Of a stretch of 63,684 nucleotides of DNA, positions 1 through 63,684 are shown one piece after another. The DNA lies in NCBI GenBank assembly GCA_041665385.1, contig JBAYIX010000004.1, positions 1-63,684 on the forward strand, written 5' to 3'. The position numbers were made by a program, and so were the translations under genes. The notes beneath the pieces were generated by a model, which did not search any database, was not told where the DNA came from, and saw nothing but the letters and a program-made list of their open reading frames with translations. Origin of the DNA: Minisyncoccota bacterium. Its GTDB lineage: Bacteria > Patescibacteriota > Minisyncoccia > Phycocordibacterales > PALSA-1337. How positions within the stretch are numbered: position 1 is the first letter of the stretch; every line of letters starts with the position of its first letter.

Positions 1-3000
1 CGTCCCGATGCCGACGTTGCCATTGTTTAACATCGTCACCTTTGGTGAATTATTACTATCAGCGAAGACAAACCCAGCTTCAGAACCTGTACCGCTTCCT
101 GTCACACTCAACCTGCCCCACGGACTCGTCGTCCCGATGCCGACGTTGCCAGAATTTTTTACAATGAACAGATTTCCGTTATTATTATCGTCCGAAGACA
201 GCATAAGCAAATCACTTGCTCCTGCCGAAGCTGATACTTCTAGCAAGGCATCTGCTCCAGAATCTCCTATACCCACTGTGCCATCTTTTGTAATTCTCAT
301 AATCTCGGAAGCCGCCGTGTAATCAGAAGCACCTCCAGTCGCAAACACCAAATCTCCTCTGACAGCCATTGCAAGGTTGGGAGTAGACGCTCCATTTACA
401 TAATGAAAGATACTCGCTATGTTATTTGCACCATCGGTAGCTCTTGAAAATTGAAAACCTGCCCCACCAGTTACGAAATCGGAAATCAACGAAGACGTTA
501 CTTCCCTTACCCCAATCCTCTTATTTGTTGTTGGCTCTACTGTAAATTTATCGAGAGGATTATTTGTGCCAACTCCTATATTACCACTATCCAGAATAGT
601 GAAGAGCGGTAAGTCGCTAGAGTTCGTCGTCTGGAAGTTTACGCCTGTCGTAGAGCCTACACCTTTTACGGAAAGTTTGGCGTAAGGTGTTGTCGAACCG
701 ATGCCTACAAGTCCGCTTATACTATTTGAACTCATAGTCAGAGTTTCGGTCATTCCAGATCCGTTGCTTGTGCCTCCGGAGAAGAAACCAATTACGCCTC
801 TGCCTAAACCGCCGATGCTTGGTGTTCGGAACTGAATCTTTGCTCTGGGTGTATTGGATGTGAAGCCATCGGTCCATTGGATTTCAGCAGCATCATTAAG
901 GTTATTGCCACTATTATGAAGTGTGATCACCGGTCCGACATCGCCAGCAACACTCTTTGAGATGACAAGAGAATTTTGTGGCGATGTTGTTCCAATACCG
1001 ACATTCCCTGCAGTATTTACAAACATAGAATAGTTTTCTGTAGGTGCGCCACTGGTATTGTTTGTAACTATCCCAAAACCACCATAAGCATTTATTGCAG
1101 CAGTGCCATTCTGCGTATTGTTTTGTCTCGTTAATGAAAGTATCTGAGCGCCTGAACTGCTATAGCCGAATATTCCGCTTCCTCCACTGTTTGCTCCAAA
1201 ACGAATATTTCCCCCTGTGACAACGTTTCCTACGGAGTCGACGGTGAACTGATCGACATTTGAAGAATTTGCAAGACTCAAGAGACCTGTCGTTCCGATA
1301 CCTGTGACAGATATGCGGGATCTGGGTGTAGTAGTACCGACCCCGATACTACCGGCGCTCGAGATAGAAAACTGTTCCGTACCACCGACAGCAAAACCGT
1401 AACCTATAGAAACACCTAAGTTTGAAAACATAGTCTTTGCACCTCCTACAGGGCCATTTATATTAAATGTCCTGCCTCCACTTTCTGTAAGTGTTATACC
1501 TGTATCGCCGTTGACTACGAGACTGCTATTTGGGCTTGAGCTGCCGACCCCAACATTACCAGTCATCCTCCATGCATTTGTGCCATCAGTCGCCCAATTG
1601 CCTGTCGTTGCGCCACCGATGAGGTTGCCGGCGAAGTAGAGGTCATCGTTTAGGTTATAGAGCCTGCCAGCAGTGGCACCAGGGGCGCTTATAGGACCTA
1701 GGTAAATAGGCCCATTCACCGCCAAAGTATCCGTAGGCGATGATGTTCCTATGCCCACACGGTTATTAGCCGCATCTATATATAGTGTACCGTTATCAAA
1801 AGACCCGCCGCCTGTAACTGTGAGGTTATTCGACAGTGCCAGAGCCGCCGCGGTGATATCTCCGCTAAATGTGCCACCAATACCCGTAATATTGCCATCG
1901 GAGAACTTTTCCGGTAAGACCTTGTCCATGATGGCATAGTCCTGGCGGAGCTGGTGACTCTGCCATGTCCTCAGACTTTCTTCCAGAGAAGAGATCTTGG
2001 CATACAATATCGGATCGAACGATTCTGTGTTGTTATATATGGTGTTCTCGGTTATACGAGGTTGCTCTATGACCGTATTCACTGCTGTCATTACCGCAGG
2101 TGTAGTCGTAGCGATGATATTGGTGACATTGTTCACCACCGGCGCTACGTCGCGAATACCCAGGAAAGAACGTACCCCCGTCCTTATACCCCCAGTGAAT
2201 GATCTCCAACCTCCGGAAATGGAGTCGAGGACACTTGCCGCCATACTATCCTCATCAACGGTTTTTTGTGCCATTGGAGAGTATTTTATGTTCTGATGGA
2301 GAGCGGAGGAAACTATAGTTACACCTTTATTACCGATGTCTGTCAATACCCTGAGAGGTTTTATTCCGCTCTGAACCAGACCAGCATAACCCAGACCTCC
2401 GAAGCCCAAGAGGATAAAAAGTACAGATGTCACAACTAGAGCGTTCCGGAAAAAGACCATGTCGGATACCCGAGAACTCCTTTTGCCATCAGTGACATTT
2501 ATAGGTTCCAATTTTGCTGTCACTTTTTGATCCGGCACTATCACCTTCACTTCTGAAATTCCCTCTAAAGATTTTGTAACAATTTTCGGTGCGACTGATG
2601 GCGTCGGCTTGGAAAGTTTTGGAAGTAAATCACGAACATCGCTCTCATACGAAATCACATTCGAATTTTCTTTTAACGCGTCATGCACATATCCATTCAT
2701 ATCTATCCAGCGGCTCGATGCAACTTGCTCGGGTAGAGTCGGTACAGATAGTACCTCGGAAGCCGTGTGGGCTCGTATAGGGCCTCTCAAGGGCATGACC
2801 TCTGTCATAGCTCCATGCCTCGAAGTATATTTCAGACGATCCTCGACATGAGTGCTTTCTTTTGTCTCCGAACTTTTTTGCGCGACTGTTTCAGTCAGGG
2901 TCTTTTCTTCCCTTGCTTGCTCAGACGACACCTCCGATACGGATGCCGCAGATGCCTGTCCGTTCGATACCAGTTGCTCGAGAGAATTTTTCTGATGAGC

Positions 3001-3165
3001 GAGGATAGATGCCTCCTCTACGAACCATGCGCGTCCCACTCTCTGTGCGTGTATTTTTCCAGATCGGCAAAGCTGACCGACATAGTCATTAGTATACTTC
3101 GTGATCTCGGAAGCTCGCCTAGACGAGATGAATTTTTTGCCTTCGATAACGATAGAGTTGTTCAC
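1..3165 (-). CDS. Giant cell-surface protein, 5' part only (at least 1055 aa in the window; the ORF runs off the left edge). It has an N-terminal excisionase/MerR-like HTH, one TM helix, then a repetitive fibre-like region with a recurring GNVGIGT(T/S)SP motif.
   Basis: Absent from the supplied ORF track because no stop codon lies in the window. Reading the reverse complement from GTG at 3165 (in-frame TAA at 3177-3175 just upstream), the frame stays open through position 1 (3165 nt = 1055 codons). My translation starts VNNSIVIEGKKFISSRRASEITKYTNDYVGQLCRSGKIHAQRVGRAWFVEE (HTH), then MVFFRNALVVTSVLFILLGFGGLGYAGLV (TM). Repeats follow: NRVGIGTSSPTDTLAV, GNVGVGSSSPNSSLVV, GSIGVGTTTPRSRISV, GNVGIGTTSPQNSLVI, GLVGIGSTTPYAKLSV, GNIGVGTNNPLDKFTV, GNVGIGTTSPWGRLSV. 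No minus-strand ORF is listed in 1-3300, which fits a single open frame. Confidence 0.8.
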   Translation of the reverse strand, partial: MNNSIVIEGKKFISSRRASEITKYTNDYVGQLCRSGKIHAQRVGRAWFVEEASILAHQKNSLEQLVSNGQASAASVSEVSSEQAREEKTLTETVAQKSSETKESTHVEDRLKYTSRHGAMTEVMPLRGPIRAHTASEVLSVPTLPEQVASSRWIDMNGYVHDALKENSNVISYESDVRDLLPKLSKPTPSVAPKIVTKSLEGISEVKVIVPDQKVTAKLEPINVTDGKRSSRVSDMVFFRNALVVTSVLFILLGFGGLGYAGLVQSGIKPLRVLTDIGNKGVTIVSSALHQNIKYSPMAQKTVDEDSMAASVLDSISGGWRSFTGGIRTGVRSFLGIRDVAPVVNNVTNIIATTTPAVMTAVNTVIEQPRITENTIYNNTESFDPILYAKISSLEESLRTWQSHQLRQDYAIMDKVLPEKFSDGNITGIGGTFSGDITAAALALSNNLTVTGGGSFDNGTLYIDAANNRVGIGTSSPTDTLAVNGPIYLGPISAPGATAGRLYNLNDDLYFAGNLIGGATTGNWATDGTNAWRMTGNVGVGSSSPNSSLVVNGDTGITLTESGGRTFNINGPVGGAKTMFSNLGVSIGYGFAVGGTEQFSISSAGSIGVGTTTPRSRISVTGIGTTGLLSLANSSNVDQFTVDSVGNVVTGGNIRFGANSGGSGIFGYSSSGAQILSLTRQNNTQNGTAAINAYGGFGIVTNNTSGAPTENYSMFVNTAGNVGIGTTSPQNSLVISKSVAGDVGPVITLHNSGNNLNDAAEIQWTDGFTSNTPRAKIQFRTPSIGGLGRGVIGFFSGGTSNGSGMTETLTMSSNSISGLVGIGSTTPYAKLSVKGVGSTTGVNFQTTNSSDLPLFTILDSGNIGVGTNNPLDKFTVEPTTNKRIGVREVTSSLISDFVTGGAGFQFSRATDGANNIASIFHYVNGASTPNLAMAVRGDLVFATGGASDYTAASEIMRITKDGTVGIGDSGADALLEVSASAGASDLLMLSSDDNNNGNLFIVKNSGNVGIGTTSPWGRLSVTGSGTGSEAGFVFADSNNSPKVTMLNNGNVGIGT

Positions 3166-3282
3166 GTCATAATTTTATCTTTTTATGACTCAAATATCTC
3201 TGTGGATAAGTGGAATTATTTTCTACACACTAAAAATATTTGAAAAAAAATATAATTCTAAAGATACGAAAAACACATACAG

Positions 3283-3407
3283 AGAGCGACGCGCCCTCCT
3301 CGGGGAACGACTAAGCCCCTTCGTTTCGCTCCGCATACGCTATGCGAAAGTGATACTTGTCGCTTTCCCGAAACGGGCGCTAGTGCACGACGTAGGTGCG
3401 TTCACTC
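3283..3407. other. GC-rich structured island in an AT-rich divergent intergenic region (candidate ncRNA or 5' leader)
   Basis: Local hairpins: GGGG-aacgactaag-CCCC; CGCATA-cgc-TATGCG (3332-3346); GCGAAAGT-gat-ACTTgTCGC. A long-range complementary pair CGTTTCG (3322-3328) / CGAAACG (3369-3375) is also present. The flanks are strongly AT-rich. Confidence 0.3.
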
Positions 3408-3517
3408 ATAATTCTTAATTCAAAATTCATAATTCAACATTACCCTACCCCTGTGCATAACCTTGATAGTTATACATAACAAAATATTATAGAATATAAA
3501 CATGTATCAATGTTTAG

Positions 3518-3532
3518 TAATGTTAAACATTA
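3518..3532. promoter_or_regulatory. Perfect 7-1-7 palindrome TAATGTT-A-AACATTA upstream of the MerR-like gene (candidate operator)
   Basis: Read directly from the sequence. A half-site-like AATGTTTA lies just upstream (3509-3516). The palindrome sits 79 nt before the ATG at 3611. Confidence 0.3.
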
Positions 3533-3610
3533 GTGTGTAATGAATCGGTTTTGGTAGGTTTGAGTCAGTTTTAACAGCATATTAACTTATAGCGGCAAGC
3601 CCGCACTACT

Positions 3611-3862
3611 ATGAGCACCATCCAACCCAAAAATCTTATTACCATAAAGGAAGCATCCTTGCTCCTCGGCGTCACCCCTCTCACTCTCCGTAATTGGGAT
3701 AAGAGTGGCAAGCTCAAAGCACTCCGACACCCTCTCAATAACTACAGGGTCTACAAAAAGTCAGACATCGATAGTTTGCTCCTGTCAATGGAAAGTGGAG
3801 CCGCTCCGGTCTATGTGCCAAAGAGGAAGAGGGAGAAGAAGCTATCGGTGAGACATGAATAG
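3611..3862 (+). CDS. Small MerR/excisionase-type HTH DNA-binding protein (83 aa)
   Basis: LITIKEASLLLGVTPLTLRNWDKSGKLKA fits the MerR/HTH_17 helix-turn-helix pattern. The C-terminal tail is basic (PKRKREKK). Confidence 0.65.
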   Translation: MSTIQPKNLITIKEASLLLGVTPLTLRNWDKSGKLKALRHPLNNYRVYKKSDIDSLLLSMESGAAPVYVPKRKREKKLSVRHE

Positions 3863-3876
3863 TGATAGAAGAAATT

Positions 3877-3977
3877 CCAAATTCCAAGCACCAAGTTCCA
3901 AATAAATTCCAATATTCAAAAGTGAATTTGGAATTTTATATTTGGTGCTTATTTGGAGCTTGGTGCTTGGAATTTGG
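3877..3977. repeat. Long imperfect hairpin (element A), with 28-nt outer arms at 3877-3904 / 3950-3977
   Basis: The arms are CCAAATTCCAAGCACCAAGTTCCAAATA and TATTTGGAGCTTGGTGCTTGGAATTTGG: 27 Watson-Crick pairs plus one T:G at 3896/3958. An inner stem AATTCCAAtATTC / GAATTTGGAATT is also present. The arms are built from heptad-like NNNCCAA units. Confidence 0.7.
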
Positions 3978-4001
3978 TGCTTCTTACCTTATACTAATCC
4001 C

Positions 4002-5441
4002 ATGAAATACCTTCCAACTATTGGCCTCGAGATCCACGCCGAACTCAAAACATTTTCGAAGATGTTCTGCTCCTGCAAGAATGATCCTGACGAAGAAAAA
4101 CCGAACTCAAATGTCTGCCCCATTTGTCTCGGTCACCCGGGCACTCTGCCAGTTCTGAACCATGCCGCCATAAAAAAAGTTTTGATGATCGGTACTGCGG
4201 TCGGAGGAACTCATGCGGACTTTACCGAGTGGGACAGAAAGAATTATTTTTATCCCGACATACCAAAGGGCTACCAGATCAGCCAATACAAGTTCCCTCT
4301 CATTTCCGAAGGCATGCTCGCCGGAGTCGAGCTCGAAAGGATCCACCTCGAGGAGGATACCGCGCAGTCCACTCACGACACTCACAAAAATTCCCTTATC
4401 AATTTCAACCGCTCGGGTGTTCCCCTCATGGAGCTCGTCACCAAGCCCGTCATCCATGATGCCGAGACAGCAGTCACCTTTGCAAAAGAGCTCCGGCTCC
4501 TGCTCCGCTACCTCGACGCCGGCGACGCAAATATGGAAAAGGGCGAAATGCGTGTCGAAGCAAATATTTCTGTCGCATCTGAAGCAGATACAGAGGCAGG
4601 AAAGTTTGGCACCAAAACTGAAGTCAAAAACCTGAACTCATTCCGGTCTGTCGAGGGCGCCGTAGCATATGAGATCGAAAGACAGATCGCGCTCATTGAA
4701 GCAGGCGGCAAGGTAGTTCAGGAAACTCGCGGCTGGGATGATGTGAAGCGGGAAACATATTTGCAACGTGTAAAAGAAAGCTCCCATGACTATCGCTACT
4801 TCCCTGACCCAGATCTGCCCAAGATGAAGATTTCGGAGATACCAGGGTTCGATGTGAAGACACTGGAGAATAGTCTTCCGGAATTGCCATGGGTAAAGCG
4901 AGACAGGTACAAAAACAATTTTGGCATGACGGAAAAAGAGGTTGCTGTTTTTGTCGATAACCCGGAGCTGGCACGTTACTTTGAAGAGGTCATCAGCCCT
5001 GACCAAAATATGGTCAAGCTATCTACAAACTACATCTTGACTGACTACCTCGGGGCACTAAAGAAGGCAGGAGTTACTAATATAGGCACAATACCTGCGA
5101 CAGCTTTCGCTGATATCATCAAACTAATCTCTTCTGGAGACATCTCTTCACGCGGTGCAAAAGAACTCATAGCTGTCATCATCGCCGAACCGAGAGGTCG
5201 GACCTCTCCCCCCTCCCCTCGAGCCCTCGCCGAAAAGCACAATCTCATCCAAAAGAGCAATTCTGCAGATCTGGAACCCATAATTGACTCTATAATCGCC
5301 AAACACGCCTCCGTCGTCACCGAATACAAGACAGGCAAGGTCACTTCCCTGCAATTCCTCATCGGTCAGGTCATGAAAGAAAGTAAGGGTTCTGCAAATC
5401 CTGGTGTGGTAAAGGAAATGTTAATAAAAAAGCTCAACTAG
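4002..5441 (+). CDS. gatB: Aspartyl/glutamyl-tRNA(Asn/Gln) amidotransferase subunit B
   Basis: Canonical N-terminus MKYLPTIGLEIHAELK, cysteine motif CSCKND...CPICLGHPGTLPVLN, and C-terminal GatB/YqeY-like tail FLIGQVMKESKGSANP. The track ORF starts at TTG 3942 inside hairpin A; ATG 4002 restores the conserved N-terminus. Confidence 0.93.
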   Translation: MKYLPTIGLEIHAELKTFSKMFCSCKNDPDEEKPNSNVCPICLGHPGTLPVLNHAAIKKVLMIGTAVGGTHADFTEWDRKNYFYPDIPKGYQISQYKFPLISEGMLAGVELERIHLEEDTAQSTHDTHKNSLINFNRSGVPLMELVTKPVIHDAETAVTFAKELRLLLRYLDAGDANMEKGEMRVEANISVASEADTEAGKFGTKTEVKNLNSFRSVEGAVAYEIERQIALIEAGGKVVQETRGWDDVKRETYLQRVKESSHDYRYFPDPDLPKMKISEIPGFDVKTLENSLPELPWVKRDRYKNNFGMTEKEVAVFVDNPELARYFEEVISPDQNMVKLSTNYILTDYLGALKKAGVTNIGTIPATAFADIIKLISSGDISSRGAKELIAVIIAEPRGRTSPPSPRALAEKHNLIQKSNSADLEPIIDSIIAKHASVVTEYKTGKVTSLQFLIGQVMKESKGSANPGVVKEMLIKKLN

Positions 5442-5450
5442 TACGATCTG

Positions 5451-5610
5451 ACTCGAACTTGGTGAATCATGTTTTCGAGCATTCCCGCAATGCGACCTGA
5501 GTCCCGACAAATTGCCCGTATCTGCTGAATCCCTGGAAGCAGATACGGTAGCAATTTGGAGTGGGCGACCTTGCGGGAATGCGAGGAAACATGATTCACC
5601 AAGTTCGAGT
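5451..5610 (+). repeat. 160-nt compound hairpin (element B) between gatB and obg, with 40-nt outer arms
   Basis: The 5451-5490 arm pairs with 5571-5610: 37 of 40 positions are Watson-Crick. The exceptions are one T:G (5475/5586) and a tandem G:A/A:G (5477-5478/5583-5584). Inner stems are CAAATTGC/GCAATTTG and CCGTATCTGCT/AGCAGATACGG. Confidence 0.7.
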
Positions 5611-5662
5611 CCTATACTACTATCCATAGAAATCAATGGTGCACTGTGCTAATGTATGAATC

Positions 5663-6631
5663 ATGGCATTCATAGACGAAATATCATTCCACGCAAAAGC
5701 TGGCGATGGCGGCGCAGGCGTCGTACGCTGGCAACACGAAAAAGGCAGAGAATTTGCTGGCGCATCCGGCGGCAATGCCGGTCCCGGCGGCGATGTATAT
5801 GTACGAGCTGTCCGCGACATAAACATCCTAGCTAGACACAAGAGCGTAAAGCACTTCAAAGCCGGTGACGGCGAAGACGGCCAAGGCTGGAGCAGACAAG
5901 GCAAGGCCGGAACAGACTATATAATAGAACTACCTATTGGCTCCGTAGTGAAAAATCTCACGAGCGGCCGCGAGATAGAACTTCTCACCGATGGCGCCGA
6001 ACACAAGATCCTTCATGGCGGCAGAGGCGGTCTCGGCAATGAACATTTCAAGGCATCAACCAATGTGCGACCAGAGCAGTCTACCGGTGGCACAGCCGGA
6101 GAAGAAGGTGACTTTGTAGTAGAACTGAACCTCATCGCCGACGCTGGCCTCATCGGCCTTCCCAATGCCGGCAAGTCCAGCCTCTTGAATGCCCTCACAA
6201 ATGCCAATGCAAAAGTCGCAAGCTATGCTTTTACTACGCTCGATCCGAACCTCGGTGCCCTGCCCGGAGGCTATATCCTCGCCGACATTCCCGGCCTCAT
6301 CGAAGGCGCCGCCGAAGGCAAAGGCCTCGGTCACAAATTTCTGAAACATGTAAAGCGCACCAAGCTCCTCCTCCACCTCGTCTCCCTCGAAAACGAAGAC
6401 GTCGTCGTCACATACCAAACAGTGAGGAAAGAGCTGGAGAAGTTCAGCCAGGAACTCCTGGAAAAGAAGGAGGTTATCATCCTGACAAAGACCGATCTCG
6501 CAGATAGCGATCGACTAAAAAAAGCACAAAAGGAACTTTCCAAATATTCCGAGCATATTTTTTCCACATCCATTCTGGATGATACCGCTGTAAAGACTCT
6601 TTCTCAGAAAATCTCTACTTTACTTGTATAA
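5663..6631 (+). CDS. obg: GTPase Obg/CgtA
   Basis: Glycine-rich Obg fold N-domain (FIDEISFHAKAGDGGAGVVRW...GGNAGPGGDVY). G1 is GLPNAGKSSLL, G3 is DIPGLIEGA, and the G4-like motif is LTKTD. Confidence 0.93.
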   Translation: MAFIDEISFHAKAGDGGAGVVRWQHEKGREFAGASGGNAGPGGDVYVRAVRDINILARHKSVKHFKAGDGEDGQGWSRQGKAGTDYIIELPIGSVVKNLTSGREIELLTDGAEHKILHGGRGGLGNEHFKASTNVRPEQSTGGTAGEEGDFVVELNLIADAGLIGLPNAGKSSLLNALTNANAKVASYAFTTLDPNLGALPGGYILADIPGLIEGAAEGKGLGHKFLKHVKRTKLLLHLVSLENEDVVVTYQTVRKELEKFSQELLEKKEVIILTKTDLADSDRLKKAQKELSKYSEHIFSTSILDDTAVKTLSQKISTLLV

Positions 6632-7694
6632 TTTCTGTATTTACTGACTTGTCTGAAAATGAGTGTCTATATATATCTAGGAGAGCAAATAGAATAGCGA
6701 GAATGATAGGCCCCATCACAAAACCGACAGGCCCAAATGTCGCTATACCTCCCAAAACAGAGATGAGGATGAGTAGAGGGTGAATGTTTATACCGCGATT
6801 TACCAGGTATGGACCTAGCAGGTTGTCTATGAGGCTCACAGCAAGGAATCCCCATATAGTAAGCCCGATAGCATATCCGTAGCCGCTAAATATGGCGAGA
6901 TATATGATGCCCGGCACTATTATGAGACTGGTTCCAAAGCCGGGTATAAATGCCGCAACTGCCGCTATACTGCCCCACAGTGCCGCCGCTGGTATGCCAA
7001 ACATGAAGAATCCTATTCCGGTGAGTATGCCTTGGATCACACAGACTATGACCGTACCAGCAAATACGGAGCGTATTGCATTTTCGAATGTCTTGGTCAG
7101 ATGCTCATCATGCTTGTCTACGAGCGGGCTCCAGGACATGAACTGTTTTTTTATTGTCTCCCCGTCTCGCAAGAAATAAAAGACAGCGAGCAAAAAGACA
7201 AAAGAATTTATGGCGACCGTCGCGAAACTGGTAAAGATACTATCGAGATGAGAAAAAACCCATTCTATGGCACCCTTCAGATATTCCGTGACATTGAGCG
7301 AATCGAAGGTGTATGAAGGAAATGCATCGAAAAGTAAGGCCGAGATACTGGACGAGAGACCATTCAGGGCATCGATGATCTGAGATCTCTGCGACTCGTC
7401 TATAAGTGACGCATACATAGACTGTATCTCCACATATATCCTGCCGACGATGAGGAACAGCGGCACGAGAACTATGATGACGATGATGCAGACAGTGAGG
7501 AATGCAGCTATGTTTGGCTTCCAAGGGCCGTTACCGAGGGCGGCGAGAATTCTACGATAAATGGGAAAAGAAAGTATTGCTCCGGCGGCGGCAAGTATTA
7601 CGGGTGTTAGAAATGGCAGGAATATGACAACAGAGGCTATGACGGCGCAGAGGAGGAGGATAAAGAAGAAATAATAAGGGATTCGAGAGATCAT
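6615..7694 (-). CDS. AI-2E family transporter (PerM/UPF0118-like permease)
   Basis: 359-aa polytopic membrane protein with the family-typical layout and segments such as AAFIPGFGTSLIIVPGIIYL and LLILISVLGGIATFGPVGFVMGP. It converges on obg and overlaps it by 17 nt. Confidence 0.7.
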   Translation of the reverse strand: MISRIPYYFFFILLLCAVIASVVIFLPFLTPVILAAAGAILSFPIYRRILAALGNGPWKPNIAAFLTVCIIVIIVLVPLFLIVGRIYVEIQSMYASLIDESQRSQIIDALNGLSSSISALLFDAFPSYTFDSLNVTEYLKGAIEWVFSHLDSIFTSFATVAINSFVFLLAVFYFLRDGETIKKQFMSWSPLVDKHDEHLTKTFENAIRSVFAGTVIVCVIQGILTGIGFFMFGIPAAALWGSIAAVAAFIPGFGTSLIIVPGIIYLAIFSGYGYAIGLTIWGFLAVSLIDNLLGPYLVNRGINIHPLLILISVLGGIATFGPVGFVMGPIILAILFALLDIYRHSFSDKSVNTEIIQVK

Positions 7695-7848
7695 GATAAT
7701 GTGAGATTTATTTTGACATCACGACTATTGATATTGATGTTACCAGTCTAGCACACAATAAAATAGTGTCACTATTTAGTTGTTAAGTTTTTTGCGTGGT
7801 CTTTCATTTATGCCGCCCAACCACCCTTCGGTTGCAAAGAGGCCCATT

Positions 7849-7975
7849 ATTATAGCACGCACGCTCTTATTTTTGGTCAAAAACATGGCTTTACTGAGCC
7901 GTATTTTTACATGCAAAAAATATGGCTCAACAGCAACATAAAAAGGGGTAAAAATAAGAGCGTGCGTGCTATAAT
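7849..7975. repeat. Hairpin element C: perfect 26-bp arms with a 75-nt loop
   Basis: ATTATAGCACGCACGCTCTTATTTTT (7849-7874) is the exact reverse complement of 7950-7975. An imperfect extension GCAAAGAGG / CCCCCTTTGC lies outside the arms. Confidence 0.75.
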
Positions 7976-8103
7976 TCCACCCCCCTTTGCCGGCGACATG
8001 GTCACTCCCCGGCTAATGACAAAAAAACCGCACTGTCTACTTATGATTAACCCCCTAATAGTCCTCATTTCATAGACTCCAAAACCCCAAGATTCAGAAC
8101 GTA

Positions 8104-8532
8104 TCAAATTCCCGCCTTTAACTTCCCGCCGCTTATCAACTCTTCCAAGTACATATCCTTATCTTTCAGACCTACCAATTCCTCCCAGCTGTACCACTTG
8201 TAAGAATCATTCTCACTTTCATCCAATATCACCACACCTTTTGCCTGACCGACATAAGTAATCCTCACCACATGATGCCCAACTTTTCTCAAAATATCTT
8301 GAGCGGCTATGATTTTCGGCTCCCCGACCAATTCCAGTCCCGTTTCTTCTTTTATTTCTCTTTTGAGATTCTCTATGAGAGTAGTTCCGGCATCTATCCG
8401 GCCGCCAACAATATCCCACCTACCCTTCACTTCCGGATACTTTTCCAAGGATCTCCGGAGCAACAAGTATTTCCCTTCTTCATTTTTCAAAAGGATTTTT
8501 GCACCGATTTGCAAAATAAGTTGTTTTTCCAT
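8104..8532 (-). CDS. Nudix hydrolase
   Basis: Nudix box GGRIDAGTTLIENLKREIKEETGL. The ATG at 8532 overlaps the secA stop (TAATG). Alternative in-frame starts exist at 8547 and 8580. Confidence 0.8.
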   Translation of the reverse strand: MEKQLILQIGAKILLKNEEGKYLLLRRSLEKYPEVKGRWDIVGGRIDAGTTLIENLKREIKEETGLELVGEPKIIAAQDILRKVGHHVVRITYVGQAKGVVILDESENDSYKWYSWEELVGLKDKDMYLEELISGGKLKAGI

Positions 8533-11138
8533 TACTTCCCGTGGCATTTCTTGAACTTCTTGCCTGACCCACACCAGCAAGGATCATTCCTGCCCACTTC
8601 CGGCTCCTTCTTGATATTTGAAATGACAGCACCGGAACCAGCGTTACTTGAACCAAAATTATTCGCGACACCGCCTCTAGCACCTTCTCTCGCACCATCC
8701 CCCGCGCCGATCGCGCGCGCATTTTCGTGTATCTCTCTCAATTGAGCACTTTCCTTTTCGTTATTTACGACCGCCTGACCATTCGAGACCGGAACAACAT
8801 TTGGCAATATGCGCAAGACTTGCCCCCTCATTGCCGCCTGCATTTCCTTGAACAGCCTCAAACCTTCTTTCTTGTATTCCACCAGAGGATCCCTCTGACC
8901 ATAGGCACGCAAGTTCACACTCGAACGGGTATAATCCATAACCTCCAAATGCTCCACCCAATACATATCGATTGTCTGCAACAAAACTATGCGCACAGCA
9001 GTGAGGAAATTTTCCTTGCCAAACTCCGCAATCTTCTTTTCTACCACCGCTTTCGCAGCAGTTTCGGACTCCGCTTCGCCATCTTTTTCACCGCCCATTT
9101 CACCTCCCCTTCCAGAACTGGAAACCATTGCGCCGGCAATCACATCATTTAGCTCATTTTCCACATCGTCGATATTTCCCGTGAGGAGCTTCCTCCGCCT
9201 TGCATACACGCTCGTCCTCTGAGTATTCATAACGTCGTCAAATTCGAGCACATGCTTCCTAGAATCAAAATTGAAACCTTCGATCTTTTCTTGTGCGCTC
9301 TCTAGAGCCTTCGATATGAGCCGATGCTCTATGGGCTCATCCTCGGCCACGCCTAACTTGCCCATCATAGACTTCATAGTATCGGAGGCAAAGACCTTCA
9401 TGAGTGAGTCCTCGAGCGACACGAAAAACTGAGTTTCACCGGGGTCGCCTTGCCTTCCAGAACGGCCACGAAGCTGGTTATCTATGCGCCTCGCCTCATG
9501 CCTCTCAGTGCCGAGCACGAAGAGACCGCCTGCTGACTTTACTTTTTCTGCAACTTCAGACGTGCTCGGATTACCACCGAGTTTGATATCAACACCACGT
9601 CCCGCCATATTGGTCGCTATGGTCACGCCACCGAATTTTCCCGCCTGAGCGACTATCTCACCTTCTTTTTCTGCATATTCCGGCTTTGCATTCAAAATAG
9701 ACGGCGAGAGTCCTTCTCCCTTCAAGAACTGTGACAAAAGCTCGTTCTTTTCTATGGAAACCGTACCGATAAGGACCGGCTGACCCTTGTCATGGAGCTC
9801 TTTTACCTTCCTCGCTATGGCGCGATACTTACCCACTTCGGTGCGGAAGATCTGGTCATTCTGATCTTTCCTTACAGCAGGCTTATTGGTCGGCACTTCG
9901 TAAACTTCAAGACCGTAAACTTTGTAAAATTCTTCACTAGATGTCGAAGCTGTACCTGTCATACCCGAAAGTTTGGGATACATACGAAAGAAATTTTGGA
10001 AAGTGATGGATGCATATGTCCTCGACTCTTGTTGGATCTTCACACCCTCCTTGGCTTCGATAGCCTGGTGCAAACCTTCGGACCACCGGCGACCCGGCTG
10101 CAAACGTCCGGTAAACTCATCCACGATGATAACCTCATTGTCACGGACGACATATTCCTTGTCCTTGTGATACATAGCCTTGGCTTTCACCGCTGTCTCC
10201 AAGTGATGCACAAACTTGATGCCCTTATCGGTATATATATTTTCTACACCTAGCATCTTTTCGGCTTTTTCTATTCCAGGACCGAGGAGTGTGATGGCGC
10301 GCTTTTTGAGATCCACAGTAAAGTCCTCACCCTCTTTGTAGTCGGAAGTGAGCGAAGAAAATTGCTTGTATATTGCTTCGGCGTCACGCGTAGGCGCGGA
10401 AATTATGAGAGGTGTCCTCGCTTCATCTATGAGGATAGAGTCGATCTCATCTACGATAGCATAGTTGAAAACCCTCTGACGTAGTCTGTCCGGACTGTAT
10501 TCCAAGTTGTCGCGGAGATAATCGAAGCCAAATTCATTGTTCGTACCATAGGTGATATCCGCCGCATACGCTTCCGCACGACTACAAGGTCTGAGGAAGT
10601 CGTGTATAACTTTGAATGATCCCACAAGGTCGCGCTCCTTGTCCTCTTCTTTTGCGGAAGGGTCGTATAGGAAGCTGGACTCGTGATTTATAACACCCAC
10701 GGTGAGACCGAGGGCGTTGTAGACTTGGCCCATCCAGACTGCGTCTCGACGAGAGAGGTAGTCATTCACCGTGACTATGTGTACCCCCTTTCCAGAAAGA
10801 GCATTGAGATACGCCGGCAGTGTCGCAACCAAAGTTTTACCTTCTCCAGTTCTCATCTCTGCTATACCACCACCATCGAGGACCATACCGCCTAAAAGTT
10901 GTACGTCGAAATGCCTCTGACCCAGCGTGCGCCTAGCCGCCTCTCGTACCACCGCAAATGCTTCGGGTAAAATATCCTCTCCCAGGCGACCTCGGAATTC
11001 CTCGGTTTTGGCCTTGAGCTCTTCATCCGAAAGCTTTTTTAGAGCCTCTTCAAAGGAACCTATCTTTGCCACCAGAGGTTCAAAGCGCTTTACGCTCGCG
11101 GTGTGCGTACTCTTGAAAATTTTGTTCAAAAATGACAT
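8532..11138 (-). CDS. secA: Preprotein translocase ATPase SecA
   Basis: 868 aa. The N-terminal motor includes MRTGEGKTLVATLPAYLNAL and DEIDSILIDEARTPLIIS. The C-terminal zinc-binding tail is CWCGSGKKFKKCHG. Confidence 0.95.
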   Translation of the reverse strand: MSFLNKIFKSTHTASVKRFEPLVAKIGSFEEALKKLSDEELKAKTEEFRGRLGEDILPEAFAVVREAARRTLGQRHFDVQLLGGMVLDGGGIAEMRTGEGKTLVATLPAYLNALSGKGVHIVTVNDYLSRRDAVWMGQVYNALGLTVGVINHESSFLYDPSAKEEDKERDLVGSFKVIHDFLRPCSRAEAYAADITYGTNNEFGFDYLRDNLEYSPDRLRQRVFNYAIVDEIDSILIDEARTPLIISAPTRDAEAIYKQFSSLTSDYKEGEDFTVDLKKRAITLLGPGIEKAEKMLGVENIYTDKGIKFVHHLETAVKAKAMYHKDKEYVVRDNEVIIVDEFTGRLQPGRRWSEGLHQAIEAKEGVKIQQESRTYASITFQNFFRMYPKLSGMTGTASTSSEEFYKVYGLEVYEVPTNKPAVRKDQNDQIFRTEVGKYRAIARKVKELHDKGQPVLIGTVSIEKNELLSQFLKGEGLSPSILNAKPEYAEKEGEIVAQAGKFGGVTIATNMAGRGVDIKLGGNPSTSEVAEKVKSAGGLFVLGTERHEARRIDNQLRGRSGRQGDPGETQFFVSLEDSLMKVFASDTMKSMMGKLGVAEDEPIEHRLISKALESAQEKIEGFNFDSRKHVLEFDDVMNTQRTSVYARRRKLLTGNIDDVENELNDVIAGAMVSSSGRGGEMGGEKDGEAESETAAKAVVEKKIAEFGKENFLTAVRIVLLQTIDMYWVEHLEVMDYTRSSVNLRAYGQRDPLVEYKKEGLRLFKEMQAAMRGQVLRILPNVVPVSNGQAVVNNEKESAQLREIHENARAIGAGDGAREGARGGVANNFGSSNAGSGAVISNIKKEPEVGRNDPCWCGSGKKFKKCHGK

Positions 11139-11171
11139 ATGGAAACTACTATAGCATATTTTGGAGCGTGG

Positions 11172-12215
11172 TTAATTGACCCACTCAACTTCACCCTCTA
11201 CCTCTATGCCGGTCTTGTCTTTTACTTCATCGATCAGCTGACGCGCGAGATTTACCACTTCTTCGGACTTGGCACCCGGCTTTGCCACGATGACCAGAGC
11301 TTGCGTAAAATGAGTGCAAACATTGCCCACACATACACCTTTTTTATTACAGATCTTATCTAGGATCCAACCCAAAGGCACCTTTACGAGGCCGCTTTTT
11401 TCTTTGTAGCCAGGTAAATCCGGATATTTTTGTTTTAATTCCGCATAGTGAACTTCAGTAATAACCGGATTTTTAAAAAAAGATCCGGCATTGCCCCAGA
11501 GCTTCCAGTCCGGCAGTTTATTCCAACGTATTTCTATCACTGCTTTTCGTACCTCCTTCAGATCCGGAACTATTTCTGGGTGTGTTTCGAAATATACCTT
11601 GAGATCACGATATGAAATATTGACCCGGCCATTCTTACGGAGACGGAAACAAACTGAGGTGATGATATAGTAGTCCTTCTTTTGCTTGAACAAGCTAGAA
11701 CGATAATTGAATCCGCAATCCCTGCCCGACATACTTATGAATGTGTGCGACTTGGTATCATATGCACGCACAGAATACACTGTCTCTGCTGCCTCCATGC
11801 CATATGCTCCGATATTCTGTACTGGCGCGGCACCGACAGTACCAGGTACAGCGGAAAGATTTTCTATACCATACAGGCCTTTGTCCACCATCTTTTCCAC
11901 AAAACTATCCCACAGCTCCCCCGCCGCCGCAGTAACATAGACATACTCTTCGCCTACTGGGTCGGGTTCGAATCTTTCTTTTTCAATCTTTATACCCTTC
12001 ATCTCCATCTTTATGACCAAGCCTTCGAAGCCACTGTCAGAAAAAAGCACATTTGACCCTTCACCGAGGACAAATATCTTTTGTTTGTTTTCGGTGGCGA
12101 ACTTCACGGCACTTTCGATATCTTTCTCATTTTTGACCGAACAAAAAAACTTGGCCGGTCCGCCGAGTCGGAATGTTGTATGTTCGCTCAAAGGTATGTT
12201 TGTGAGGATTTTCAT
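11172..12215 (-). CDS. murB: UDP-N-acetylenolpyruvoylglucosamine reductase
   Basis: FAD-binding N-domain LSEHTTFRLGGPAKFF...VLGEGSNVLF and the MurB C-terminal motif NAGSFFKNP. ATG 12215 (MKILTNIPL) is preferred over the longer track start at 12299. Confidence 0.9.
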   Translation of the reverse strand: MKILTNIPLSEHTTFRLGGPAKFFCSVKNEKDIESAVKFATENKQKIFVLGEGSNVLFSDSGFEGLVIKMEMKGIKIEKERFEPDPVGEEYVYVTAAAGELWDSFVEKMVDKGLYGIENLSAVPGTVGAAPVQNIGAYGMEAAETVYSVRAYDTKSHTFISMSGRDCGFNYRSSLFKQKKDYYIITSVCFRLRKNGRVNISYRDLKVYFETHPEIVPDLKEVRKAVIEIRWNKLPDWKLWGNAGSFFKNPVITEVHYAELKQKYPDLPGYKEKSGLVKVPLGWILDKICNKKGVCVGNVCTHFTQALVIVAKPGAKSEEVVNLARQLIDEVKDKTGIEVEGEVEWVN

Positions 12216-12456
12216 TTGAGAGATCAAATTATACACAAATAAGACCGATGTGAAAACAAACCATGATAGATATTCATAAATCGCGCAAATTGTTGGCAAG
12301 CGGGTGCGAGCTCCAAAAAATATTGTCTAAATATATGTGAGTACAGCCGCCTGCCAACACTGTGCACGATCATATCCACAGATAATTATACCACCTGCTT
12401 TCCATATGGTATACTTGTACATGTGAGTGTTTGAGCGAGCAAGTTCCAATATGTCT

Positions 12457-12491
12457 AACGCAAAGTCCCGCCCTCGGCGGGTTTTTGCGTT
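12457..12491. terminator. Hairpin terminator-like element downstream of the 12536 gene, with T-runs on the plus side
   Basis: AACGCAAA-gt-CCCGCC-ctc-GGCGGG-tt-TTTGCGTT. It lies 45 nt after the minus-strand stop at 12536. The clean T-tract is on the plus strand, so direction is ambiguous. Confidence 0.45.
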
Positions 12492-12535
12492 CTATTTATT
12501 TTCTACCGGTATTTCCACAACAGACCAGCGCTGTC

Positions 12536-14746
12536 TTATTTTAGAACCTCAGCCACTGCCGCGTCTATCTGCGCTTTGAATTGCGGGTTATCTTTCTCTA
12601 TGGATCGCAGTGTTGCCACGGCGGCATTTTTCTGACCAGCTGCATACTGCACCTGAGCCATGTGGACCTTCAGGTTGACATCTGTTGGCTTCTTTTCTAC
12701 GAGACTGCTATATATTGCCAAGCTCTTGCCATACGCCTTTGCCGCGGCATATACCTGCGCCGCCTGTTCGGTCGTGAATATATCGGGTCGATCAGGGAAA
12801 ATCTGCTTTGCCTTTGCTTCTTCTCCAGAAAGCACTAGGCCGAGAGCGTACGCCGACTGCGCAATGCCATAGCTGGGATCAGATTCATACGCTTCTTTTA
12901 GGAGGGCGAGGCCTTTTTCCACATTACCACTGTTTATGTAGTTGTTTGCGAGCTCGAAACTCACACTTTGCTTCCTCGGTGTGAGGGCGTGAGCCTGCTC
13001 CAAAATGACCTGGGCCAGTTGCACCTGACCGGCAGCATTCATGAACTGTCCACCCAGGACATACATGCGCGCATCCTTGGGTGCGGAAGCTATCTGAGCT
13101 TGTATGGCATTCACCGCCTCCGTGAACAGGAGTTGTTTTGCGGGACCAGGGACTTGCTGATTACCGAGGACTCCGTTCGTACAAGAAACTATCTGTTCGC
13201 GGGTTTCCTGATATGCGACATATGCGCCAGTAGCAAAGACTTTCTGGAAGAATGCGGCATCTGCTTGTGACGTATTGCAAGCTTGCAGTGCTGTGATGAG
13301 ACGAGTGTTTGCTATGATAACCCGCACATTGAAGAAGTAAAGTCCGGCAATGAGAGCGACTATGCATACAGGTATTACCACATATTCTACGATATCAAGA
13401 CTAAAATCTTTTTTCGATCCGAGCACGGGTACGGGCTTGCCTTTCCTTTCCACATACAAAGCTGAGCTCACAAAAGCCAGGATGGCAAAGAATGCCACAT
13501 AACTCGCAAGGTTGTCGAAGACAAAGATATTGTGGACAGCATATGCCGCACCGAGGCCAGTGAGCACGCTCTTTTGCGCCACTCCGAGATGAGATTTCCA
13601 TATACCTCGAAATAGGAGGAAATAAAGCGAAAGATAAGCGATGAGACCTACAGACCCCGCCGCAACCAACCAGTCTAAGTAGACATTGTGGGCCCGATCG
13701 AACCATTGTTCCTGTGTCCACATTGCCGGGTTGTAGTTCGCATTGAAAATATAATTAAAATTTTCCTGTCCCCAACCCAAAACCGGACGCTGTGTGAAGC
13801 CTGTGAGAGCCATCGGCCAGATGTAGCCGCGAGCCTGAGTTTTTGCGTCATTTATAGATATGGATGCGAGACGTCTCAGAGCTTCGTGATTTTGCACAAA
13901 TGTGCTTTGCCTATTGGCCCAGAATATTCCAGTAGCGAGAACGATAGCGATTATTATGCCACCACATATCATCCTAGAATTCTTGGAGCCTTGCTTTGCA
14001 AGTACTGCGTACAGAAACAGTGTGAGCATAGTGCCACCTACTAGACCTATCATAGTGCCACGAGTTGCAGTTTCAAAGAGGATAAATGCAAAGAGTACGG
14101 AAAGTGCGCCATAGAGCCACTGGAGTTGCTTCGATGCGCTCTTTTTTCTGGAATCAAAGAGCATGTAGACGGCTATACCCACATTCATGAGCATGTATAC
14201 GGCAAGGTATGCGGCATTACCGAGAGATGCATCTATACGGCTCGAACCCTGGTGTATTTCCGCCCCGCCGAAGAACTGTACGAGAGCGTATATGGATACT
14301 ATGATGCCACCAACGATGAATGTATTCATCCAAGCTCTCCACCATTTCATAGACTCTTCATTGGAAGCGTGGGAAGAATTGAAACCAAAAAGGCCTGAAG
14401 TGGTGATATAGAACATCCAGAGATGAGCTATAGTTATCCAGCCTTCCATACGTTCAAAGTTTGACCAGAGACTACGAAGAGGGTTCACACCGAGCAAGTC
14501 TGCGGCGAGAACGATCAGAGCAAACAAAGTGACGGCAATAGTCATAGCATTCAGTCGTGGACGATATCTGGCATCTATGAAAGCGAGGACTATGTAGCTC
14601 GCGAAAGCGATCTCAACCAAGATACGGAAATAGAATGCCTTACCAGTAATAAATGGGAAAAAGTAACTATTTGCGACTATTAACGGGAAAAAAGGTATTA
14701 GGAACAGTGCGGCGAGCGCAATGAAGCGCGATGTTGATTTGATCAT
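12536..14746 (-). CDS. O-antigen ligase (Wzy_C)-like polytopic membrane domain fused to a C-terminal TPR-repeat domain
   Basis: The membrane part carries ETATRGTMIGLVGG, GWGQENF and AHNVYLDWLVAAGSVGL, typical of O-antigen ligase/polymerase-like proteins. The last ~250 aa are TPR-like Ala/Tyr/Leu-rich repeats. The start is ATG 14746 (MIKSTSRF). Confidence 0.7.
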   Translation of the reverse strand: MIKSTSRFIALAALFLIPFFPLIVANSYFFPFITGKAFYFRILVEIAFASYIVLAFIDARYRPRLNAMTIAVTLFALIVLAADLLGVNPLRSLWSNFERMEGWITIAHLWMFYITTSGLFGFNSSHASNEESMKWWRAWMNTFIVGGIIVSIYALVQFFGGAEIHQGSSRIDASLGNAAYLAVYMLMNVGIAVYMLFDSRKKSASKQLQWLYGALSVLFAFILFETATRGTMIGLVGGTMLTLFLYAVLAKQGSKNSRMICGGIIIAIVLATGIFWANRQSTFVQNHEALRRLASISINDAKTQARGYIWPMALTGFTQRPVLGWGQENFNYIFNANYNPAMWTQEQWFDRAHNVYLDWLVAAGSVGLIAYLSLYFLLFRGIWKSHLGVAQKSVLTGLGAAYAVHNIFVFDNLASYVAFFAILAFVSSALYVERKGKPVPVLGSKKDFSLDIVEYVVIPVCIVALIAGLYFFNVRVIIANTRLITALQACNTSQADAAFFQKVFATGAYVAYQETREQIVSCTNGVLGNQQVPGPAKQLLFTEAVNAIQAQIASAPKDARMYVLGGQFMNAAGQVQLAQVILEQAHALTPRKQSVSFELANNYINSGNVEKGLALLKEAYESDPSYGIAQSAYALGLVLSGEEAKAKQIFPDRPDIFTTEQAAQVYAAAKAYGKSLAIYSSLVEKKPTDVNLKVHMAQVQYAAGQKNAAVATLRSIEKDNPQFKAQIDAAVAEVLK

Positions 14747-14829
14747 GGTGTGAAAACTATAACATATGGGCAAAAGCGCGCCAATGTGGTTCGGGATTGA
14801 TGACCGGAGTAATAGTCAGGCAAGATGGA

Positions 14830-14935
14830 GCCCCTAGCACAGCAAGCTCTTTCTCCGGATTTGAAATAGTTGTGCAGGGTCCGAGTATTGATAATACTTC
14901 ACAAATCCGGAGAAGGAGCGTGCTGTGCTAGGGGC
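14830..14935. repeat. Nested-palindrome element D (subfamily 1 core, + orientation)
   Basis: The arms are 14830-14863 / 14902-14935, with 32 of 34 Watson-Crick pairs, one T:G and one A:G. The core at 14855-14910 is CCGGATTTGAAATAGTTGTGCAGGGTCCGAGTATTGATAATACTTCACAAATCCGG. Confidence 0.8.
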
Positions 14936-14971
14936 TAGGTGCCCAACCAATTTGTATTTCATTCAAAAAAG

Positions 14972-15000
14972 TTGACAATATCCATATTTCTGTTATAAAT
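14972..15000 (+). promoter_or_regulatory. Near-consensus sigma70-type promoter for the 15075 gene
   Basis: TTGACA (14972-14977), a 16-nt spacer, then extended -10 TGtTATAAA (14991-14999). A Shine-Dalgarno AAGGTGA (15064-15070) lies just before ATG 15075. Confidence 0.5.
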
Positions 15001-15074
15001 AAAGTGTAGCAGTTCAGCTTCGTCGTGCTCTTGCACAAGACGATGCTTTTGAAAACCGAACAAAAGGTGAAAAG

Positions 15075-15716
15075 ATGAATACTTCAGAGCGGATTAACAT
15101 TGAAAATCTCCACTCCCCATATCTCACGAAAGAAACTAACCTCGAACATTGGATCGTGAAGACAGAGGAGTTTTATCGGAGGCGTCTCAAACACACAGTC
15201 GATCTCCGGCGAATGTTCGCTTTCCCGGAAAGACTGCAGTGGGCGAGTGCCATTCCTGTTTACGATCCAGGTACCCTGGACAACAATGCAGCAGTACGCC
15301 TTCTTGGTAAACAACTAGTAGAGACTGACCTCGATTTCGATGTCATGAGGTGCAAAAACAGCAAGGCAACCGGAACTCCGACACTCCACCTCATCGAAAA
15401 TTCTGTCGAACCGACTTCGTGGACACGTCCTCCCAGGGGTGCATCGCCAAGTCATCTTTTGGAAACTGAGGAAAATTTTTTGGGATTACGTGGATGGGCT
15501 ATCGCATACGCAGTGTACAATTACGTTATCACTCACGGTATCATGGACCCCACTACACTGACCTATTTCCCCGCGGACGCCTTGTCAAACGGGAAAATCC
15601 CCGGCGGCAATGGATATTCCTCACAAAAACACGTGAGGTTCACTCTTTCCGAACCTGATGAGGTATATATTTACAATGGTGCCCGCGTGGCACTGTCCGT
15701 TCCCCGGCGGCCCTAA
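15075..15716 (+). CDS. Hypothetical protein (213 aa), no recognisable domain
   Basis: Clean ORF with a strong SD and promoter. It is a plus-strand gene flanked on both sides by minus-strand genes (12536-14746 upstream, the glycosylation run from 15902 downstream). It is flanked by repeat elements D and E. Confidence 0.6.
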   Translation: MNTSERINIENLHSPYLTKETNLEHWIVKTEEFYRRRLKHTVDLRRMFAFPERLQWASAIPVYDPGTLDNNAAVRLLGKQLVETDLDFDVMRCKNSKATGTPTLHLIENSVEPTSWTRPPRGASPSHLLETEENFLGLRGWAIAYAVYNYVITHGIMDPTTLTYFPADALSNGKIPGGNGYSSQKHVRFTLSEPDEVYIYNGARVALSVPRRP

Positions 15717-15794
15717 AGTTCCTTTCGCTAAGAGCCCCATGGCACAGAGTTTCCTCTGTGCCATTTTTTGTGTGAGCCTTTGTTGGTCACCTTG

Positions 15795-15901
15795 CCCCCG
15801 AGACTGCACACGGCATTTTGCCGGATTTGCGAGCTCTTATGATTACCCGGATCATGCACAACTTCTCAAATCCGGCAAAATGCCGTGTGCAGTCTCGGGG
15901 G
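15795..15901. repeat. Nested-palindrome element E (subfamily 2 core, - orientation)
   Basis: Perfect 35-bp arms at 15795-15829 / 15867-15901 (CCCCCGAGACTGCACACGGCATTTTGCCGGATTTG). The interior is CGAGCTCTTATGATTACCCGGATCATGCACAACTTCT. The right arm abuts the stop codon at 15902-15904. Confidence 0.85.
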
Positions 15902-17158
15902 CTACACTCTACCGCTCTTCACAAAAAAGTAAACATTGATGAGCAACATCACCACCCACGATACTCCGTTTTCCACCACCGCCCCCGCGAGCCCATAACT
16001 ATAGATGAGCACCACCGATAGAAATATCGTCACAATATTACTCAGCACCGTGAGCTTGTAAAGTGTCACCGTATCCCTCTTCACTTGAAAATATGAACTG
16101 AAAAGCGCTATTCCCGGCACAGTAGCAAGCCCAAGCATATATACCTGCGAATACCAGACCGCGTCCAAATACTTCGGAAAGAAAATAGCATAGATATACG
16201 GCGCAGCAAAATAATAGACCGCAACACCAAGGATCGTCACAGCTGTCAGACGAAAGACCTTATCGAGCACACTAGCGCGGAGTAGGCTCGGATCCGCACT
16301 CGACATCTTTGGCAGAGCAATATTAAAAAGGTTTTTATAGCTTCCCTTCACCTGCTCCGGTATAGCAATAGCAAAAGCATAGATCGCGAGCTCTGCCGCG
16401 CCCAAGAAATGAAATACTAGAACCTTGTCGAGCTGATTTGCGAGCGTACCAAAGAAGTTCATATAGCTCACATGCTTGCCATACGATATCATATCCGGAT
16501 CTGTAACATTGTTTGGCTGATATTTCCGAATAATATAAAAATAGAATAGACTTGCAAATATCGCACTTGAAATAAAATTTACTGCTACGAGCACTACGGC
16601 ATCATGTATGAATATCGCGGTAACTATGAGGAGTAGTGTCGTACCTATCTGTGACGACATTGCAAACACTGTCGATCTTTTGAAATCCTTCCTACCGGAA
16701 AAAAGTGAATTCGACAGACTGTAGGCATTTATGAGGGGCATACATGTACCTGCGATGATCAATGCGATACCAAGTCCGATATTTTCTACGAAGAAATAGT
16801 ACAGTGCCATAACAAGCGCCACTGCCCACGGGAACACACCCCAGCGTAGACTGGTCCGCACTGCATCTCGGAGCACACCCTCCTTCCCCGCCGCGACAGC
16901 CTGTATGACGGCAGTTCCCATACCCGCCAAAGACAGCGCGCCCAGTATGCTCACCGCAGAGAGTATGAACTTGTAGTTACCATACACTTCGCGTGGCAAG
17001 TATGCCGCGAAAACAACTGCGGAGGCAAAAACCAAAGCCAGAGAAATAGCCTGACCAAAGGAAGTCCAAAATCCGGATACAACCGCATAGAGCATATCGG
17101 TCTTGAAGTACCTTTCGCTCAGACGCAAGAGATCATATGTTTTTTGCTTTATAGACAT
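15902..17158 (-). CDS. Wzx-like oligosaccharide/polysaccharide flippase (MOP superfamily)
   Basis: 418 aa with ~12 predicted TM segments. The N-terminus (LRLSERYFKTDMLYAVVSGFWTSFGQAISL) and overall architecture are typical of polysaccharide biosynthesis flippases. Confidence 0.65.
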   Translation of the reverse strand: MSIKQKTYDLLRLSERYFKTDMLYAVVSGFWTSFGQAISLALVFASAVVFAAYLPREVYGNYKFILSAVSILGALSLAGMGTAVIQAVAAGKEGVLRDAVRTSLRWGVFPWAVALVMALYYFFVENIGLGIALIIAGTCMPLINAYSLSNSLFSGRKDFKRSTVFAMSSQIGTTLLLIVTAIFIHDAVVLVAVNFISSAIFASLFYFYIIRKYQPNNVTDPDMISYGKHVSYMNFFGTLANQLDKVLVFHFLGAAELAIYAFAIAIPEQVKGSYKNLFNIALPKMSSADPSLLRASVLDKVFRLTAVTILGVAVYYFAAPYIYAIFFPKYLDAVWYSQVYMLGLATVPGIALFSSYFQVKRDTVTLYKLTVLSNIVTIFLSVVLIYSYGLAGAVVENGVSWVVMLLINVYFFVKSGRV

Positions 17159-17901
17159 TACTTTAGTCGGAGCACGTATATCATCTCATGGAACAGACCA
17201 GGGATGATATGACGAAATACAATGTCCGCCAATGGTTGAAGTGTACGACCCAGCACCGGAATCGCCCAGAGCTTTGGCACAAAGAGACCGTTCGGAATTT
17301 TCTTTATGATATGAAAATGCTTCCGAAGCATGATCTCATACTTGGCATACGACACATAGTCTTTGCGATACTCCGCATCTCGAAGCTTGAGCCTGGCATG
17401 TATAGAGTCATGTGCCGCCAGACTGGTCATATATATGCCATCTTTTTTTATATACTGTTTCAAAAAAGCCATTTCACCTTCATATATTGCCGGTGCTAAG
17501 TAGCCTAGACCGAGAGCGATATCAAATGAACCTTCCATGCCCGCATTGGGAAAAACTTGGTTATCTTTTACAAAAAAAGAAATTTTTGGATCAGTCGTGA
17601 TACGCTTCGCTGTCTCGATCATATCTATGGAAATATCCGTACCGACTAGAGCAGAAAAGTTTTCCGGAAATCTTTGCGAGACTGCACGTGTCATTACTCC
17701 ATCTGCACAGGCAATATCTATGAGTTTCATATCCTTTTTTCCACTCACATATTTTGCCAATAAACGAAGTGTTATTGCTAACCTATTCTGGAAAAAGTAT
17801 TGGGTATAACTTTTGGGCGCACCGAGATAGCGCTTCCTTGAATAGGATTCGCTTTCTTTGTTATAGAAGGAAATTATTTCGGTTTCTCTAGGATTTGGCA
17901 T
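17158..17901 (-). CDS. Class I SAM-dependent methyltransferase
   Basis: Motif I-like KLIDIACADGVMT followed by an acidic residue (VGTDIS). It overlaps the downstream gene by 1 nt. Confidence 0.65.
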   Translation of the reverse strand: MPNPRETEIISFYNKESESYSRKRYLGAPKSYTQYFFQNRLAITLRLLAKYVSGKKDMKLIDIACADGVMTRAVSQRFPENFSALVGTDISIDMIETAKRITTDPKISFFVKDNQVFPNAGMEGSFDIALGLGYLAPAIYEGEMAFLKQYIKKDGIYMTSLAAHDSIHARLKLRDAEYRKDYVSYAKYEIMLRKHFHIIKKIPNGLFVPKLWAIPVLGRTLQPLADIVFRHIIPGLFHEMIYVLRLK

Positions 17902-17915
17902 GAATGTAGACGCAC

Positions 17916-18027
17916 GTCATGAAAGGTAATTGTGGGCTTTTTGTATGATTTGTGAAGTATTATCAATACTCGGACCCTGCACAACTATTTCAAATTATAC
18001 AAAAAGCCTGCAATTACCTTTCATGAC
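17916..18027. repeat. Nested-palindrome element F (subfamily 1 core, - orientation)
   Basis: The arms are 17916-17946 / 17997-18027: 29 Watson-Crick pairs plus T:G and G:T. The 38-nt interior is the exact reverse complement of element D's interior. The right arm covers the stop and last 4 codons of the 18014 gene. Confidence 0.85.
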
Positions 18028-19204
18028 CATTGTACCATTTGAGCAAATATTTGATACGCTCGTCAAGACTGAAATATTTTTGCACACGCTCGCGTCCGGC
18101 AGCACCAAAGGCCACTGCTTTCGCCTCATCTTTTAGAAATTCGACCATACGGCCTGCGACTTCGCTAGTATTATTCGGGTCTACTACATAGCCGGTCTCT
18201 CCGTGTGCAACGACTTCCTTTGTACCACCATATTTCGTGCCTACGACCGGCTTGCCCGCCGCCATAGCCTCCAGATTGATAGTTGGAAACGGGTCGAGAT
18301 ACAAAGATAGCACGGTTACCAACCGAACAGACAATATTGCACGCTCCATGTCCTCATGACTGAGCCAGCCTAGAAACTTTATACTTTTTTCTATATCGAG
18401 TTCCCTTGCCCGATCATGGATCTTTTTAGCAATATCAGTATCAGCTTTTCCCGCAATGAGGAGAGTTGTATCGGGTACATCTTTCAAAATTTCTTTCATG
18501 GCGGCGAGTGCTACGAAGGCACCCTTTGCTCCCGAAAGTCGCCCGCCGAATAGAACAAAATGATCACTGACAGAGGTCGCCGTGTAAGCGCTCTCAGTAA
18601 TTGGAGCAATGCCATTATGCATCGTCACAACATTTTCAATTCCATTTCTTTGTAGAGCCGTGCGCAAAGCATCACTCACAGCAAACACCCGATAAACATT
18701 TTTTAAATATCTCTTTATTACTATATTACGAAATGGATTATAGCTGGTACGGTATTCCATAAAATCCTTCCACGCAGAATGCGGACGATCTTCTTCCGAG
18801 ATCTTACCGTAAGCAAGGGTCATAGCATCATGGGCAGTCAAAAACACTCTGGCACCGCTTTCTTTTGCCAACTTGAGCGCATAGTAAGAAATATGCTCGT
18901 GGATATTGTGTGCATGGACGACGTCGGGATGTAGATCTCGTACTATTTTTCGAAGCTCTTTTATCAGAGGCTTATTATTGAGACTTTTATACGCCCGCAC
19001 ACGCCGAGGGTAATTGGAATATATCCGATGAATAATAATTCCATTTTCCTCAAAAGTACCAACTTCTTCCTTTTTTTGTACAGAGGTCACAACTACGACT
19101 TCATGACCGAGGGTCCGGAGAACCAGAGCATCACCGTGCGCTATTATGCCCGCACCGCCCTGGGCATGTGGTGGAAAGTCATCGGATAGGATGAGAATGC
19201 GCAT
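18014..19204 (-). CDS. Glycosyltransferase family 4 (GT-B fold)
   Basis: MRILILSDDFPPHAQGGAGI N-terminus and a C-terminal E-x7-E-type region FPTINLEAMAAGKPVVGTKYGGTKEVV. Confidence 0.8.
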   Translation of the reverse strand: MRILILSDDFPPHAQGGAGIIAHGDALVLRTLGHEVVVVTSVQKKEEVGTFEENGIIIHRIYSNYPRRVRAYKSLNNKPLIKELRKIVRDLHPDVVHAHNIHEHISYYALKLAKESGARVFLTAHDAMTLAYGKISEEDRPHSAWKDFMEYRTSYNPFRNIVIKRYLKNVYRVFAVSDALRTALQRNGIENVVTMHNGIAPITESAYTATSVSDHFVLFGGRLSGAKGAFVALAAMKEILKDVPDTTLLIAGKADTDIAKKIHDRARELDIEKSIKFLGWLSHEDMERAILSVRLVTVLSLYLDPFPTINLEAMAAGKPVVGTKYGGTKEVVAHGETGYVVDPNNTSEVAGRMVEFLKDEAKAVAFGAAGRERVQKYFSLDERIKYLLKWYNGHER

Positions 19205-19205
19205 A

Positions 19206-19829
19206 TTATTTCTTCCTGGCTATGATATAGGTATTGGTATATATCCGACCGGGCCTGGAAAAACGATCGAAGAAACAGATGAACTTTTCCACATAACGGA
19301 ATATCCTCTGCTTCGTGGCATGATGCTTTTTGTTGTAAGGGTCAAAGAGGCTAAAGTGCACCATCTCGGAAAGAGTAGAGAAGAGTCCACCATAGCTCTC
19401 GCACTCGATCACTTGGAATCCATTGCTTTCGAAAAGTGAAGTCATACCCTCTTTGGTATATCGGAAATAGTCATGCGGATCGGCATGGAACGGTTGCATG
19501 AAAGGCGCCGAGAGTATACATGTACCACCACTTCGAAGCAGTCTGGAAATCTCTGCGACCATGACCCACGGCATACGCACATGCTCCAAAACCTGCGTGG
19601 AAACAATTGTATCGAAACTCTTGTCTGCAAGCGGAACTTTGTGCACATCACCTACTATGTCTATGTTCGGTCCGGCTACCATGTCGAAGGTTGTGTATTC
19701 TGTAGTTCGAGGCTGTATGAGACCGCGATACTTTGCATTGCCCGCACCAAAGTCCAGAGTCTTCCCGGAAATATGCTGCAGAGAATGTCGGATGACGTCG
19801 CGTGTATGGAGTATGTTTTTATTTGCCAT
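19206..19829 (-). CDS. SAM-dependent methyltransferase (Methyltransf_11-like)
   Basis: TLDFGAGNAKY motif I and FDTIVSTQVLEHV. ATG 19829 overlaps the upstream stop by 11 nt; the track start at 19871 is an extension. Confidence 0.7.
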   Translation of the reverse strand: MANKNILHTRDVIRHSLQHISGKTLDFGAGNAKYRGLIQPRTTEYTTFDMVAGPNIDIVGDVHKVPLADKSFDTIVSTQVLEHVRMPWVMVAEISRLLRSGGTCILSAPFMQPFHADPHDYFRYTKEGMTSLFESNGFQVIECESYGGLFSTLSEMVHFSLFDPYNKKHHATKQRIFRYVEKFICFFDRFSRPGRIYTNTYIIARKK

Positions 19830-22356
19830 TTTGTTTGTTGTCGGACCCATCATAAGTAAATACGATATCATGACTACCCATGGGAATGTAGAGCGCCATG
19901 TAGGTATAGTTTGCTTTCAATATCTCTCTCGGCTTGCCATCTATTGTAGCAGACCAGTCGGGTAGCCAGGTATTGCCGACGAAGAGATACGCATCTTCTG
20001 TGGTAGTTGCCGCAAACTTCATAGTTTTCGAACCGACGATGCCCGCTACGCGAGCAAAGCTTTTATTTCCCGCTTTTACATTTTTCTCCATGTTTTCTAT
20101 CAATATTGTCGGACCAGTACTCGAGGCGATTGCGCTCACATATGACTTGAATATTTCCTCATTATTTTTGCCCGAGAGGTTTCGTACATTCCTCGTCAGG
20201 AAATACCTAGGCCACACATTATTGAGTTCATAAATATAGACAGGCGAATCGCATGAACCGACCTTTTCAAATCCTATTTCCTGCAAATCCGGATCATTAA
20301 TAGCAAAGAAGGATAAGACATATTTGACATTCATAGATCGCAATATGTTTTTACGTTCCGCGAACAATCTAACCTTATCTTCGAGCGAAAGCGGTGCCGA
20401 CCCGATATCCATACCATAGCTGTCCGTCACCGCAAAGCGCGAGCCTGCGTAGCCGATGATATCACTCACACGGACTGGTAAGTATGGTTCATAACCATCA
20501 GCGCTTTCTATGCCATATATCATATTCATGTTTGTCTCCATGAGCTCTTTTCGAAGAAGGAAATCGTCGTGCGAAACTTCCCAATTCCCCGCAGTCGGAT
20601 AGGAACAACGCACCGACTCATTGAACATCGCAAGACCATTCAGAGGAGAAAAGATACGGAAGGGTTGCTGTTTCTCTGCTAAATTTATAGACACATTTTC
20701 CGAAATGTTTTCTTCAGACTTATTTTTATTTTCATTTGCCATTATTATTTCATACGATTTCGGCGGAGTAAGATATTCATTTCTAGGTATCGCATGAACA
20801 TATCCGGCATGTGCCAGAGCGAAATTTAATGCGACGATCACGACAGCATACACACCCAAATTCCTTTGTGACATCTTTTGCAAATTTTTCAACCACCAAA
20901 ATGTGATTACAGACATTGCCACAAAAGTAAGTACACCCAGACTAGCAATAGAAACCTGGCTCAAATAAGTATTCACATATGAATCTATAAGCTTGGTATA
21001 GTGCTCTACTGGTAGTCCAGCGGAAGTCTTACTGTACATATTTGCCATAAAATATTTCTCTGCCACATCTTGGATTTTGCCATGGAAAAATATATGAGCT
21101 ATTGAAAAAGCGGTAATTATAGGCAGAGCTATAATAAGGAATGTCCGTTTCAGCCATTTCAACATCTTTTCTAATCCATTTACAACACTAGCTTTATTGA
21201 CAAGAATATAATCCAGAACAAAGCCCAGATAAAGTGCGATGCAAAAGTCTCCTGCGAACATTATTCGTGGCGCTTCGCGAAAAGTCTTTACAAGTGGTAG
21301 ATAATGAAAAATGTATGTGACGGGAGAATACTTGAGCGAGGCGATCAAAGCAAATAGTCCCATAATCAGAAAGAAACCGGATTCTGAACGCAAGTTCGCT
21401 ATGCGTTTCCAGTTTATGAGTCCGTAGAGAGCGAGGAAGAGAGGTAATATGCCTATATAATTCTGGAATGCCTGAGAATAAGGTATGGGTGAATATGGCA
21501 CACTGAACTGCGGCAAGAGGTAGTGGATAGCGTGGTAAGGCATATAAGCATAGGCAAAAGCAGAAGCCAGGCTTACTCCTTCCAGACGCTGTGTGAGGGG
21601 CAGGAAGTCCTGTATGGCACTTATGAGCGGGTGTCCCACTAGATAAGAGATACCGAACATAAACGCAAACAAAACTACTTCTTCGATCCAAAAGCTCATC
21701 ATGCTTCTGCTATTATCCGGATATTTGAAGCTTACCCAAGTTTTGAACAACCAATACGCCGCGACAAAAATATGCACATAGATCAGGAACTGCACATGGC
21801 CGGACAACCAGCCGATACCGAGCAGAATACCAGTCACAAAAAAAAGTGAGTATTTTTTCATTCTGCCACCTTCATAGGCGATATGGAGTAGGTAAAATGC
21901 GAGTGGTAATAGGCAATAATAAATCGTGATAATAATGGTTTCCGACCACAGCATAACTTGGCCGGCAAAGATATAGATAATTCCAGCCAAAATAGCGGAT
22001 AGATGTGAAAGTCCTATCCGCCTACCAAATAGATATGTGAAAACATATGCTCCCGCTATGAAACTCATATTAAGAAAAACAAAAGCACCCAGAGCATCAA
22101 AAAAGTACGATGCGATGTAGCTTATGGGCGAGAACCATGTAGTAGAGACCGATACCAAGATAGGAAATCCGGAAATTATCCCCTGCTCTATGACATCGGG
22201 TTTGGAGAAAAGTGCGTTGAAATATGGCAAATAGTTTATAAGCACATCGAGATGGGCAAATATCGCATTGGAAAAAATAACCGCACGGAAAACAAAAGCC
22301 ACCACCAGGAGCGGCAGAAGAAAAAGTAAAGTATTTTGCAATTTAAGATTTTTCAT
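19819..22356 (-). CDS. YfhO-like polytopic membrane glycosyltransferase (GT-C type)
   Basis: 845 aa with many TM helices. The C-terminal signature is WLPDWSATIDGKPREILKANYTYMALYIPMGSHDIVFTY, as in YfhO-family proteins. Confidence 0.7.
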   Translation of the reverse strand: MKNLKLQNTLLFLLPLLVVAFVFRAVIFSNAIFAHLDVLINYLPYFNALFSKPDVIEQGIISGFPILVSVSTTWFSPISYIASYFFDALGAFVFLNMSFIAGAYVFTYLFGRRIGLSHLSAILAGIIYIFAGQVMLWSETIIITIYYCLLPLAFYLLHIAYEGGRMKKYSLFFVTGILLGIGWLSGHVQFLIYVHIFVAAYWLFKTWVSFKYPDNSRSMMSFWIEEVVLFAFMFGISYLVGHPLISAIQDFLPLTQRLEGVSLASAFAYAYMPYHAIHYLLPQFSVPYSPIPYSQAFQNYIGILPLFLALYGLINWKRIANLRSESGFFLIMGLFALIASLKYSPVTYIFHYLPLVKTFREAPRIMFAGDFCIALYLGFVLDYILVNKASVVNGLEKMLKWLKRTFLIIALPIITAFSIAHIFFHGKIQDVAEKYFMANMYSKTSAGLPVEHYTKLIDSYVNTYLSQVSIASLGVLTFVAMSVITFWWLKNLQKMSQRNLGVYAVVIVALNFALAHAGYVHAIPRNEYLTPPKSYEIIMANENKNKSEENISENVSINLAEKQQPFRIFSPLNGLAMFNESVRCSYPTAGNWEVSHDDFLLRKELMETNMNMIYGIESADGYEPYLPVRVSDIIGYAGSRFAVTDSYGMDIGSAPLSLEDKVRLFAERKNILRSMNVKYVLSFFAINDPDLQEIGFEKVGSCDSPVYIYELNNVWPRYFLTRNVRNLSGKNNEEIFKSYVSAIASSTGPTILIENMEKNVKAGNKSFARVAGIVGSKTMKFAATTTEDAYLFVGNTWLPDWSATIDGKPREILKANYTYMALYIPMGSHDIVFTYDGSDNKQNGK

Positions 22357-23461
22357 AGAGAGCGATGATGTCCCTCGTAACTTTCGCTATATCATGATCT
22401 TCAGCCCACTTTCTCGCCGCAGTGGAAAAGCGACTTTTTTCATTTAGAAGCACGTGGAGCTTCCCTGCCACCTCATCCGGATTTTTGGGATCGACGACGA
22501 AGCCCGACACGCCGTCACTTATGGCATCTTCCGCGCCAGAATGAGTGGATCCCATAGCGGGTACGCCATAAGCGTTGGCTTCGAGATATACCAGACCAAA
22601 CCCTTCCGGAGCGTTGCCTTCCTGTACAGAAAGCATGAGGAAAACATCTGCCTCGCGGTAGAGTTTACGCTTTTCTTCTTCACTGACACGGCCGAGGAAT
22701 ACGGTATTCTTTTCCAACCCGGCGCTCTCTATCTCATCCTTTAGTTCGTGAAAGTACGTGCTTTCCTGATCACATTTGCCTGCTATACGATATTCAAATT
22801 TGTCTCCGTATTTTTCTCTGTAGACACCGAGAGCCCTCGCCGATTCTATGAGTCCTTTTCTAGGCTTTACAGCACCGAGAAAGAGGATGATCTTCTTTTT
22901 CTCAGTATCCATATTAGAAAATCCCTTATCTACTATAGATGCTGTATCTCCATATTCAGTGAGATCGATACCGTTATTTATGACTGTTATTTTTTCTCCC
23001 GCCAACCGATCACCAAAATCTGTGTGCATCATACTTTTCATATGCTCGCTCGTATACCTGCTCACGGCTATTATTCCCGCCATTTTTTTGTAAACACGAT
23101 AAAAATTCCACAGAGCTATCTTCTTTTTGAGTTTGTCCTCCATCAAACTTGGTATGTAGGAAAATGTACCGTGTGCGGTCATAAACATCTTTGCCCGACC
23201 CGGCTTCAGATACGTGGCAACATTTGCATATGGTTCTACTAGGAAATGAATGATGTCCGGACCGAAAGCTTTTATCTGCTTTTTTATTTTCTTGGATAAG
23301 AGATATATGCTGAGCGGATTTGCTAGGTATTCGAGTGGTTTTCCGGGCTCATACACTAGGACTTCGTGCCCTGCTTTTTTCATCGCACCTACTACATCTT
23401 TGCTATAGCGACTCCAGCCGTCATTACCGTCGAGACTAGTTGTGATAAATAGTATTTTCAT
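22343..23461 (-). CDS. Glycosyltransferase family 4
   Basis: EGFGLVYLEANAYGVPAMGSTHSGAEDAISDGVSGFVVDP. ATG 23461 forms an ATGA overlap with the upstream stop. Confidence 0.8.
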   Translation of the reverse strand: MKILFITTSLDGNDGWSRYSKDVVGAMKKAGHEVLVYEPGKPLEYLANPLSIYLLSKKIKKQIKAFGPDIIHFLVEPYANVATYLKPGRAKMFMTAHGTFSYIPSLMEDKLKKKIALWNFYRVYKKMAGIIAVSRYTSEHMKSMMHTDFGDRLAGEKITVINNGIDLTEYGDTASIVDKGFSNMDTEKKKIILFLGAVKPRKGLIESARALGVYREKYGDKFEYRIAGKCDQESTYFHELKDEIESAGLEKNTVFLGRVSEEEKRKLYREADVFLMLSVQEGNAPEGFGLVYLEANAYGVPAMGSTHSGAEDAISDGVSGFVVDPKNPDEVAGKLHVLLNEKSRFSTAARKWAEDHDIAKVTRDIIALYEKS

Positions 23462-25851
23462 TGAAATATTTTTGGCCACTTGCTATATGAGAACTTTATC
23501 ATATGTTCGCCCGGTGGTACGAGAACAGCTTGATATGCATGATTCGCATAATATATTTTTACAGGCATTCCATCAATATTCGCTTCCCAGCCTGGCACAG
23601 CTTGGTTGCTATATACGAGCCATTTTGGTTCAGCGGAGGAAAAACTCATCTCGACTCCATAAGAATTCTGACGAAGTATCGACGTACTAGCAATATTATC
23701 TTGACCCATATTCACACCACCACAATCATCACATTCTATAAATGTAGTCTTTGCAAAATCAACACTTCGTCTTGTAACCGTATCGAAACTTTCTTGTTCA
23801 GCGTTCTCTTTTAGAAAAACGGTATCGTTTGCAACATATACTCTCGGTAAAACTTCTACATTTTCATAGAGGTACAGTGGCACATCGAACTCAGTCACCA
23901 TGTCCGTCCACACTGGCTTCAACTGAGGACTCTGTATTTGATACGGACTTAACACATATCGAACATTCATCATAGAAAGTATGGGCATTTTTGTCTTGAA
24001 TGATTCGATCTTTTCTTCTGTGCCTGTCCTCTCCACTGTGTTTTCCAAGTACGCAACAATATTTTGATATCTTCGGAAAGCCAATGGTTCATAACCACCG
24101 ACTATAGGTATCTCGGAAAAGATGTTCGTATTTCCCATGAGTGCTTCCCGACTAAAGATGAGACTCTGCCCCTCTTCCTCTGGATGGAGTGCTGTAATAT
24201 TTTGATACTGTGCAAAAGGTACGAGAAAACCAAACACTCTGTAATCATACACACTCACACCCTGACTTTTTATGAAGTCGCCGGCCTTGGAACCACCCTC
24301 GAGTAAAGACCTATCTCCGAGATTCACAGTCTGTGCAGAGACTAAGGTCATGCTGAACACGACTAGAAGAATCATACTATTTTGAAACAATTTCTTTTTA
24401 TGACCTAAAAACAGGAGTCCATATAGACCCGCTATAGACACTATCAGTATCCAAATATTTGGATTTGAAAAAGTCACATTATAAAAGACCTTTTCTGCCA
24501 TGATCTCAATGATCCCATGATAATGCTCTATGGGCAGCTTGATTGTATTCTCATACATATTTTCATCAAAGTACAACTTTACAGTATCGGTTATCCTACC
24601 ACCAAATAAATATATCGCGGCATTCAAAACAATAATTACGCCGATGAAGGTATATAGGAATCGCTTTACCACCGATCTGCTCCTGATCTGAAAATTCGCT
24701 GACACATGGTTCACAAAGTAGTCATATCCGAAACCTGCCACCACGATCAAAGCAAAGTTCCCGATATAAAGCCAGCGAGATTGTTCGACAAAATATTTTA
24801 GAAAAGGCATATTTTTCACAAGGAATAGCAAGGGTGAATATTTTAGCGAAAGAATAAAACAGACGACAAAGAACAACAAGAAAAACAATCCGGCTTTTGG
24901 TAAACTCTTCTTCATCTGGGCAAACACTGCTACAACTGCAAAAAATAGTACCACTATACCTATATATGGACGAAATTCTGTCAAACTAATGTTGGGAATA
25001 TAAAACGTCGGTATGAAATATCGAAATATATCGCTATACCATGCCGACTGATAAACAAGTATTTCTGAGCGAGTAGATACCGCGAATAAACTTACACTGT
25101 GAAGCGCCTGTGGCAATGCCACCACAAATGCTAAAATAAGCGCAACACAAAAGAAAAGTGCCGGCCTAATGTTCAAAAAAAGTGTCCTATTCTTTTGCCA
25201 ACGCACTATTATTTCGTACAAAAGATAAGCTCCTACTCCAATAAGTGCAATGACTATGAACTGATAATGTGTACCGAGGAAAGAAAGCCCTATGACAAAT
25301 CCCAAAGGCAGTGTGTTCCAGTATTTGCCACGTACGATCTTCGCAACGAAATACATGATAGCTGGCAAAAGAAAGACAGCATTTGCAACACTGACGACAG
25401 CGAGCCAAGCCATAGAAAATTGAGAGAAAGTATACGACAGAGAAACAATGACAGCACCATACACACTCACACCTATCTGTCGGGCAAACAAATATGCAAA
25501 TATTGCCGCTCCACAGAAATCTACGAATAACAAGAAATGGTAAGCGAATACGAAGTCAAATAAGTAAAAAAATATATTGTAAAGCGGATTGAAAAATCCT
25601 ATCTGAAATGCCGCTGTCACAGGATAACCGGAAAAAACGAAACCGTTAACCGCATTTCCAAGATAATTATGGAAAAAATAAGCTACTGGATAAGCATAAT
25701 ATGTTGCATCACCATTCAAAAATATTTTTCCAAAAAAAAGGAACGGCGAAAAGAAACATACTAGTATGAATATAAGGAAACATAATGCTTGTTTATCCTT
25801 TAGATCATAAATACTCAACACGGATAAAAATTTTGAAACAATATTTTTCAC
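23458..25851 (-). CDS. YfhO-like polytopic membrane glycosyltransferase (second paralog)
   Basis: 797 aa. The N-terminus reads FLNGDATYYAYPVAYFF and the C-terminus AVPGWEANIDGMPVKIYYANHAYQAVLVPPGEHMIKFSY. Confidence 0.7.
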   Translation of the reverse strand: MKNIVSKFLSVLSIYDLKDKQALCFLIFILVCFFSPFLFFGKIFLNGDATYYAYPVAYFFHNYLGNAVNGFVFSGYPVTAAFQIGFFNPLYNIFFYLFDFVFAYHFLLFVDFCGAAIFAYLFARQIGVSVYGAVIVSLSYTFSQFSMAWLAVVSVANAVFLLPAIMYFVAKIVRGKYWNTLPLGFVIGLSFLGTHYQFIVIALIGVGAYLLYEIIVRWQKNRTLFLNIRPALFFCVALILAFVVALPQALHSVSLFAVSTRSEILVYQSAWYSDIFRYFIPTFYIPNISLTEFRPYIGIVVLFFAVVAVFAQMKKSLPKAGLFFLLFFVVCFILSLKYSPLLFLVKNMPFLKYFVEQSRWLYIGNFALIVVAGFGYDYFVNHVSANFQIRSRSVVKRFLYTFIGVIIVLNAAIYLFGGRITDTVKLYFDENMYENTIKLPIEHYHGIIEIMAEKVFYNVTFSNPNIWILIVSIAGLYGLLFLGHKKKLFQNSMILLVVFSMTLVSAQTVNLGDRSLLEGGSKAGDFIKSQGVSVYDYRVFGFLVPFAQYQNITALHPEEEGQSLIFSREALMGNTNIFSEIPIVGGYEPLAFRRYQNIVAYLENTVERTGTEEKIESFKTKMPILSMMNVRYVLSPYQIQSPQLKPVWTDMVTEFDVPLYLYENVEVLPRVYVANDTVFLKENAEQESFDTVTRRSVDFAKTTFIECDDCGGVNMGQDNIASTSILRQNSYGVEMSFSSAEPKWLVYSNQAVPGWEANIDGMPVKIYYANHAYQAVLVPPGEHMIKFSYSKWPKIFQ

Positions 25852-25852
25852 T

Positions 25853-27670
25853 TTATATGACAGAATATATTACAAAACGCCCGAACCTCGCCTCTTCTTT
25901 TAGGAAGTTGAATATTTTGGAATTCACGTTTGGCTGTTTTTCTGTATCGACAACAAAATAATCAACCCTGTACTTTGTTATGTGCTCATAAATATTCCCT
26001 TTCAAAAATTCTTTGTAGCTTGTTTTTATTTCCTCCTTAACACGGTCAAAATACCCGTCGACCTCCTCCTGGTTCTTTATCTTCTGGAGCCAGGGGTCCG
26101 CACAACAGAACATGTCGCCCCAATCACGAAAAAAGTAGGCTCTCATCCAAAATTCTGATTCATCAATATGATTTTCCAGATCTTTATCGGTCACACCTCG
26201 GAGACGGAGATTTACGAGATAATTGTGCATGATACGCTCCATGGGTACGCCGTTGTAGTTGTAGTACGAATGATACACATCACAGTGTGTGAAGGCCGCA
26301 ACAAAACGGTTAATCTCATTACCATATTCGGAGCTCACATAAACGGTGCAATCTTTGCCTGCATTATTATTTAGCCAATCAAATACCGGTACAAATGTCT
26401 GTTGGTCTCTGTGCGCAATCATAGTTCCGGAAGCAGTGAGAACAGAACGTACACCAATAGTGATGGAAACAAACAGCATGCCTGTTATTCCAGCGACCCA
26501 GAGCCACCTCCACCTAGGCCGGAGAACATTTTCGAGAAGAATGATCATGACTAACATGCCCAAGGGTACTGTATATTGTGCAAAATGCTGAGGCCATACA
26601 GCTATGCCTGTTATTATTTGCTGACAGTAGACTATGAGACATGATAAGACTATTGCCCATAAGTACCACCATACCAATCCTTGCTTTCCATTTTCCTCTG
26701 TCTTATCTTTGCTAATAAAATAAAAATAACAAACAGCAACGATAACAAACACCAAAGTAGAAACTATATTCACCGTCGGCATATGAGTATAGAACATGCC
26801 CGACCGCAGAGGGTCGCTGGTCCCGGAAGATCCTCCGATGGTACCAAGAGCGCCATAGAAATATATTCCGTTTATGATGATCGCAAAGAGGGGTATCGCC
26901 GCGAGATAAAGCGCACGCACCCACTCTTTTTTCCAGACAAAATACAAAGCTAACAACGAAGATATAGTGAGACCTAGTGCAAAAGAAAAGACGTAACCAG
27001 ACATGAGCGATAACACCGCTATGCCACAAGCGGTAATCCACTTCGAAGTTCTACCTTCAAAAGCTTTCCATAAGATAAGAAGTAACGCAGAAAGCATAAC
27101 CATACCTGTCACTGGGTTTACCAGACGAGATAACCACAAGAGTGCCGGTTCATCTTCTCCATGAATGAGGTACGAGAGGAAGTCATTATAATTGATAACA
27201 CTCGCCCCAACAGTTATGAGCAACGCTCCGGCAATGGCGGTGATGACCGATCTCCTCTCCGATATACTATATATAAGCAAATAAATGAAAACAAAGACCA
27301 GTGCTGGCAAGACAAAACGGCTCAAAAAAATAACTGCATTCAAAGAGAGACCTGTGAGCATGCTAGGCAAAGCATAAAACACAAACTCTCCCGTAGGTGG
27401 TATGAGAGCTGTTGAGTCCTTGTATTCGTGAAAAACCGAAGATGCCACGGAATAATGCCCGTCAAATATCTCCTGTATCCTGCCCATGTATTCCCCTTCA
27501 GAATCATTTACCAAATGAGGAAATCCTCGATAATCCGATCCAAGACCGTATATGGAAATGATCTGGGGTGCGCCGTAAACTAGGGCTACCGAAAGTGCGA
27601 TGACAATAGCAACGCGATGTGTCTTCAAGAGGGGCAATATCTTTCCTTTTATTTTTGAAATAATATTCAT
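25853..27670 (-). CDS. Large polytopic membrane protein with a C-terminal soluble domain (uncharacterised, GT-C-like architecture)
   Basis: 605 aa. About 12 hydrophobic segments are followed by a ~200-aa soluble tail ending YRVDYFVVDTEK...RFGRFVIYSV. It is a paralog of the 31662 gene. Confidence 0.5.
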   Translation of the reverse strand: MNIISKIKGKILPLLKTHRVAIVIALSVALVYGAPQIISIYGLGSDYRGFPHLVNDSEGEYMGRIQEIFDGHYSVASSVFHEYKDSTALIPPTGEFVFYALPSMLTGLSLNAVIFLSRFVLPALVFVFIYLLIYSISERRSVITAIAGALLITVGASVINYNDFLSYLIHGEDEPALLWLSRLVNPVTGMVMLSALLLILWKAFEGRTSKWITACGIAVLSLMSGYVFSFALGLTISSLLALYFVWKKEWVRALYLAAIPLFAIIINGIYFYGALGTIGGSSGTSDPLRSGMFYTHMPTVNIVSTLVFVIVAVCYFYFISKDKTEENGKQGLVWWYLWAIVLSCLIVYCQQIITGIAVWPQHFAQYTVPLGMLVMIILLENVLRPRWRWLWVAGITGMLFVSITIGVRSVLTASGTMIAHRDQQTFVPVFDWLNNNAGKDCTVYVSSEYGNEINRFVAAFTHCDVYHSYYNYNGVPMERIMHNYLVNLRLRGVTDKDLENHIDESEFWMRAYFFRDWGDMFCCADPWLQKIKNQEEVDGYFDRVKEEIKTSYKEFLKGNIYEHITKYRVDYFVVDTEKQPNVNSKIFNFLKEEARFGRFVIYSVI

Positions 27671-28389
27671 TTTGTGAATACTGCTACGACCGAACTTCCA
27701 TACATTCGTCGAGGTAAGATCTTGTACTCAAAATAAAAAACAAAGGCACACAAATCGTGAATTATTTTCATAAGACCAGTAGGTGCGGATATGACAGTAT
27801 TTCTTTTCACATGCATCCGAGCCATGAGCCATGCAGGAATATAAAGTAAATGGAAATAATAATTCACAAATAAACTCCTCCAACCAACTCCGGACATCGT
27901 GGCCAAGAGATCATTCCTGCCATATCTTTTGAAATGGCCGTTAAAAACATCATAATTACTCCAGAGTTCCCTCCTTGCCGGTACGGTAATCACAATATTG
28001 TGTAAGTTTGGCAAAACCTGCTCCAGACTTCGGATCAAGTCCTGCGGCTTTTCCAAATGTTCTATGACATCGAGTAGGAGTACGGTATCAATTTTATTTC
28101 TCATATCTTCCGGAAGATCCTCAGCTCTTTTGCCATAAAATATCACTCCTTCCGCTTCTTTCTCTTGTGGCATTTGTGCAGGTTCTACACCCACCACTTC
28201 CCAACCATCATTCTTGAGATACATCGTAACTATTCCCGCCCCAGCGCCCACATCCAAAATGTTTTTTGCCTTTGCGTGCCGGAGCATATCTACTACAACC
28301 ATATTCCTAGCATGATTCCAATAATGACCTTGTATGCCTTCTGGATATATGGCAGAGAACTGCTCGGTAGAAAATGTTGTACCTGACAT
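27667..28389 (-). CDS. Class I SAM-dependent methyltransferase
   Basis: ILDVGAGAGIVTMYL motif I and VLLLDVIEHLEKP. Confidence 0.75.
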   Translation of the reverse strand: MSGTTFSTEQFSAIYPEGIQGHYWNHARNMVVVDMLRHAKAKNILDVGAGAGIVTMYLKNDGWEVVGVEPAQMPQEKEAEGVIFYGKRAEDLPEDMRNKIDTVLLLDVIEHLEKPQDLIRSLEQVLPNLHNIVITVPARRELWSNYDVFNGHFKRYGRNDLLATMSGVGWRSLFVNYYFHLLYIPAWLMARMHVKRNTVISAPTGLMKIIHDLCAFVFYFEYKILPRRMYGSSVVAVFTK

Positions 28390-28395
28390 ATTTTT

Positions 28396-29346
28396 TTATA
28401 TCTTTTCTTCGACTGTGTAACGTGGACGTCTCTTAACTTCCGTATATATCTTTGCCAAATATTCACCGATGATACCTATAGCGAGTAGCTGTATGCCTCC
28501 GAGGAGATACATGGGAAGGACTATGGACGCCCAGCCTGCGACCACGTTATGCAAGATATAACCGATAATGACATATGCGCTCATTACCAAACTTGCGAGA
28601 AATATTGCAAAACCAGACAGAGTCACCGCACGCAATGGAACAGAACTAAAGGAGGTGATACCGTCGAAGGCCAAACGTAGCATCTTTCGCAAAGGATATT
28701 TTGTACTGCCAAATCTCCTTTCCTGACGTTCATATGTGACCGTTATAGATCGGAAACCGAGAAGTGGCACGAGGCCACGTAGGAATAAATTTACTTCTCC
28801 ATAACCCTCCAGGGTGGCGAGTGCCCTCGACCCGAGGAGACGATAGTCCGCATGGTTGTAAACTATTTTTACCCCAAATAAGGCGAGGAGCTTGTAGTAC
28901 GACTCCGCTGTAAATCTTTTGAAAAAAGAATCCGCAGTTCTTTCCGACCGGACACCGTAGACTATTTCTGCACCTCCGACATAGCCTTTTACCATTTCTC
29001 CCATGACGTCTATACTATCTTGCAGGTCCGCATCTATACTTATGAGACAATCAGCTTCGCTACGGAAAGACATGAGCCCAGCCAAAAGTGCATTTTGATG
29101 ACCGACATTGCCGGCGAGTTTGAGCCCACGGATGTTGTTATCTTTCTTTGTAAGTCCGGAAATGATCTCCCAGGTAGCATCTTTGCTACCGTCATCCACA
29201 AATGCAACGAAACTTTTTGCGGATATTACACCGGTATCCTTGAGCTTTTTTATTTCAGCAGTTAGCCTCTCTGCGCTATCATTCAATGCCGCTTCTTCGT
29301 CGTAACATGGCACTATGATACCTAGGGTTGGCTCAGCAGATTTCAT
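28396..29346 (-). CDS. GT2 polyprenyl-phosphate sugar transferase (GtrB/ArnC/CsbB-like) with two C-terminal TM helices
   Basis: IIVPCYDEEAAL, VDDGSKD and IDADLQD motifs. The C-terminal hydrophobic pair is followed by RRPRY. Confidence 0.8.
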   Translation of the reverse strand: MKSAEPTLGIIVPCYDEEAALNDSAERLTAEIKKLKDTGVISAKSFVAFVDDGSKDATWEIISGLTKKDNNIRGLKLAGNVGHQNALLAGLMSFRSEADCLISIDADLQDSIDVMGEMVKGYVGGAEIVYGVRSERTADSFFKRFTAESYYKLLALFGVKIVYNHADYRLLGSRALATLEGYGEVNLFLRGLVPLLGFRSITVTYERQERRFGSTKYPLRKMLRLAFDGITSFSSVPLRAVTLSGFAIFLASLVMSAYVIIGYILHNVVAGWASIVLPMYLLGGIQLLAIGIIGEYLAKIYTEVKRRPRYTVEEKI

Positions 29347-29374
29347 GGCAAAATACTATCATATTTTAGCGGAT

Positions 29375-31048
29375 TTAGCGCATTTTATAGATATAAATAT
29401 TCGGCCCGTAGCGCGAGAGGCCAAAGTATGCGGGATCAAAATAACTACCAGTATTGTCCAGAGAATAGTAATTCAGGTCTTCGACTGGGTTTGTAAACTT
29501 AGCAACTAAAACAAGTTCCGGGCTGGAACTAGCCGCTCTTTCCACCAAATATACATCTTTGCCTATTTGGGCTGCGTCAAATTTCGCCGTCTCGGTATGG
29601 GCATCTATGACCATGGGCTTGAAATCATTATTGAGGTCGCGTTCTATGGTCGCGCGACATTTACTACCGCATTCTATCTCTTTGGCGAGGAGATATGATG
29701 ATTTGTTCTGTGGCAAGGGCGTATCTGCTCCCACATGGTTTATGAAGACCGCCTTTTCATCATCTCTATATGTCTCCTCCACATACCTGACAGCTCCATG
29801 GCTAGTAGTCGGCACAGATAAATAGTACAGAGTGGGTGCAAGATAAATAACAGAGATAAAAACTGGTAATAGAAATACCCTGCGGTACGGAATATCAAAA
29901 CTAGCAATTATAAATGCAAAGAAGAACGGCACAGGAAATAAATAACGCAAGGCGGCTTTGTCTGTGAGTGACCACCTGTCTACGAGAATAATCGCCACGA
30001 TGTACACGAGTGTATAAGCAGTAGAAAGCAGGAAAAGCTTTCTATTTTTGACCTTGCTAATAATAGCGCTATAAGCGACGAAAGCGACCAACAATGGGAA
30101 CATAAAAATTATTTTCTTCATATGCAAATATGCGGACAAGAAAATAGAAGCGTTGTGTTCCAAAGCATTCGGCGAAAAGGAATAGTCGTATATGATACTC
30201 CACACCTGAGCCTTTATTCCGGAAAAGTTCGAGAGAATGATGAATAATGCGAGCAGTATTCCCCACGCTGTCACTTTCCATAACAGTTGCCTACCCTCTC
30301 GATCCGAACGCATGACATAGCCGAGGATGGGCAAGCACACGAGCGACAAGCCCATAAGGGGAAAGTTTGCAAATGACAAAAAAGCAGAGATGACACATAT
30401 CCATATGTCCCTCTTTTTTGTCTCTATAAATATTCCCTCCACAACTCGAACCAGGAAGTAGAAAGAAACCAGCATGAGCAGTGTGGAGAGTATCCAGACC
30501 TTGCTCGTATGCAAAAGTACGTTTATGAGCAGAGTGCTAAATAAGAGGAAGACGAGAACCAACCGAGTACGATAGTCGGTAATATAAGGTTTCAATACAT
30601 GATATATGCCAAACAAAAGTATGAGTGCAATGACAGAACTTACCAACCGAGAAGTAAAATAGACAATGAAAGGATACTCTATGATGAGTAGCCGGAGAGC
30701 GTCGATATCAAAAAGTTTGAATACCCACAATATTCCCAGACCTACAGATATGAAGAGATAACTAAAATAATATGTGATAGTCCCATATGGCACATCCAGA
30801 GGCAGAGGAAATATTGTATGACTATCGAGTGCGCGTAGTACCGCTCCACTAAAGAACATTTCATCGGCGACTACATTTGTGATGGGTGCGCCATGCCATA
30901 GGCCAATGAAGAATGTGAGTGATATCAAAAGTAGAACAGTTTTTTCTGTGCGGTTTAACGAGAGGAATTTCACGATAGGAAAAGGATAACATAATAAAGG
31001 AAAACCACCCAAAATAGGGTGGTCTTTATATATCCAGTGGTTAGGCAC
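29375..31048 (-). CDS. Polytopic membrane protein, GT-C-like (ArnT/PMT-type architecture)
   Basis: 557 aa with about 12 or more TM segments. An early loop carries an acidic motif VVADEMFFSG, and there is a C-terminal soluble domain. Confidence 0.45.
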   Translation of the reverse strand: MPNHWIYKDHPILGGFPLLCYPFPIVKFLSLNRTEKTVLLLISLTFFIGLWHGAPITNVVADEMFFSGAVLRALDSHTIFPLPLDVPYGTITYYFSYLFISVGLGILWVFKLFDIDALRLLIIEYPFIVYFTSRLVSSVIALILLFGIYHVLKPYITDYRTRLVLVFLLFSTLLINVLLHTSKVWILSTLLMLVSFYFLVRVVEGIFIETKKRDIWICVISAFLSFANFPLMGLSLVCLPILGYVMRSDREGRQLLWKVTAWGILLALFIILSNFSGIKAQVWSIIYDYSFSPNALEHNASIFLSAYLHMKKIIFMFPLLVAFVAYSAIISKVKNRKLFLLSTAYTLVYIVAIILVDRWSLTDKAALRYLFPVPFFFAFIIASFDIPYRRVFLLPVFISVIYLAPTLYYLSVPTTSHGAVRYVEETYRDDEKAVFINHVGADTPLPQNKSSYLLAKEIECGSKCRATIERDLNNDFKPMVIDAHTETAKFDAAQIGKDVYLVERAASSSPELVLVAKFTNPVEDLNYYSLDNTGSYFDPAYFGLSRYGPNIYIYKMR

Positions 31049-31051
31049 TTT

Positions 31052-31624
31052 CTATCGGTTTGGGTTTGAAGACTTCAAGCCACCATCCGGCATAAGCTTG
31101 TACGAGATACCACACTTCTTGCAAACAAAAGGATCATCCAACTTCCCTGCACACCTGCAGATATATCCGCGATGTTCTCCAGGATTGCCATACCAAAGAG
31201 TGTATGCGGGAATATCTTTCGTAACAACTGTGCCTGCACCAACCATAGCATATTCGCCTACAGTCAATCCTGGAAGTATGGTCGCATTGGCACCTATAGA
31301 ACAGCCACGTCGGAGGGTAGTGACCGGATACTCAATATGCTGTTTGGAACGTGGGTATATATCATTGGTAAATGCGGCATTGGGACCGATGAAAACATCA
31401 TCTTCCACGACGGTGCCGTCCCAGAGATACACACCGCATTTCAATGTAACACGATCACCGATCTTTACTTTTCCTTCGATGAGACAGTGCGCATTGATAT
31501 TGCAATCACTCCCGATCTTCGCGCCATCGAGTACGACGACAAATTGCCAAATATTGGTTCCGTTACCGACATTTGAAATCAGCGTTTTTATCTCGGCCTT
31601 CGGATGAATCATGATTTTTTTCAT
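31052..31624 (-). CDS. Hexapeptide-repeat (left-handed beta-helix) sugar N-acetyltransferase with a C-terminal CxxC...CxxC tail
   Basis: Hexapeptide repeats are present (IGSDCNINAHCLIEGKVKIGDRVTLKCGVYLWDGTVVEDDVFIGPNAAF, IGANATILPGLTVGEYAMVGAGTVV). The tail reads CRCAGKLDDPFVCKKCG. Confidence 0.7.
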   Translation of the reverse strand: MKKIMIHPKAEIKTLISNVGNGTNIWQFVVVLDGAKIGSDCNINAHCLIEGKVKIGDRVTLKCGVYLWDGTVVEDDVFIGPNAAFTNDIYPRSKQHIEYPVTTLRRGCSIGANATILPGLTVGEYAMVGAGTVVTKDIPAYTLWYGNPGEHRGYICRCAGKLDDPFVCKKCGISYKLMPDGGLKSSNPNR

Positions 31625-31661
31625 AATAAAAGATCTTTTGGTTTATCTTGACGATAGCATT

Positions 31662-33425
31662 TTAATATTCTTTGTACAGCACATTCTCATATATCACAAA
31701 CCTCTCATTGTTCCAAACTTTCTCGAACATCGATAAGGTATCAAAATACTTATCCTCGCCCAAAGTCTTGTCCGCCACCACTGCCTTCACAGAATATTTA
31801 TTGAGTGTAGCCTGCATATCCTTCTTTAATTCCGTCTGACGCACTTGTAGTTCGCCTATCTTTCCTGTCCCTATCCAGTCCGCAAATTCCTGGTCCGCTT
31901 CACATGTCTGACGCATAATACATCGGAGCCTGTTCTTGTAAAACTGATCTGTATAATCCCAAACTTCTCCTGCTCCGGCATATTCCCTATAATGTTCAAC
32001 GAGCTCTCTCGGACTAGATGATGTACCTATCCAAGCCACGAGATATCTGTCACGCACCTCATCCGACGGCATGAGGTGAAGTGCACCCAAATGATTCCAC
32101 AAAACATAGTTATCCGTCATTATGGGTATATACGTACTCATAGCATTATTCGCCCATATCACACTTTGTTCTGGCAAATTGAGATCCAACCATCGGAGCG
32201 GCGGAGCATATTCCTGATATTGTTTGAAATTTGTACTTGCTATCTTCGAAAACGGCAATGATCTTCGCATATTGGACACCAAAAATCCAAGTGTAAGGAA
32301 TACCAAAACTGCAAAGAATATTTTTACCCAATTCAGAGGCTTCCATGTAAACTCTTTATTAAAAAGCCATTTGAATAACAAAATTGCTCCGAACAAAGCA
32401 AACCAAAGTGTGATGAAGCGACCAGCATGCAGAGCCGTTTCCAATTCCTTTCCAGTAATAAAATTACTGACTGACATTATGAATAATCCTAGGCCGGAGT
32501 AAATGACAAAGAGAATATCTGTCGGCATTTCCCCTTTCTCTTTCTTTATTTTTTGAATTAGAAAAATGGCTAACAACAAAACGATTACCCAACGACCGTA
32601 TTGATATGAATAAATAGTGGGTAAATGTGTCGCGACCAGACCTATCCTCCGAAATGTTTCCCAGTAATATTCTGTTTGGATTTGCTTTACTGTGTAGAAA
32701 AGTACAGGAATGGAAAGAACTATGACCGATGTTCCGACAATGAGAAGTTGTTTTACATGCACCCATCTCTTCATGAATACCTGATGCAGGAATGCTACTC
32801 CGAGAATTATACAGACTATCTGCCACATATATGTGTAGAGATAAAAAGTGAGAGAGCTCGCCACTACAAGTAAGACCATTCTTCGTTTGTCATCTTTCTT
32901 TTTTAACCAGAGCAAGAAAGCAAGAAGGAAAAAAAGAAAAGCTGGAAATACGATCTGCATGGATATCGGCCTCATGATGAGCCAGTAGACTTCGACGAAT
33001 GCAAATAAAGATATAAAAACAGCCGGCCAGGGACGGAGCTCGTATTCTCTCGCTAGGCGGTATGCCAAAAGAGTAAAGATAATAGCCCAAAAAAAGAAAT
33101 TGAATATCAGTGAAGGGACGAGAGAAATGCCAACGAAGATAGGTAAAGCGGAGATAAGATCCGGTACAAAAAATGCCGGTGACAGAGCGTCCTTGTATTC
33201 GATAAAGTATGGATTTCCCAAAAATATATTTCCCTTCACTGCATCCATCATCCGCCCATAATAATAGACATCGTCATCTATCACGGACGGAGGTATTCCC
33301 TGCCAATCATTACCGATCCGGTTACCTATCTCTACGACTGGCACAAGACAAAGTGCCACAGTAAACAATACGAGTACAATTGCGGGGAGGTATTTATGAA
33401 TTGTTCTTTTTTCTGGCAAGTACAT
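31662..33425 (-). CDS. Large polytopic membrane protein with a C-terminal soluble domain (paralog of 25853-27670)
   Basis: 587 aa with the same architecture as the 25853 gene. The C-terminus reads YSVKAVVADKTLGEDKYF...NERFVIYENV. Confidence 0.5.
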   Translation of the reverse strand: MYLPEKRTIHKYLPAIVLVLFTVALCLVPVVEIGNRIGNDWQGIPPSVIDDDVYYYGRMMDAVKGNIFLGNPYFIEYKDALSPAFFVPDLISALPIFVGISLVPSLIFNFFFWAIIFTLLAYRLAREYELRPWPAVFISLFAFVEVYWLIMRPISMQIVFPAFLFFLLAFLLWLKKKDDKRRMVLLVVASSLTFYLYTYMWQIVCIILGVAFLHQVFMKRWVHVKQLLIVGTSVIVLSIPVLFYTVKQIQTEYYWETFRRIGLVATHLPTIYSYQYGRWVIVLLLAIFLIQKIKKEKGEMPTDILFVIYSGLGLFIMSVSNFITGKELETALHAGRFITLWFALFGAILLFKWLFNKEFTWKPLNWVKIFFAVLVFLTLGFLVSNMRRSLPFSKIASTNFKQYQEYAPPLRWLDLNLPEQSVIWANNAMSTYIPIMTDNYVLWNHLGALHLMPSDEVRDRYLVAWIGTSSSPRELVEHYREYAGAGEVWDYTDQFYKNRLRCIMRQTCEADQEFADWIGTGKIGELQVRQTELKKDMQATLNKYSVKAVVADKTLGEDKYFDTLSMFEKVWNNERFVIYENVLYKEY

Positions 33426-34290
33426 ACATATTGTCTCGAAAGTTTATAGGAACAAATAACCTACCTATACGTGTACCGCTAATTTTTTCCGAAAGTCTTT
33501 TCCAAAGAGAAAGCTTTTGCCAACGATATAGGAAACTCACGACATATTCCACAGTAAACTTTTTGCCTATACAGCGCGCTTCCAAAACTTCAAAGCCTTG
33601 ATTTTGGAGAAGTCGGCGGAGACTCTTCCTGTTGAAATACCAAATATGTTCTGGGGGAACAAAGAGATGCCAGCGCGAGCCCATTATCTTCGAATATAGA
33701 CTGCCCGAATCGGGAGTATTTATAGCGAGGAGCCCCCCAGGTCTGAGCATAGAATGTGCTATGCGTATATCGCCCACCGGGTCCGGCATATGCTCGACTA
33801 CATCCCACATTGTCACGACATCGAAGGATTCCTTTGGTAGAGTCAGTTTGCGCAGTGTGCCTGTCTCCACTTTCAAGCCTTTTTTCCTCGCAACTTCTGC
33901 CGCATACGGCGAAAGTTCTACACCATGAGTCTGCCAATCCTTCTCGTTTGCAATCTTCATGAAAAATCCAGTCGCCGCGCCTACATCGAGGAGCTTACCT
34001 TTCTTGGACAGGATCTTTTCAAATTTGCGCACATGGTCACCAAATGTCTCTCTCATCGCTTCCTTGTCTGTATCATAGTCCACATATCCATGACCATGCT
34101 CTGCTCCTTTGAAATAATCCTGTTCGTAGACCTGTGCCGCTTCTTCTGGCTCCGGTACTGGGTGCAAAAACAAAGTCCCGCAATCCTTACAGCGGAATAC
34201 TCTGTAACCGTTTTTCTCGACATGCAGGACATGGTCCTGTCCCAAGCACGCTATACATATCACGTTTATTTTTTTAGTATGAGTTTCCAT
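33394..34290 (-). CDS. SAM-dependent methyltransferase with an N-terminal zinc ribbon
   Basis: CIACLG...CKDCGTLF zinc ribbon, LLDVGAATGFF motif I and FDVVTMWDVVEHMPDP. Confidence 0.75.
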   Translation of the reverse strand: METHTKKINVICIACLGQDHVLHVEKNGYRVFRCKDCGTLFLHPVPEPEEAAQVYEQDYFKGAEHGHGYVDYDTDKEAMRETFGDHVRKFEKILSKKGKLLDVGAATGFFMKIANEKDWQTHGVELSPYAAEVARKKGLKVETGTLRKLTLPKESFDVVTMWDVVEHMPDPVGDIRIAHSMLRPGGLLAINTPDSGSLYSKIMGSRWHLFVPPEHIWYFNRKSLRRLLQNQGFEVLEARCIGKKFTVEYVVSFLYRWQKLSLWKRLSEKISGTRIGRLFVPINFRDNMYVLARKKNNS

Positions 34291-34967
34291 GGTGCCAATA
34301 CGCCTTCTCTGATAATGTGGCTCGACATCTTTGACTCGCCTTCCTTACGGTTCGCAAAAACGATCGGGTACTCGGCAAATTTTGCTCCGGCCCTATACAA
34401 CGTGTGCTTCAACTCCATGACGAAAGCATAGCCAGAAAGATGTAATCGATCAAAATCAATCTTCCTCAATATCGAAGCTCTCATTATATTGAATCCTCCG
34501 GTGCAATCCATTATGGGCATGCGGGTTATCGAGCGGCAGTAAATATTTCCCCCACGCGATAGCGCCCTCCTCCACAGTTCCCAGCCGGTTGTAAATCCTC
34601 CCTTGATGTATCTAGATCCGATCACAACATCGTTTTTTTCTGCCAATCTAAACATCTCCGGCAAATATTCTGGATTGTGGGAAAAGTCCGCATCCATCAT
34701 AACAACAAAACCCACACTGGGATCTTTGAGAACCTCTCGAAAGGCGTGAATATAGGCCTTACCCAAACCCTCTTTGCCAGCCCTCTTTAGGATAGAAAGA
34801 TTTTTGTACGTGTTTTGCATGCCTTCCACTACTCCCGCCGTGCCATCCGGTGAATTGTCGTCGACGACCAGGACATATGCATCTGGGACATACTTGAATA
34901 ATAGCGGTACGAGGTCAGCTATATTTTTCTTCTCGTTATATGTTGGAACCACGATGACTTTTTTCAT
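34266..34967 (-). CDS. Polyprenol/dolichol-phosphate mannosyltransferase-like GT2 (Dpm1/Ppm1 type, soluble)
   Basis: MKKVIVVPTYNEKKNI, VVDDNSPDGT, MDADFSHNP. ATG 34967 is preferred over the track start at 35027. Confidence 0.8.
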   Translation of the reverse strand: MKKVIVVPTYNEKKNIADLVPLLFKYVPDAYVLVVDDNSPDGTAGVVEGMQNTYKNLSILKRAGKEGLGKAYIHAFREVLKDPSVGFVVMMDADFSHNPEYLPEMFRLAEKNDVVIGSRYIKGGFTTGWELWRRALSRGGNIYCRSITRMPIMDCTGGFNIMRASILRKIDFDRLHLSGYAFVMELKHTLYRAGAKFAEYPIVFANRKEGESKMSSHIIREGVLAPWKLILKK

Positions 34968-36072
34968 GTATGAATTGTTGAATTTGTTTTGCCCTCTGGT
35001 TCCAAGTATATTTGTTCGCTTTGGCAAGCGAATTTGAAGAAAGTATACCAGCTTTGGCGGGATTATCCAATAAATATCTTATGCAGTCTGCAAAAGACTT
35101 TGGCCCGTCTGGTTTTGCGAAACAGACATCGCCATTCCCCACTATTTCACGTATTGACGGTAGATCTGATGCCACAATAGGCGTGCCCGAAGCCATATAT
35201 TCGAAAAGTTTGATGGGGGAAGTATATAATCGCGATATGTCTTCCTTTGCACTGTTCGGTATCACAAGCACATCTGCCGCACGGAGATAATAAGGGATCT
35301 TATCATGCGGTTCCTGCCCTTCAATAATTATCTTTTTATTTGAACCATACTTGTCTCGAAAAGATTTTACATCGTGTGGTGTGCCACCCACGAATACCAC
35401 GACGACATTTTCCGGAAGCAGATCTGCCGCATCTGCCAGAGTATCAGCACCCTTCCAAGCGTAGAGATGACCAGAATAAAGCACAATCTTCTTTTGGAGT
35501 GGTAGACCGAGATGGTTGCGCGCTTCTTCCTGACTTTCTCTTACGTGAAATTGTTCCACATCTACCGAGTCCGGCACAACAAATATCTTGTCTCCATCTA
35601 CACCCAAAGATATGCAGTATTGTCTGAGTCCGTTACTAATAGTAAGTACACTTTTTGCCAAAGATAATAACGACCGCTGTTTGCCACTTTTACGGACATC
35701 GTGCATTTCATAAAATACATTGTGTCCTTTTTTTGCAAGAATTACTCCTGGAATCTCATCCCGAGTGTAAACTGCATCATACATTTTACCCCGAAGCATG
35801 TTCGAGACATTCCTGGCAAATAAAAAGGATCGGATCTTGTATCCCACAGGCCCGAGCCTTATCGTATTCATTGCGGGGACCTTCTTTATGCATATTTTTT
35901 GATTTATTGAATAATATTTCAATATTTCTTTTTCGTCCGCAAAATTCCAAGAAGGCACAAAGATATCTATTTCGTTTCCCTCTTTTGCCAAAGCCTCACA
36001 GGTTTTCATTATTTGCAGGCCATGCGCCTTTTCTGTCGGCAATCTTATGTCCGCGATATAAGCTATTTTCAT
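34936..36072 (-). CDS. Glycosyltransferase family 4
   Basis: MKIAYIADIRLPTEKAHGLQIMKTCEALA N-terminus and C-terminal SPIKLFEYMASGTPIVASDLPSIREIV. Confidence 0.8.
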   Translation of the reverse strand: MKIAYIADIRLPTEKAHGLQIMKTCEALAKEGNEIDIFVPSWNFADEKEILKYYSINQKICIKKVPAMNTIRLGPVGYKIRSFLFARNVSNMLRGKMYDAVYTRDEIPGVILAKKGHNVFYEMHDVRKSGKQRSLLSLAKSVLTISNGLRQYCISLGVDGDKIFVVPDSVDVEQFHVRESQEEARNHLGLPLQKKIVLYSGHLYAWKGADTLADAADLLPENVVVVFVGGTPHDVKSFRDKYGSNKKIIIEGQEPHDKIPYYLRAADVLVIPNSAKEDISRLYTSPIKLFEYMASGTPIVASDLPSIREIVGNGDVCFAKPDGPKSFADCIRYLLDNPAKAGILSSNSLAKANKYTWNQRAKQIQQFIHEKSHRGSNI

Positions 36073-37004
36073 TTTTTGTCCCAGCCATGGGTCTCGTCTA
36101 TGACGAAAGACGGCCTTTTGCGAGTCTCGTCCAGAGTACGCCAGAGATATTCACCGATGATGCCGAGCATTATCATGATGAGGCCCAAGAGAAATGTCAC
36201 CACAGACATGAGTGCGGCATAACCGGAGACTGAGATATTACCCAAAATAGACTGAGTGATCACATATACCCCAAAGACAAAACTTGCCACCGCAGTGAAC
36301 ATGCCGATAGTCGAGATGAAACGCACTGGTGCGTAGGAAAATGCCACGAAAGAGTCGATAAAGTATTTCAGCTTCTTCATAAATGTCCACCGGGACTTGC
36401 CATGTTGTCTCTTTTGGCGCACATAAGACAGGCTTGCGCGCTTGTGACCGAGCCAGAATATTAGACTCATAATATTGGTATTTTTTTCACGTATGGATAC
36501 TACTTCTTGTGCTACCTGCCTGTCTATGAGGAAAAAGTCAAAACCTCCAATCGGGTAACCAGGAAGTGCGAGCCTTGCCATGAGAGAGTAAAATATCTTG
36601 GCAAAAAGCTTTTGCGACCAAGCCTCCTCTCTGTCGGCACGGACCGCGATGACCACCTTATTTCCATCTTCCCATTTGTGTATCATGTCACCAAAGAGTT
36701 CTGGTGGATCCTGTAGGTCGGAAGTGATCATACCCACACAGTCACCCGTCGCAAGTAACATACCTGCAGAGATAGCCTGTGTAGAACCAAAATTTCTGCT
36801 GAGCTTTACCACCTTGATGCGCATATCCTTCCTGGCGAGATCTACGAGCATATCATAAGATTTGTCTCCCGAACCATCATCTACAAATATGAGTTCAGTT
36901 TCATAGTTTTGGAGTCCATCGGCGAACTTTTGCAATCTAGGAACAGTATGAGGAATGTTGAGTTCATTCCAATACACCGGCACTACTATAGAAAGTTTTT
37001 TCAT
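36069..37004 (-). CDS. GT2 polyprenyl-phosphate sugar transferase (GtrB/ArnC-like) with C-terminal TM helices
   Basis: LSIVVPVYWNE, VDDGSGDKS, TSDLQDPPE, and two C-terminal hydrophobic helices. Confidence 0.8.
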   Translation of the reverse strand: MKKLSIVVPVYWNELNIPHTVPRLQKFADGLQNYETELIFVDDGSGDKSYDMLVDLARKDMRIKVVKLSRNFGSTQAISAGMLLATGDCVGMITSDLQDPPELFGDMIHKWEDGNKVVIAVRADREEAWSQKLFAKIFYSLMARLALPGYPIGGFDFFLIDRQVAQEVVSIREKNTNIMSLIFWLGHKRASLSYVRQKRQHGKSRWTFMKKLKYFIDSFVAFSYAPVRFISTIGMFTAVASFVFGVYVITQSILGNISVSGYAALMSVVTFLLGLIMIMLGIIGEYLWRTLDETRKRPSFVIDETHGWDKK

Positions 37005-37005
37005 T

Positions 37006-38091
37006 TCACCAATAATGTTTCTTATGTTTTTTATAAAAATCTACCGTTCTCTGTATGCCCTCTCGAAGCAATATCCTCGGCTTCCAACCTATAGCTTTGT
37101 GTATCTTGGTAATATCGGAATAAAAGTGGCCCGGCTCCTGCTTTTTTCTCTCTTCGGAAAAGGGCGTGAATTTTGCTCTGCCCGTGCCTGCAATATCTAT
37201 TGTAGCATGAGCCAATTCACCAAAATTTGAGACTTCGTGATGGCCGACATTGTAGATCTGGCCATAACATTCCTCATGGAGCGGGAGAGCTAGTAGAGCT
37301 TCCACAACATCATCCACATAGAGGAAGTCACGCATGATCTTTCCATCGCCAAATATCGGTATCGTCGCATCATCGATAGCGAGACGGATGAACCAGTTTG
37401 CCACACCATATTTGTCTGTTTTCATCTGAGCTCGTGGGCCATAAATATTTGTGAGACGAGTGAGGACCGATCGCACGCCATGGTTGTTGTTGTATGCGAT
37501 GAGAATTTTTTCTGCCGTTAGGTTTGTGATCTCATAGACCCCTTTTGGATCCGTAGGTGCGTCCTCGGTTGCAGGTAAAGTCTTTACTGACCCGTACTGA
37601 CTCCTAGTCCCGGTAAAGATAATGATGGCTTTGGGATTATATTTTCTACAAGCCTCGGAAAGGACTACGGTGCCGGTCACATTATAATCAATATCCAAAT
37701 AAGGATTTGTAAAGCTCATGACATGGCTGACCTGCCCGGCGAGATGGAAGATATAGTCTTGCCCGCGCACGAGCCACTCCATGGCGTTTTTATCCATAAT
37801 GTCGCAAAATTGCACATTTACTTTTTCTTTTATTGGTTCAATATTGTGCAAATTTCCACCGTATTCTGGGATCATAGCGTCGACTATGGTTACATTTGCG
37901 CCTAGCTTCACTAGGTCAATGGCGAGGTTACTACCGATGAAGCCGAGTCCGCCGGTTATGAGAATATTCTTATTCTTGTAAGGGTTATTTTTAACTGGCT
38001 CATTGACTGGCTTTTTAACAGTCTTTCTGGGAGTTTTGTGTTTTATCTTGACTACCTTTTTTACTTTCTTGGGCGTGGTTTTAGGCTTCAT
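37006..38091 (-). CDS. NAD-dependent sugar-nucleotide epimerase/dehydratase (extended SDR) with a ~40-aa lysine-rich N-terminal extension
   Basis: Rossmann motif ILITGGLGFIGSNL and YGSVK (YxxxK). The N-terminus is MKPKTTPKKVKKVVKIKHKTPRKTVKKPVNEPVKNNPYKNKN. No ATG/GTG/TTG lies between it and the Rossmann motif. Confidence 0.8.
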   Translation of the reverse strand: MKPKTTPKKVKKVVKIKHKTPRKTVKKPVNEPVKNNPYKNKNILITGGLGFIGSNLAIDLVKLGANVTIVDAMIPEYGGNLHNIEPIKEKVNVQFCDIMDKNAMEWLVRGQDYIFHLAGQVSHVMSFTNPYLDIDYNVTGTVVLSEACRKYNPKAIIIFTGTRSQYGSVKTLPATEDAPTDPKGVYEITNLTAEKILIAYNNNHGVRSVLTRLTNIYGPRAQMKTDKYGVANWFIRLAIDDATIPIFGDGKIMRDFLYVDDVVEALLALPLHEECYGQIYNVGHHEVSNFGELAHATIDIAGTGRAKFTPFSEERKKQEPGHFYSDITKIHKAIGWKPRILLREGIQRTVDFYKKHKKHYW

Positions 38092-38140
38092 GATGAGGAT
38101 AAATTAGCACGAATAGAAGGAATTTACTATTGGTAAAAAA

Positions 38141-38270
38141 ACGGTTTCGTCACCTGCCCCAGGTAGCCCCTCGGGACACGCCGTCGGCGCCTGCTGGCGC
38201 CGCGGCTGGTTCTCCGCCGCCTACGCGGCGTCCGAAACGTCCCTCGAGGCTATCCTAGGGCAGGCGCCGA
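38141..38270 (-). other. GC-rich, highly structured intercistronic element G (candidate RNA structure)
   Basis: Outer stem 38153-38177 / 38239-38264 (CCTGCCCCAGGTAGCCCCTCGGGAC / GTCCCTCGAGGCTATCCTAGGGCAGG, imperfect). Inner stems are ACGCCG/CGGCGT, CGGCGCC-tgct-GGCGCCG and GCGGC-tggttctcc-GCCGC. It sits in one of only two gaps longer than 100 nt in the glycosylation gene run. Confidence 0.35.
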
Positions 38271-38284
38271 AAGTTCTCAACCTA

Positions 38285-39379
38285 CTAACTAAATTTATTG
38301 ATGGTCTCAACAACATACTCAACCTCCTGTTCCGTCATCCCGTTATACAATGGCAAACTCAGCTGTATGTCCGCATACTTTTCTGTAATAGGAAAATCGC
38401 CTTTCTTGAATCCTAATCTTTTATAAGCATTCGAAAGGTGTGGCGGTATCGGATAGTGGATCATAGTCTTGATACCATTTTCCAAAAGGAACTTCTGCAG
38501 TTCATCTCGCCTATCACATCGTACACTGAAGATATGCCAGATGTGATCTGCTCCCTTTTTTACTTTAGGTAATATTACCTGCGGGTTTTTTATACCTACT
38601 AAATATTTGTTTGCCAATTTTTCTCTCTCCACATTCAATTCATGCAGATGAGATAGTTTGATACGTAAAAATCCCGCTTGTATCTCATCCAAACGCGAAT
38701 TCACACCTTCGATCTCATTTTGATATTTCACCTCACTGCCGTAGTTGTGTAGTAAACGGACAGTACGGGCGAGTTTGTCATCATTTGTCGTGACTGCCCC
38801 ACCATCGCCAAAGCCTCCCATATTCTTGGTAGGATAAAAGCTAAAGCAGGCTATGTCGCCGAGGGATCCTGTCATCTTGCCATCAAACTTTGCTCCATGC
38901 GACTGTGCGCAATCTTCTATTACAAATAATTTGTGCTTTTTTGCGATCTTGGCTACAGCGGTCATATCTGTCGCTTGACCAAACAAATGCACAACCATTA
39001 CTGCCTTTGTCTTCGGTGTTATCGCAGACTCGATCTTCGAAATATCAATATTGTAATATTCATCCGGTTCGACGAAGACAGGTGTCACACCATTTTCTGT
39101 AATACCTAGAACAGTAGCGATGTATGTATTGGCCTGCACTATAACTTCATCGCCCTCACCTATACCGAGAGCTCTCACAGCCAAAATCAACGCATCCAAC
39201 CCAGAATTGAGCCCAACACAATGTTTCGTACCTACAAAACCAGCAAATTCCTTTTCGAAGTTTTCTACTTCCTTTCCGAGGATATACCAGCCCGATCGTA
39301 GTACTCGCAAAGCCGCATCCTCATATTCCTTTTGGTATGCCTTGTACTGTCTGTCTAGAACGTTGTATTCAACCTTCAT
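38285..39379 (-). CDS. DegT/DnrJ/EryC1/StrS-family PLP-dependent sugar aminotransferase
   Basis: The N-terminus [46 protein letters not shown] is typical of the family, as are [18 protein letters not shown] (PLP-lysine region) and a C-terminal ...[10 protein letters not shown]. Confidence 0.88.
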
Positions 39380-39383
39380 TTTA

Positions 39384-40838
39384 TTATATATTGATCGCTT
39401 TTCTTTCCAATATCCTATACCTCTCACAAGCATTCGAAATTTCGTATTTTTCCAAAACTTCCCCTAGGACAGGTATTGTTTCTCCAGAAACGACTACCAC
39501 ATCTGGTATACCGGACTTCAAAACCGATATCTTTTCTAGCCTGGTCGCATCTGTCTCTACACTATCCATGTACTGATAATAGTTGCTCCCTTTACGGAAA
39601 ATGACAAGCTCTGGCACCTGATAAAAGAATATGCTCAACTGGGGTGCTATGGAACTTATGGCGATGTTACAGTCGCGCGTCTTTGTACTGCCATAATATT
39701 TCGATACCCAGGAAGTGAAGAACAGCTGGTACGATTGGCAGATTATGATTAAGACGACCGCTGTGCCCACTATCCATTTCCACTTGACTACCAGCTGTCG
39801 CAAAGAATATGCAAAGAAGAATATTGCAAAGACTTCGGCAAGGAAGAAATAACGATAGTATCCAGGATTGCGGAAGTATGCCACGAATATCATGAGAGAA
39901 AAGATGAGTGCAACCCATTCTGAAGGAGACATTGGTATTTTTTTCTTTGCACGAATAACGAAACCGATGATCCATACTATCAAAAAGAAAAAGAAATACA
40001 GTCCCTGTGGTGACACAAAGAACGCCTGAATATTATCGAGGAGCGATATCGCAATATTTACCTTGTGCGGGTTTGCATAGTAAGCAAATATAGCAGACAG
40101 ACTGTCTCCAGAAAACTGAATGTATACCCATGTAATAAGTGGCAAAATGGTACAGACAACAAGAGATAAAATACTTACCGCCCTCTTATCCCCGAAGGTT
40201 TCTCTCCTCCGGATCAGAGCATACCCGAAGACAGCGACAACAGCAGGTACTAGCAAAATAAAAATTGGTTTTGTAGCTATCGCCAATCCCAAGAATAATC
40301 CCGCAACAGCATACGGTCCCGGACGACGGTCACCCTTCCAGATATTGTGAATAAGTATAAGAAAAACGAATAGGAAAAATAATCCCGGAACTTCTCCCAA
40401 AACATTCTTACCGTTGCCATATAACGGCGGAAAACTGACGATGAGAGCTAGGCTTGCCAATGCCAACCACTTATTTTCAAAAACTTTTTTACCTAGAATA
40501 AATAGCGCCACCAGAAATGCCAGCATAAAGATGACCATTACTGCCCTAGCCTGCAACAATCCGACCCCGAAGAGCTTGAAAGACAAAACTATGGGAAGTG
40601 TCACCGGATAGCTAGTAGAGATGAAGCTCGGAGATATGTATTGTCTCGGTCCGACATTCACGGCATATATACCGTCTTCTACAAAATTCTTCGATGTCTG
40701 CACTATCATACCCTCATCCATCCATATCGGCGGGCTTTCGGTGAGCTTGTAAGTGCTCATAAAAACTGCAAAGAGCATTATGGCGGTAAAAACTAGACCA
40801 AATAAATATCGATCCATGTATGTCTTTGTAGGGATCAT
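39384..40838 (-). CDS. ArnT/PMT_2-like polytopic glycosyltransferase (GT-C)
   Basis: 484 aa. The first periplasmic-loop motif is [12 protein letters not shown] (the DE motif of GT-C enzymes). About 11 TM helices are followed by a short C-terminal soluble domain. Confidence 0.55.
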
Positions 40839-40849
40839 ATTATGAAGGA

Positions 40850-41884
40850 TTATAGCAAGAAATCTTTACTCTGAAATATTCTATTGAAATAAGCATCCAA
40901 TCTGAGATGAGAGATGAATACCTCTCTCGCCCTAGTCTGCATAGCCATATATCTTTCCTCGGACAATTCTCTGAAGAATTTTGAAACTACACTCGAAATG
41001 TTTCTGTAATCTTTGTGATCGATCTTGAAAACAAACTCTGAATAATCAATCTCAGCTTCCATGGGTAGTACACATTCTGTATCCAATAAAAGCGGTATCC
41101 TACCCAACGAAAGAGTCTCATAAAATCTCGTAGAGAAGTTTCCATCACCCTTCACGCACAAGGTAAAATCACTTTGCAAAATGTTTTCCACATATTCTCT
41201 TTTGGCCTGCTCTAGGTCTAGCTCTATAGTCTTCTCATTACCAGAATAAGTCCGCCGAATAATAAATTTTGTTATTATTTCCTCGGATTGTCGGAGTCGG
41301 GCCAAGATCTTCTTCCTCCACCAAACACCCTTGATATGTAAGATCGCTTTTTCATCAAAGATAGACGCGACAAACAATGGCAAAGTTTTTATCCAAAATT
41401 TCAATGACTCAAAACCTGTCCGAAAACCAGCCCAACCGCAAAACCCTATAATAGGTCGATCCCCCTTCTTCCTAGGAAAAAGATCGATACCTGAACCGAG
41501 GTCTTCCACATAACCTGGCAAAATTATCTCATTTGATTTCAAGTCTGACCGGTATTGAGAATTGCGGAATATTATGGAGTTCTTCACCATTACAGTCTCC
41601 GAGGAATCACCCGGAAAGAAAATCACAACTTTTTTTTCGTGCCCTATCGCAAGAAACTCAAACTGCGCCAGATATTCCACGTCTCTTTTTATGAGATTAT
41701 AGTTGTGTGGTACCAAGAGGAAATCGGCTTGTTCCGGCTGTTCTACTATTTCCAACACCGGATCACGGAGCTCCACATAGCGCTCCGTCCACCTGCCTCC
41801 AGTTTTTCCGATTCCAAAGTTCGGACGTATAACCTCCGCTAGTGGCAATCCTTTTTTTATTTCTCCTATATATGCCTTTAACAT
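40850..41884 (-). CDS. Exostosin (GT47)-like glycosyltransferase
   Basis: FLLVPHNYN, FCGWAG, and the C-terminal LCVKGDGNFSTRFYETLSLGRIPLLLDT resemble the exostosin-family signature. Confidence 0.55.
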   Translation of the reverse strand: MLKAYIGEIKKGLPLAEVIRPNFGIGKTGGRWTERYVELRDPVLEIVEQPEQADFLLVPHNYNLIKRDVEYLAQFEFLAIGHEKKVVIFFPGDSSETVMVKNSIIFRNSQYRSDLKSNEIILPGYVEDLGSGIDLFPRKKGDRPIIGFCGWAGFRTGFESLKFWIKTLPLFVASIFDEKAILHIKGVWWRKKILARLRQSEEIITKFIIRRTYSGNEKTIELDLEQAKREYVENILQSDFTLCVKGDGNFSTRFYETLSLGRIPLLLDTECVLPMEAEIDYSEFVFKIDHKDYRNISSVVSKFFRELSEERYMAMQTRAREVFISHLRLDAYFNRIFQSKDFLL

Positions 41885-42780
41885 TATGATTTTACGAATA
41901 CCATAGCCATGCCAAATCGCTTCACTGGAAACAATTCCAGAACTCTATTCACACCAAAGAGAATAGTGTACAAAGAAAATGAAAAAATCATAAAAACCAA
42001 GCTTCGGAATGTTCGGCCCTTCTTCCAAGCCTTTATCAGATGGAGTGAACCTAATTCATACTTGAGGCTAGGAGTCTTGGTATACCAGGCTTTTCTGAAC
42101 TGATATCCGTTTTCATTCAGGAGTCTTTTTAGATTTTCCGCCCCGAACTGATACAGGTGATGGGGTGGCGTGACTACTCCCCACGGGATACCAAACAATC
42201 TCCACAGAGCCCTAGTAGATCGAGACCAGAAACATTCCATATTTGGGGTAAGTATTATGAGCTGTCCGCCCGGCTTTAATATCCTCTGAACTTCGTCTAC
42301 GAGTTTTCTCGGGTCTGCAACATGCTCTATGAGATCTCCCATGTGAACATAATCAAAATAATTTTCCTGATAGTTCGCATTTTCCACCATTTTTATTTCC
42401 ACATCGAGACCGTTCGCTTTTGCAATATTTGCCGTGCGAGGATTGAGCTCTACTCCCTTCACATCAAAACCAATTTTCTTCACAAAATACATGAGTTCAC
42501 CGCTAGAACATCCGACATCCAAGAAAATGCCTTTCTTTTGTTCTTTTAAATATTTTAGTATCCTTTTTTGTTTGTCCGTGACAATAGCCTTGGAAAGATC
42601 CTTTATCTTATTTGCCTGATAACCGGACTTTTCTGAGTACACCTCTTCCTGTAGATATACTGCTGTCGGCTGTGGATACACGAATGATAGTCGACACGTT
42701 GGACATTCATAGATGTTATATCCATCCTTTTCCAGGAGAAAGGGACATTCCGTATCACAAATGATGCACTTGGGGTTCAT
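41884..42780 (-). CDS. SAM-dependent methyltransferase with an N-terminal zinc ribbon
   Basis: CIICDTEC...CPTCRLSF zinc ribbon, FLDVGCSSGELMYF motif I and FDYVHMGDLIEHVADP. Confidence 0.75.
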   Translation of the reverse strand: MNPKCIICDTECPFLLEKDGYNIYECPTCRLSFVYPQPTAVYLQEEVYSEKSGYQANKIKDLSKAIVTDKQKRILKYLKEQKKGIFLDVGCSSGELMYFVKKIGFDVKGVELNPRTANIAKANGLDVEIKMVENANYQENYFDYVHMGDLIEHVADPRKLVDEVQRILKPGGQLIILTPNMECFWSRSTRALWRLFGIPWGVVTPPHHLYQFGAENLKRLLNENGYQFRKAWYTKTPSLKYELGSLHLIKAWKKGRTFRSLVFMIFSFSLYTILFGVNRVLELFPVKRFGMAMVFVKS

Positions 42781-42788
42781 GGCGTCTA

Positions 42789-43784
42789 TTATGCCATACT
42801 ATCGAGGATTGTGAGCACTCGAGCTTTCGTGGAATGTTCACGGAGAATGCGGACATATTCTTCGGACATATTTGACGTTTTGTAGTCAGATTTCAAAAAG
42901 TTTGATAGTTTATCGAGTTGGCTTTCGAATTCCTCCAGGTTTCCAAATTGCCATATACGTTCATAATCCAGCGCTCTGCTACCCGGCTCATAAATATCCA
43001 GTTTTTCTGTGAGCAAAATGCAGTTATTGCCCAATATTTCCCAGAACCTGGCCGTATCATATCCACCACCGCCTACAGAAACACCTACCTTGGCGCGTGA
43101 AAGCAGATCATAAAATTTCACCCTGCCATTATCTTTTGGTGCGAGACCCATCATACGCGAAAACAGAGATCCATTTGTGTTTTTTGTCACAGTTCTCAGT
43201 CCGTTCGCATTCTCTACCAGCTTTCGTACCTCACGCCTAAGGTTTGGGTATTCTTCCTGACCGAACACACAGACTATGTCTATATCTTTTTTCGTATGAG
43301 GATCGTAATTTGAGATATACCTCCGCTCGATACCAAATGGAAGAGGGATTATACCACCCATGTAAGGTTTCTCTCTCCGGAAATATGATTTGCACCTGGC
43401 AAGCATTTCTTTATCTATCGCACCCTCGCCATCATAAGTGCCTTTGATCACCTTGTTCCGTATATCCATATCGTATCTCCTATTCCGACCCAGCTCAGAA
43501 CCGTCTACGAATACCGTCTTGTCCCATCTCCCGATTTTCTCTGCCGTATCATAGTCGGTATTTCCCTTGCCATTACAAAAAATAATAACATCTGCAGACT
43601 TTGCAAAGGAAATAAAATCATCTTTTTCAGCATACCAAGATGTGATATCCAAATAAGATTTATAATCCGAAGAATATCTGATCTCATTTCCCGCACCATC
43701 GCCTTTCAAAGCCGAAAGGCCATCTATGACAGTATTGGTGAGATAGTCTTCCTTGTACAAAGGTGTGATAAGGGCGATCTTCAT
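42789..43784 (-). CDS. Hypothetical protein, possibly a GT-B-like glycosyltransferase
   Basis: 331 aa with MKIALITPLYKED N-terminus and VGVSVGGGGYDTARFWEILGNNCILLTEK. The call rests on context only; no firm family assignment. Confidence 0.35.
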   Translation of the reverse strand: MKIALITPLYKEDYLTNTVIDGLSALKGDGAGNEIRYSSDYKSYLDITSWYAEKDDFISFAKSADVIIFCNGKGNTDYDTAEKIGRWDKTVFVDGSELGRNRRYDMDIRNKVIKGTYDGEGAIDKEMLARCKSYFRREKPYMGGIIPLPFGIERRYISNYDPHTKKDIDIVCVFGQEEYPNLRREVRKLVENANGLRTVTKNTNGSLFSRMMGLAPKDNGRVKFYDLLSRAKVGVSVGGGGYDTARFWEILGNNCILLTEKLDIYEPGSRALDYERIWQFGNLEEFESQLDKLSNFLKSDYKTSNMSEEYVRILREHSTKARVLTILDSMA

Positions 43785-44839
43785 ATATTTAGTTTCAATA
43801 AAAGTTTTGATACCAAGTCTTTTGGCTGAAGCTCTTTTTCGAACAAGTCCTTGGCATTTCGCCCAATCTTTTCCCGAAGTTCTGTATTTTTCTTCAATAA
43901 CAGTATCTTTTCGGCAAGACTCTTATCATATCCCGGCATAGCAAATATGACATTTTCATTATCAGTGAGTAATTCACGTATCGCCGGACTATTTTCCGTT
44001 ATTATGGCTTTACCGAGAGACATTCCTTCGAAGACCTTATTTGGTATGACTCTCCCTGCCTTGTCCGTAATTCCAAATATACCCAGAACCACATCTGCTT
44101 CAGCCATCATATTTACGAGGTCACCAAAAGGCATTTGAGGAAAATATTCGACGTTTTCCGGTTTCAACTCTTCTTGCACTATCATCATTTTCTCATATTC
44201 CTGACCGCGACCTATTATGCGAAAAGAAATACCCTTTTCGGTTTCGATGAGCTTTGCAGCTCGGATAATATATTCTATGCCATGCAGAGGAATGTACGTA
44301 CCATGAAAATGTACGATAAATTTTCCAGTGCGATTCGTACTTTTCGTGACGCTCAACTTCGCATTTGAACCCACGAAAACTGGAATGATCCTGCCCGAGA
44401 GAATGCCAAAAGTTTTGTGAAAATATTGTGCATTTTCCGCAGTATCGACTGTCACATATTTTGCTACACGCACACTGTACCAATCCAAAAGAAAATCATG
44501 CATGGCACCTAGGCTCCACCTGCCATATCTTTTCCTGTCAAAAACATTTGTATCATAGAGAGATGTAAATGCGTCAAATATTATAAGACCTCTCGGAAAA
44601 AGGAATTTCGCTAACCAGGCGATACTTTGTCCCGGTGTAGCAACAAATAATATGTCCGGCTTCACAGCTAGTTCTTTCCATTTTTTGCGAAGCATAGAAT
44701 ATTTGGTCCATCCTCGGTATTTCCGGGGATCAACAGAACATTCCAACACATTCCATCCATTGTCCTGAAATCCCTGCATGAGTACGCTATTCCGTGAATA
44801 TTCCCCGTCATATATGCCAAAAAATACTACAGTTTTCAT
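43781..44839 (-). CDS. Glycosyltransferase, GT-B fold (GT4-like)
   Basis: C-terminal half reads FIVHFHGTYIPLHGIEYII...VIPNKVFEGMSLGKAIITENSPAIRELL. Confidence 0.65.
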   Translation of the reverse strand: MKTVVFFGIYDGEYSRNSVLMQGFQDNGWNVLECSVDPRKYRGWTKYSMLRKKWKELAVKPDILFVATPGQSIAWLAKFLFPRGLIIFDAFTSLYDTNVFDRKRYGRWSLGAMHDFLLDWYSVRVAKYVTVDTAENAQYFHKTFGILSGRIIPVFVGSNAKLSVTKSTNRTGKFIVHFHGTYIPLHGIEYIIRAAKLIETEKGISFRIIGRGQEYEKMMIVQEELKPENVEYFPQMPFGDLVNMMAEADVVLGIFGITDKAGRVIPNKVFEGMSLGKAIITENSPAIRELLTDNENVIFAMPGYDKSLAEKILLLKKNTELREKIGRNAKDLFEKELQPKDLVSKLLLKLNI

Positions 44840-45906
44840 TTCATTTTTTCTACCATATTCCTTATGAGGACCGGTAAATCTGCCCGCTCCTTCGCAATCC
44901 TCTGAAGATCTTTGGTAACTGCCTGAATATCCCCAGAAGAAAACAGAGCTATGATCTTCGATGCCAGATCTTTCGCATCGTTTTCTAGAAACAAGAGGCT
45001 TTCTGCATAAACACCAAAATATCTTTCATAAGTCTTATTTGAAGCCAGCACCGGCACACCGGCCGCCATAGATTCGAGCACGGACTTATCGACTCCACCT
45101 GTAGGTGCCAGATTTACGGAAATATCCGTGGAAGCATATTGCTGGGGCATGTCGGCGTTCAATACTCTTCCCACAAATCTTATCTCCCCATTCAGTCCAC
45201 TCTCATCTATAAAATTTCGGAGTTTCTTTGCGTATACTTCATCCTGTTCTGTAACAGGAGCGCCCACGAGAAGTATTTCAAATTTCTTTTGCCATGTTTT
45301 TTTCAGGATAAGAGCCGCTCGAACCAAGGTCTCAAAATTCTTTATCTCCGTGATCCTGCCAGCATGGATTATCCGCACCGGTTCTGTACCTATCTCCTTT
45401 GTGCGGACGACTCTCACATATGCATTCACATCTATGCCATGACCGATGATCTCCACCTTTGTGCTATCCAGCTGAAAGCTCTCGAGAGAAGCAGTGAATA
45501 TCCTGTCACAAAGTTTTTCTGCGATACGCAACTTCATATCCACATTGCGGTGCGTATACCAGAGAAATATCTTTTTCCCCATAATCTTCCACGGCAGACC
45601 ACCCAGAACTACATATATGGGATTCATGTGAACAAAAACTCGGTCATATTCTTTTCTCTCTCGAATAATGTGACGGTAAAACGCTAGGCTATACGCAATC
45701 CTGTCAAAAAGACCAGAATATGTTTTCCTCTTCTCTTTACCGAGTGAGATGACTCTCACGTTTGGAGGTAGACTGTGCCGACCCTCTTCGAGAGATATGA
45801 CCGTGACTCTCTCATAGTATTTTGCATACTCTGTTATCCAGGAATGAAAAAAGGCAAGATACGAGTTATCCATGTCTACACTCTGAGTTGTGATCAAGAT
45901 TTTCAT
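44836..45906 (-). CDS. Glycosyltransferase family 4
   Basis: RIIHAGRITEIKNFETLVRA...GGVDKSVLESMAAGVPVLASNKTYERYF. Confidence 0.75.
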   Translation of the reverse strand: MKILITTQSVDMDNSYLAFFHSWITEYAKYYERVTVISLEEGRHSLPPNVRVISLGKEKRKTYSGLFDRIAYSLAFYRHIIRERKEYDRVFVHMNPIYVVLGGLPWKIMGKKIFLWYTHRNVDMKLRIAEKLCDRIFTASLESFQLDSTKVEIIGHGIDVNAYVRVVRTKEIGTEPVRIIHAGRITEIKNFETLVRAALILKKTWQKKFEILLVGAPVTEQDEVYAKKLRNFIDESGLNGEIRFVGRVLNADMPQQYASTDISVNLAPTGGVDKSVLESMAAGVPVLASNKTYERYFGVYAESLLFLENDAKDLASKIIALFSSGDIQAVTKDLQRIAKERADLPVLIRNMVEKMK

Positions 45907-46343
45907 GAAACCAAGCTTTGTTTGAAGATAAGCTTTTGATATACGAAGAAACTAACTATCGCTATACATCCTGCCGCTATGATCTGAGATATCATGTAAT
46001 GAGAACCGAATATGTCCGTGAGCAAGTACATGAGGCCTGTATTCACGGCCAAGTTTATGACACTTACCGTAAAATAAAGTGCACCCTGAGCACCCACACC
46101 GTCACTGGAATGATCTCGGAACGTCCAATACTTTTGCAAAGTGAAGCTCACGCAGAAGGCAATGATAAAGGCGAATACCGTCGAAACTAGATACCATATG
46201 TGCAAAATATCCGTAAAGAGGTAAAGGAAGGCCAGGTCCGTGACCGCCGCCGTACCGCCAGATATGACATAACGCGCGATCTTCATTTTTTTTGCGTGCT
46301 TTTCATCCAAAGTGGCATAAGTATTTTTCATCCAGGTGATCAT
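45903..46343 (-). CDS. GtrA-family membrane protein (polyprenyl-phosphate-sugar flippase family)
   Basis: 146 aa with 4 TM helices. ARYVISGGTAAVTDLAFLYLFTDIL...SFTLQKYWTFRD is the GtrA-like signature. Confidence 0.8.
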   Translation of the reverse strand: MITWMKNTYATLDEKHAKKMKIARYVISGGTAAVTDLAFLYLFTDILHIWYLVSTVFAFIIAFCVSFTLQKYWTFRDHSSDGVGAQGALYFTVSVINLAVNTGLMYLLTDIFGSHYMISQIIAAGCIAIVSFFVYQKLIFKQSLVS

Positions 46344-46346
46344 ATT

Positions 46347-47357
46347 TTATTTGTTATTATTTAAAGCTTGCACGATCTTGCGGCAGACATCCCCCGGCTC
46401 ATTATCAACTATGTTAGCACCGCTCTCCCTCGCAACACCAACATCAGTTGATACTACAGGCAGTCCCGCAGCTTTTGCCTCTATTAGGGTCATCCCGTAA
46501 CCTTCAAAGAGAGATGTGTTCAGGAATAGATCTGCAGTTTTGTAATAGGAAGCCAATGTTGTCTTGTCCGCCCATTTTTCCACGATTACGTTTTGTACGA
46601 CACCCAACGAGGCGGACAGAGATTTGATTTTCTCTTCCATCGAGCCTTCTCCGACTATTATAAGACCTGCATCTGCCATGTGCCCAATAACTCCTTTCCA
46701 GGAATGAAGTGCGAGCTCAAAATTCTTTTCTTTTTCCAGGCGGGAAGCCATGAGTACGATCTTACTGAACTGCGGATATTTTTTGTGCAGATCTACTGTT
46801 ACTGGGGCACTCTCTATCCAACTTACATCTATCGCGATGGGTTTTACAGTCACCTTATTTGCATCGATTTTGATCTTATCTACTAGGTAATTCCTTATCC
46901 GCTCCGACACAACCCTTACACTATCAGCCTGCGGCAAATATTTTAATGCCAATGTCTTCCTGATGCGATTTGACACTCGGTGAGCATAAAAAGGGCTACC
47001 CAAATCTTCGTGGACTTGGATTTCAAGCGGTAGGTGCGATTCATTTTTGAGGGCCAGTCCGGCCATAGCTGTGAGCGAAGCGTCTTGGCAGGTGATATGA
47101 GTTATACCCCGCTTTGCTATTATGAAACGACCAAGTTTGATAGCGTCAAAGGGATATAAATATTTTGAAAATGATCTCGTAGGGTATACCCAACAATTCG
47201 AAGATACCGTGATTTCTCTATGATCCTTTTTTGAAAAGATTACTATATGTACCTCGTCCCAATCCTTGGCATAGTCCACTTGCCTGGCGCGCACATTACT
47301 CCCCTCTTCGAAGATTTTGCGATCAGTCGAGATCATCAAAAGTTTTCTCTGAGACAT
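46347..47357 (-). CDS. Glycosyltransferase family 4
   Basis: LMASRLEKEKNFELAL...SLFEGYGMTLIEAKAAGLPVVSTDVGVARE. The start is ATG 47357 (MSQRKLLMIS). Confidence 0.78.
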   Translation of the reverse strand: MSQRKLLMISTDRKIFEEGSNVRARQVDYAKDWDEVHIVIFSKKDHREITVSSNCWVYPTRSFSKYLYPFDAIKLGRFIIAKRGITHITCQDASLTAMAGLALKNESHLPLEIQVHEDLGSPFYAHRVSNRIRKTLALKYLPQADSVRVVSERIRNYLVDKIKIDANKVTVKPIAIDVSWIESAPVTVDLHKKYPQFSKIVLMASRLEKEKNFELALHSWKGVIGHMADAGLIIVGEGSMEEKIKSLSASLGVVQNVIVEKWADKTTLASYYKTADLFLNTSLFEGYGMTLIEAKAAGLPVVSTDVGVARESGANIVDNEPGDVCRKIVQALNNNK

Positions 47358-47361
47358 TGTA

Positions 47362-48390
47362 TTATTTTTTACCACGCACCTGCGCTAGCTCCGCTATCTC
47401 ATTTGCGATATCTGACCAGGTATGTACAAAAGAAAAATTACGGACTTTTTGTGCCTGAGCCGTTCTGTTTGCCGGATCTGCGAGCCAGACGATCTTGGAT
47501 GTTATATCTGCAGGATTTTGAGGATCGACAAATATAGCACACTCTCGTATCCTGTCTGTTATTCCGTTTTCTTTTGTGACGATGAATGGTGTGCCTGCGC
47601 GGATAGCATCAAATATCATATTTGGGCTGATATCGCCGAGAGATACTAGTATGACTGCATAGGACCGTCTGATCTTTTCGAAGAAGCTATCATAGACTGC
47701 CTTGCCTAGGTCTAGGTCTATCTCCGGAAAACCTTTTTTTTCTACCTCCTTTTTTGCATCTTCAAAAGCGCTTTTTAGGACATCTATATTTTTCCATGTG
47801 AGCTGACGTGTAGCACCGACGAAAGAACGATTTTCTGGTTCTGTCACCTCTGGTCTCTCGCCTACGAAGTTTTCCACGATCCGACTTTTAGCCGGGTCGA
47901 GCTTGTATGCTTTCTCAAATATCTTTCTCTGCCAGTCGGTGCTAAAGATTAGCGTACCAGCATTGCGAAGCGCCTTACCACCCAGACGGAATATTGTTTT
48001 TTCTTTCCGAGAAAGTTTTCCTAGACTACTGTCATAAAAATCTCGAAACAGGACCTTGTCAGCTGTTCTCTCTGTGTATGTCTCCCAGAGGAAGTCTCCA
48101 CCTGTGCGTAGGATATATTTCTTTCTCATTATCTTGCAGGCATACATAGCAGGGACGGCGGCAGACCAAGTATCGAGTACGAGGATCAGGTCTGCATTCC
48201 AGCCCTTGCGCAAAATTTTCAAGAAATACAAAAAATGCCTGACACCTGGAGGGAGAGCTCTTTCCCAACGATATGCCGCCACCTTTACATCATGACCTTG
48301 TTCCTTCCAAGTCTGGTAAAGATTTCTCGCGTATTGTGCAGGTCCACCGATATCCGGCGGGTAAATGCCTGATGCAATGAGTATTCTCAT
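47362..48390 (-). CDS. Glycosyltransferase, GT-B fold (GT4-like)
   Basis: MRILIASGIYPPDIGGPAQYARNL N-terminus and C-terminal DISPNMIFDAIRAGTPFIVTKENG. Confidence 0.7.
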   Translation of the reverse strand: MRILIASGIYPPDIGGPAQYARNLYQTWKEQGHDVKVAAYRWERALPPGVRHFLYFLKILRKGWNADLILVLDTWSAAVPAMYACKIMRKKYILRTGGDFLWETYTERTADKVLFRDFYDSSLGKLSRKEKTIFRLGGKALRNAGTLIFSTDWQRKIFEKAYKLDPAKSRIVENFVGERPEVTEPENRSFVGATRQLTWKNIDVLKSAFEDAKKEVEKKGFPEIDLDLGKAVYDSFFEKIRRSYAVILVSLGDISPNMIFDAIRAGTPFIVTKENGITDRIRECAIFVDPQNPADITSKIVWLADPANRTAQAQKVRNFSFVHTWSDIANEIAELAQVRGKK

Positions 48391-48396
48391 GAATTT

Positions 48397-49557
48397 TCAT
48401 TTTAGCAGAAATTCCTTCATTTCCAAAGCCACACCATCCCAATCATACTTTTCCTTAACCATTATTTTTGCCTGCTCTATTATTTTTGTTTTGAGCACGT
48501 TATCAGATAACAGTTTATTTACCTGATCAGCAATACTTTTTGGGTTGCCCACTTCAGAGAAAAGTCCGGTTTCGCAATCAACCAAGAAATCTACGATGCC
48601 TCCAACAGGTGTAGCAATGACAGGTATGCCTGCTGCCATAGCTTCGATAAAAGAATTACCAAAACCTTCCGACAAAGAAGGACGAATAAAAATATCGCAT
48701 GCTTGCAAGTACGCCGGCATATCGACATGAGAAACAAAACCTAAGAATTCTACCCTTCCGCTCACTCCGAGTTCCAGGGAAAGGGACTTGAGTTTGTTTT
48801 CATCACGTCCGGTTCCCAATACGATCAACTTCACATTATCAGGCAAATGACGAAGTGAAGAAATGATATCCCCTACGGCATTTTTTGGTACCAGCCTGGA
48901 GGTAGTAATGAGCAAAATATCACCTGCATTCTTATTGATTTTTCCTTGAATATTTCGTTTCTCCACTTCAGCCGCCTGTTTTGAAAAGTGGTCGTAATTC
49001 ACGCCATTTGGCACAACTACGATCGCCTCTTTTGCACCCATATGCCGTGACCATTCTGCCAGATAGTTCGATATTACTTGTATCTTGTCCGCTGCGCGAA
49101 ATATCATTTTATAAAATGGCTTGAATATGCCTTCGCGCCTCTCAAAATTATCACCTTCCTGAATAGTCAGAATAAATGGAATACTAGGTTTTGCCTTTCT
49201 GAGAAGCATGGCGGCAAAGCCAGCGTAGCTCGCCATCACAGACCATGTAGCATCATATTTATTTTTCTTACAAAGAGAAAGAGCTTTGAAAAAAGCTAGA
49301 AATGGAAAAAGGAGTTTTGAAAGAGGAAATATTTGTGAACTCTTCGTACCGGAGCCGAACCATGGCAGACCGACACGATACACATTTACATTTCCCACAC
49401 GTTCAAAAGCAGGTGCATGTTTCCTCATCGTTATCATGTCAAACTCTATTTCGCTAGGACTTATGCGATCAGTTATTTCCTTTACAGCCACTTCCGCCCC
49501 TCCTATGCTGCGCGGATAGTAAACCAAAGAAAATATGAGTATTCGGTGCGGTTTCAT
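48397..49557 (-). CDS. Glycosyltransferase family 4
   Basis: ILIFSLVYYPRSIGGAEVAVKEI and PSLSEGFGNSFIEAMAAGIPVIATPVGGIVDFL. Confidence 0.8.
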   Translation of the reverse strand: MKPHRILIFSLVYYPRSIGGAEVAVKEITDRISPSEIEFDMITMRKHAPAFERVGNVNVYRVGLPWFGSGTKSSQIFPLSKLLFPFLAFFKALSLCKKNKYDATWSVMASYAGFAAMLLRKAKPSIPFILTIQEGDNFERREGIFKPFYKMIFRAADKIQVISNYLAEWSRHMGAKEAIVVVPNGVNYDHFSKQAAEVEKRNIQGKINKNAGDILLITTSRLVPKNAVGDIISSLRHLPDNVKLIVLGTGRDENKLKSLSLELGVSGRVEFLGFVSHVDMPAYLQACDIFIRPSLSEGFGNSFIEAMAAGIPVIATPVGGIVDFLVDCETGLFSEVGNPKSIADQVNKLLSDNVLKTKIIEQAKIMVKEKYDWDGVALEMKEFLLK

Positions 49558-49565
49558 AGTGCTAG

Positions 49566-51356
49566 CTAATCAACTTTTAGCACATTTTTCAAGACATCTT
49601 CTGGAACTTCTGCAGGCTTGAATGTTGCCTGTGGCTCGACAGTAGGTGCCACTATCTCTTGTACCGGAGCCTTACCCGCGCTTTGTTTGCCTTCCTTTTT
49701 CATCGCAACTGCAAGAGCACTACGTAAATCATTCACATTTTTGGCAGTCTGGACCTTTGGATCACTCTTGGGTTGCCGTTTCAAAGTAGAGAGTTGCACA
49801 GGCTTGATATTTTCTTTCTTTAGGTCTGGAGATGTTGTGGCATGAATTGGAGCCTTCTTAGGTGTGGGTGCAGGAATATGAACAGCGGTCGACATAGTGA
49901 CAGGGTTTGGAACCGGCTCGGTAGGAGAAACAGGTGTGGTAGATGGAGAAGTGGTCGGCAAAATAACTTTTGGCACAGAGGGAGCTAAGGGTGTAGTCGA
50001 AGCAGACTGAGCAGATGAAAGAGGACTCGTAGGCGGAACTGATGAAGCAGTAGGCACCACGACTCTCTTTGTAGAATCATGAAAGGCCACGATCTCTACT
50101 TCCACCTCTGCCCTGCCACGCGAGAACTGTTTCCTAGATGTTTCTATGATCTCCTTCATATACATAGTGTCCGGATGAGGAATAGGTGCCAGCGTCACAG
50201 CGGAAAAAGGCGACGATGTGAGTCCGTCTATCATGAGTTTCAGATATATTTGTGCGAAGCCCAAGTTCACCAAATCCTCTGCAGTGAAGGAAGGCATGAG
50301 CTCTTTTTCCAATACCTCCGCATCGGTGGCACCGACTCGGAATATGATCATGGTGCCCACGTTGCCAAACACCGCCGCGCGTACCTGCTCATCCATCTGT
50401 TCTATGTACTGATGCGCTATGGTGAGGTTTAGTTTGTACTTCCTAGCCTCGGAAAGGATATCGGCGAAGGATTCGTTTGCAAAGTTCTGGAACTCGTCCA
50501 CATACAAATAAAAGTTCGGCATGATGGACATAGCTCGGTCAGTGAGGTCCGCTCGCGACATAGCGGAAAGATAAATCTTTGTGACGAGGAGTCCCCCCAA
50601 GAGCTTCATGTTTTCATCACCTATCCTCCCTTTGGAGAGATTGATGATGATGATCTTCCTAGTATCCATGGCTTTACGGAAATCGAAAGAGGACTGCGGC
50701 TGACCTATCATATTGCGGATGAGCGGGTTCGCTGTAAATTGTCCCACCTTGTTTTGGATGGCGGGCACGGCTTCGGCTGCCATGCGTTCGGTATATCCGG
50801 CAAATTCTTTTGTCCAAAAAGCTTTTACAGAAGGATCCTTGATATAGCTCACTATCTCTTTCCTATATTCCTTTTCCGAAAGCATCTTATTCACACCGAG
50901 CAAGGTCGAGTTCGGAGCTTCGAGAAGAGCGAGGAGTGTGTTCGTGAGGATATATTCCATACGAGCAGACCATGCGTCCACCCAGATCTTCTTGAATGTG
51001 CTCATCAGGCCGGAGACCACGAGATGCCGCTTGTCCGGATCGACACTTTCGAGAACGTTGAATGATATTGGATGCTCCACGTCAAAGGGGGCAATATATA
51101 TGACATCGTTTATGCGCTCCTTTGGCACATATTCTAGTAGAAGGTCGGCAGTCTTGCCGTGCGGATCGATGATACACATGCCTTCACCATTCTGTATATC
51201 CTGCACTGCCATGTTTTCAAGGAGAGTGGACTTGCCCATACCTGTCTTACCTATGACGTAGACATGCTTTGTACGGTCCTTGGCTTTTATGCCAAATTTT
51301 ACCCGCTTGTTGCGAGCATCTGTTTCTCCAAAAAATGTAATGCGGTTTTCATCCAT
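49566..51356 (-). CDS. Soluble VirD4/TraD/TrwB-like (type IV coupling protein AAD-type) P-loop ATPase with a Pro/Thr/Ser-rich C-terminal tail
   Basis: Walker A is VIGKTGMGKSTLL and Walker B is FYLYVDEFQNF; ARKYKLNLTIAHQYIEQM is also present. No N-terminal TM segment. The last ~170 aa are low-complexity (PTASSVPPTSPLSSAQSASTTPLAPSVPKVILPTTSPSTTPVSPTEPVPNPV). The start is ATG 51356 (MDENRITFFGETD). Confidence 0.65.
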   Translation of the reverse strand: MDENRITFFGETDARNKRVKFGIKAKDRTKHVYVIGKTGMGKSTLLENMAVQDIQNGEGMCIIDPHGKTADLLLEYVPKERINDVIYIAPFDVEHPISFNVLESVDPDKRHLVVSGLMSTFKKIWVDAWSARMEYILTNTLLALLEAPNSTLLGVNKMLSEKEYRKEIVSYIKDPSVKAFWTKEFAGYTERMAAEAVPAIQNKVGQFTANPLIRNMIGQPQSSFDFRKAMDTRKIIIINLSKGRIGDENMKLLGGLLVTKIYLSAMSRADLTDRAMSIMPNFYLYVDEFQNFANESFADILSEARKYKLNLTIAHQYIEQMDEQVRAAVFGNVGTMIIFRVGATDAEVLEKELMPSFTAEDLVNLGFAQIYLKLMIDGLTSSPFSAVTLAPIPHPDTMYMKEIIETSRKQFSRGRAEVEVEIVAFHDSTKRVVVPTASSVPPTSPLSSAQSASTTPLAPSVPKVILPTTSPSTTPVSPTEPVPNPVTMSTAVHIPAPTPKKAPIHATTSPDLKKENIKPVQLSTLKRQPKSDPKVQTAKNVNDLRSALAVAMKKEGKQSAGKAPVQEIVAPTVEPQATFKPAEVPEDVLKNVLKVD

Positions 51357-51384
51357 GGGAGTTAAAGCTGACAATATTTTAGCA

Positions 51385-51420
51385 CAAAAAAACACCTAAT
51401 GCGTGGAGCGCACTAGGTGT
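51385..51420 (-). terminator. Rho-independent terminator (minus strand)
   Basis: On the minus strand: ACACCTAGTGCG-ctcca-CGCATTAGGTGT (11 of 12 bp) followed by TTTTTTT. Confidence 0.7.
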
Positions 51421-51780
51421 TGGGTTGAAAACATCCGTTCCCAACTATTGGATCCTCGTAACCTCGAGGTCGAGCCGCCGCGCACAGGTCCAGTCGAGAT
51501 TTGAACAGAATGCCATTACAGCACCTCTTCGTTCTTGCTTGATCTCTTCGGGGGTTTTTTGCCGCTCGCGGGACGGCGGTGGCATACCGTTTCCGAGGAT
51601 CGAATTCTTCGTTGCGCATCCGACATGTCCGCCAGTAGATTTATTACGAATTTTACGGGCAGTTTTACCGTTAGCAGGACTTGTTGAAACAGACATACTA
51701 GACTTATTATGGCTGATTTTTTCTGAGTACCATCGGCCTCTGTTAATCCTGACAGTGTCAACAGTACTATCCGATTTATA
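51421..51780 (-). ncRNA. Unassigned terminator-bounded unit: candidate structured RNA, or alternatively an 83-aa basic protein gene (51445-51696)
   Basis: The ~400-nt gap between CDSs has a GC-enriched centre and short overlapping ORFs in all three minus frames (51413-51619, 51445-51696, 51516-51761). Local stems are CCTCG-aggtta-CGAGG and GTTGGG...CCCAAC, with a long-range pair GATCCTCG...CGAGGATC. A strong minus-strand terminator lies immediately downstream. I could not match tmRNA, RNase P or SRP motifs by eye. Confidence 0.3.
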
Positions 51781-51830
51781 ACAGTACTACTTTATAATAT
51801 TTTGGCAAGTATAGAGGAAGTGCATAACTT

Positions 51831-53048
51831 TTACCTGGGAACTCCTGTCACTATGACAGCAGTGTCCTCCTCTTTTGGTAGGAGGGCCGCCTGGTCGTAG
51901 ACACTGCCCGCATTCCACAGGAGCCAGCTCGAGAGTCCGCTATCGTACGTGGCTTCTATCTGCGCACGCACCATAGCAGGGGTATAGGTAGCACCCAGGT
52001 TGAATGCTTGGAGCCAGGGCCGGATCTTCATAGGTGAAGTGGACGCCATTGCGGCTTTTTGTATGGCATGTTCCATGGAATATTTTATGACTTCATACGG
52101 ATGCTCTGCCGGCCGCGCAAATCCATTGAAGCCGTGCGAATAATGCGAAGGATAGACCATAGGATATACGTAATCAAAATACGGCAATGCTTTTTCCATG
52201 ACCTGACCTATGCCGAGATCGTCCACAGCGCTAGTCGTTAGCCCAAAAAGATCCGCCGATATGGGTATAGATTTCCTCGCAAATTCATCATGCAAATGTT
52301 TGTAAAAGTCTTCCATGACCTCTGAGCGAGTCCTACCCTCGCCCCAAGAATATGCGATATCCTTCAGATCACCGTCTGATGGAAATCGAATATAATCAAA
52401 ATTCAATTCATCAAAACCGACATTGTAGGCCTCATGGCCGATAGCAACGAGATAATTCCAGACCGGTTCCGCTCCTGCATCTAGCCACTTTACACCTTTG
52501 TAATCTTTCCAAATATTTCCACCTGTTGTCTTTACCGCCCATTCCGGGTGGACATTTATGAGATATGAGTCTTGAAAAGAAGATATACGAGCTATGACAT
52601 ATATACCTTTTGCATGGAGGCGGCCGATAAATTCTTTTATATCCGGTATCCTCCGTTCTGCCGCACCGGTTTTTTTCAAGATCGGATCTTCCACAGGAAA
52701 GCTAATGCGACCGGTATAGTCCTTTACGTCTATCACAACTGCATTCACTTCGGTCTTTTCTATCAGATCAAAAAGTTCTTTCCGGAACTTGCTATTCCCT
52801 GCCGCCCAGCTGGTATAGTAAACTGCCTTCAAGCTTTCTGGAGTTTCTACATGAGTGACCACAAATGGAACCGATATCGACGAGACAGAAGTTGTGCTTG
52901 TTATTGGCAAGAGAGCGGGCAAACTGTATGTTATCTCTCCCAACGGGAAGACAAACGATAAGATACACCCGAGGGCTATGATACAAAAAGTGCAAACGAG
53001 TATGAACGCTATCTTGGTTGCTCCGAGCTTCTCCGGCAGTCCGATCAT
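51831..53048 (-). CDS. Membrane-anchored putative glycoside hydrolase (TIM-barrel, COG1306-like)
   Basis: An N-terminal TM helix is followed by KAVYYTSWAAGN...VNAVVIDVKDYTGRISFP...GIYVIARISSFQD...FDELNFDYIRFPSDG, a pattern I associate with this uncharacterised hydrolase-like family. Confidence 0.5.
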   Translation of the reverse strand: MIGLPEKLGATKIAFILVCTFCIIALGCILSFVFPLGEITYSLPALLPITSTTSVSSISVPFVVTHVETPESLKAVYYTSWAAGNSKFRKELFDLIEKTEVNAVVIDVKDYTGRISFPVEDPILKKTGAAERRIPDIKEFIGRLHAKGIYVIARISSFQDSYLINVHPEWAVKTTGGNIWKDYKGVKWLDAGAEPVWNYLVAIGHEAYNVGFDELNFDYIRFPSDGDLKDIAYSWGEGRTRSEVMEDFYKHLHDEFARKSIPISADLFGLTTSAVDDLGIGQVMEKALPYFDYVYPMVYPSHYSHGFNGFARPAEHPYEVIKYSMEHAIQKAAMASTSPMKIRPWLQAFNLGATYTPAMVRAQIEATYDSGLSSWLLWNAGSVYDQAALLPKEEDTAVIVTGVPR

Positions 53049-53329
53049 CAGGCGGTAAGAGATGTATTGCTACTAATGTTTTCTGAAGAAGTCTGTTTAT
53101 CTCCCTCACTCCTCGTATCCTCCGTGCGATTGTGGTGCTCAGAATAAGGCAGGGATACAGGACTGGCGGGATTTTTTTGCTGGCTATTCGGCGCCATGCG
53201 ATAGGAGACAATGATTATGAGCAATCCGACGACAATGTAAAATATTTTATTCCATTCTGTAGGGAAGCCGAGAAACGGCACAACCATAATGAAAACTCCG
53301 AAAATTATTAGCCACTGTCTTTTTGACAT
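53048..53329 (-). CDS. Small two-TM membrane protein
   Basis: MSKRQWLIIFGVFIMVVPFLGFPTEWNKIFYIVVGLLIIIVSYRM followed by a polar tail. ATG 53329 is preferred over the track start at 53380. Confidence 0.55.
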   Translation of the reverse strand: MSKRQWLIIFGVFIMVVPFLGFPTEWNKIFYIVVGLLIIIVSYRMAPNSQQKNPASPVSLPYSEHHNRTEDTRSEGDKQTSSENISSNTSLTA

Positions 53330-53386
53330 GTTGATAGTATAGCGCACAGTGCTATTATAGTGCCAGATCCGCTCATCCATACGGTT

Positions 53387-53782
53387 ATGAAAAAGAATCC
53401 ATTACTGCTAGAGCACATTTCGCCGTATGAGAGGGGGCAAAAATTTGTCATTTTTACCTCACGATACGGTGAAACTTTCAGGGGTGTGATAGAGAAAATC
53501 ACCACCAGCGCAACATGCGGCAAGGTCATCTTGGAACTCGAACTAGAGTTTAGAGTGATGCTCCGCACGAGAAAGTTCACACATGTGGACAACTCGGGAC
53601 TAAACACTTCAGCCGAGGAAGCTATTTCGGGAAGCGGACTCATGAACAAGTCCTTGTTGTTCGTAAGGCCGATCGTAAGCGGTCTCGATCCCCTCTCTTT
53701 TACAAGCGAAGGGGATAAAGTACAAATTTTCTACAGATCGGAGAAGACTGCGAATATCATAAACTCTTACTCCTTTTTCTAA
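53387..53782 (+). CDS. Hypothetical protein (~131 aa)
   Basis: ORF with no recognisable motif. The start could be ATG 53387 or GTG 53360. Confidence 0.45.
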   Translation: MKKNPLLLEHISPYERGQKFVIFTSRYGETFRGVIEKITTSATCGKVILELELEFRVMLRTRKFTHVDNSGLNTSAEEAISGSGLMNKSLLFVRPIVSGLDPLSFTSEGDKVQIFYRSEKTANIINSYSFF

Positions 53783-53811
53783 ACTGCTCTCTTTCACCGG
53801 AGGGCAGTTTT

Positions 53812-54507
53812 CTATTTTGTAACTATCACCACGATTTCACCCCGGAGCTTATCATCGTTTTTCTCAAAATAAGAGATTACTTTTTCCGGACTGCCAGAGA
53901 CAACTTGTTCAAAGATCTTAGTAAGTTCCCTGCAAACATGTACATTTCCGCTTTCACCCAAATATTTTCGGAGAGATATGAGTGTCTTCATGATGCGATG
54001 CGGCGATTCATAAAATATTACATTTCTCTCCGAGGCGGCGATTTCCCGAAAAAGAGTTTCCCTGCCCTTCTTGTGCGGCAAAAAACCGAGAAATAGGAAG
54101 TCTCCCCCGCTCACTCCCGCAATAGATATTGCGGCAGCCAATGCCGATGGCCCAGGCACACTTTCTATCTTTATTTCTCCGCTTTCTATCTCCGTCTGAC
54201 ATTCCGCGCGCACGGCCCTTACCAACTCCGAACCTGGATCCGATATTCCCGGCGTGCCCGCATCTGAGACCAGAGCAAGCGTTTTGCCTTCTCGGAGCAT
54301 GGCTATAACCTCGTCCACACGCGATAACTTGCTATGAGCGTGATAAGACAACATAGGTCTTTTTATGCCGTGCCTATCTAGAAGATTCCTAGTAACCCTA
54401 GTGTCCTCACAAAGTATCAGATCTGCCTCCCCCAGTACTCTTATGGCCCGGAGAGTGATGTCCTCCAGGTTGCCTATGGGGGTTCCGACGATGTATAAAA
54501 TAGACAT
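53812..54507 (-). CDS. rsmI: 16S rRNA (cytidine1402-2'-O)-methyltransferase RsmI
   Basis: Tetrapyrrole-methylase fold N-terminus MSILYIVGTPIGNLEDITLRAIRVLGEADLILCEDTR, plus FYESPHR and CRELTKIFE motifs. Confidence 0.88.
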   Translation of the reverse strand: MSILYIVGTPIGNLEDITLRAIRVLGEADLILCEDTRVTRNLLDRHGIKRPMLSYHAHSKLSRVDEVIAMLREGKTLALVSDAGTPGISDPGSELVRAVRAECQTEIESGEIKIESVPGPSALAAAISIAGVSGGDFLFLGFLPHKKGRETLFREIAASERNVIFYESPHRIMKTLISLRKYLGESGNVHVCRELTKIFEQVVSGSPEKVISYFEKNDDKLRGEIVVIVTK

Positions 54508-54558
54508 ATATTGACTATATCACTTTTCATTTGGAACAGTTAACAGTACACTTATGAG

Positions 54559-55791
54559 GTGAGTACCAAAAATAACAAACCGATCATATACGTTACGCGC
54601 GATATAGAACGAGCCTTAGGAGAAACACCTGGAGCAGACTACCATATCATCACAAACCGCACGGAATATTCGGAATCCGTGCATAAACAATATCCCCAGT
54701 TCGTCCATCTCATAGGTTCGGAAACCGGTCTTATGAGCACCACCGACATAATATCCAGCTCTTTTGCAAAAGAGATCGTCGCAAGCGTGAGCGGCGATAT
54801 CGTCGTGTTCAAAAGTTCCAAGCTCATAGAGGAAACCTGCTCGAAAAATGGGTGGAAATTGCTAAATCCCTCCGCGGAATTGGCAGAAAAAATAGAGAGC
54901 AAGGTGAGCCAGATCGACTGGCTCGGCGACCTAGCGGAAAAATATCTGCCCCAGACAGACATAAAGAAAGCATCGGATATTGTCTGGAAAGAAAAACCTA
55001 TAGTCATACAGTGGGAGCACGGGCATACAGGTCTCGGGACTTTGTCCGTGATCAGCAAAGTTCAGCTCGATGATATACAGCGAAAATTTCCGAACCGCTT
55101 GGCGAGAGTGTCACCTTTCATCTCTGGACCTTCATTCACGGTAAATATCGTGGTCGGCGTAGACAAGATAATCCTGGGAAATATGAGCTATCAGATCACC
55201 GGTCTCAAACCTTTTACCGATGGCCCTTTTTCCACTATTGGAAATGACTGGAGCCTCCCACATAGTCTCCTACACGAACATGAAGTTGCCTATATAGAAA
55301 AAATGATAGAAGAAATCGCAGAAAAAATGCGGTCCTCTGGATGGAGGGGTCTATTTGGTATGGATCTTATGAAAGATGACCTTAGGGATACAATACACCT
55401 CATCGAGATCAATGCCCGCCAACCTGCCTCGACAACCTTCGAATCCCTATTGCAACAAGAAAATAGAAAGCACGGTGTAACCGGTATCACAATATTCGAG
55501 GCTCACCTAGAATGCCTCAAAGGTGACACTGTAAAAGAACCCCTGATACTCGTGAACGATGGCGCACAAGTCATACAGCGCGTCTCGAAGGACACCGACA
55601 TCGACGCTATTTCCGAAGACATGTTGGGGTCCCTCCAGCTCGCCGGATACAAGACTATCGCTTATACAAATACAGAATACAATTCTGACCTTTTGCGTAT
55701 CCAGAGCAATATGGGCATCATGGAAGCTCACGACAAGCTCAACAAAAGAGGCAAAGCTATCGTGGAAATTATCTCTAACCGCCAACAATAA
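54559..55791 (+). CDS. ATP-grasp domain protein (unknown ligase specificity)
   Basis: 410 aa with a GTG start. The C-terminal half carries the ATP-grasp signature GWRGLFGMDLMKDDLRDTIHLIEINARQPAS. Confidence 0.55.
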   Translation: MSTKNNKPIIYVTRDIERALGETPGADYHIITNRTEYSESVHKQYPQFVHLIGSETGLMSTTDIISSSFAKEIVASVSGDIVVFKSSKLIEETCSKNGWKLLNPSAELAEKIESKVSQIDWLGDLAEKYLPQTDIKKASDIVWKEKPIVIQWEHGHTGLGTLSVISKVQLDDIQRKFPNRLARVSPFISGPSFTVNIVVGVDKIILGNMSYQITGLKPFTDGPFSTIGNDWSLPHSLLHEHEVAYIEKMIEEIAEKMRSSGWRGLFGMDLMKDDLRDTIHLIEINARQPASTTFESLLQQENRKHGVTGITIFEAHLECLKGDTVKEPLILVNDGAQVIQRVSKDTDIDAISEDMLGSLQLAGYKTIAYTNTEYNSDLLRIQSNMGIMEAHDKLNKRGKAIVEIISNRQQ

Positions 55792-55792
55792 T

Positions 55793-56566
55793 TTGGAAAC
55801 AAAAACCCTCACACAACATGCATTGAAAGTCGCAGACGCTTATGAAAATTTTTCATATGGTCCTGCCTCATGCAATATTCCCTATTTTAACAACAAAGTT
55901 TTTCGAAATCGGGGTGCGCTACGCACATATAGCGGCAAAGGTAGCATAGAAGATATTTCCGATGAACTAAGTACGATCCTCATAAAAAACAAGATTGACA
56001 AAAAAGATCTGAGCGGTGACGTTCTAAAGAAGTTGTTAGTAGAGAACAATATCGGCATAGACTGTTCCGGTTTCGCTTACTATGTTCTCGATGCGGAAAA
56101 TAGAGGACTAGGCAGGCCGCCACTCAGAAAGATCATCTCTTTTGTTAATTGCAGCGGCTTTCTGGGAAAGTTTCTCTGCACCATACGCCCCGCCGCAAAT
56201 TGCGACGTAGAAACCCTAGCTCATGATAACAACACTCATGTTGTTCCTGTAACAGATGTGAAGCCTGGAGACATTATCACAATGCTTACGAAAAATAATA
56301 TAGACAAGATCCGCAATCATATCGTGGTCATTACTGCTGTGGAGTACAAGACATCTATCATCTCAAAAATTTTCTATTCTCATGCGGTTGCATATCCCGA
56401 AGACGGCCTATATGGCAACGGCGTCCGTCACGGAGAGATTGAGATTGTTTCTCCTGAAAAATCCATTATTGACCAAGAATGGACAGAAAATGGTAGAAAA
56501 GGAAATTCAAATCGACTTTTCGTGCGAGCACAGGAGGCCGAGACAGAACTTCGCCGGTTGAATTGA
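55793..56566 (+). CDS. NlpC/P60 (C40)-like cysteine peptidase/amidase
   Basis: Catalytic-Cys motif GIDCSGFAYYVLD and downstream GDIITML...NHIVVITAV (His). The track ORF from 55559 overlaps the ATP-grasp gene. TTG 55793, directly after its stop, or TTG 55823 are the plausible starts. Confidence 0.55.
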   Translation: METKTLTQHALKVADAYENFSYGPASCNIPYFNNKVFRNRGALRTYSGKGSIEDISDELSTILIKNKIDKKDLSGDVLKKLLVENNIGIDCSGFAYYVLDAENRGLGRPPLRKIISFVNCSGFLGKFLCTIRPAANCDVETLAHDNNTHVVPVTDVKPGDIITMLTKNNIDKIRNHIVVITAVEYKTSIISKIFYSHAVAYPEDGLYGNGVRHGEIEIVSPEKSIIDQEWTENGRKGNSNRLFVRAQEAETELRRLN

Positions 56567-56593
56567 GTGCATTTGCGTGTTATTGTTTAGCGT

Positions 56594-57718
56594 ATGATCA
56601 CAATCCTACAAGGTACATCTGACCTGGCCAATATCCTTGGTTTTGTCCTTATTGGCGCCCTAGTTGCCTTTATTTGGGCACCTTTTCTCACGAAGATCTT
56701 GTACCGTTATCATGTCGTAAAAGACCCGAAAGTCGAACTCGTCGGGCTTGGCTCCCACGACTACAAGAAGGCTCCGGTAATGGGCGGGTTACTCGTCATC
56801 ATCACTGTGGCCATAGTTACATACGTATTCAATTGGTCACGAAGTTTTACTTGGGTGCCCATAGGCGTCATGCTGATCTCCGCACTCTTGGGCGCCATAG
56901 ATGACCTCATGAATGTCTACGGCACCGAGAGACGTTCCCGCAGGCTCGACCATATCTGGACCCTAGTAAAGGTTCATAAGGACTGGAAAAAGCGTGTTTG
57001 GTATTTTGTCACTTTTCCCTGGACAATATTCAAAAGAATATCTGTTTGGTTCGGATCCCAGACTCGCCGCGGAGTCTTCGTCCACGAAAAACTCATTCTT
57101 CAGTTTATTGCCGGCTCTGTCACAGCCTACTGGATATACGCCCGTCTCGGCCCCGCATGGCACTATATATATTTTCCTTTTGGGTCTTCTGTCAATGCGG
57201 GTTGGCTCATAGTGCCCATCATGATCTTCATTGTCATGTTCACTGCCAATGCCGTGAACTTTGCCGACGGCATGGACGGACTCACCGGAGGTATGCTCGT
57301 CACTACCTTTTCCGCACTGACATTCCTGAGTTGGATCAATGGCTTCGGAGAAATTGCCATCCTAAATGCCACCGTGGTGGGCGCCTTGGTAACCTATACT
57401 TATTTCAATATCAAACCAGCGCGATTTATCATGGGTGATGTCGGCTCCCTCGGCTTGGGCGCTCTTCTAGCTGTGAACGCTATGGCCATAGGAGAGATCT
57501 CAGCTCTGTTCTTTCTCGGCTTTATGTTTTATATCGAAGCATTGTCCGTTGTCATCCAAGTCTCTTCTCGTTACCTCCTCGGTCGCAAAGTCTTTGCTAT
57601 GGCACCACTACACCATCACTTCGAAGTAAAAGGCTGGAGCGAAGAAAAGACCGTGATGCGCTTCTGGGTCATACATTTTATTTTTGTCGTGTTTGGTTTC
57701 TGGCTCGCTCTTCACTAG
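56594..57718 (+). CDS. mraY: Phospho-N-acetylmuramoyl-pentapeptide transferase
   Basis: NAVNFADGMDGLTGG, MGDVGSLGLGA and APLHHHFEVKGWSE motifs, with 10 TM helices. Confidence 0.93.
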   Translation: MITILQGTSDLANILGFVLIGALVAFIWAPFLTKILYRYHVVKDPKVELVGLGSHDYKKAPVMGGLLVIITVAIVTYVFNWSRSFTWVPIGVMLISALLGAIDDLMNVYGTERRSRRLDHIWTLVKVHKDWKKRVWYFVTFPWTIFKRISVWFGSQTRRGVFVHEKLILQFIAGSVTAYWIYARLGPAWHYIYFPFGSSVNAGWLIVPIMIFIVMFTANAVNFADGMDGLTGGMLVTTFSALTFLSWINGFGEIAILNATVVGALVTYTYFNIKPARFIMGDVGSLGLGALLAVNAMAIGEISALFFLGFMFYIEALSVVIQVSSRYLLGRKVFAMAPLHHHFEVKGWSEEKTVMRFWVIHFIFVVFGFWLALH

Positions 57719-57729
57719 GCTCATCATAT

Positions 57730-58383
57730 ATGAATTATCTAAATTGGTCCCAAAAAACCTTGACAGATGGATCTTCCGAAGATATTTCCAAAATGTATAA
57801 CAATGGGTATGTATATACTCGGCTCGGCAAAGGTGTCATGGATCAGACCAGGAGCGTACGCATAGACTTAGGAAAGTTTCAGCTTTCGAGCGAAAACCGT
57901 AGAATACAAAAGAAGATCTCCGGCTTGGAATTGCACTCTCTTCCTTTACCTCTCCAAGAATACGATTGGAAGCTCGGAAAAGCCGCAAAAGATTTTTATG
58001 ACACAAAGTTCGGATCCGGTATCATGAGTGCACAAAAGATCAAAGAGATTCTGACCTCGCCAGATAAGAGCAATTTCAATACCCTATTTATCTACAGATT
58101 TAGTGGACGGGATATAGGCCATGCAGTCTGCTATCAGAACGATTCACTGTTGCATTATTCATACCCATTTTACGATATATCATCAGCACCCAAAGATATG
58201 GGGCTGGGCATGATGCTGCTCGCCATAGATCATGCCAAACAAATCGGCTTGAAATACATATACCTAGGGTCACTCCAGCGTCCAGGTGATACTTACAAGC
58301 TACAGTTTGAGGGACTAGAATGGTTCGATGGCAACACATGGCAAAATGATATTTCCCTGGCAAAAGATATCCTAGCAAAGTAA
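57730..58383 (+). CDS. Arginyl-/leucyl-tRNA-protein transferase C-terminal-domain-like protein (ATE/Bpt family, GNAT-like fold)
   Basis: HYSYPFYDISSAPKDMGLGMMLLAIDHAKQIGLKYIYLGS resembles the ATE_C/Bpt core (Y.FFDP...SLG...A+..GL.Y.YLGY). No Cys-rich ATE_N domain is present. Confidence 0.5.
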   Translation: MNYLNWSQKTLTDGSSEDISKMYNNGYVYTRLGKGVMDQTRSVRIDLGKFQLSSENRRIQKKISGLELHSLPLPLQEYDWKLGKAAKDFYDTKFGSGIMSAQKIKEILTSPDKSNFNTLFIYRFSGRDIGHAVCYQNDSLLHYSYPFYDISSAPKDMGLGMMLLAIDHAKQIGLKYIYLGSLQRPGDTYKLQFEGLEWFDGNTWQNDISLAKDILAK

Positions 58384-58392
58384 TATACAGAC

Positions 58393-59802
58393 ATGAACTT
58401 ACCAAAACATTTACATGTCGTAGGAATATGCGGTGTGGCGACAAGCGCAATAGCAATCGCCTTTCATAAGCGAGGTGTGAGAGTGACCGGGAGCGACAAA
58501 GGCTTTTTTCCACCCGTTTCAATCGAACTGGAAAAACACGATATCTTTTTTTATTCCGGCTGGCATCCGGAAAAGATGATTACGGAAAACAAACCGGATC
58601 TCATCATGACTGGAGGTGCCGGTACAAGTTCAGCAAATCCCGAAGTGTTATTTGCCAAAGAAGCCGGCATACCGATACTTACCTTTCCGGAAATTTTGCA
58701 AAAATATTTTATAAAGAAAAACTCAATAGTCTGCGCCGGCACTTGGGGCAAGACCACAACATCTTCTATAATATCCTTTGTACTCATCCGGGCAGGACTC
58801 GATCCCAGCTATTTTAGCGGAGGATTATCCCTATCTCATGACACCGGAGCCATTTCGGATATGGACTGGAGTGTAGTCGAAGGCGACGAATACCAAGTCT
58901 CTATTTCCGACAAGAGACCAAAGTTCGTATACTATTCCCCCACTCACCTTCTTCTCACATCCGTATCCTGGGACCATGCCGACCTATATCCGACAGAAGA
59001 AAAATATTTCACAGCATTCGAAAATTTGCTTACAAATATACCAGCAAATGGACTTGTGATCGCAAACAACGACGACAAAGGCGTCATGAAAATTATCCAT
59101 AAGAACAAAGGACGTACCATAACCTACGGATCGGACAAAGCAGATTACATCTTCGACCAGATCGCTCCTTCCAGGCAGGGTCTAGATTTTGCAATTCGCT
59201 TCAAAGAGCAGATTTACCGCATACATTCTCCTATGCTTGGCAGATACAACGCCGAAAATATTACTGGCGCTTTTGCTTTATTAAAAGAGATAGGGATTTT
59301 GCCGGAAATAATAATCGAGTCCATAGCCGATTTTCGAGGCATACGAAGGCGTTTTGAAAAAAGATACGAAGACAAGATTACAATTCTAGACTGTCATGCA
59401 CCGACACCAGAAAAGGCCGCATCAGCCTTGGCGAGCATCAAAGAGGTTTATAATTCTGGAAAGATCCTCGCTATTTTTGAACCAAATATCGGCGGCCGCG
59501 AACGAGAGACAAACAAAAAATACGACCGAGCTTTCAAAGATGCTGACATGGTTTTCATACCCAGACTAACGAAACTCAAGATAGCAGCAGACGAAGCAGA
59601 GAAGCCAATGGAAGGAGATGAGCTCACAAAAGTTATTAGCAAGACTCATGAAGCGGTTATTCACAACGAAGACGACAGCAAATTGGTAGCGTCGGTTACT
59701 TCATCAGCAAAACAAGGCGATGTGATTGTATTTCTAGGCTCCCATGGATTCCGAGGAATGATCGAGGAAAGCATAAAAAGTCTTCAAGGTATTTGGAAAT
59801 AA
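58393..59802 (+). CDS. mpl: Mur ligase of the MurC/Mpl type (Mpl-like N-terminus)
   Basis: HVVGICGVATSAIAIAFHKRGVRVTGSDKGFFPPVS parallels the Mpl pattern ILGICGTFMGG...VTGSD..VYPPMS. The P-loop is GTWGKTTTSS and the Mur ligase middle and C domains are present. Confidence 0.65.
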   Translation: MNLPKHLHVVGICGVATSAIAIAFHKRGVRVTGSDKGFFPPVSIELEKHDIFFYSGWHPEKMITENKPDLIMTGGAGTSSANPEVLFAKEAGIPILTFPEILQKYFIKKNSIVCAGTWGKTTTSSIISFVLIRAGLDPSYFSGGLSLSHDTGAISDMDWSVVEGDEYQVSISDKRPKFVYYSPTHLLLTSVSWDHADLYPTEEKYFTAFENLLTNIPANGLVIANNDDKGVMKIIHKNKGRTITYGSDKADYIFDQIAPSRQGLDFAIRFKEQIYRIHSPMLGRYNAENITGAFALLKEIGILPEIIIESIADFRGIRRRFEKRYEDKITILDCHAPTPEKAASALASIKEVYNSGKILAIFEPNIGGRERETNKKYDRAFKDADMVFIPRLTKLKIAADEAEKPMEGDELTKVISKTHEAVIHNEDDSKLVASVTSSAKQGDVIVFLGSHGFRGMIEESIKSLQGIWK

Positions 59803-59810
59803 TTGTGTAG

Positions 59811-59919
59811 CACAAAAGGGCTCATAACAAACTTTTTCCGGATTTGAGAAGTTGTGCAAAGTTCGGGTAATCATAACAGCTCGCAAATCCGGAAAAAGTT
59901 TGTTATGAGCCCTTTTGTG
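59811..59919. repeat. Nested-palindrome element H (subfamily 2 core, + orientation)
   Basis: Perfect 36-bp arms at 59811-59846 / 59884-59919 (CACAAAAGGGCTCATAACAAACTTTTTCCGGATTTG). The interior is AGAAGTTGTGCAAAGTTCGGGTAATCATAACAGCTCG. It lies between convergent genes. Confidence 0.85.
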
Positions 59920-59926
59920 CCCCGCC

Positions 59927-60118
59927 TTACTTCCCTTCATTCACTATTTCAGTTTCAATATTTCCTTCCTTTATAGCCTTGACCATGAGTGTCATACCAC
60001 AATGATTGCATTCTATAACCATCCCCGTGGTCACACTCGGATAACGGGAAAGATCGATTGTGTTTTTGCATTCCGGGCAGACACACAGCCCTTTTTCAGA
60101 TTGTATTGAATCGTGCAT
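59927..60118 (-). CDS. LysW-like zinc-ribbon protein (63 aa)
   Basis: CPECKNTIDL...GMVIECNHCGMTLMV matches the CPxC...ieCpxCGaeleV ribbon of amino-group carrier proteins. The C-terminus is acidic but ends NEGK, not the canonical EDWGE. Confidence 0.4.
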   Translation of the reverse strand: MHDSIQSEKGLCVCPECKNTIDLSRYPSVTTGMVIECNHCGMTLMVKAIKEGNIETEIVNEGK

Positions 60119-60165
60119 ATTTGTAAGTGATAAATAAGATTATACTTTCCATAATAGCGAAAAAG

Positions 60166-61041
60166 ATGTACGATAGCAACGTGATAACCCCCCAAGAACA
60201 GCAACAAAAGCTGGCTAAAGCCATAGGATACGATAGTTTGTGGTTCAAACGCGAAGACTTGCACCCCTACGGCTCTCACAAAGGCAGGTCCATACCTGTA
60301 ATGATAGACAAGTACTATACTGACGGAGACAGAAACTTTGCCATCTCCTCTTCCGGCAATGCCGCCCTGGCCGCAGCTCTCCATGTCAGGAAAAACTATC
60401 CGGACATTTCTCTCAACATCTTTGTCGGAAACAAAATAAACCCAGATAAGCACGAGATCTTGAAGGATCTAGTTTCGGAAAATATAAAAGTGCTCATAAA
60501 GGAAAGACCACTTCAAGCATTGACACAGGCTTCGAATGAGGGCTTTAGGAGTCTACGGCAATCTTTCGATGACACTTCCCTCATCGGATACCAAAGTCTC
60601 GCAGAAGAGATCATGGAGATCAAAGACTTAGGCGCAGTGTTTATAGGAACATCTTCCGGAACGACCGCCGAAGCCCTAGCGAGAACATTTGTGAAAAATA
60701 AACGCCAGATCCAAGTTCATATCATCCAAACATCCTCTTGTCATCCCATATATGACAAATTTGAAGCCTACGACGGACCCGATGAAATATCCACCGCTGA
60801 TGCAATAGTAGACCAGACTGCATATCGCGGACTAGACCTAGTGCCACTCATAGAAAAAACAGGCGGTCACGCTTGGTGTGCTACAAATGAAAATATCAGT
60901 GCCGCAAAAGAGCTTGTTTCCAAGCATACCGGACTAGATGTTTCTACCAATAGCGCATTATCGATAGTTGGAGCCATGCAGACGATGTATCAAGACTACG
61001 AAATCAACGGATCCGTTTTGTGTATGATTTGCGGCAAATAA
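60166..61041 (+). CDS. PLP-dependent enzyme, tryptophan-synthase-beta superfamily (PALP fold)
   Basis: KREDLHPYGSHKGRS (PLP-lysine motif similar to GSFKxRG), ISSSGNAALAAA and a GTSSGTTA glycine loop. ATG 60166 is preferred over GTG 60127. Confidence 0.65.
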   Translation: MYDSNVITPQEQQQKLAKAIGYDSLWFKREDLHPYGSHKGRSIPVMIDKYYTDGDRNFAISSSGNAALAAALHVRKNYPDISLNIFVGNKINPDKHEILKDLVSENIKVLIKERPLQALTQASNEGFRSLRQSFDDTSLIGYQSLAEEIMEIKDLGAVFIGTSSGTTAEALARTFVKNKRQIQVHIIQTSSCHPIYDKFEAYDGPDEISTADAIVDQTAYRGLDLVPLIEKTGGHAWCATNENISAAKELVSKHTGLDVSTNSALSIVGAMQTMYQDYEINGSVLCMICGK

Positions 61042-61073
61042 CTTCCTCAGGAGCATTTGTCAGAACTCAAATA

Positions 61074-62414
61074 CTAGAGTGACCTGACGGCCCTTACAAA
61101 CCTCTCGCCTCTCGCCTTTTCCGACGGATCCAAGCCCTGCGCGGCAAAGCCAGGACTAAAGAGCACAATATTACCGGACACAGAATTTTCCTTTGCCAAA
61201 CGGACGGCTTCCTCTATTCCGGGCGCAGACAAGACTTTTATATTTTGCAGATTTTGCAACATACTGCGGTACTTTATGGTTCCACTTCCTGGCACGAGTA
61301 TGAGAGTGTGGACATGCTCTGGTATTACCTTCACACACTCTGCATAATCGAGACCAGTGTCAGAGCCGCCGCAGATGAGGGTGATATTACGATCTTTTGC
61401 CAGAGTTTTTAGGGCTTTTACCGTAGATTCCGGCAATGTAGAAGAAGTATCATTATAAAATTCCACGCCCTTTATTTTCTTTACGAGCTCCATATTTCCT
61501 TTTCCTGGTCTCCATTCTTCTACCACATCTTTTACTTGCTCATCTGTCACTCGGAATAACCTAGCTGCCTGAAGCGCAAGAGCAATGTTCATCCTTTCGT
61601 GGCTGTGAACATTTACCTCCCATATCGGTGGAATAATGCTGGGCTTTGTACGAAGCATCTTCGCTCGAGGCTTGAAATCATACGAGCGAGTCATATCTAT
61701 AATGTCATCTCCCGCCACTAGGAAATTGTTATAAGTCTGATATTCCAGGATTTCAAATGGAGATTTGCCATATGACATAGGGTGAGGCAGAGAGGCAAAT
61801 ATAGCTACATGCGGACTCATTCTCATACCGTGAAATTCCGGAAGCATGCTCGAAACTATTTTGATAAGCAAAATATCTCCATTTTTTGCTTTCTTCAGGA
61901 AAGTCAAAATTCCGTCACCCCTGTCCGGATCAGCCACGAAGAGGTTCTGTTCATTATTACCATTTTGAGACTCCTGCTCTTTGCATGCTATTTCTAGCAT
62001 GGGTGCGAGCAGAGATACCACACTTGTCTTCCCCACAGCTCCAATAACCCCCACTACGGTGAGCGGCGGTGCCAATTTGAAAAAAAGTGTTTCGGGATAT
62101 TCTATCGGTATGCCTTTTGCTCTGGCTTTTTCCAGAAACGTTGAAGTTCTGGGATATTCATGTGACAGGATGATAAGATCACTGTCTAACAAGTCATCCG
62201 CTGGTATGGAGCTACAAACATAGTTTGCCAAGCCTATGGAACGCAAGAATATGAGGTGACTTTTGAGTCTGGCTTCGCTGCGCAAATCATAAACGGAAAG
62301 CAATGATCCGGCTTTAATGAGAAATTTTGCATCTTCGACCATTTCTCCGTGCGGCCCTAGGCCCACAAGCGTTACCCTTTTACCCTTGAAATAGTTACGG
62401 CTGGTCATGTTCAC
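61074..62414 (-). CDS. murD: UDP-N-acetylmuramoylalanine--D-glutamate ligase-like Mur ligase
   Basis: N-terminal Rossmann-like GKRVTLVGLGPHG, P-loop VIGAVGKTSV, and a C-terminal domain with LICGGSDTGLDY and a typical MurD-like tail. Confidence 0.7.
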   Translation of the reverse strand: MNMTSRNYFKGKRVTLVGLGPHGEMVEDAKFLIKAGSLLSVYDLRSEARLKSHLIFLRSIGLANYVCSSIPADDLLDSDLIILSHEYPRTSTFLEKARAKGIPIEYPETLFFKLAPPLTVVGVIGAVGKTSVVSLLAPMLEIACKEQESQNGNNEQNLFVADPDRGDGILTFLKKAKNGDILLIKIVSSMLPEFHGMRMSPHVAIFASLPHPMSYGKSPFEILEYQTYNNFLVAGDDIIDMTRSYDFKPRAKMLRTKPSIIPPIWEVNVHSHERMNIALALQAARLFRVTDEQVKDVVEEWRPGKGNMELVKKIKGVEFYNDTSSTLPESTVKALKTLAKDRNITLICGGSDTGLDYAECVKVIPEHVHTLILVPGSGTIKYRSMLQNLQNIKVLSAPGIEEAVRLAKENSVSGNIVLFSPGFAAQGLDPSEKARGERFVRAVRSL

Positions 62415-62455
62415 AGTCTAACTATACGCCCAGCATGTTGCAAGGAATTATGTTT

Positions 62456-62776
62456 TTAAACTCTTTTTTGCAATAGTTTTTTTACCTTTATGAGCTCATG
62501 TAGCATGGCTGTAAGCCTCACCGAGTCCTCCTCGGTGGGATTTGATTCCAGGTAAAAATGCGACAGTTTTTTCATAAGCACACCATACAAGTCACCAAAA
62601 TATTCCTCTATAACTCTTTTATTTTCCGCCTGCTTGAGATCAATGCTGGATCCTCCAGAAGGCATGTCAAATATCCTGTTTACAATAATAGGTCTCTTTA
62701 AACCACCATAAGTGATGGAATCATGCGACAAAATCCCATTGAGTGATGGCGATGTCAAACCGTAATCTCTTGTCAT
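62456..62776 (-). CDS. Hypothetical protein (106 aa)
   Basis: ORF directly downstream of radC on the same strand. No recognisable motif. Confidence 0.45.
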   Translation of the reverse strand: MTRDYGLTSPSLNGILSHDSITYGGLKRPIIVNRIFDMPSGGSSIDLKQAENKRVIEEYFGDLYGVLMKKLSHFYLESNPTEEDSVRLTAMLHELIKVKKLLQKRV

Positions 62777-62778
62777 TT

Positions 62779-63510
62779 TTAGTAGTTCGCCAGTATGCTA
62801 GCGAAGGTATCTTTGGTGATGACGACATGATCGAGGAGTTGTATTCCCATGATCTTGCCCGCCTCTACGAGTTGTTTTGTGATCTCTATGTCTTCTGCGC
62901 TGGGCGTGGCCTCGCCAGAAGGATGATTGTGAGCGAGTATCACCGCCGCGGCATTGGACTCTACAGCAGGGCGGAAGACTTCGCGAGGGTGGATCATGTT
63001 GGAATTGATAGTACCTATGGAAATAACCTCATCTCTTATAACACGATTGTGACTATTGAGGTATAAGCCTCGAAGATGTTCCTTGGGCAAGTTGCGCATA
63101 TCTTGCAGATATTCATACACATCTTTTGCATTCCTGACCGAAGAAAAGCCACTCGTATTGCGATCATAAAAGCGTCTGCCGAGCTCGCCCGTAGCGACTA
63201 TCTGACAAGCCTTTCCAACCGGTATGTTGAGCTCTTTTGCGAGCTTCTCAGCATTCTTTTCGGACAGTATGCTCTTCTCTCCGTAATCGCGTATTATGCG
63301 ATTTGCCATTTCCATGACTTCTTCCTGGGTTGTGCCGACATTCAGAATGACGACCAAAAGCTCCCTGATATTGAGGGCTTCGGGTCCTTGGGAAATGAGC
63401 TTTTCGCGCGGTTTCTGGTCCGAAGGCAGGTCCTTGATCGTGTAAATATGTTCACGAGTCGAGGCTCGGTCCAGGATAAGCGCGTTGCTACGGATTGCGT
63501 ATATCTGCAT
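62779..63510 (-). CDS. radC: RadC-like JAB/MPN domain protein (UPF0758)
   Basis: JAMM-like motif ILAHNHPSGEATPSAEDIEITKQL. The N-terminal HhH-like region reads LPSDQKPREKLISQGPEALNIRELLVVIL. Confidence 0.85.
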   Translation of the reverse strand: MQIYAIRSNALILDRASTREHIYTIKDLPSDQKPREKLISQGPEALNIRELLVVILNVGTTQEEVMEMANRIIRDYGEKSILSEKNAEKLAKELNIPVGKACQIVATGELGRRFYDRNTSGFSSVRNAKDVYEYLQDMRNLPKEHLRGLYLNSHNRVIRDEVISIGTINSNMIHPREVFRPAVESNAAAVILAHNHPSGEATPSAEDIEITKQLVEAGKIMGIQLLDHVVITKDTFASILANY

Positions 63511-63614
63511 GAGACAAGTATATCATGGAAAATAAAAAGTGATAAAATTCTTCAATAATTGCGTCGTCCCCCAGCCCCACATTCTCCTTCCGAATCCTGC
63601 GGAACTCGGCACCA

Positions 63615-63679
63615 CGAAATTGCAAGACATTTTGACGTTCAGTCATCAGCAACCGACGTCAAAATGTCTAGCAATTTCG
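63615..63679. repeat. Hairpin element I (24-bp arms, 17-nt loop) at the window edge
   Basis: CGAAATTGCAAGACATTTTGACGT (63615-63638) pairs with ACGTCAAAATGTCTAGCAATTTCG (63656-63679); 23 of 24 positions are complementary. It may extend beyond the window. Confidence 0.65.
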
Positions 63680-63684
63680 GGTAC

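Follow-up and report, generated by a model that had tools for sequence, protein, structure and literature searches.

A family of long intergenic hairpins with a conserved loop and copy-specific stems from Paceibacteria

The hairpins reported here share a loop that is nearly invariant between copies, whereas their stems retain pairing alone. Our preferred reading, which we hold as probable though far from certain, is that they form a lineage-specific family of intergenic repeats in one Paceibacteria genome, similar to REP/REPIN elements and MITEs, in which the entire hairpin is the repeated unit, its two arms co-evolve and its loop is recognised. Four copies (D, E, F and H) lie in the window, by which we mean the whole stretch of 63,684 nucleotides that was analysed (Table 1). 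An earlier note on this DNA had described four loci with a common core, each extended by a perfect or near-perfect inverted repeat, and both parts of that description hold: the core measures 47-49 nt and runs from ATTTG to CAAAT, and the arms of 35-37 bp carry 0-3 mismatches, the three in copy F all being transitions. Across the whole family the arm length is uniform (35-43 nt) and the hairpins span ~110-125 nt. Folded as RNA, they reach energies between -46 and -84 kcal/mol, and their z-scores relative to shuffled sequences are -8 to -15.

Table 1. Hairpins and associated features in the window. Arm lengths of copies D, E, F and H count the ATTTG/CAAAT end of the core as arm.
Feature	Position	Strand	Arms	Mismatches	Loop	Remarks
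Copy D hairpin	14829-14936	+	14829-14863 / 14902-14936 (35 nt)	2	38 nt	
Copy D core	ATTTG (14859) to CAAAT (14906)					D/F subtype
Copy E hairpin	15794-15902	-	15794-15829 / 15867-15902 (36 nt)	0	37 nt	
Copy E core		-				H subtype
Copy F hairpin	17916-18027	-	17916-17952 / 17991-18027 (37 nt)	3	38 nt	
Copy H hairpin	59810-59920	+	59810-59846 / 59884-59920 (37 nt)	0	37 nt	
3' flank motif of D	14937-14950	+				AGGTGCCCAACCAA, directly after the hairpin; 12/14 match to the E flank
3' flank motif of E	15779-15793	-				AAGGTGACCAACAAA, read on the minus strand; counterpart of the D flank motif
Coreless hairpin (I9)	63613-63681	unassigned	26-bp stem		17 nt	
Scaffold I5	7834-7990	unassigned	41 nt, 83% pairing		75 nt, different	T-run/A-run beside the loop

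The loop is an asymmetric sequence of 37-38 nt. A profile HMM of the core recovered exactly D, E, F and H from the window (E-values 5e-13 to 9e-17, the next-best match having E = 0.4), and the bounded pattern GGATTTG..CAAATCC occurs there three times against 0.02 expected. The cores of D and F are identical over 49/49 nt in opposite orientations, as the earlier note had seen for their interiors, and this identity takes in ~9 positions that vary among the remaining copies. Likewise, E was rightly assigned to the H type, read in reverse complement and differing by 5 substitutions over 55 nt. Between D and F, sequence identity ends exactly at ATTTG/CAAATC and the arms are largely dissimilar. The histories of core and stem must therefore be partly separate, and simple duplication of the whole hairpin is insufficient for this pair, which needs either exchange of the core only or replacement of the arms.

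Three further copies (L009, L010a and L010b) were found on two other contigs (L009 and L010/L020), which brings the family to seven copies, none of them degenerate, in ~90 kb. The earlier note had let the family stand or fall with recurrence of the core elsewhere in the genome, and the core does recur on these contigs. Composition indicates that the window and both contigs very probably come from one Paceibacteria genome: the tetranucleotide correlation among the three is 0.89-0.97, the level observed within the window itself, compared with 0.64-0.80 for relatives. All three contigs share the sample ERZ27249449. The host (Paceibacteria, Patescibacteria/CPR) was assigned from homolog names.

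That the arms are unrelated between copies, as first proposed, turned out to be an overstatement, since the arms have features in common. In all seven copies the 5' arm contains a T-run and the 3' arm an A-run, each separated from the core by 4-7 nt, giving a semi-conserved inner stem (T-run, 4-7 nt, ATTTG) and a variable outer stem. D and E share their outer arm ends (AGCCCC/GGGGC) and an inner CCGG, and related motifs follow both hairpins (Table 1). The outer parts of the arms reach a summed pairwise score of 199, compared with 163.5 +/- 7.7 for random genome segments. Most pairwise arm similarities are weak, and shared composition could account for part of them.

A further comparison is between copy E and a hairpin that lacks the core (I9). 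Their arms match at 20 of 27 aligned positions (~74%) with the T-run/A-run layout of the family, and judged by sequence E is a clear paralog of the coreless hairpin. Seven of the 27 aligned positions differ on each arm; six of these seven differences are compensatory, falling at the same base pairs (p ~1.6e-4 by a hypergeometric estimate), and an indel of 2 nt is mirrored on both arms. The idea of a hairpin family with only pairing kept in the stem, one of two options in the earlier note, thus fits best. The core may once have been present in the coreless hairpin too, the short loop then being what a deletion left behind. This hairpin is also where each of the three assemblies terminates.

With these observations one may propose how such a family would evolve. 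According to this proposal, the whole hairpin is the unit that is repeated, and after duplication a change on one arm would be matched on the other arm of the same copy, most likely by intra-palindrome template switching or gene conversion during replication. Template switching is described in PMC8794818 as creating and maintaining perfect stems of RNA hairpins. Selection for a stable hairpin would reinforce the matching, although selection is not separable from recent spread when all copies come from one species. Since the arms of each copy would change together, stems would diverge between copies while near-perfect pairing stays within each; the stems of E, H and L009 have no mismatch in 36-41 bp, yet their cores differ at several positions. 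The loop would be conserved because it is the sequence-specific part, probably bound by a putative trans-acting protein that could be a mobility enzyme or a factor with affinity for RNA or DNA. Exchange or homogenisation of loops between copies may occur too, D and F being the example.

Among known elements, the family comes closest to the stem-loop repeats of bacteria, of which we consider it a real but undescribed variant rather than a new class of element. The whole window had no Rfam match at the gathering threshold, and E-value scans of D and H returned only generic miRNA-precursor hairpins far below threshold; no Rfam family thus corresponds to an architecture that the earlier note had not recognised as a described repeat class. 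REPs and REPINs are likewise dispersed intergenic hairpins, mostly located just after genes, without target-site duplication and with the whole hairpin as the duplicated unit, and REPs have been proposed to act as 3'UTR regulators and terminators. However, what REPINs conserve is the stem, formed by REPs, which are imperfect palindromes of 20-40 nt with a GTAG or CGTC tag at one end, and what varies is the loop, whereas here the stems are 35-43 bp, nearly perfect and different between copies, and the conserved part is the loop. In this respect these elements differ from REPs and REPINs proper. Of the copies, only E and H have a GTAG next to them, and the TAG within the one at E serves as a stop codon. 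REP/REPIN elements go with a RAYT gene (encoding an HUH tyrosine transposase), which REPs typically flank. No Y1/HUH (RAYT) domain appears in the Pfam lists of the window and L020 genes or in ten scanned L009/L010 ORFs, neither an HxH motif nor a recognisable fold was found in the 213-aa ORF that lies between D and E, and no transposase, reverse transcriptase or recombinase genes were seen in the ~90 kb examined.

MITEs such as Correia, RUP and BOX-type elements are also short, non-coding, multi-copy and hairpin-folding, and can supply stop codons or terminators at gene ends as this family may. Membership was rejected for lack of conserved terminal inverted repeats, only D and E sharing outer arm ends. 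There is no target-site duplication, exact direct repeats at the hairpin borders being 0-2 nt. Nonetheless, the initial description of the architecture as the opposite of MITEs does not stand as worded, as the common arm features place it closer to a REPIN-like or MITE-like whole-hairpin repeat. Integron attC sites resemble the family in being imperfect palindromes at gene 3' ends that form single-strand hairpins with conservation limited to a part. They are defined by R''/L'' and L'/R' boxes (RYYYAAC ... GTTRRRY) at the ends and a variable centre, the reverse of what is found here, and the core GTTGTGC departs from GTTRRRY at position 5, so we set this class aside as well. The window contains no integrase gene and no cassette array, and the neighbours of the hairpins are housekeeping genes (Mur ligase, TypA, Hsp20, tRNA-Phe and glycosylation genes), unlike an attC cassette array. 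Iron-responsive elements, histone 3' stem-loops and phage operator hairpins offer another parallel, with a fixed loop, a stem kept as pairing and a place in untranslated regions; their stems are 5-10 bp compared with 35-43 bp, and both transcription and a loop-binding protein are putative for the present family.

An alternative to the duplication of whole hairpins, which we regard as unlikely but worth serious consideration, is that the 47-49 nt core alone moves, either into the loops of existing hairpins or to any place where fold-back can follow, the short terminal inverted repeat of the core priming synthesis that copies the adjacent flank into arms. Its main support is the D/F pair, with identical cores in dissimilar arms, and the coreless paralog of E is in line with it. 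At 5439-5622 and in scaffold I5, this genome also has long hairpins whose loops are different, which speaks for the reading. The I5 loop contains a terminator-like hairpin and a degenerate mirror copy of that hairpin; the I5 arm resembles the D and L010a arms (TAGCAC-GCACGCTCTT), and this scaffold is possibly related to the family. Further points in favour are that the outer arm of F contains native-looking C-terminal codons of a glycosyltransferase gene, that the right arm of L010a resembles, at its outer end (TTTTTTTCGCG, then T), TTTTATCGCGT at the syntenic place in the relative L016, and that arms end at stop codons and promoters, as expected of palindromes growing until they meet a constraint. 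However, arms made locally should be unrelated, whereas the T-run/A-run layout is universal, D and E have arm ends and a flank in common, and E shares its arms with the coreless hairpin. The uniform arm length also argues against a moving core, in no copy is the core bordered by remains of a former loop, the loop found in the coreless hairpin is readable as what a deletion left of the core, and apart from that hairpin no empty long palindromes with short loops were found. We find it distinctly improbable that the core is a mobile loop cassette that passes between scaffolds, or folds back from its 5-bp terminal repeat, without known transposition signatures, or else that the family consists of single-copy, guide-like RNAs belonging to a CPR system not yet described, with specificity in the stem.

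The genomic placement of the copies is intergenic and mostly at 3' ends. E begins at the last base of the TAG stop of a flippase gene (15902..17158, minus strand) that closes a minus-strand gene run of ~35 kb; the convergent 213-aa gene has a canonical terminator of its own at 15739-15764. F nearly fills the gap (17902-18013) between a GT4 glycosyltransferase gene (18014..19204, minus strand) and a methyltransferase gene, and its arm at 17991-18027 takes in the end of the former, namely four codons and the TAA stop. H occupies all but 7 and 6 nt, at its two ends, of the 124-nt gap that separates the convergent genes for a Mur ligase (stop at 59802) and a 63-aa LysW-type zinc-ribbon protein (stop at 59927). 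L009 lies 6 nt after tRNA-Phe, and L010a lies 22 nt after the TypA stop and directly before the TTGACA promoter box of the next gene. A relative (L018) whose TypA is 83% identical has no part of the hairpin at the orthologous site, neither of the two arms being present, and the conserved promoter directly follows the TypA stop codon; no clean empty site was found.

Could these hairpins simply be long, bidirectional terminators, with no mobility and a loop that is common to them by happenstance? Five of the seven copies lie at gene or operon ends without another terminator. An intrinsic terminator is a G+C-rich hairpin with a U-tract directly behind it, and L009 and L010a do have T6-7 after the hairpin, as terminators have: L009 is followed by GTTTTTTC and L010a is flanked by T7 on both sides. 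Long intergenic palindromes of other sequence types occur in related genomes too. However, a 37-nt loop that is conserved at seven unlinked sites rules out independent origins. D, E, F and H have no U-tract, so canonical intrinsic termination is not expected at them; L010b comes after a canonical terminator, and canonical terminators exist elsewhere in the genome. Ordinary termination thus appears quite improbable as the whole explanation. Under the whole-hairpin reading, most copies would probably serve as 3'-end RNA hairpins for termination, insulation or protection from 3' exonucleases, like REPs, for which bioRxiv 10.64898/2026.03.23.713779 describes action as 3'UTR regulators. Such a role makes no sense for D, which the promoters of the Wzy_C gene and of the 213-aa gene flank in divergent orientation.

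We judge it very unlikely that the hairpins are genes for trans-acting structured RNAs, with the loop as protein-binding scaffold and the copy-specific stems as specificity determinants, as in TIGR stem-loop units, bridge RNAs or hairpin precursors of small RNAs. In favour of this reading, the TIGR-Tas stem-loop arrays of CPR bacteria and phages are described as combining conserved interior motifs with variable palindromic stems (PMC12045711; bioRxiv 10.64898/2026.09.09.750476). According to PMC12045711 they have a similar interior length and occur in the same bacterial group, and the 37-38 nt interior of the present hairpins equals 14 + 9 + 14. TIGR units are tandem, lie beside or within a tas gene with a Nop domain and are defined as a stem, box C (C[ACGT]A), 9 nt, box D (TG/CG), a loop of up to 15 nt, a second 14-nt interval and a stem, with two variable spacers of 8-12 nt between box C and box D. 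By eye, the interior of the hairpins has on neither strand 14-nt intervals that run from box C to box D, and an interior that is nearly invariant holds no spacers. The copies are single and dispersed rather than in arrays, and the Pfam lists of the window genes contain no Nop domain, so that neither TIGR units nor a TIGR array can be recognised. One 21-mer from an arm of L009 matches a viral contig exactly, but five of six arm probes had no match in viral contigs, ~0.1 chance matches were estimated per probe, and the virus concerned is GC-rich with a composition unrelated to that of the host (tetranucleotide r ~0.07). In addition, the arms match nothing else in the ~90 kb examined, and the F arm overlaps coding sequence.

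Finally, chimeras of assembly or amplification (snap-back), feared in the earlier note, are scarcely credible: inverted repeats are frequent points of breakage or mis-joining in short-read assemblies, and several contigs end in these hairpins, but the concern is removed by recurrence of the same loci in ENA, JGI and Logan assemblies of different samples, including the complete F hairpin in an independent JGI assembly (L012, 99.9% identical) and Logan contigs from a third sample, which break off within E, F and H, and a conserved asymmetric core at seven loci is unlike the product of a chimera.

Repeat families have hardly been described in CPR/Patescibacteria, and this one shows an unusual division of labour, in which the loop is constrained in sequence and the stem only in its pairing. 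E and its coreless paralog provide a clean natural example of concerted, compensatory evolution in a stem of 30-40 bp. As the hairpins break short-read assemblies, they also bear on how contiguous the metagenome-assembled genomes of such organisms can be. If the core alone proved to move, the mechanism of mobility would be new. If the loop is indeed the recognition site of a mobility or RNA-binding protein, the family would be a lead to a new protein-nucleic-acid system within a phylum of which little is known.

The four long hairpins that the earlier note described are all present where it placed them, both by reading of the sequence and by a scan for inverted repeats. Their stems were measured with a script that anchored on the common core, the 47-49 nt interior running from ATTTG to CAAAT, and then extended outward (see table). 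Copies D and F lie in opposite orientations, and their cores match without a difference over exactly 49 nt (ATTTG...CAAATC); the core of E is the H type in reverse complement with 5 substitutions. Where 0.02 occurrences of the bounded core pattern would be expected in the window, there are 3. A core HMM recovers the four copies (E-values 5e-13 to 9e-17), and no other match scores below E = 0.4. Folded as RNA, the hairpins reach energies of -46 to -84 kcal/mol (z-scores -8 to -15).

These hairpins are not an assembly artefact, a doubt that had been attached to the original observation, as the same loci were recovered in independent assemblies. The window is part of ENA contig ERZ27249449:k141_133626; a contig of an independent JGI assembly (L012) is 99.9% identical to the window loci, the complete F hairpin included; and Logan contigs of SRR6484324 carry the same loci, with breaks within E, F and H as well as at two other hairpins. 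In each of the three independent assemblies of this species there are contigs that end inside or beside long hairpins (L013, L015, L025 and L029-L031), and the radC contigs of all three stop at a coreless hairpin at 63613-63681. Such hairpins restrict assembly contiguity, and their copy number is probably underestimated.

Positions of the hairpin copies, the neighbouring reading frame and other long palindromes
Feature	Sequence	Position	Strand	Arms	Loop	Remarks
Copy D	window	14829-14936		35 nt, 2 mismatches	38 nt	
Copy E	window	15794-15902		36 nt, 0 mismatches	37 nt	
Copy F	window	17916-18027		37 nt, 3 mismatches	38 nt	
Copy H	window	59810-59920		37 nt, 0 mismatches	37 nt	
L009 copy	L009	1970-2089				one copy on contig
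L010 copy	L010	2656-2778				
L010 copy	L010	2161-2283				detected as inverted repeat, core diverged
213-aa ORF	window	15075-15716	+			between D and E, in cell-surface glycosylation cluster
Long imperfect hairpin	window	5439-5622		52 nt, 87% paired		about 184 nt; gatB-obg gap; inner 19-bp hairpin
Heptamer-repeat palindrome	window	3869-3985				intergenic
Heptamer-repeat palindrome	L026	7166-7293				intergenic
Heptamer-repeat palindrome	L026	13456-13595				intergenic
Heptamer-repeat palindrome	L026	15272-15343				intergenic

The core also recurs outside the window, a point that the earlier note had proposed to check. A metagenome scan with the core pattern identified two contigs of Ga0172379 (L009 and L010), which together hold three more copies, those on L010 being referred to as L010a and L010b. 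A counterpart of L010 (L020) occurs in the ENA sample that also yielded the window, and the tetranucleotide correlation of L009 and L020 with the window is 0.89-0.97, equal to that of window parts among themselves; correlations with related genomes are 0.64-0.80. On the grounds of the shared sample and these correlations we treat the seven copies, a density of 7 in about 90 kb, as belonging to one genome or species. Homologs of its Mur ligase and TypA carry Patescibacteria/Paceibacteria names in the source databases, where the host stands isolated (best non-self matches of 68% identity for the Mur ligase and 49% for the glycosyltransferase).

The core consensus reads ATTTG-A(R)(A)AAGTTGTGCA-NNNT-YCGGGTAATCATAA-N-AGCTCG-CAAAT. 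The five H-type copies differ among themselves at about 9 of the 47 positions of the core, and the D/F subtype departs from the consensus at about 12 positions. Several readings of this core were rejected. A micro-ORF on the anti-core strand (MITR[IT][LM]HNF...) lacks a start codon in the D/F subtype and has no ribosome-binding site, and its tail enters the variable arm. By eye, hammerhead (CUGAUGA/GAAA) and twister ribozyme cores, a k-turn or box C/D motif, a tRNA T-loop and an anti-Shine-Dalgarno match are not conserved across the core subtypes, nor is the CTTGATA of D, considered as a rolling-circle nick site, kept in the H type. A conserved inner loop helix (AGUUGU/AYAGCU) is unsupported because it shows no covariation.

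The arms were earlier held to be unrelated between copies, and this part of the description has to be revised. In all copies the 5' arm has a T-run of 4-7 nt that ends 4-7 nt short of ATTTG, and the 3' arm has a matching A-run; since the arms are palindromic, this polarity is equal on both strands. The same runs are found in the coreless hairpin at 63613-63681 and in a possibly related hairpin at 7834-7990. Arm length across all copies is 35-43 nt, and the summed pairwise local similarity of the outer arm parts is 199, above both random genome segments (163.5 +/- 7.7) and shuffles (167 +/- 6). D and E have common outer arm ends (AGCCCC/GGGGC) and an inner CCGG, and 12 of the 14 nt 3' of their hairpins match; their cores are of different subtypes (75% identity).

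The coreless hairpin, whose 26-bp stem encloses a 17-nt loop and whose arms align with those of E, gives direct evidence for inheritance of arms and for joint change in the two arms of a hairpin. On each arm 7 of 27 aligned positions differ; for 6 of the 7 the two arms are changed at the same base pair, and both arms carry a mirrored 2-nt indel. Independent arms would give 1.8 coinciding differences (estimated hypergeometric p ~ 1.6e-4). The perfect stems of E, H and the L009 copy, with 0 mismatches in 36-41 bp, point likewise to joint change of the arms, although their cores differ mutually at several positions.

Core and stem histories are, in addition, partly separate. D and F, which lie 3 kb apart in inverted orientation, agree at all of the about 9 core positions that vary in the H type, and their arms are dissimilar except for a 10/13 match around the T-run. 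Old duplicates of a whole hairpin should show divergence at the free core positions, so that either the core was copied between scaffolds or new arms took the place of the old. The converse pair is E with the coreless hairpin, which have common arms and different loops, and the 17-nt loop of the latter can weakly be read as what a deletion left of the core.

All copies are intergenic. E starts at the last stop-codon base of the final gene in a minus-strand run of roughly 35 kb, H occupies the space between convergent genes, leaving 7 and 6 nt free at its sides, and F almost fills the gap between co-directional genes, overlapping the upstream gene by its last four codons and stop; the C-terminus of the protein of that gene is of normal length when set against homologs. 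L010a lies 22 nt past the TypA stop, immediately ahead of the TTGACA box in the promoter of the following gene; the L009 copy lies downstream of tRNA-Phe (by 6 nt) and of an Hsp20 gene (by 30 nt); L010b comes after a canonical terminator; and D sits between two divergent promoters. A terminator-like T6-7 follows the L009 and L010a copies, no T-run lies 3' of D, E, F or H, and canonical terminators are present elsewhere in the host genome. The gene run that E adjoins (about 15900-51400, minus strand; about 35 kb of co-directional genes) consists almost entirely of glycosyltransferases, methyltransferases and sugar-modifying enzymes plus a flippase, a surface-glycan cluster that is unusually large for a small CPR genome.

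One option of the earlier note, that of a small element which targets or creates palindromes, is possible as a minority reading. No transposase, recombinase, reverse transcriptase or Nop-domain protein was found in the Pfam lists for the genes of the window and L020 or in a scan of ten ORFs of L009 and L010. D and E are mutually inverted around the 213-aa ORF, in the manner of REPs around a RAYT gene, but as a RAYT-like enzyme this ORF matches no family, HxH motif or fold, and a role in mobility is unsupported: matches in Pfam, NCBIfam and PDB sequences number 0, and the HxH motif is missing. Its family, small and uncharacterised, has 82 representatives, at most 43% identical, most of them about 260 aa long with an additional N-terminal segment. 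The AlphaFold model is a confident one (pLDDT 92.7) with no significant PDB fold match, and the protein may have a new fold.

In the relatives L018/L019 (TypA 83% identical) a conserved promoter (TTTGACAAT...) directly follows the TypA stop, where the host has 22 nt and the entire 123-nt hairpin in between; both hairpin arms are thus absent from the relative. Given the evolutionary distance, the difference amounts to an insertion or deletion of the whole hairpin and does not form a clean empty site. At the window copies no usable site was found, the homologs of the neighbouring glycosyltransferase and Mur ligase being at most 49% and 68% identical, respectively. At the TypA site of L016/L017 (88% identical) there is a short A+T-rich hairpin, and TTTTATCGCGT in L016 is weakly similar to TTTTTTCGCGT, which is the outer arm end of L010a with the base that follows, a thin hint that the outer arm may extend into flanking DNA. 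In the syntenic relative L026 the H site holds three extra genes (11506-12315), one of 75 aa and the two of a YoeB-type toxin-antitoxin pair, which separate the Mur ligase from a LysW-type zinc-ribbon gene.

Other long palindromes occur in the host and its relatives. The hairpin at 7834-7990 and the palindrome at L018 1381-1521 each consist of a terminator-like hairpin and T-run facing a degenerate mirror copy of itself, and resemble inverted duplications with T-run/A-run microhomology as their seed. This layout of mirrored terminators holds for L018 1381-1521 and for the loop of 7834-7990; the family arms were examined for such internal hairpins and are not built in this way. The heptamer-repeat palindromes, in the host and in L026 (Mur ligase 67% identical), are composed of tandem heptamer-like units followed by inverted copies (AAATTCC.../...GGAATTT; GAATTTA.../...TAAATTC). 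As relatives have other long palindromes, long intergenic palindromes seem to be a clade trait with lineage-specific sequence families. The long imperfect hairpin in the gatB-obg gap, at which one Logan contig begins, has no Rfam match even at E <= 1 and could be a structured RNA, 6S RNA for example, or a further repeat scaffold.

A one-genome-per-species scan used the strict pattern GGATTTG..GTTGTGCA..CAAATCC, which would miss the GAATTTG/CAATTTG forms of the L009 and L010 copies; its 8 matches are due to chance, with flanking palindromes in none. Because the strict pattern misses variants, non-detection in other species cannot count as absence of the family there. The core pattern had 0 matches in viral contigs, and the core was not found in the relatives' contigs fetched by TypA (L016-L019) or by Mur ligase (L026-L028). 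A role of the arms as spacers or guides was rejected: six 20-21-mers searched against viral contigs gave one exact 21-nt match, between the L009 arm (2054-2074) and L021 1772-1792 (IMGVR_UViG_3300024239_000353), just upstream of promoter-like sequence. It is probably due to chance, since the virus is GC-rich and its composition unrelated to that of the host. Matches of the arms to the rest of the host sequence at hand (about 90 kb) were not above chance.

The hairpin family is real and new to the Rfam library. The whole window has 0 Rfam matches at the gathering threshold, relaxed scans giving generic hairpin noise. The family differs from REPs and REPINs in that its stems are not conserved between copies, from MITEs in that terminal repeats are not conserved and target-site duplications are absent, and from integron attC sites in lacking conserved end boxes and the attC context. 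The closest published layout is that of the TIGR-Tas stem-loop arrays of CPR bacteria and phages, outlined in the cited accounts as variable palindromic stems with a conserved interior (PMC12045711; bioRxiv 10.64898/2026.09.09.750476). The hairpin family does not fit the TIGR motif definition, and variable spacers, a tandem layout and an adjacent tas gene are all missing from it.

A fixed loop on a covarying stem is the conservation pattern of protein-binding RNA hairpins. Intra-palindrome template switching, as outlined in one account, would also maintain a fixed loop and a paired stem (PMC8794818). How the family spreads and what it does are inferences. On the best reading, these hairpins form a whole-hairpin repeat family in which the stems co-evolve, the loop is the sequence-specific part and placement at gene ends is REP-like, with at least one loop-only exchange, for which arm replacement is the alternative in the case of D and F.

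Follow-up and report, generated by a model that had tools for sequence, protein, structure and literature searches.

The analysed window, a stretch of 63,684 nucleotides, comes from a Paceibacteria-type Patescibacterium (Patescibacteria/CPR), a groundwater bacterium with a tiny genome. ORF calling placed exactly 29 consecutive minus-strand ORFs from 49557 down to 15902 (~34 kb), as the first-pass annotation had proposed, and these occupy 98.8% of that interval. The gene inventory was made with Pfam and NCBIfam profile searches, with family cut-off scores applied, and is given below together with flanking genes and structured elements.

49566..51356, minus: TraD/VirD4/HerA-like ATPase (PF10412 and PF01935; NCBIfam TraD-like)
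48397..49557, minus: g1, GT4 glycosyltransferase, 386 aa (PF00534 E 9e-40 and PF13439; NCBIfam matches generic GT4)
47362..48390, minus: g2, divergent GT4-like GT-B, 342 aa (PF13439 36 bits, cut-off 28.5; weak C-terminal domain match)
46347..47375, minus: g3, GT4, 342 aa (PF00534 E 7e-25)
45903..46343, minus: g4, GtrA-family small membrane protein, putative polyprenyl-P-sugar flippase (PF04138 E 2e-25)
44836..45906, minus: g5, GT4, 356 aa (PF13692 and PF00534)
43781..44839, minus: g6, GT4, 352 aa (PF00534 E 1e-17)
42789..43784, minus: g7, possible GT-B, 331 aa, weakly assigned (PF13524)
41884..42780, minus: g8, SAM methyltransferase (PF13489 E 8e-23) carrying a zinc ribbon at its N-terminus and a hydrophobic stretch near its C-terminus (TM at 260-278)
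40850..41884, minus: g9, exostosin/GT47-like glycosyltransferase (PF03016 E 1e-12, 48 bits, cut-off 33)
39384..40838, minus: g10, PMT_2/ArnT-type GT-C, 484 aa, about 10 TM (PF13231 E 1e-11)
38285..39433 (probable start 39379), minus: g11, DegT/DnrJ/EryC1 sugar aminotransferase (PF01041 E 6e-116)
38141..38270, minus: element G, terminator-like insert between g11 and g12: a GC-rich structured repeat with a U7 tail on the sense strand
37006..38091, minus: g12, SDR, NDP-hexose 4,6-dehydratase-like (PF16363 and PF01370 E 1e-47)
36069..37004, minus: g13, GT2 polyprenyl-phosphate glycosyltransferase, GtrB/ArnC/PgfS type (PF00535)
34936..36072, minus: g14, GT4, conserved core (PF00534 E 9e-25)
34266..35027 (probably 233 aa from 34967), minus: g15, soluble DPM1/AglJ/PpgS-like GT2 (PF00535 E 2e-28)
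33394..34290, minus: g16, SAM methyltransferase with zinc ribbon, conserved core (PF13489 E 3e-31)
31662..33425, minus: g17, predicted GT-C-fold glycosyltransferase, unnamed Patescibacteria family, 587 aa (structure model and Foldseek)
31052..31624, minus: g18, hexapeptide-repeat sugar N-acetyltransferase, NeuD/PglB/VioB type (PF00132 E 4e-23; TIGR03570 E 4e-28)
29375..31048 (probably 532 aa from 30973), minus: g19, predicted GT-C-fold glycosyltransferase, second unnamed family, conserved core (structure model and Foldseek)
28396..29346, minus: g20, second GtrB/ArnC/PgfS-type GT2 (PF00535; PgfS E 1e-60, full length)
27667..28389, minus: g21, SAM methyltransferase following g20 (PF13489 E 5e-14)
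25853..27670, minus: g22, GT-C candidate, distant g17 paralogue, 605 aa
23458..25851, minus: g23, YfhO-family GT-C, 797 aa (PF09586 39 bits, cut-off 28.5)
22343..23479, minus: g24, GT4 (PF00534 E 2e-33)
19819..22356, minus: g25, YfhO-like GT-C, 845 aa, paralogue of g23 (PF09586 21.8 bits, below cut-off)
19206..19871, minus: g26, SAM methyltransferase (PF08241 E 4e-13)
18014..19204, minus: g27, GT4 (PF00534 E 2e-35)
17916..18027, unstranded: element F, long hairpin at the g27/g28 junction, belonging to the window's repeat family
17158..17901, minus: g28, SAM methyltransferase, weaker match (PF13649 30 bits, cut-off 27)
15902..17158, minus: g29, Wzx/MOP-family flippase, about 10 TM (PF01943 E 8e-12, PF13440 E 1e-10)
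15794..15902, unstranded: element E, 39-bp-arm hairpin (inverted repeat I5) directly 3' of the g29 stop codon
12536..14746, minus: Wzy_C (O-antigen-ligase-like) protein with TPR, outside the 29-gene interval (PF04932 E 4e-21)

Neighbouring ORFs overlap by 1, 4, 14, 25 or 32 nt, and overlaps of 11 or 32 nt arise when g26 and g15 are begun at internal ATGs that fit the length of their homologues; the 11-nt overlap that had been described beforehand is recovered in this way. Only two gaps exceed 100 nt, and both hold structured elements, also as described: element G in the 193-nt gap between g11 and g12 and element F in the 112-nt gap between g27 and g28. Element G (−101 kcal/mol, z −9.5 by RNA folding) looks like an intrinsic terminator and is multi-copy in the metagenome (depth 97 vs 12), while element F (−47.8 kcal/mol, z −7) shares an identical 49-nt core with element D (I2). 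The junction holding G is only 13 nt wide in a relative and that holding F is 1 nt wide in the related locus L026. Elements F and E (−85.6 kcal/mol, z −13) both form long hairpins and belong to a mobile repeat family with copies at many other gene ends in the window. Both gap elements are hairpins of repeat families, inserted where relatives have junctions of just 1 to 13 nt.

Co-directional, tightly spaced junctions are present both in the window and in relatives. The same-strand run passes beyond the array, from 53380 to 8532, and is broken only by a plus-strand ORF at 15075-15716; therefore, strand alone does not delimit a unit. The single super-operon of the first-pass annotation is a putative one, and at least three transcription units (g1-g11, g12-g27, and g28-g29) are possible. 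Only 8 nt separate the end of the ATPase ORF from g1 downstream, an adjacency repeated in L008, and a terminator-like hairpin (51421-51391) lies just upstream of the ATPase ORF; membership of the ATPase in the glycan system is uncertain.

The profile searches reproduced the enzyme inventory of the first-pass annotation, that is, eight GT4 enzymes, one possible GT-B, one exostosin-like enzyme, three GT2 synthases, the flippases, a PMT_2 protein, two YfhO proteins, five SAM methyltransferases, an aminotransferase, an acetyltransferase and an SDR, along with the Wzy_C-TPR fusion downstream. GT4 assignment is solid for g1, g3, g5, g6, g14, g24, and g27, and weaker for g2, which is yet over the Glyco_transf_4 threshold; g7 scores 21.4 bits, under the cut-off of 25, and its position is kept in L001, L005, L013, L025, and L026. 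None of the locus enzymes reached an equivalog-level score in these searches: g11 is PseC/WecE/ArnB-like but under every NCBIfam equivalog cut-off, and the best NCBIfam match of g12, dTDP-glucose 4,6-dehydratase, is likewise under its cut-off. Among the methyltransferases (g8, g16, g21, g26, and g28), the two expected zinc ribbons are visible as CxxC...CxxC motifs in the paralogues g8 and g16, and several of these predicted cytoplasmic enzymes carry hydrophobic tails. Two of them directly follow a GT2 gene (g15-g16 and g20-g21), and the GT2-g21 adjacency repeats in L003, L005, L006, L007, and L024.

Six polytopic proteins, three of them previously uncharacterised, had been suggested to be GT-C-like, and for those three fold searches and paralogy now support the proposal. 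By sequence, the six predicted GT-C enzymes fall into four families unrelated to one another: PMT_2 (g10, with an 'MDE' motif within the first loop), YfhO (g23 and g25, 27% identical over 793 aa, E 3e-61), the g17/g22 family, and the g19 family. Neither g17 nor g19 has a sequence match in Pfam, NCBIfam or PDB. Both were modelled with high confidence, and their top Foldseek matches are exclusively GT-C enzymes. The g17 model (pLDDT 90, pTM 0.91) gave 37 top Foldseek matches that were all GT-C enzymes, with PglB first (E 3e-7), and its family comprises 1,625 clusters at E<=1e-10. The g19 model (pLDDT 88) matched ALG12 best (E 2e-6, TM 0.54/0.59), then ALG9, ArnT, DPY19, Pmt4, and Emb, and residues D37-E38 in its first loop are invariant. 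With moderate TM-scores against solved GT-C structures (0.45-0.59), the models indicate that g17 and g19 are GT-C-fold enzymes. By paralogy with g17 (full-length BLASTP match, E 1e-9), g22 is a GT-C candidate, and it retains the invariant Y, R, E, R, H, and W residues of the g17 family.

The repeated combination of GT2, GtrA and GT-C noted in the first-pass annotation is borne out by the synthases and by protein fusions in relatives. In full-length alignments g13 resembles PgfS (E 7e-63) and ArnC (E 5e-45); it is 31% identical to g20, and each has two C-terminal TM helices. The matches of g15 include AglJ, PpgS, and dolichyl-P-hexose transferase. Fusions join a g15-like GT2 to a g19-like GT-C (P0071, P0072) or to a g17-like GT-C (P0199, P0248, P0257), a g16-like methyltransferase to a g17-like GT-C (P0242), and GtrA of the g4 type to a g17-family GT-C in six proteins (P0016, P0230, P0238, P0266, P0284, P0294); moreover, the g20 counterpart in a JGI contig is fused to YfhO in a 1008-aa protein. 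These natural fusions link donor synthesis, methylation, flipping, and transfer.

Gene order is kept in relatives. The conserved core consists of GT4, the DPM1/AglJ-like GT2, methyltransferase, (g17), and g19, beside Wzx, Wzy_C-TPR, and secA, and of 23 related loci, 14 to 17 share the order g14-g15-g16-(g17)-g19 (g14 beside g15 in 14, g15 in 17, g16 in 15), with varying modules around it. The locus is a mosaic of a conserved core and variable modules rather than one fixed 29-gene entity.

We consider it likely that the locus is modular, makes a surface glycan and joins two known assembly logics. (i) Judging from family membership, up to ten GT-B enzymes (eight GT4, g7, and the GT47 g9) would assemble a lipid-carrier oligosaccharide in the cytoplasm, supplied with an acetamido-dideoxy sugar by g12, g11, and g18, and Wzx g29 would flip it; (ii) g13, g20, and g15 would load polyprenyl phosphate with single sugars, GtrA g4 would flip these donors, and the six GT-C enzymes would carry out the sugar transfer on the outer side of the membrane. 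The extracytoplasmic phase is evidenced at the level of families, predicted folds and gene fusions, and its chemistry we infer. Adjacency and one fusion suggest that methyltransferases may act on the lipid-linked sugar while it is still at the inner face, ahead of flipping, and therefore that the modules may have four components: synthase, methyltransferase, GtrA, and GT-C. A methylated, amino-sugar-bearing surface glycan, as envisaged earlier, stays reasonable given these enzymes.

Final en bloc transfer would most likely be performed by Wzy_C-TPR, which comes after g19/Wzx and before secA in L006, L009, L017, L019, and L020. Its identity of 50-64% across thousands of Patescibacteria proteins greatly exceeds the conservation of the variable transferase set (25-60%, variable in presence), and for this reason we favour a ligase or O-oligosaccharyltransferase-like enzyme over a repeat-unit polymerase. 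No initiating phosphoglycosyltransferase is present in the window, whose sole PF00953 protein, MraY, belongs to a mur cluster, and the ORFs scanned yielded no gene for a chain-length regulator, an LCP ligase or an acceptor. As acceptor, a surface protein and a wall-linked polymer are equally tentative candidates, and a lipoglycan is a less likely one.

The overall design of such a locus is already known, but the two membrane-enzyme families represented by g17/g22 and g19 are unnamed, and the fusions in relatives reveal how the parts of the locus cooperate. A bacterium with a tiny genome spends about 34 kb on a sugar structure of its cell surface, which is made and methylated in part outside the membrane.

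The locus between positions 15902 and 49557 probably encodes a GT4/Wzx-type pathway for a lipid-linked glycan, combined with several modules of polyprenyl-phosphate-sugar synthases and GT-C enzymes; on-pathway methylation, like the chemistry, we infer. The ORF listing and junction table bore out the single-strand array proposed in the first-pass annotation: 29 consecutive minus-strand ORFs (g1 to g29) run from 49557 down to 15902 and occupy 98.8% of the interval. The genes are co-directional, and 26 of the 28 junctions either overlap (by 1, 4, 14, 25, or 32 nt) or are no wider than 37 nt, leaving, as had been claimed, only two gaps above 100 nt, between g11 and g12 (193 nt) and between g27 and g28 (112 nt). 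Longest-ORF starts overshoot in some genes, where the lengths of homologues (233 aa for g15, ~370 aa for g11, and 532 aa for g19) point to internal starts; with these, the overlaps first described are reproduced. The same-strand run is longer than the locus, extending from 53380 to 8532 through a DUF4015 gene, an ATPase gene, the 29 genes, the gene of a Wzy_C-TPR protein, murB, and secA, and it is broken by a sole plus-strand ORF. Of sequencing runs, two groundwater DNA metagenomes alone contain the stretch, and it was found in no RNA run. In Logan contigs of the best-matching run, depth over the locus is even (~12x) and breaks fall at repeat elements only, so there is no sign of chimerism in the assembly; a zero-depth stretch in the depth profile (32000-37975) is covered by a 20-kb contig and was taken as an artefact.

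Features of the locus and its surroundings (positions in the window)
57730-58383, plus strand: protein of 217 aa, encoded between mraY and a Mur ligase gene and weakly matching ATE_C and GNAT (FemAB-like); possibly a tRNA-dependent peptidoglycan branch transferase
56594-57718: the sole PF00953 protein of the window
51385-51830: gap of ~440 nt between the DUF4015 and ATPase genes, with no Rfam match, ending in a strong hairpin and T-run (51421-51391)
49566-51356, minus strand: TraD/VirD4/HerA-like ATPase without TM segments, with a Pro/Thr/Ser-rich tail of ~170 aa, ending 8 nt before g1; the ATPase and DUF4015 pair also adjoins a g1 homologue in a related locus (L008)
48397-49557, minus strand: g1
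38141-38270: element G, in the g11/g12 gap
17916-18027: element F, in the g27/g28 gap
15902-17158, minus strand: g29
15794-15902: element E
15075-15716, plus strand: 213-aa ORF within 14829-15902, without a Pfam match and with its own terminator-like hairpin (15739-15764), lying between the long hairpins D and E and inserted between the Wzx and Wzy_C-TPR genes, which are adjacent in relatives
12536-14746, minus strand: Wzy_C-TPR protein
1-3165, minus strand, running off the window: ORF of >1055 aa whose N-terminus is HTH-like and cytoplasmic, followed by a single TM segment around residue 250 and by an extracellular region, rich in Gly/Ser/Thr/Asn, in which 'GNVGIGTTSP' motifs recur; no Pfam match

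Profile searches with Pfam and NCBIfam reproduced the enzyme list of the first-pass annotation, and most glycosyltransferase and GT-C assignments were supported, with the GT-C nature of g17 and g19 recognized through their fold. A genome of roughly 1 Mb devotes ~34 kb to 19 glycosyltransferases, with one GtrA and one Wzx serving all modules of the locus.

Enzymes of the locus by class
g1, g2, g3, g5, g6, g14, g24, g27: GT4 (g2 weak)
g7: possible GT-B enzyme, below threshold
g9: GT47
g13, g15, g20: GT2
g4: GtrA (PF04138, E 2e-25; 89.9 bits, cut-off 26.1)
g29: Wzx, MOP-family flippase (PF01943, 45.6 bits; PF13440, 41.4 bits; both above cut-off)
g10: PMT_2, above cut-off
g23: YfhO (PF09586; 39.1 bits, cut-off 28.5)
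g25: YfhO-like (21.8 bits, below the cut-off of 28.5; 27% identity to g23 over 793 aa, E 3e-61)
g17, g22: first unnamed GT-C family
g19: second unnamed GT-C family
g8, g16, g21, g26, g28: SAM methyltransferases, with CxxC...CxxC zinc ribbons in g8 and g16
g11, g12, g18: sugar tailoring (DegT aminotransferase; 4,6-dehydratase-like SDR; NeuD/PglB/VioB-type acetyltransferase)

Among the GT2 enzymes, g13 and g20 (PF00535) are paralogues with 31% identity, align over their full length to PgfS (E 7e-63 and 1e-60) and to ArnC, and carry two C-terminal TM segments each, which is the GtrB/CsbB architecture. The third, g15, has no TM segment, and its best NCBIfam matches are AglJ, PpgS, and dolichyl-phosphate hexose transferase. 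None of the locus enzymes reached an NCBIfam equivalog cut-off.

No Pfam or NCBIfam assignment was obtained for g17, g19, and g22 (for g17 and g22, no Pfam family at E<=0.01), and neither g17 nor g19 matched the sequence of any PDB chain at E<=10. Both were modelled from homologue alignments, and the models were compared with the PDB by Foldseek. For g17 (pLDDT 90, pTM 0.91), the best 37 matches are all GT-C enzymes, including PglB (E 3e-7), STT3, DPY19, AftA, AglB, and ArnT; for g19 (pLDDT 88, pTM 0.88), the same holds for the best 19, including ALG12 (E 2e-6, TM 0.54/0.59), ALG9, ArnT, DPY19, Pmt4, and EmbA/B. The six large polytopic proteins first described as GT-C-like can thus be placed by predicted fold (g17 and g19), by profile (g10 and g23), by paralogy (g25), or, in g22, a distant full-length paralogue of g17, by retention of the invariant residues of the g17 family. 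In both modelled families, the first extracytoplasmic loop has conserved acidic residues, with D37-E38 invariant in g19 and, in g17, E76 invariant and D89 nearly so. Profile-profile comparison among the g17 family, the g19 family, YfhO, and PMT_2 indicated no relationship (probabilities 0.4-10%), and the six enzymes are therefore counted as four separate families. The g17/g22 family alone comprises 2,215 representative clusters at E<=1e-3 and 1,625 at E<=1e-10. We rejected the idea that its members are true STT3/PglB homologues, as they have no STT3 profile match and the WWD[YWFN]G motif occurs in 0 of 30 aligned members; PglB is the top structural match of g17 (TMq 0.50), with similar scores for AftA (0.51), DPY19, and ArnT. 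Two large GT-C families are absent from Pfam and NCBIfam, and in the literature searched GT-C glycosyltransferases of Patescibacteria are not discussed, the sole paper with both terms dealing with chicken caecal microbiota.

The way in which these enzymes work together is indicated by homologous proteins of relatives, in which parts encoded separately here are physically fused: (i) a g15-like GT2 with a g19-like GT-C enzyme (P0071 and P0072; 40% and 36% identity to the two parts), (ii) a g15-like GT2 with a g17-like GT-C enzyme (P0199, 56% and 45%; also P0248 and P0257), (iii) a g4-like GtrA with a g17-like GT-C enzyme (P0016, P0230, P0238, P0266, P0284, and P0294), (iv) a GT2 with YfhO in a protein of 1008 aa, and (v) a g16-like methyltransferase with a g17-like GT-C enzyme (P0242; 41% and 32%). 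The fusions are evidence, taken directly from genomes, for joint action of synthase, flippase, and GT-C enzyme, in agreement with the three-component logic of GT2, GtrA, and YfhO/GT-C recognized in the first pass, for which the locus supplies the synthases g13 and g20, the GtrA g4, and the GT-C enzymes. The fusion with the methyltransferase likewise implies that methylation belongs to the same step, and the methyltransferase, which is a direct neighbour of a GT2 in two places and fused in one case, looks like a fourth component. By analogy with AglP of Haloferax, and with DprE1/E2 and ArnD, the lipid-linked sugar would be methylated at the inner face of the membrane before flipping, since SAM is found in the cytoplasm and both g8 and g21 carry a hydrophobic segment at the C-terminus. 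Modification of a sugar on its carrier has precedents in the epimerization by DprE1/E2 and the deformylation by ArnD; for undecaprenyl-phosphate sugars carrying methyl groups, none that is direct came up in a quick search of the literature. Sugar methylation on the lipid carrier is an unusual idea, and the fusion network of GT2, methyltransferase, GtrA, and GT-C provides a concrete, testable wiring diagram.

Comparison across related contigs showed that gene order and orientation are kept, following the scheme (GT4)n-GtrA-GT4-g7-g8-g9-(g10)-...-g14-g15-g16-(g17)-g19-GT2-MT-GT-C/YfhO..., in which g10 and g17 are bracketed. In 23 loci anchored on g19, adjacent and co-directional homologues of g15 were present in 17, of g16 in 15, and of g14 in 14, and a GtrB-type GT2 followed by a g21-type methyltransferase is a recurrent pair. 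The named homologues are all from Patescibacteria MAGs (Paceibacterota, Parcubacteria, and Uhr-, Buchanan-, Kaiser-, Lloyd-, Falkow-, and Curtissbacteria). Genes of the g19 family with g15 adjacent, and in L022 g16 as well, also turn up in two GTDB records named 'uncultured Gammaproteobacteria' (L011 and L022); these bins are probably mislabelled or contaminated, because g19-family genes are otherwise seen only in Patescibacteria. In five relatives (L006, L009, L017, L019, and L020), the core is followed by Wzx (there on the opposite strand), the Wzy_C-TPR gene, and secA, so that the locus, with its constant core and changing modules, occupies a conserved place in the chromosome. The module g20-g28 between g19 and Wzx was found in this locus only, among the loci compared; L001 lacks g11-g12 and has an SDR and an MBOAT gene at the g18 position, while of other relatives one has an asparagine-synthase-like gene and one a single YfhO. 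Joint absence of g11, g12, and g18 was considered as proof of a single pathway and rejected, as it holds in L001 and not in the JGI contig, a further relative, or L016. Other tailoring genes also occupy the same locus positions at 12602-14458 of L025 and 12647-14128 of L001 (an asparagine-synthase-like amidotransferase; an MBOAT O-acyltransferase with an SDR; GNAT), which suggests lineage-specific decorations of the glycan.

The beginning and the end of such a pathway were looked for in and around the locus. An initiating phosphoglycosyltransferase, whether WecA/MraY-type (PF00953) or WbaP-type (PF02397), was found neither in the 29 genes nor in the scanned flanks or the related loci inspected, and the sole PF00953 protein of the window is MraY (TIGR00445, E 2e-48, versus E 2e-10 for WecA). 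A Wzz-type regulator and an LCP ligase were likewise not found in the window or in ~20 kb of six related loci. At the other end, the O-antigen-ligase/TPR fusion claimed in the first pass does match PF04932 (E 4e-21) and is conserved next to Wzx in relatives. Its identity of 50-64% across thousands of Patescibacteria proteins is far above the conservation of the variable glycosyltransferases. This argument, which is not a test, favours a ligase or O-oligosaccharyltransferase that tolerates different glycans over a polymerase of repeat units. The acceptor could be a protein, a wall polymer, or a lipoglycan.

Protein glycosylation is one possible use of the pathway, which we put forward tentatively. 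The lipid-linked glycan would be transferred to Ser/Thr (or Asn) residues of surface proteins, for instance pilins, S-layer proteins, or giant Gly/Ser/Thr/Asn-rich ones, with the Wzy_C-TPR protein as a PglL/WsaB-type O-oligosaccharyltransferase, and the PMT_2, YfhO, and g17/g22 enzymes would also add single sugars directly to proteins, for which the streptococcal Pgf system and PMT are precedents. The closest relative of g13 and g20 is PgfS, from the protein-glycosylation system of S. mutans, g10 is a PMT_2 enzyme, and in structure g17 is matched best by oligosaccharyltransferases (PglB, STT3, and AglB); however, the WWDYG motif and STT3 match missing from the g17 family speak against this reading, and so does a TM-score to PglB that is not better than that to AftA. 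Wzy_C is also a domain of O-oligosaccharyltransferases, and in the present protein it is combined with a TPR domain for protein interaction and stays very conserved while the glycan genes vary, although the topology of the TPR part is a guess from a crude hydropathy count. The TM-anchored product of the ORF at 3165-1 is a possible surface protein and candidate acceptor, but across the related loci no acceptor protein shows genetic linkage. In Saccharibacteria, where glycosylation has been called unexplored, O-glycosylated pilins are predicted (PMC11623550), as this reading would expect.

Just as tentatively, the product may be a wall-linked or capsular heteropolysaccharide of the classical Wzx/Wzy kind, whose repeat units are polymerized by the Wzy_C-TPR protein and whose side chains alone are decorated by the GT-C modules, a pattern known from the cell-wall polysaccharides of lactococci, streptococci, and enterococci. 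Both Wzx and Wzy_C are represented, along with many cytoplasmic GT4 enzymes, the GC content of the locus (42.7%) is below that of its flanks (45-47%), and the content among relatives is mosaic, like that of O-antigen and capsule loci. The Wzy_C-TPR protein, in contrast to Wzy polymerases, which normally diverge strongly and are specific to their glycan, is conserved across the phylum; the missing phosphoglycosyltransferase, Wzz-type regulator, and LCP ligase also count against this reading, and six GT-C versus ten GT-B enzymes exceed the usual need of side-chain decoration. Multi-component GT-C decoration of Gram-positive wall polymers is itself established (PMC8035078, PMC5836110).

It is less likely, though worth weighing, that the locus is not one system but several independently transcribed glycosylation units with different acceptors, accumulated at a recombination-prone site beside secA. 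Structured elements had been claimed in both large gaps and are indeed present. Element G folds at -101 kcal/mol (z -9.5), is followed by U7 on the sense strand, and is multi-copy in the metagenome (depth 97 versus 12), while element F forms a hairpin that lacks a U tract. Both F and E belong to a family of long hairpin repeats that is also found at other gene ends of the window. A terminator-like element and two hairpins inside or at the end of the array would fit separate units, as would the independent coming and going of modules in relatives (g11-g12, g18, and g20-g28) and a same-strand run that continues through the unrelated housekeeping genes murB and secA, making co-orientation a property of the genome. 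Yet the corresponding junctions in relatives measure 13 nt (g11/g12) and 1 nt (g27/g28), so both large gaps are secondary insertions into an ancestrally tight array. Moreover, the fusions cross module borders, joining the GtrA of the upstream block (g4) to the core enzyme g17, a single GtrA and a single Wzx are available to all modules, and the block order g3-g9 then g14-g19 recurs in L024, L025, and L026. An Rfam search of the whole window gave no match, which means that neither F nor G is a known riboswitch or leader. When the locus was scanned for promoter and terminator consensus sequences, the counts equalled the shuffled expectation and were uninformative, with the hairpin at 51421-51391 as the exception; this clean hairpin with its T-run precedes the ATPase ORF, and the first unit may therefore start with the ATPase gene. 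Further long imperfect palindromes (arms of 24-52 nt) lie at gene borders at 3869-3985, 5439-5622, 7834-7990, 59810-59920, and 63615-63679, and that at 59810-59920 has a core in common with element E.

A lipoglycan of the mycobacterial LM/LAM type is unlikely. Here, the GT4 enzymes would glycosylate a (scavenged) membrane glycerolipid, a flippase would move it outward, and the GT-C enzymes would elongate it from polyprenyl-phosphate sugars. A glycerolipid primer fits the absent phosphoglycosyltransferase, g15 resembles PpgS/Ppm1-type synthases, g17 and g19 match AftA, AftD, and Emb among other GT-C structures, and the GT4 enzymes are generically similar to MGlcDAG synthase, GlcN-PG synthase, and IagA/BgsA. 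These GT4 similarities are non-specific and far below cut-offs, however, the locus holds no lipid-related gene, and Wzx with a ligase-like Wzy_C protein is foreign to the LM/LAM scheme. Least probable, in our estimate, is that Paceibacteria-type Patescibacteria assemble their surface glycan without any phosphoglycosyltransferase on polyprenyl monophosphate, primed by the AglJ/DPM1-like g15 as in haloarchaea and O-methylated on the carrier by membrane-associated methyltransferases of the g16/g21 type, with the g17/g22 family (>1,600 clusters) as a bacterial oligosaccharyltransferase-like GT-C enzyme devoid of WWDYG that hands the glycan to surface proteins.

Set beside known systems, the locus resembles in layout the multi-component transmembrane glycosylation systems GtrA/GtrB/GtrC of Shigella phages, CsbB/GtcA/YfhO and GtlA/GtlB of Bacillus and Listeria teichoic acids, and PgfS/PgfM1/PgfE/PgfM2 of Streptococcus mutans, with which it shares GT2 synthases with C-terminal TM segments (g13 and g20), GtrA, GT-C enzymes including a true YfhO and PMT_2, and gene adjacency, some parts being fused in relatives. 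It differs in combining six GT-C enzymes of four families, two without a Pfam or NCBIfam model, with one GtrA, in the methyltransferase, in the placement of the modules inside a GT4-rich Wzx-type locus, and in its host, a Patescibacterium with a small genome. The Agl pathway of Haloferax volcanii (AglJ, AglG/I/E, AglP, and AglB; AglD/AglR/AglS) likewise has a DPM1-like GT2 (AglJ being the best NCBIfam match of g15), soluble glycosyltransferases, a SAM methyltransferase, which in Agl acts on the lipid-linked glycan, a Wzx-like flippase, no need of a phosphoglycosyltransferase, and GT-C enzymes, one family here structurally resembling the oligosaccharyltransferase. In contrast to Agl, the host here is bacterial, the g17 family lacks the STT3/AglB hallmarks, and a Wzy_C-TPR protein is present; a monophosphate-linked oligosaccharide and an Asn acceptor are known for the Agl side of the comparison only.

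The segment g10-g13 recalls the Arn system of Gram-negative bacteria (ArnB, ArnC, ArnA, ArnD, ArnT, and ArnE/F), with a PMT_2/ArnT-type GT-C enzyme, an ArnB-similar DegT aminotransferase, an SDR, and an ArnC-like GT2, and with the common logic of placing an amino sugar on undecaprenyl phosphate for transfer outside. We rejected a genuine Arn operon because the scores are far below the equivalog cut-offs (ArnB, 201.8 bits versus 631; ArnC, 153.9 versus 529; ArnA, 45.8 versus 777) and the ArnA and ArnD functions are missing: the ArnA model found no formyltransferase domain in g10-g13, there is no deformylase, the SDR is 4,6-dehydratase-like rather than a UDP-GlcA decarboxylase, and a NeuD-type acetyltransferase is present instead. 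The resemblance is thus at the family level, and a monoderm Patescibacterium is not known to have lipid A. Mycobacterial and corynebacterial extracytoplasmic assembly (Ppm1/PpgS with PimE, Mpt, Aft, and Emb), with which three-component pentofuranose systems can be grouped (PMC11127046), shares the many GT-C enzymes fed by polyprenyl-phosphate sugars after a cytoplasmic GT4 phase. Here, in contrast, there is no sequence-level relation to GT87, GT83, GT85, or GT53, the proposed on-carrier step is methylation instead of epimerization, and Wzx and Wzy_C are present.

The general design is already known, so that the locus is informative rather than surprising; what sets it apart is the two unnamed GT-C families, the methyltransferase as an apparent fourth component, and that no initiator was found in cis. 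The surface chemistry of Patescibacteria is essentially uncharacterized. Patescibacteria are abundant, mostly uncultivated organisms with tiny genomes that live attached to other microbes, and, given this mode of life, surface chemistry is probably decisive for how they recognize hosts, resist phages, and persist.

Follow-up and report, generated by a model that had tools for sequence, protein, structure and literature searches.

A glycosyltransferase gene of a Minisyncoccota bacterium ends within one arm of a ~110-bp DNA palindrome, which probably did not copy the gene end

In a 63,684-nucleotide stretch of DNA from a Minisyncoccota bacterium (contig JBAYIX010000004.1, positions 1 to 63,684; hereafter the window), the last codons of a GT4-family glycosyltransferase gene lie within one arm of a long hairpin, element F, and recur in inverted orientation in the other arm. 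Most likely the hairpin was not templated by the GT4 gene, whose frame simply reaches its end a few codons into one arm. The reading that we favor, with a probability of roughly 55%, is that F was inserted, or grew, at a gene junction that had no spacer; that the GT4 frame runs three codons into it; and that the mirror copy is simply the other arm, whose complementarity is maintained by templated copying.

Results

Element F and its neighbors

The features of the locus are as follows.

17158–17901, minus strand: SAM-methyltransferase gene, 247 aa, orthologous to the gene found overlapping, adjoining or fused with GT4 in relatives
17888–17920, minus strand: ten-codon mini-ORF MTCVYIHAKS*, read from the sequence, with its ATG in the 3' arm (TCATGA)
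17902–17915, minus strand: 14-nt spacer between hairpin F and the methyltransferase ATG (GTGCGTCTACATTC on the minus strand)
17916–17952, no strand assigned: left arm of hairpin F, the 3' arm on the sense (minus) strand, pairing with the right arm
17948–17995, minus strand: conserved 48-nt asymmetric center of F (ATTTG...CAAAT), identical at 48 of 48 positions to the center of copy D at 14829–14936
17991–18027, no strand assigned: right arm of hairpin F, the 5' arm on the sense strand
18014–18027, minus strand: arm-encoded end of the GT4 ORF, (G)GT CAT GAA AGG TAA, that is (Gly)-His-Glu-Arg-stop, a tail found in no homologue
18014–19204, minus strand: GT4-family glycosyltransferase gene, 396 aa (Pfam Glycos_transf_1, 2e-35; Glyco_transf_4, 5e-18)

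The original prediction had described an inverted repeat whose right arm holds the end of the GT4 gene, and this was confirmed: an inverted-repeat search returned arms of 37 nt each, paired at 34 of 37 positions (92% complementary) across a 38-nt spacer, with the arm-encoded codons listed above inside the right arm. The arm sequence occurs at only these two places in the window, and no such pair appeared in 100 shuffles. As RNA, the sense strand of F is predicted to fold with −49.9 kcal/mol (z = −7.7). The outer 17 nt (GTCATGAAAGGTAATTG) are identical and perfectly paired in both arms, while the three mismatches, all of them transitions, fall in the inner 20 nt (chance ~0.16); on the sense strand all three are A·C and none is G·U.

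The left arm ends at 17916, leaving 14 nt to the methyltransferase ATG at 17901. If the 146-aa ORF at 45903–46343 is counted, only two gaps longer than 100 nt, of 112 nt and 193 nt, occur between 15902 and 49557, in line with the earlier statement that the hairpin fills one of two such gaps in the operon. An independent ENA assembly contains the identical hairpin, and Logan contigs of two groundwater runs, one from 2018 and one from 2022, cover it, so that it is not an assembly artefact. A search of F against Rfam 15 gave no match at the gathering thresholds, the sub-threshold matches being to generic long hairpins (miRNA precursors). F also differs from an intrinsic terminator, having a loop of 38 nt and, after its 3' arm, GTGCGTCTACATTC without a U run; a terminator scan listed none at F.

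The arm-encoded tail of the glycosyltransferase

The GT4 ORF ends TGG TAC AAT GGT CAT GAA AGG TAA (WYNGHER*), and the right arm of F covers 18027–18014 of it, beginning with the second base of the Gly codon and including the stop. In an alignment of GT4 proteins the invariant positions end with Y391, and homology runs out at WYN(G), precisely where the arm begins. The nearest homologues end in WYNA*, YYNV*, CYNA* and WYDKRNE*, and the nucleotides TAC AAT G are common to the window and to two of the relatives (L008 and L011) up to the first base of the arm. Among 117 GT4 homologues the tail after the conserved Tyr measures 0–21 aa (median 4), and in none of them does it resemble GHER. In the closest relative, L006, it comprises 5 aa, the same length as in the window.

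As an alternative to its main claim, the original prediction had considered that the C-terminus was remodeled by read-through into the element. This fits the data better: the tail His-Glu-Arg is encoded by the arm and is shared by 0 of 117 homologues.

The methyltransferase on the other side is 57.9% identical to that of L006, with which it agrees in total and in N-terminal length (MPNPRETE-IISFY in the window, MSESQRSD-IISFY in L006). Because the N-terminal length is the same, the ATG at 17901 is taken to be the original start. The ATG of the right arm was rejected as an ancestral methyltransferase start, as it would lengthen the N-terminus by at least 9 aa beyond that of any relative.

The palindromic TCATGA at the base of the stem places an ATG in the 3' arm as well, thereby opening the mini-ORF MTCVYIHAKS*. 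The mini-ORF (17888–17920) terminates, 14 nt inside the methyltransferase gene, at a TAG that shares its phase with the stop/start overlaps seen in the relatives; judged from this position and phase, it could hand ribosomes across the insertion. Shine–Dalgarno sites are nearly absent upstream of the ~45 genes of the window, where most of the sequence is A-rich or falls within the gene before; an exception is the orphan gene at 15075–15716 (AAAAGGTGAAAAG ATG). An argument from a lost ribosome-binding site (Shine–Dalgarno) was accordingly dropped, most genes here being without one.

The junction in syntenic relatives

By the homologues of the proteins encoded next to F, the organism belongs to the Patescibacteria (CPR). 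The best GT4 homologues of the window have 49–51% identity, and the relatives overall are 49–58% identical. They keep the gene order YfhO – GT4 – ... – methyltransferase – GT4 – methyltransferase (247 aa) – flippase, and their GT4/methyltransferase junctions are the following.

L006 and L007: 8-nt overlap, ...WYDKRNE*, A ATG AGT GA
L008 and a 48-kb JGI contig: 8-nt overlap, ...YYNV*, A ATG TCT AG
L011: 5-nt gap, ...CYNA* CTGTC ATG
L009 and L010 (P0015): genes fused into a single 646-aa ORF

In these four independent syntenic relatives, no long inverted repeat and no match to the family model (see below) was found at the junction. Since the junctions of the relatives contain neither a hairpin nor the non-coding DNA seen here, the 112-nt gap of the window is derived and is filled by the hairpin; relative to these genomes, F is an insertion. 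Furthermore, with a junction spacer of 5 nt or less, any insertion that survives must overlap the dispensable tail of one of the two ORFs. The original prediction had argued that a palindrome is unlikely to include the end of a coding sequence; at a junction that lacks a spacer in four relatives, overlap with an ORF is instead almost unavoidable. The comparison with orthologues that it proposed was carried out, the outcome named as refuting the prediction being element-free genes that end differently and lack the arm sequence. As far as relatives of ~50% identity can show, this is what was found, element-free orthologues having other C-termini and no copy of the arm, in agreement with an ORF that simply terminates inside an inserted palindrome.

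Exact removal of 17916–18027 yields a stop-free frame of 644 aa joining GT4 to the methyltransferase through the linker NGASTF, which may be compared with the natural 646-aa fusion P0015. We discounted this as an argument, because shifting the boundary by 1 nt yields an equally plausible junction with a 14-nt overlap and because the fused relative is the most distant one. A homologue search for fusions with the joined GT4::methyltransferase protein found nothing and is uninformative. P0008 (622 aa) is a fusion of GT4 to another type of methyltransferase, the one that lies upstream in the window. In the syntenic 48-kb relative contig, it is a methyltransferase gene that lies between the flippase and Wzy_C/TPR genes.

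No joints representing empty-site alleles were found in the two groundwater runs that hold the organism. Two further runs contain relatives that are ~95–99% identical, represented by single-read contigs that lie away from the junction only.

A family of palindromes with a conserved center

Three further copies of the same kind of element lie in the window.

14829–14936, plus strand: copy D, center identical to that of F, arms unrelated to those of F
15794–15902, minus strand: copy E, second-subfamily center, first arm base coinciding with the final base of the flippase stop
59810–59920, plus strand: fourth window copy, second-subfamily center, starting 8 nt past the Mur ligase stop

Scans with the center pattern (i) identified two contigs in JGI metagenomes, holding three copies; (ii) gave no true copy among the GTDB representative genomes, the single match (L005) being a chance match inside a Sphingorhabdus coding region; and (iii) had no match among viral contigs. 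The family thus comprises seven readable copies, four in the window and three on the two metagenome contigs, which belong to another organism. A covariance model (R1) built from the seven matched only those seven within the 114 kb scanned. A literature search for such elements in Patescibacteria returned no description, only unrelated papers on TIGR-Tas and plasmids.

All seven copies have a common layout, an ATTTG...CAAAT module of 47–48 nt inside arms of 30–38 nt; F, with 32 nt of arm outside ATTTG/CAAAT, is typical. The centers of F and D match those of the second subfamily (15794–15902 and 59810–59920) at ~75% of positions. The inner arm follows a loose family pattern (a GC block, a T run, ~5 nt, then ATTTG), to which F conforms. 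The outer 17–27 nt of the arms are unrelated between copies, save in the adjacent pair L2a/L2b (p ~0.001), and the outer 17 nt of F are like those of no other copy. GC content does not mark the outer arm of F as local, as arms span 43–73% GC and F is no outlier. In the other six copies the arm overlaps a coding region by at most 1 nt. The center strand corresponds to the sense orientation in all four window copies, and of the metagenome copies one or more run antisense to both neighboring genes. A flanking direct repeat of more than 2 nt, as a target-site duplication would leave, is present at none of the seven copies, which also share no termini, and no transposase-like ORF adjoins the copies.

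Several further observations concern the copies and their surroundings. Two copies on the metagenome contig L002, at 2161–2283 and 2656–2778, have the same orientation, are 373 nt apart and share a GCACTGC block in their outer arms; one L002 copy has a diverged center (CTGTGTA for CCGGGTA) that the exact pattern missed. In runs X1/X2, contigs from the source aquifer match the center (at 17937–18006) and then continue into at least four further, mutually different arms, for example GCCGGCAGTGTGCTCCTTTTGTTCCT with its exact complement; these private arms imply more copies of the family in the aquifer community. GTGTA stands directly before the arm in both second-subfamily copies, at 15897–15904 (GTG TAG, the flippase stop) and at 59803–59811 (TTGTGTA, past the Mur ligase stop), and may reflect preferred targeting, the remains of an outer arm or coincidence. 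Further long hairpins, whose centers differ, occur at 5439–5622, 7834–7990, 63615–63679 and 3869–3985, the first of which, 184 nt in length, starts exactly on the TAG stop of the ORF at 3942–5441; long palindromes between genes seem to be common throughout the genome.

Arms and centers have separate histories

In an alignment of the seven sequences, 27 of 40 stem pairs are altered on both sides. Among the mismatches on the core strand across the family, A·C is at least as frequent as G·U, which points to symmetry maintained at the level of DNA rather than to selection on an RNA stem.

Copies D and E are particularly informative in this respect. Their arms are only ~60% identical (differing at ~40% of positions), yet each of the two hairpins is 94–97% self-complementary, so about a dozen arm positions have changed on both sides together. 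Next to the hairpins, on the same side of the center, 12 of 14 nt of interior flank match (AGGTGCCCAACCAA versus AGGTGACCAACAAA); the arms have therefore diverged more than the 14-nt flank. As D and E share arms and flank by descent, the arms were inherited with the hairpin and were not rebuilt from the flanks at each locus. Arms that drift fast and in concert indicate that one arm is copied from the other; for this family, the sequence comparisons support such arm-to-arm copying at the level of DNA.

The center of D matches that of F at 48 of 48 positions and that of E at ~75%, while the arms of D are unrelated to those of F. Identical centers within unrelated arms imply that centers have been exchanged between hairpins independently of the arms.

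D and E bracket, in inverted orientation, the orphan gene at 15075–15716 (plus strand; 213 aa), which had no match in a Pfam search and has a canonical terminator at 15739–15764. The unit formed by D, the orphan gene and E looks like a cassette with inverted ends that consist of a hairpin plus flank.

Discussion

How the gene end came to lie in the arm

Under the reading that we favor, F would be a copy of a Patescibacteria (CPR) family of ~110-bp DNA palindromes with a 48-nt center and locus-specific arms, which entered the junction between the GT4 and methyltransferase genes or instead grew there. With no room at the junction, the GT4 frame would pass from ...WYN-G into the outer arm and stop at the first in-frame TAA, after His-Glu-Arg, while the methyltransferase would still begin at its original ATG, 14 nt past the hairpin. 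What appears as an inverted copy of the gene end would then simply be the second arm of the palindrome. The arms would be held as complements by arm-to-arm copying of DNA, through template switching during replication or hairpin-primed repair, with the arm sequence drifting quickly and centers being swapped between hairpins. Such copying would imply that the last codons of GT4 now sit in a unit that the opposite arm rewrites again and again. The insertion relative to the other genomes, the arm-encoded tail, the joint changes in the arms and the mosaic of centers and arms are shown by the sequences; the copying mechanism, and a GHER* that is derived and not ancestral, are what we infer from them.

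The order of events may also have been the reverse, an alternative that we hold tentatively and consider clearly less probable. The GT4 gene would already have ended in NGHER and its TAA, a short hairpin (the center with inner arms of ~20 nt) would have lain 3 nt past the stop, and the stem would have been extended outward with the gene end as template, template-switch or hairpin-primed copying writing the reverse complement CAATTACCTTTCATGAC on the methyltransferase side. Recent outward extension would leave what is seen in F, perfect outer 17 nt with all three mismatches in the inner arm; the inner arms follow the family pattern, while the outer 17 nt match no other copy; the 5-aa GT4 tail has the same length in L006; arm-to-arm copying operates in the family; and the template-switch mechanism is documented. 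Template-switch (quasipalindrome) mutations create, perfect and extend inverted repeats, as in the Ripley model (Monttinen & Loytynoja 2022, PMC8794818), and PMC13100816 and PMC8604942 likewise describe template switching as creating, extending and repairing perfect stems. The original prediction knew of no standard transposition mechanism for such a copy; replication template switching is a known mechanism that could supply it (PMC8794818).

However, extension from the gene end presupposes that the ancestor had 17 nt or more of spacer, whereas in the four relatives the junction measures −8, −8 and +5 nt and, in the last, is a fusion. It would also be a coincidence that homology ends at the arm boundary, exactly where three close homologues stop. 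Moreover, as the total arm length of F is typical, its arms before extension would have been unusually short; no arm of the six other copies reaches more than 1 nt into a coding region; and the arms of D and E are inherited rather than rebuilt from the flanks. The evidence for the gene end as template (the inner position of the mismatches, the 5-aa tail of L006 and the unique outer 17 nt) is modest. The case for copying from the gene end is weakened by these sequence comparisons, with the qualification that the relatives are ~50% identical and the tail is hypervariable, so that GHER* may still be ancestral.

The proposal that arms arise by inverted duplication of flanking DNA when the core arrives is likewise not supported, given the spacer-free junctions of the relatives, the end of GT4 homology at the arm boundary and the inherited arms of D and E. 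The original prediction is thus supported in part: the mirror relation is real and copying between arms is supported for the family (D/E; 27 of 40 pairs), whereas a role of the gene end as template is less probable.

A possible RNA element, and template switching as a process

A different explanation, which we regard as improbable, is that the hairpin is a functional RNA element of the operon transcript (an RNase III site, an mRNA stabilizer or an intercistronic translational device), in which case selection on the RNA would maintain the stem and the hairpin would overlap the stop codon by design. A very stable 37-bp stem is predicted in the sense transcript, the center is sense-oriented in four of four window copies, the stop lies in the 5' arm while the ATG mini-ORF from the 3' arm overlaps the next start codon, and the genome is largely without Shine–Dalgarno sites, all of which would suit such a role. 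On the other hand, the mismatches of F on the sense strand are all A·C, with A·C at least as frequent as G·U across the family; one or more metagenome copies are antisense to both neighbors; Rfam has no match above threshold; and no U run follows the stem, ordinary terminators being used elsewhere, e.g. at 15739–15764.

Template switching as a general process is similar to what we observe in that it writes a reverse-complement copy of adjacent DNA and produces perfect Watson–Crick stems and multi-base 'compensatory' changes. Adjacent segments that are reverse complements, together with paired changes (27 of 40 pairs; D/E), were found here. The process fits the concerted arm changes of D and E, and it would explain a mirrored gene end; the GT4 tails of the hairpin-free relatives (~50% identity), YNA*, YNV* and YDKRNE*, are without the arm sequence. 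Yet template switching is a mutational process and not an element, and it leaves the 48-nt center, the uniform arm length and the movement of centers unexplained.

Relation to known palindromic repeats

Correia/NEMIS elements of Neisseria, ERIC, RUP and the Rickettsia palindromic elements are MITE-like palindromic repeats that overlap the ends of ORFs, those of Rickettsia lying inside genes. Similar to the family described here, repeats of the Correia/ERIC/RUP type are small non-coding hairpins of ~100–150 bp at gene borders, present in several copies per genome and sometimes supplying stops or residues. They have conserved terminal inverted repeats, usually with target-site duplications, whereas in the window family the termini differ in every copy, duplications are absent and the conserved part is the center. 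We therefore rejected a MITE, as there are no common terminal inverted repeats (the termini differ in the seven copies) and no target-site duplication. REP, BIME and REPIN sequences likewise are palindromic repeats located between genes, at gene ends, and paired changes can occur in their stems. Unlike the arms described here, REP stems are short (~20–40 nt in total), are conserved in sequence within a genome and are associated with the RAYT transposase.

Integron attC sites are hairpin sites of 57–141 bp that vary in sequence, keep their structure and act as folded single strands. Their layout is the opposite of that seen here, with conserved outer boxes (R''/R'; RYYYAAC / GTTRRRY), extrahelical bases and a variable center. 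An attC site was rejected, the family of F having variable ends and a conserved center and the window neither a cassette array nor an integrase. The window also contains no gene of the Ssn/GIY-YIG hairpin system (PMC11893778).

Implications

Were the gene end indeed the template of a palindrome arm, this would be an insertion footprint new for bacterial repeats; the plainer reading is more likely. We can conceive of a class of structure-defined DNA hairpins in Patescibacteria genomes in which arms are continually rewritten one from the other and the center hops or is converted independently, and in which copying at tight junctions takes the last codons of a gene as template or overwrites them; C-termini would thereby be rebuilt, and genes split or uncoupled, without end recognition of the transposase type. 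In its strongest form, acquisition of the center would trigger an inverted duplication of a measured ~17–25 nt of flank. We think it unlikely that this bolder scheme is correct.

At the locus itself, a hairpin has been wedged into a junction that overlaps or is fused in relatives, and the C-terminus of a protein has changed with it. Two translationally coupled genes are now separated by the 112 nt of F, with its very stable secondary structure. The comparison of D, E and F provides direct evidence that arms and centers have had separate histories in a family not previously described, and the locus makes arm-to-arm copying and center exchange testable in the minimal genomes of the CPR.
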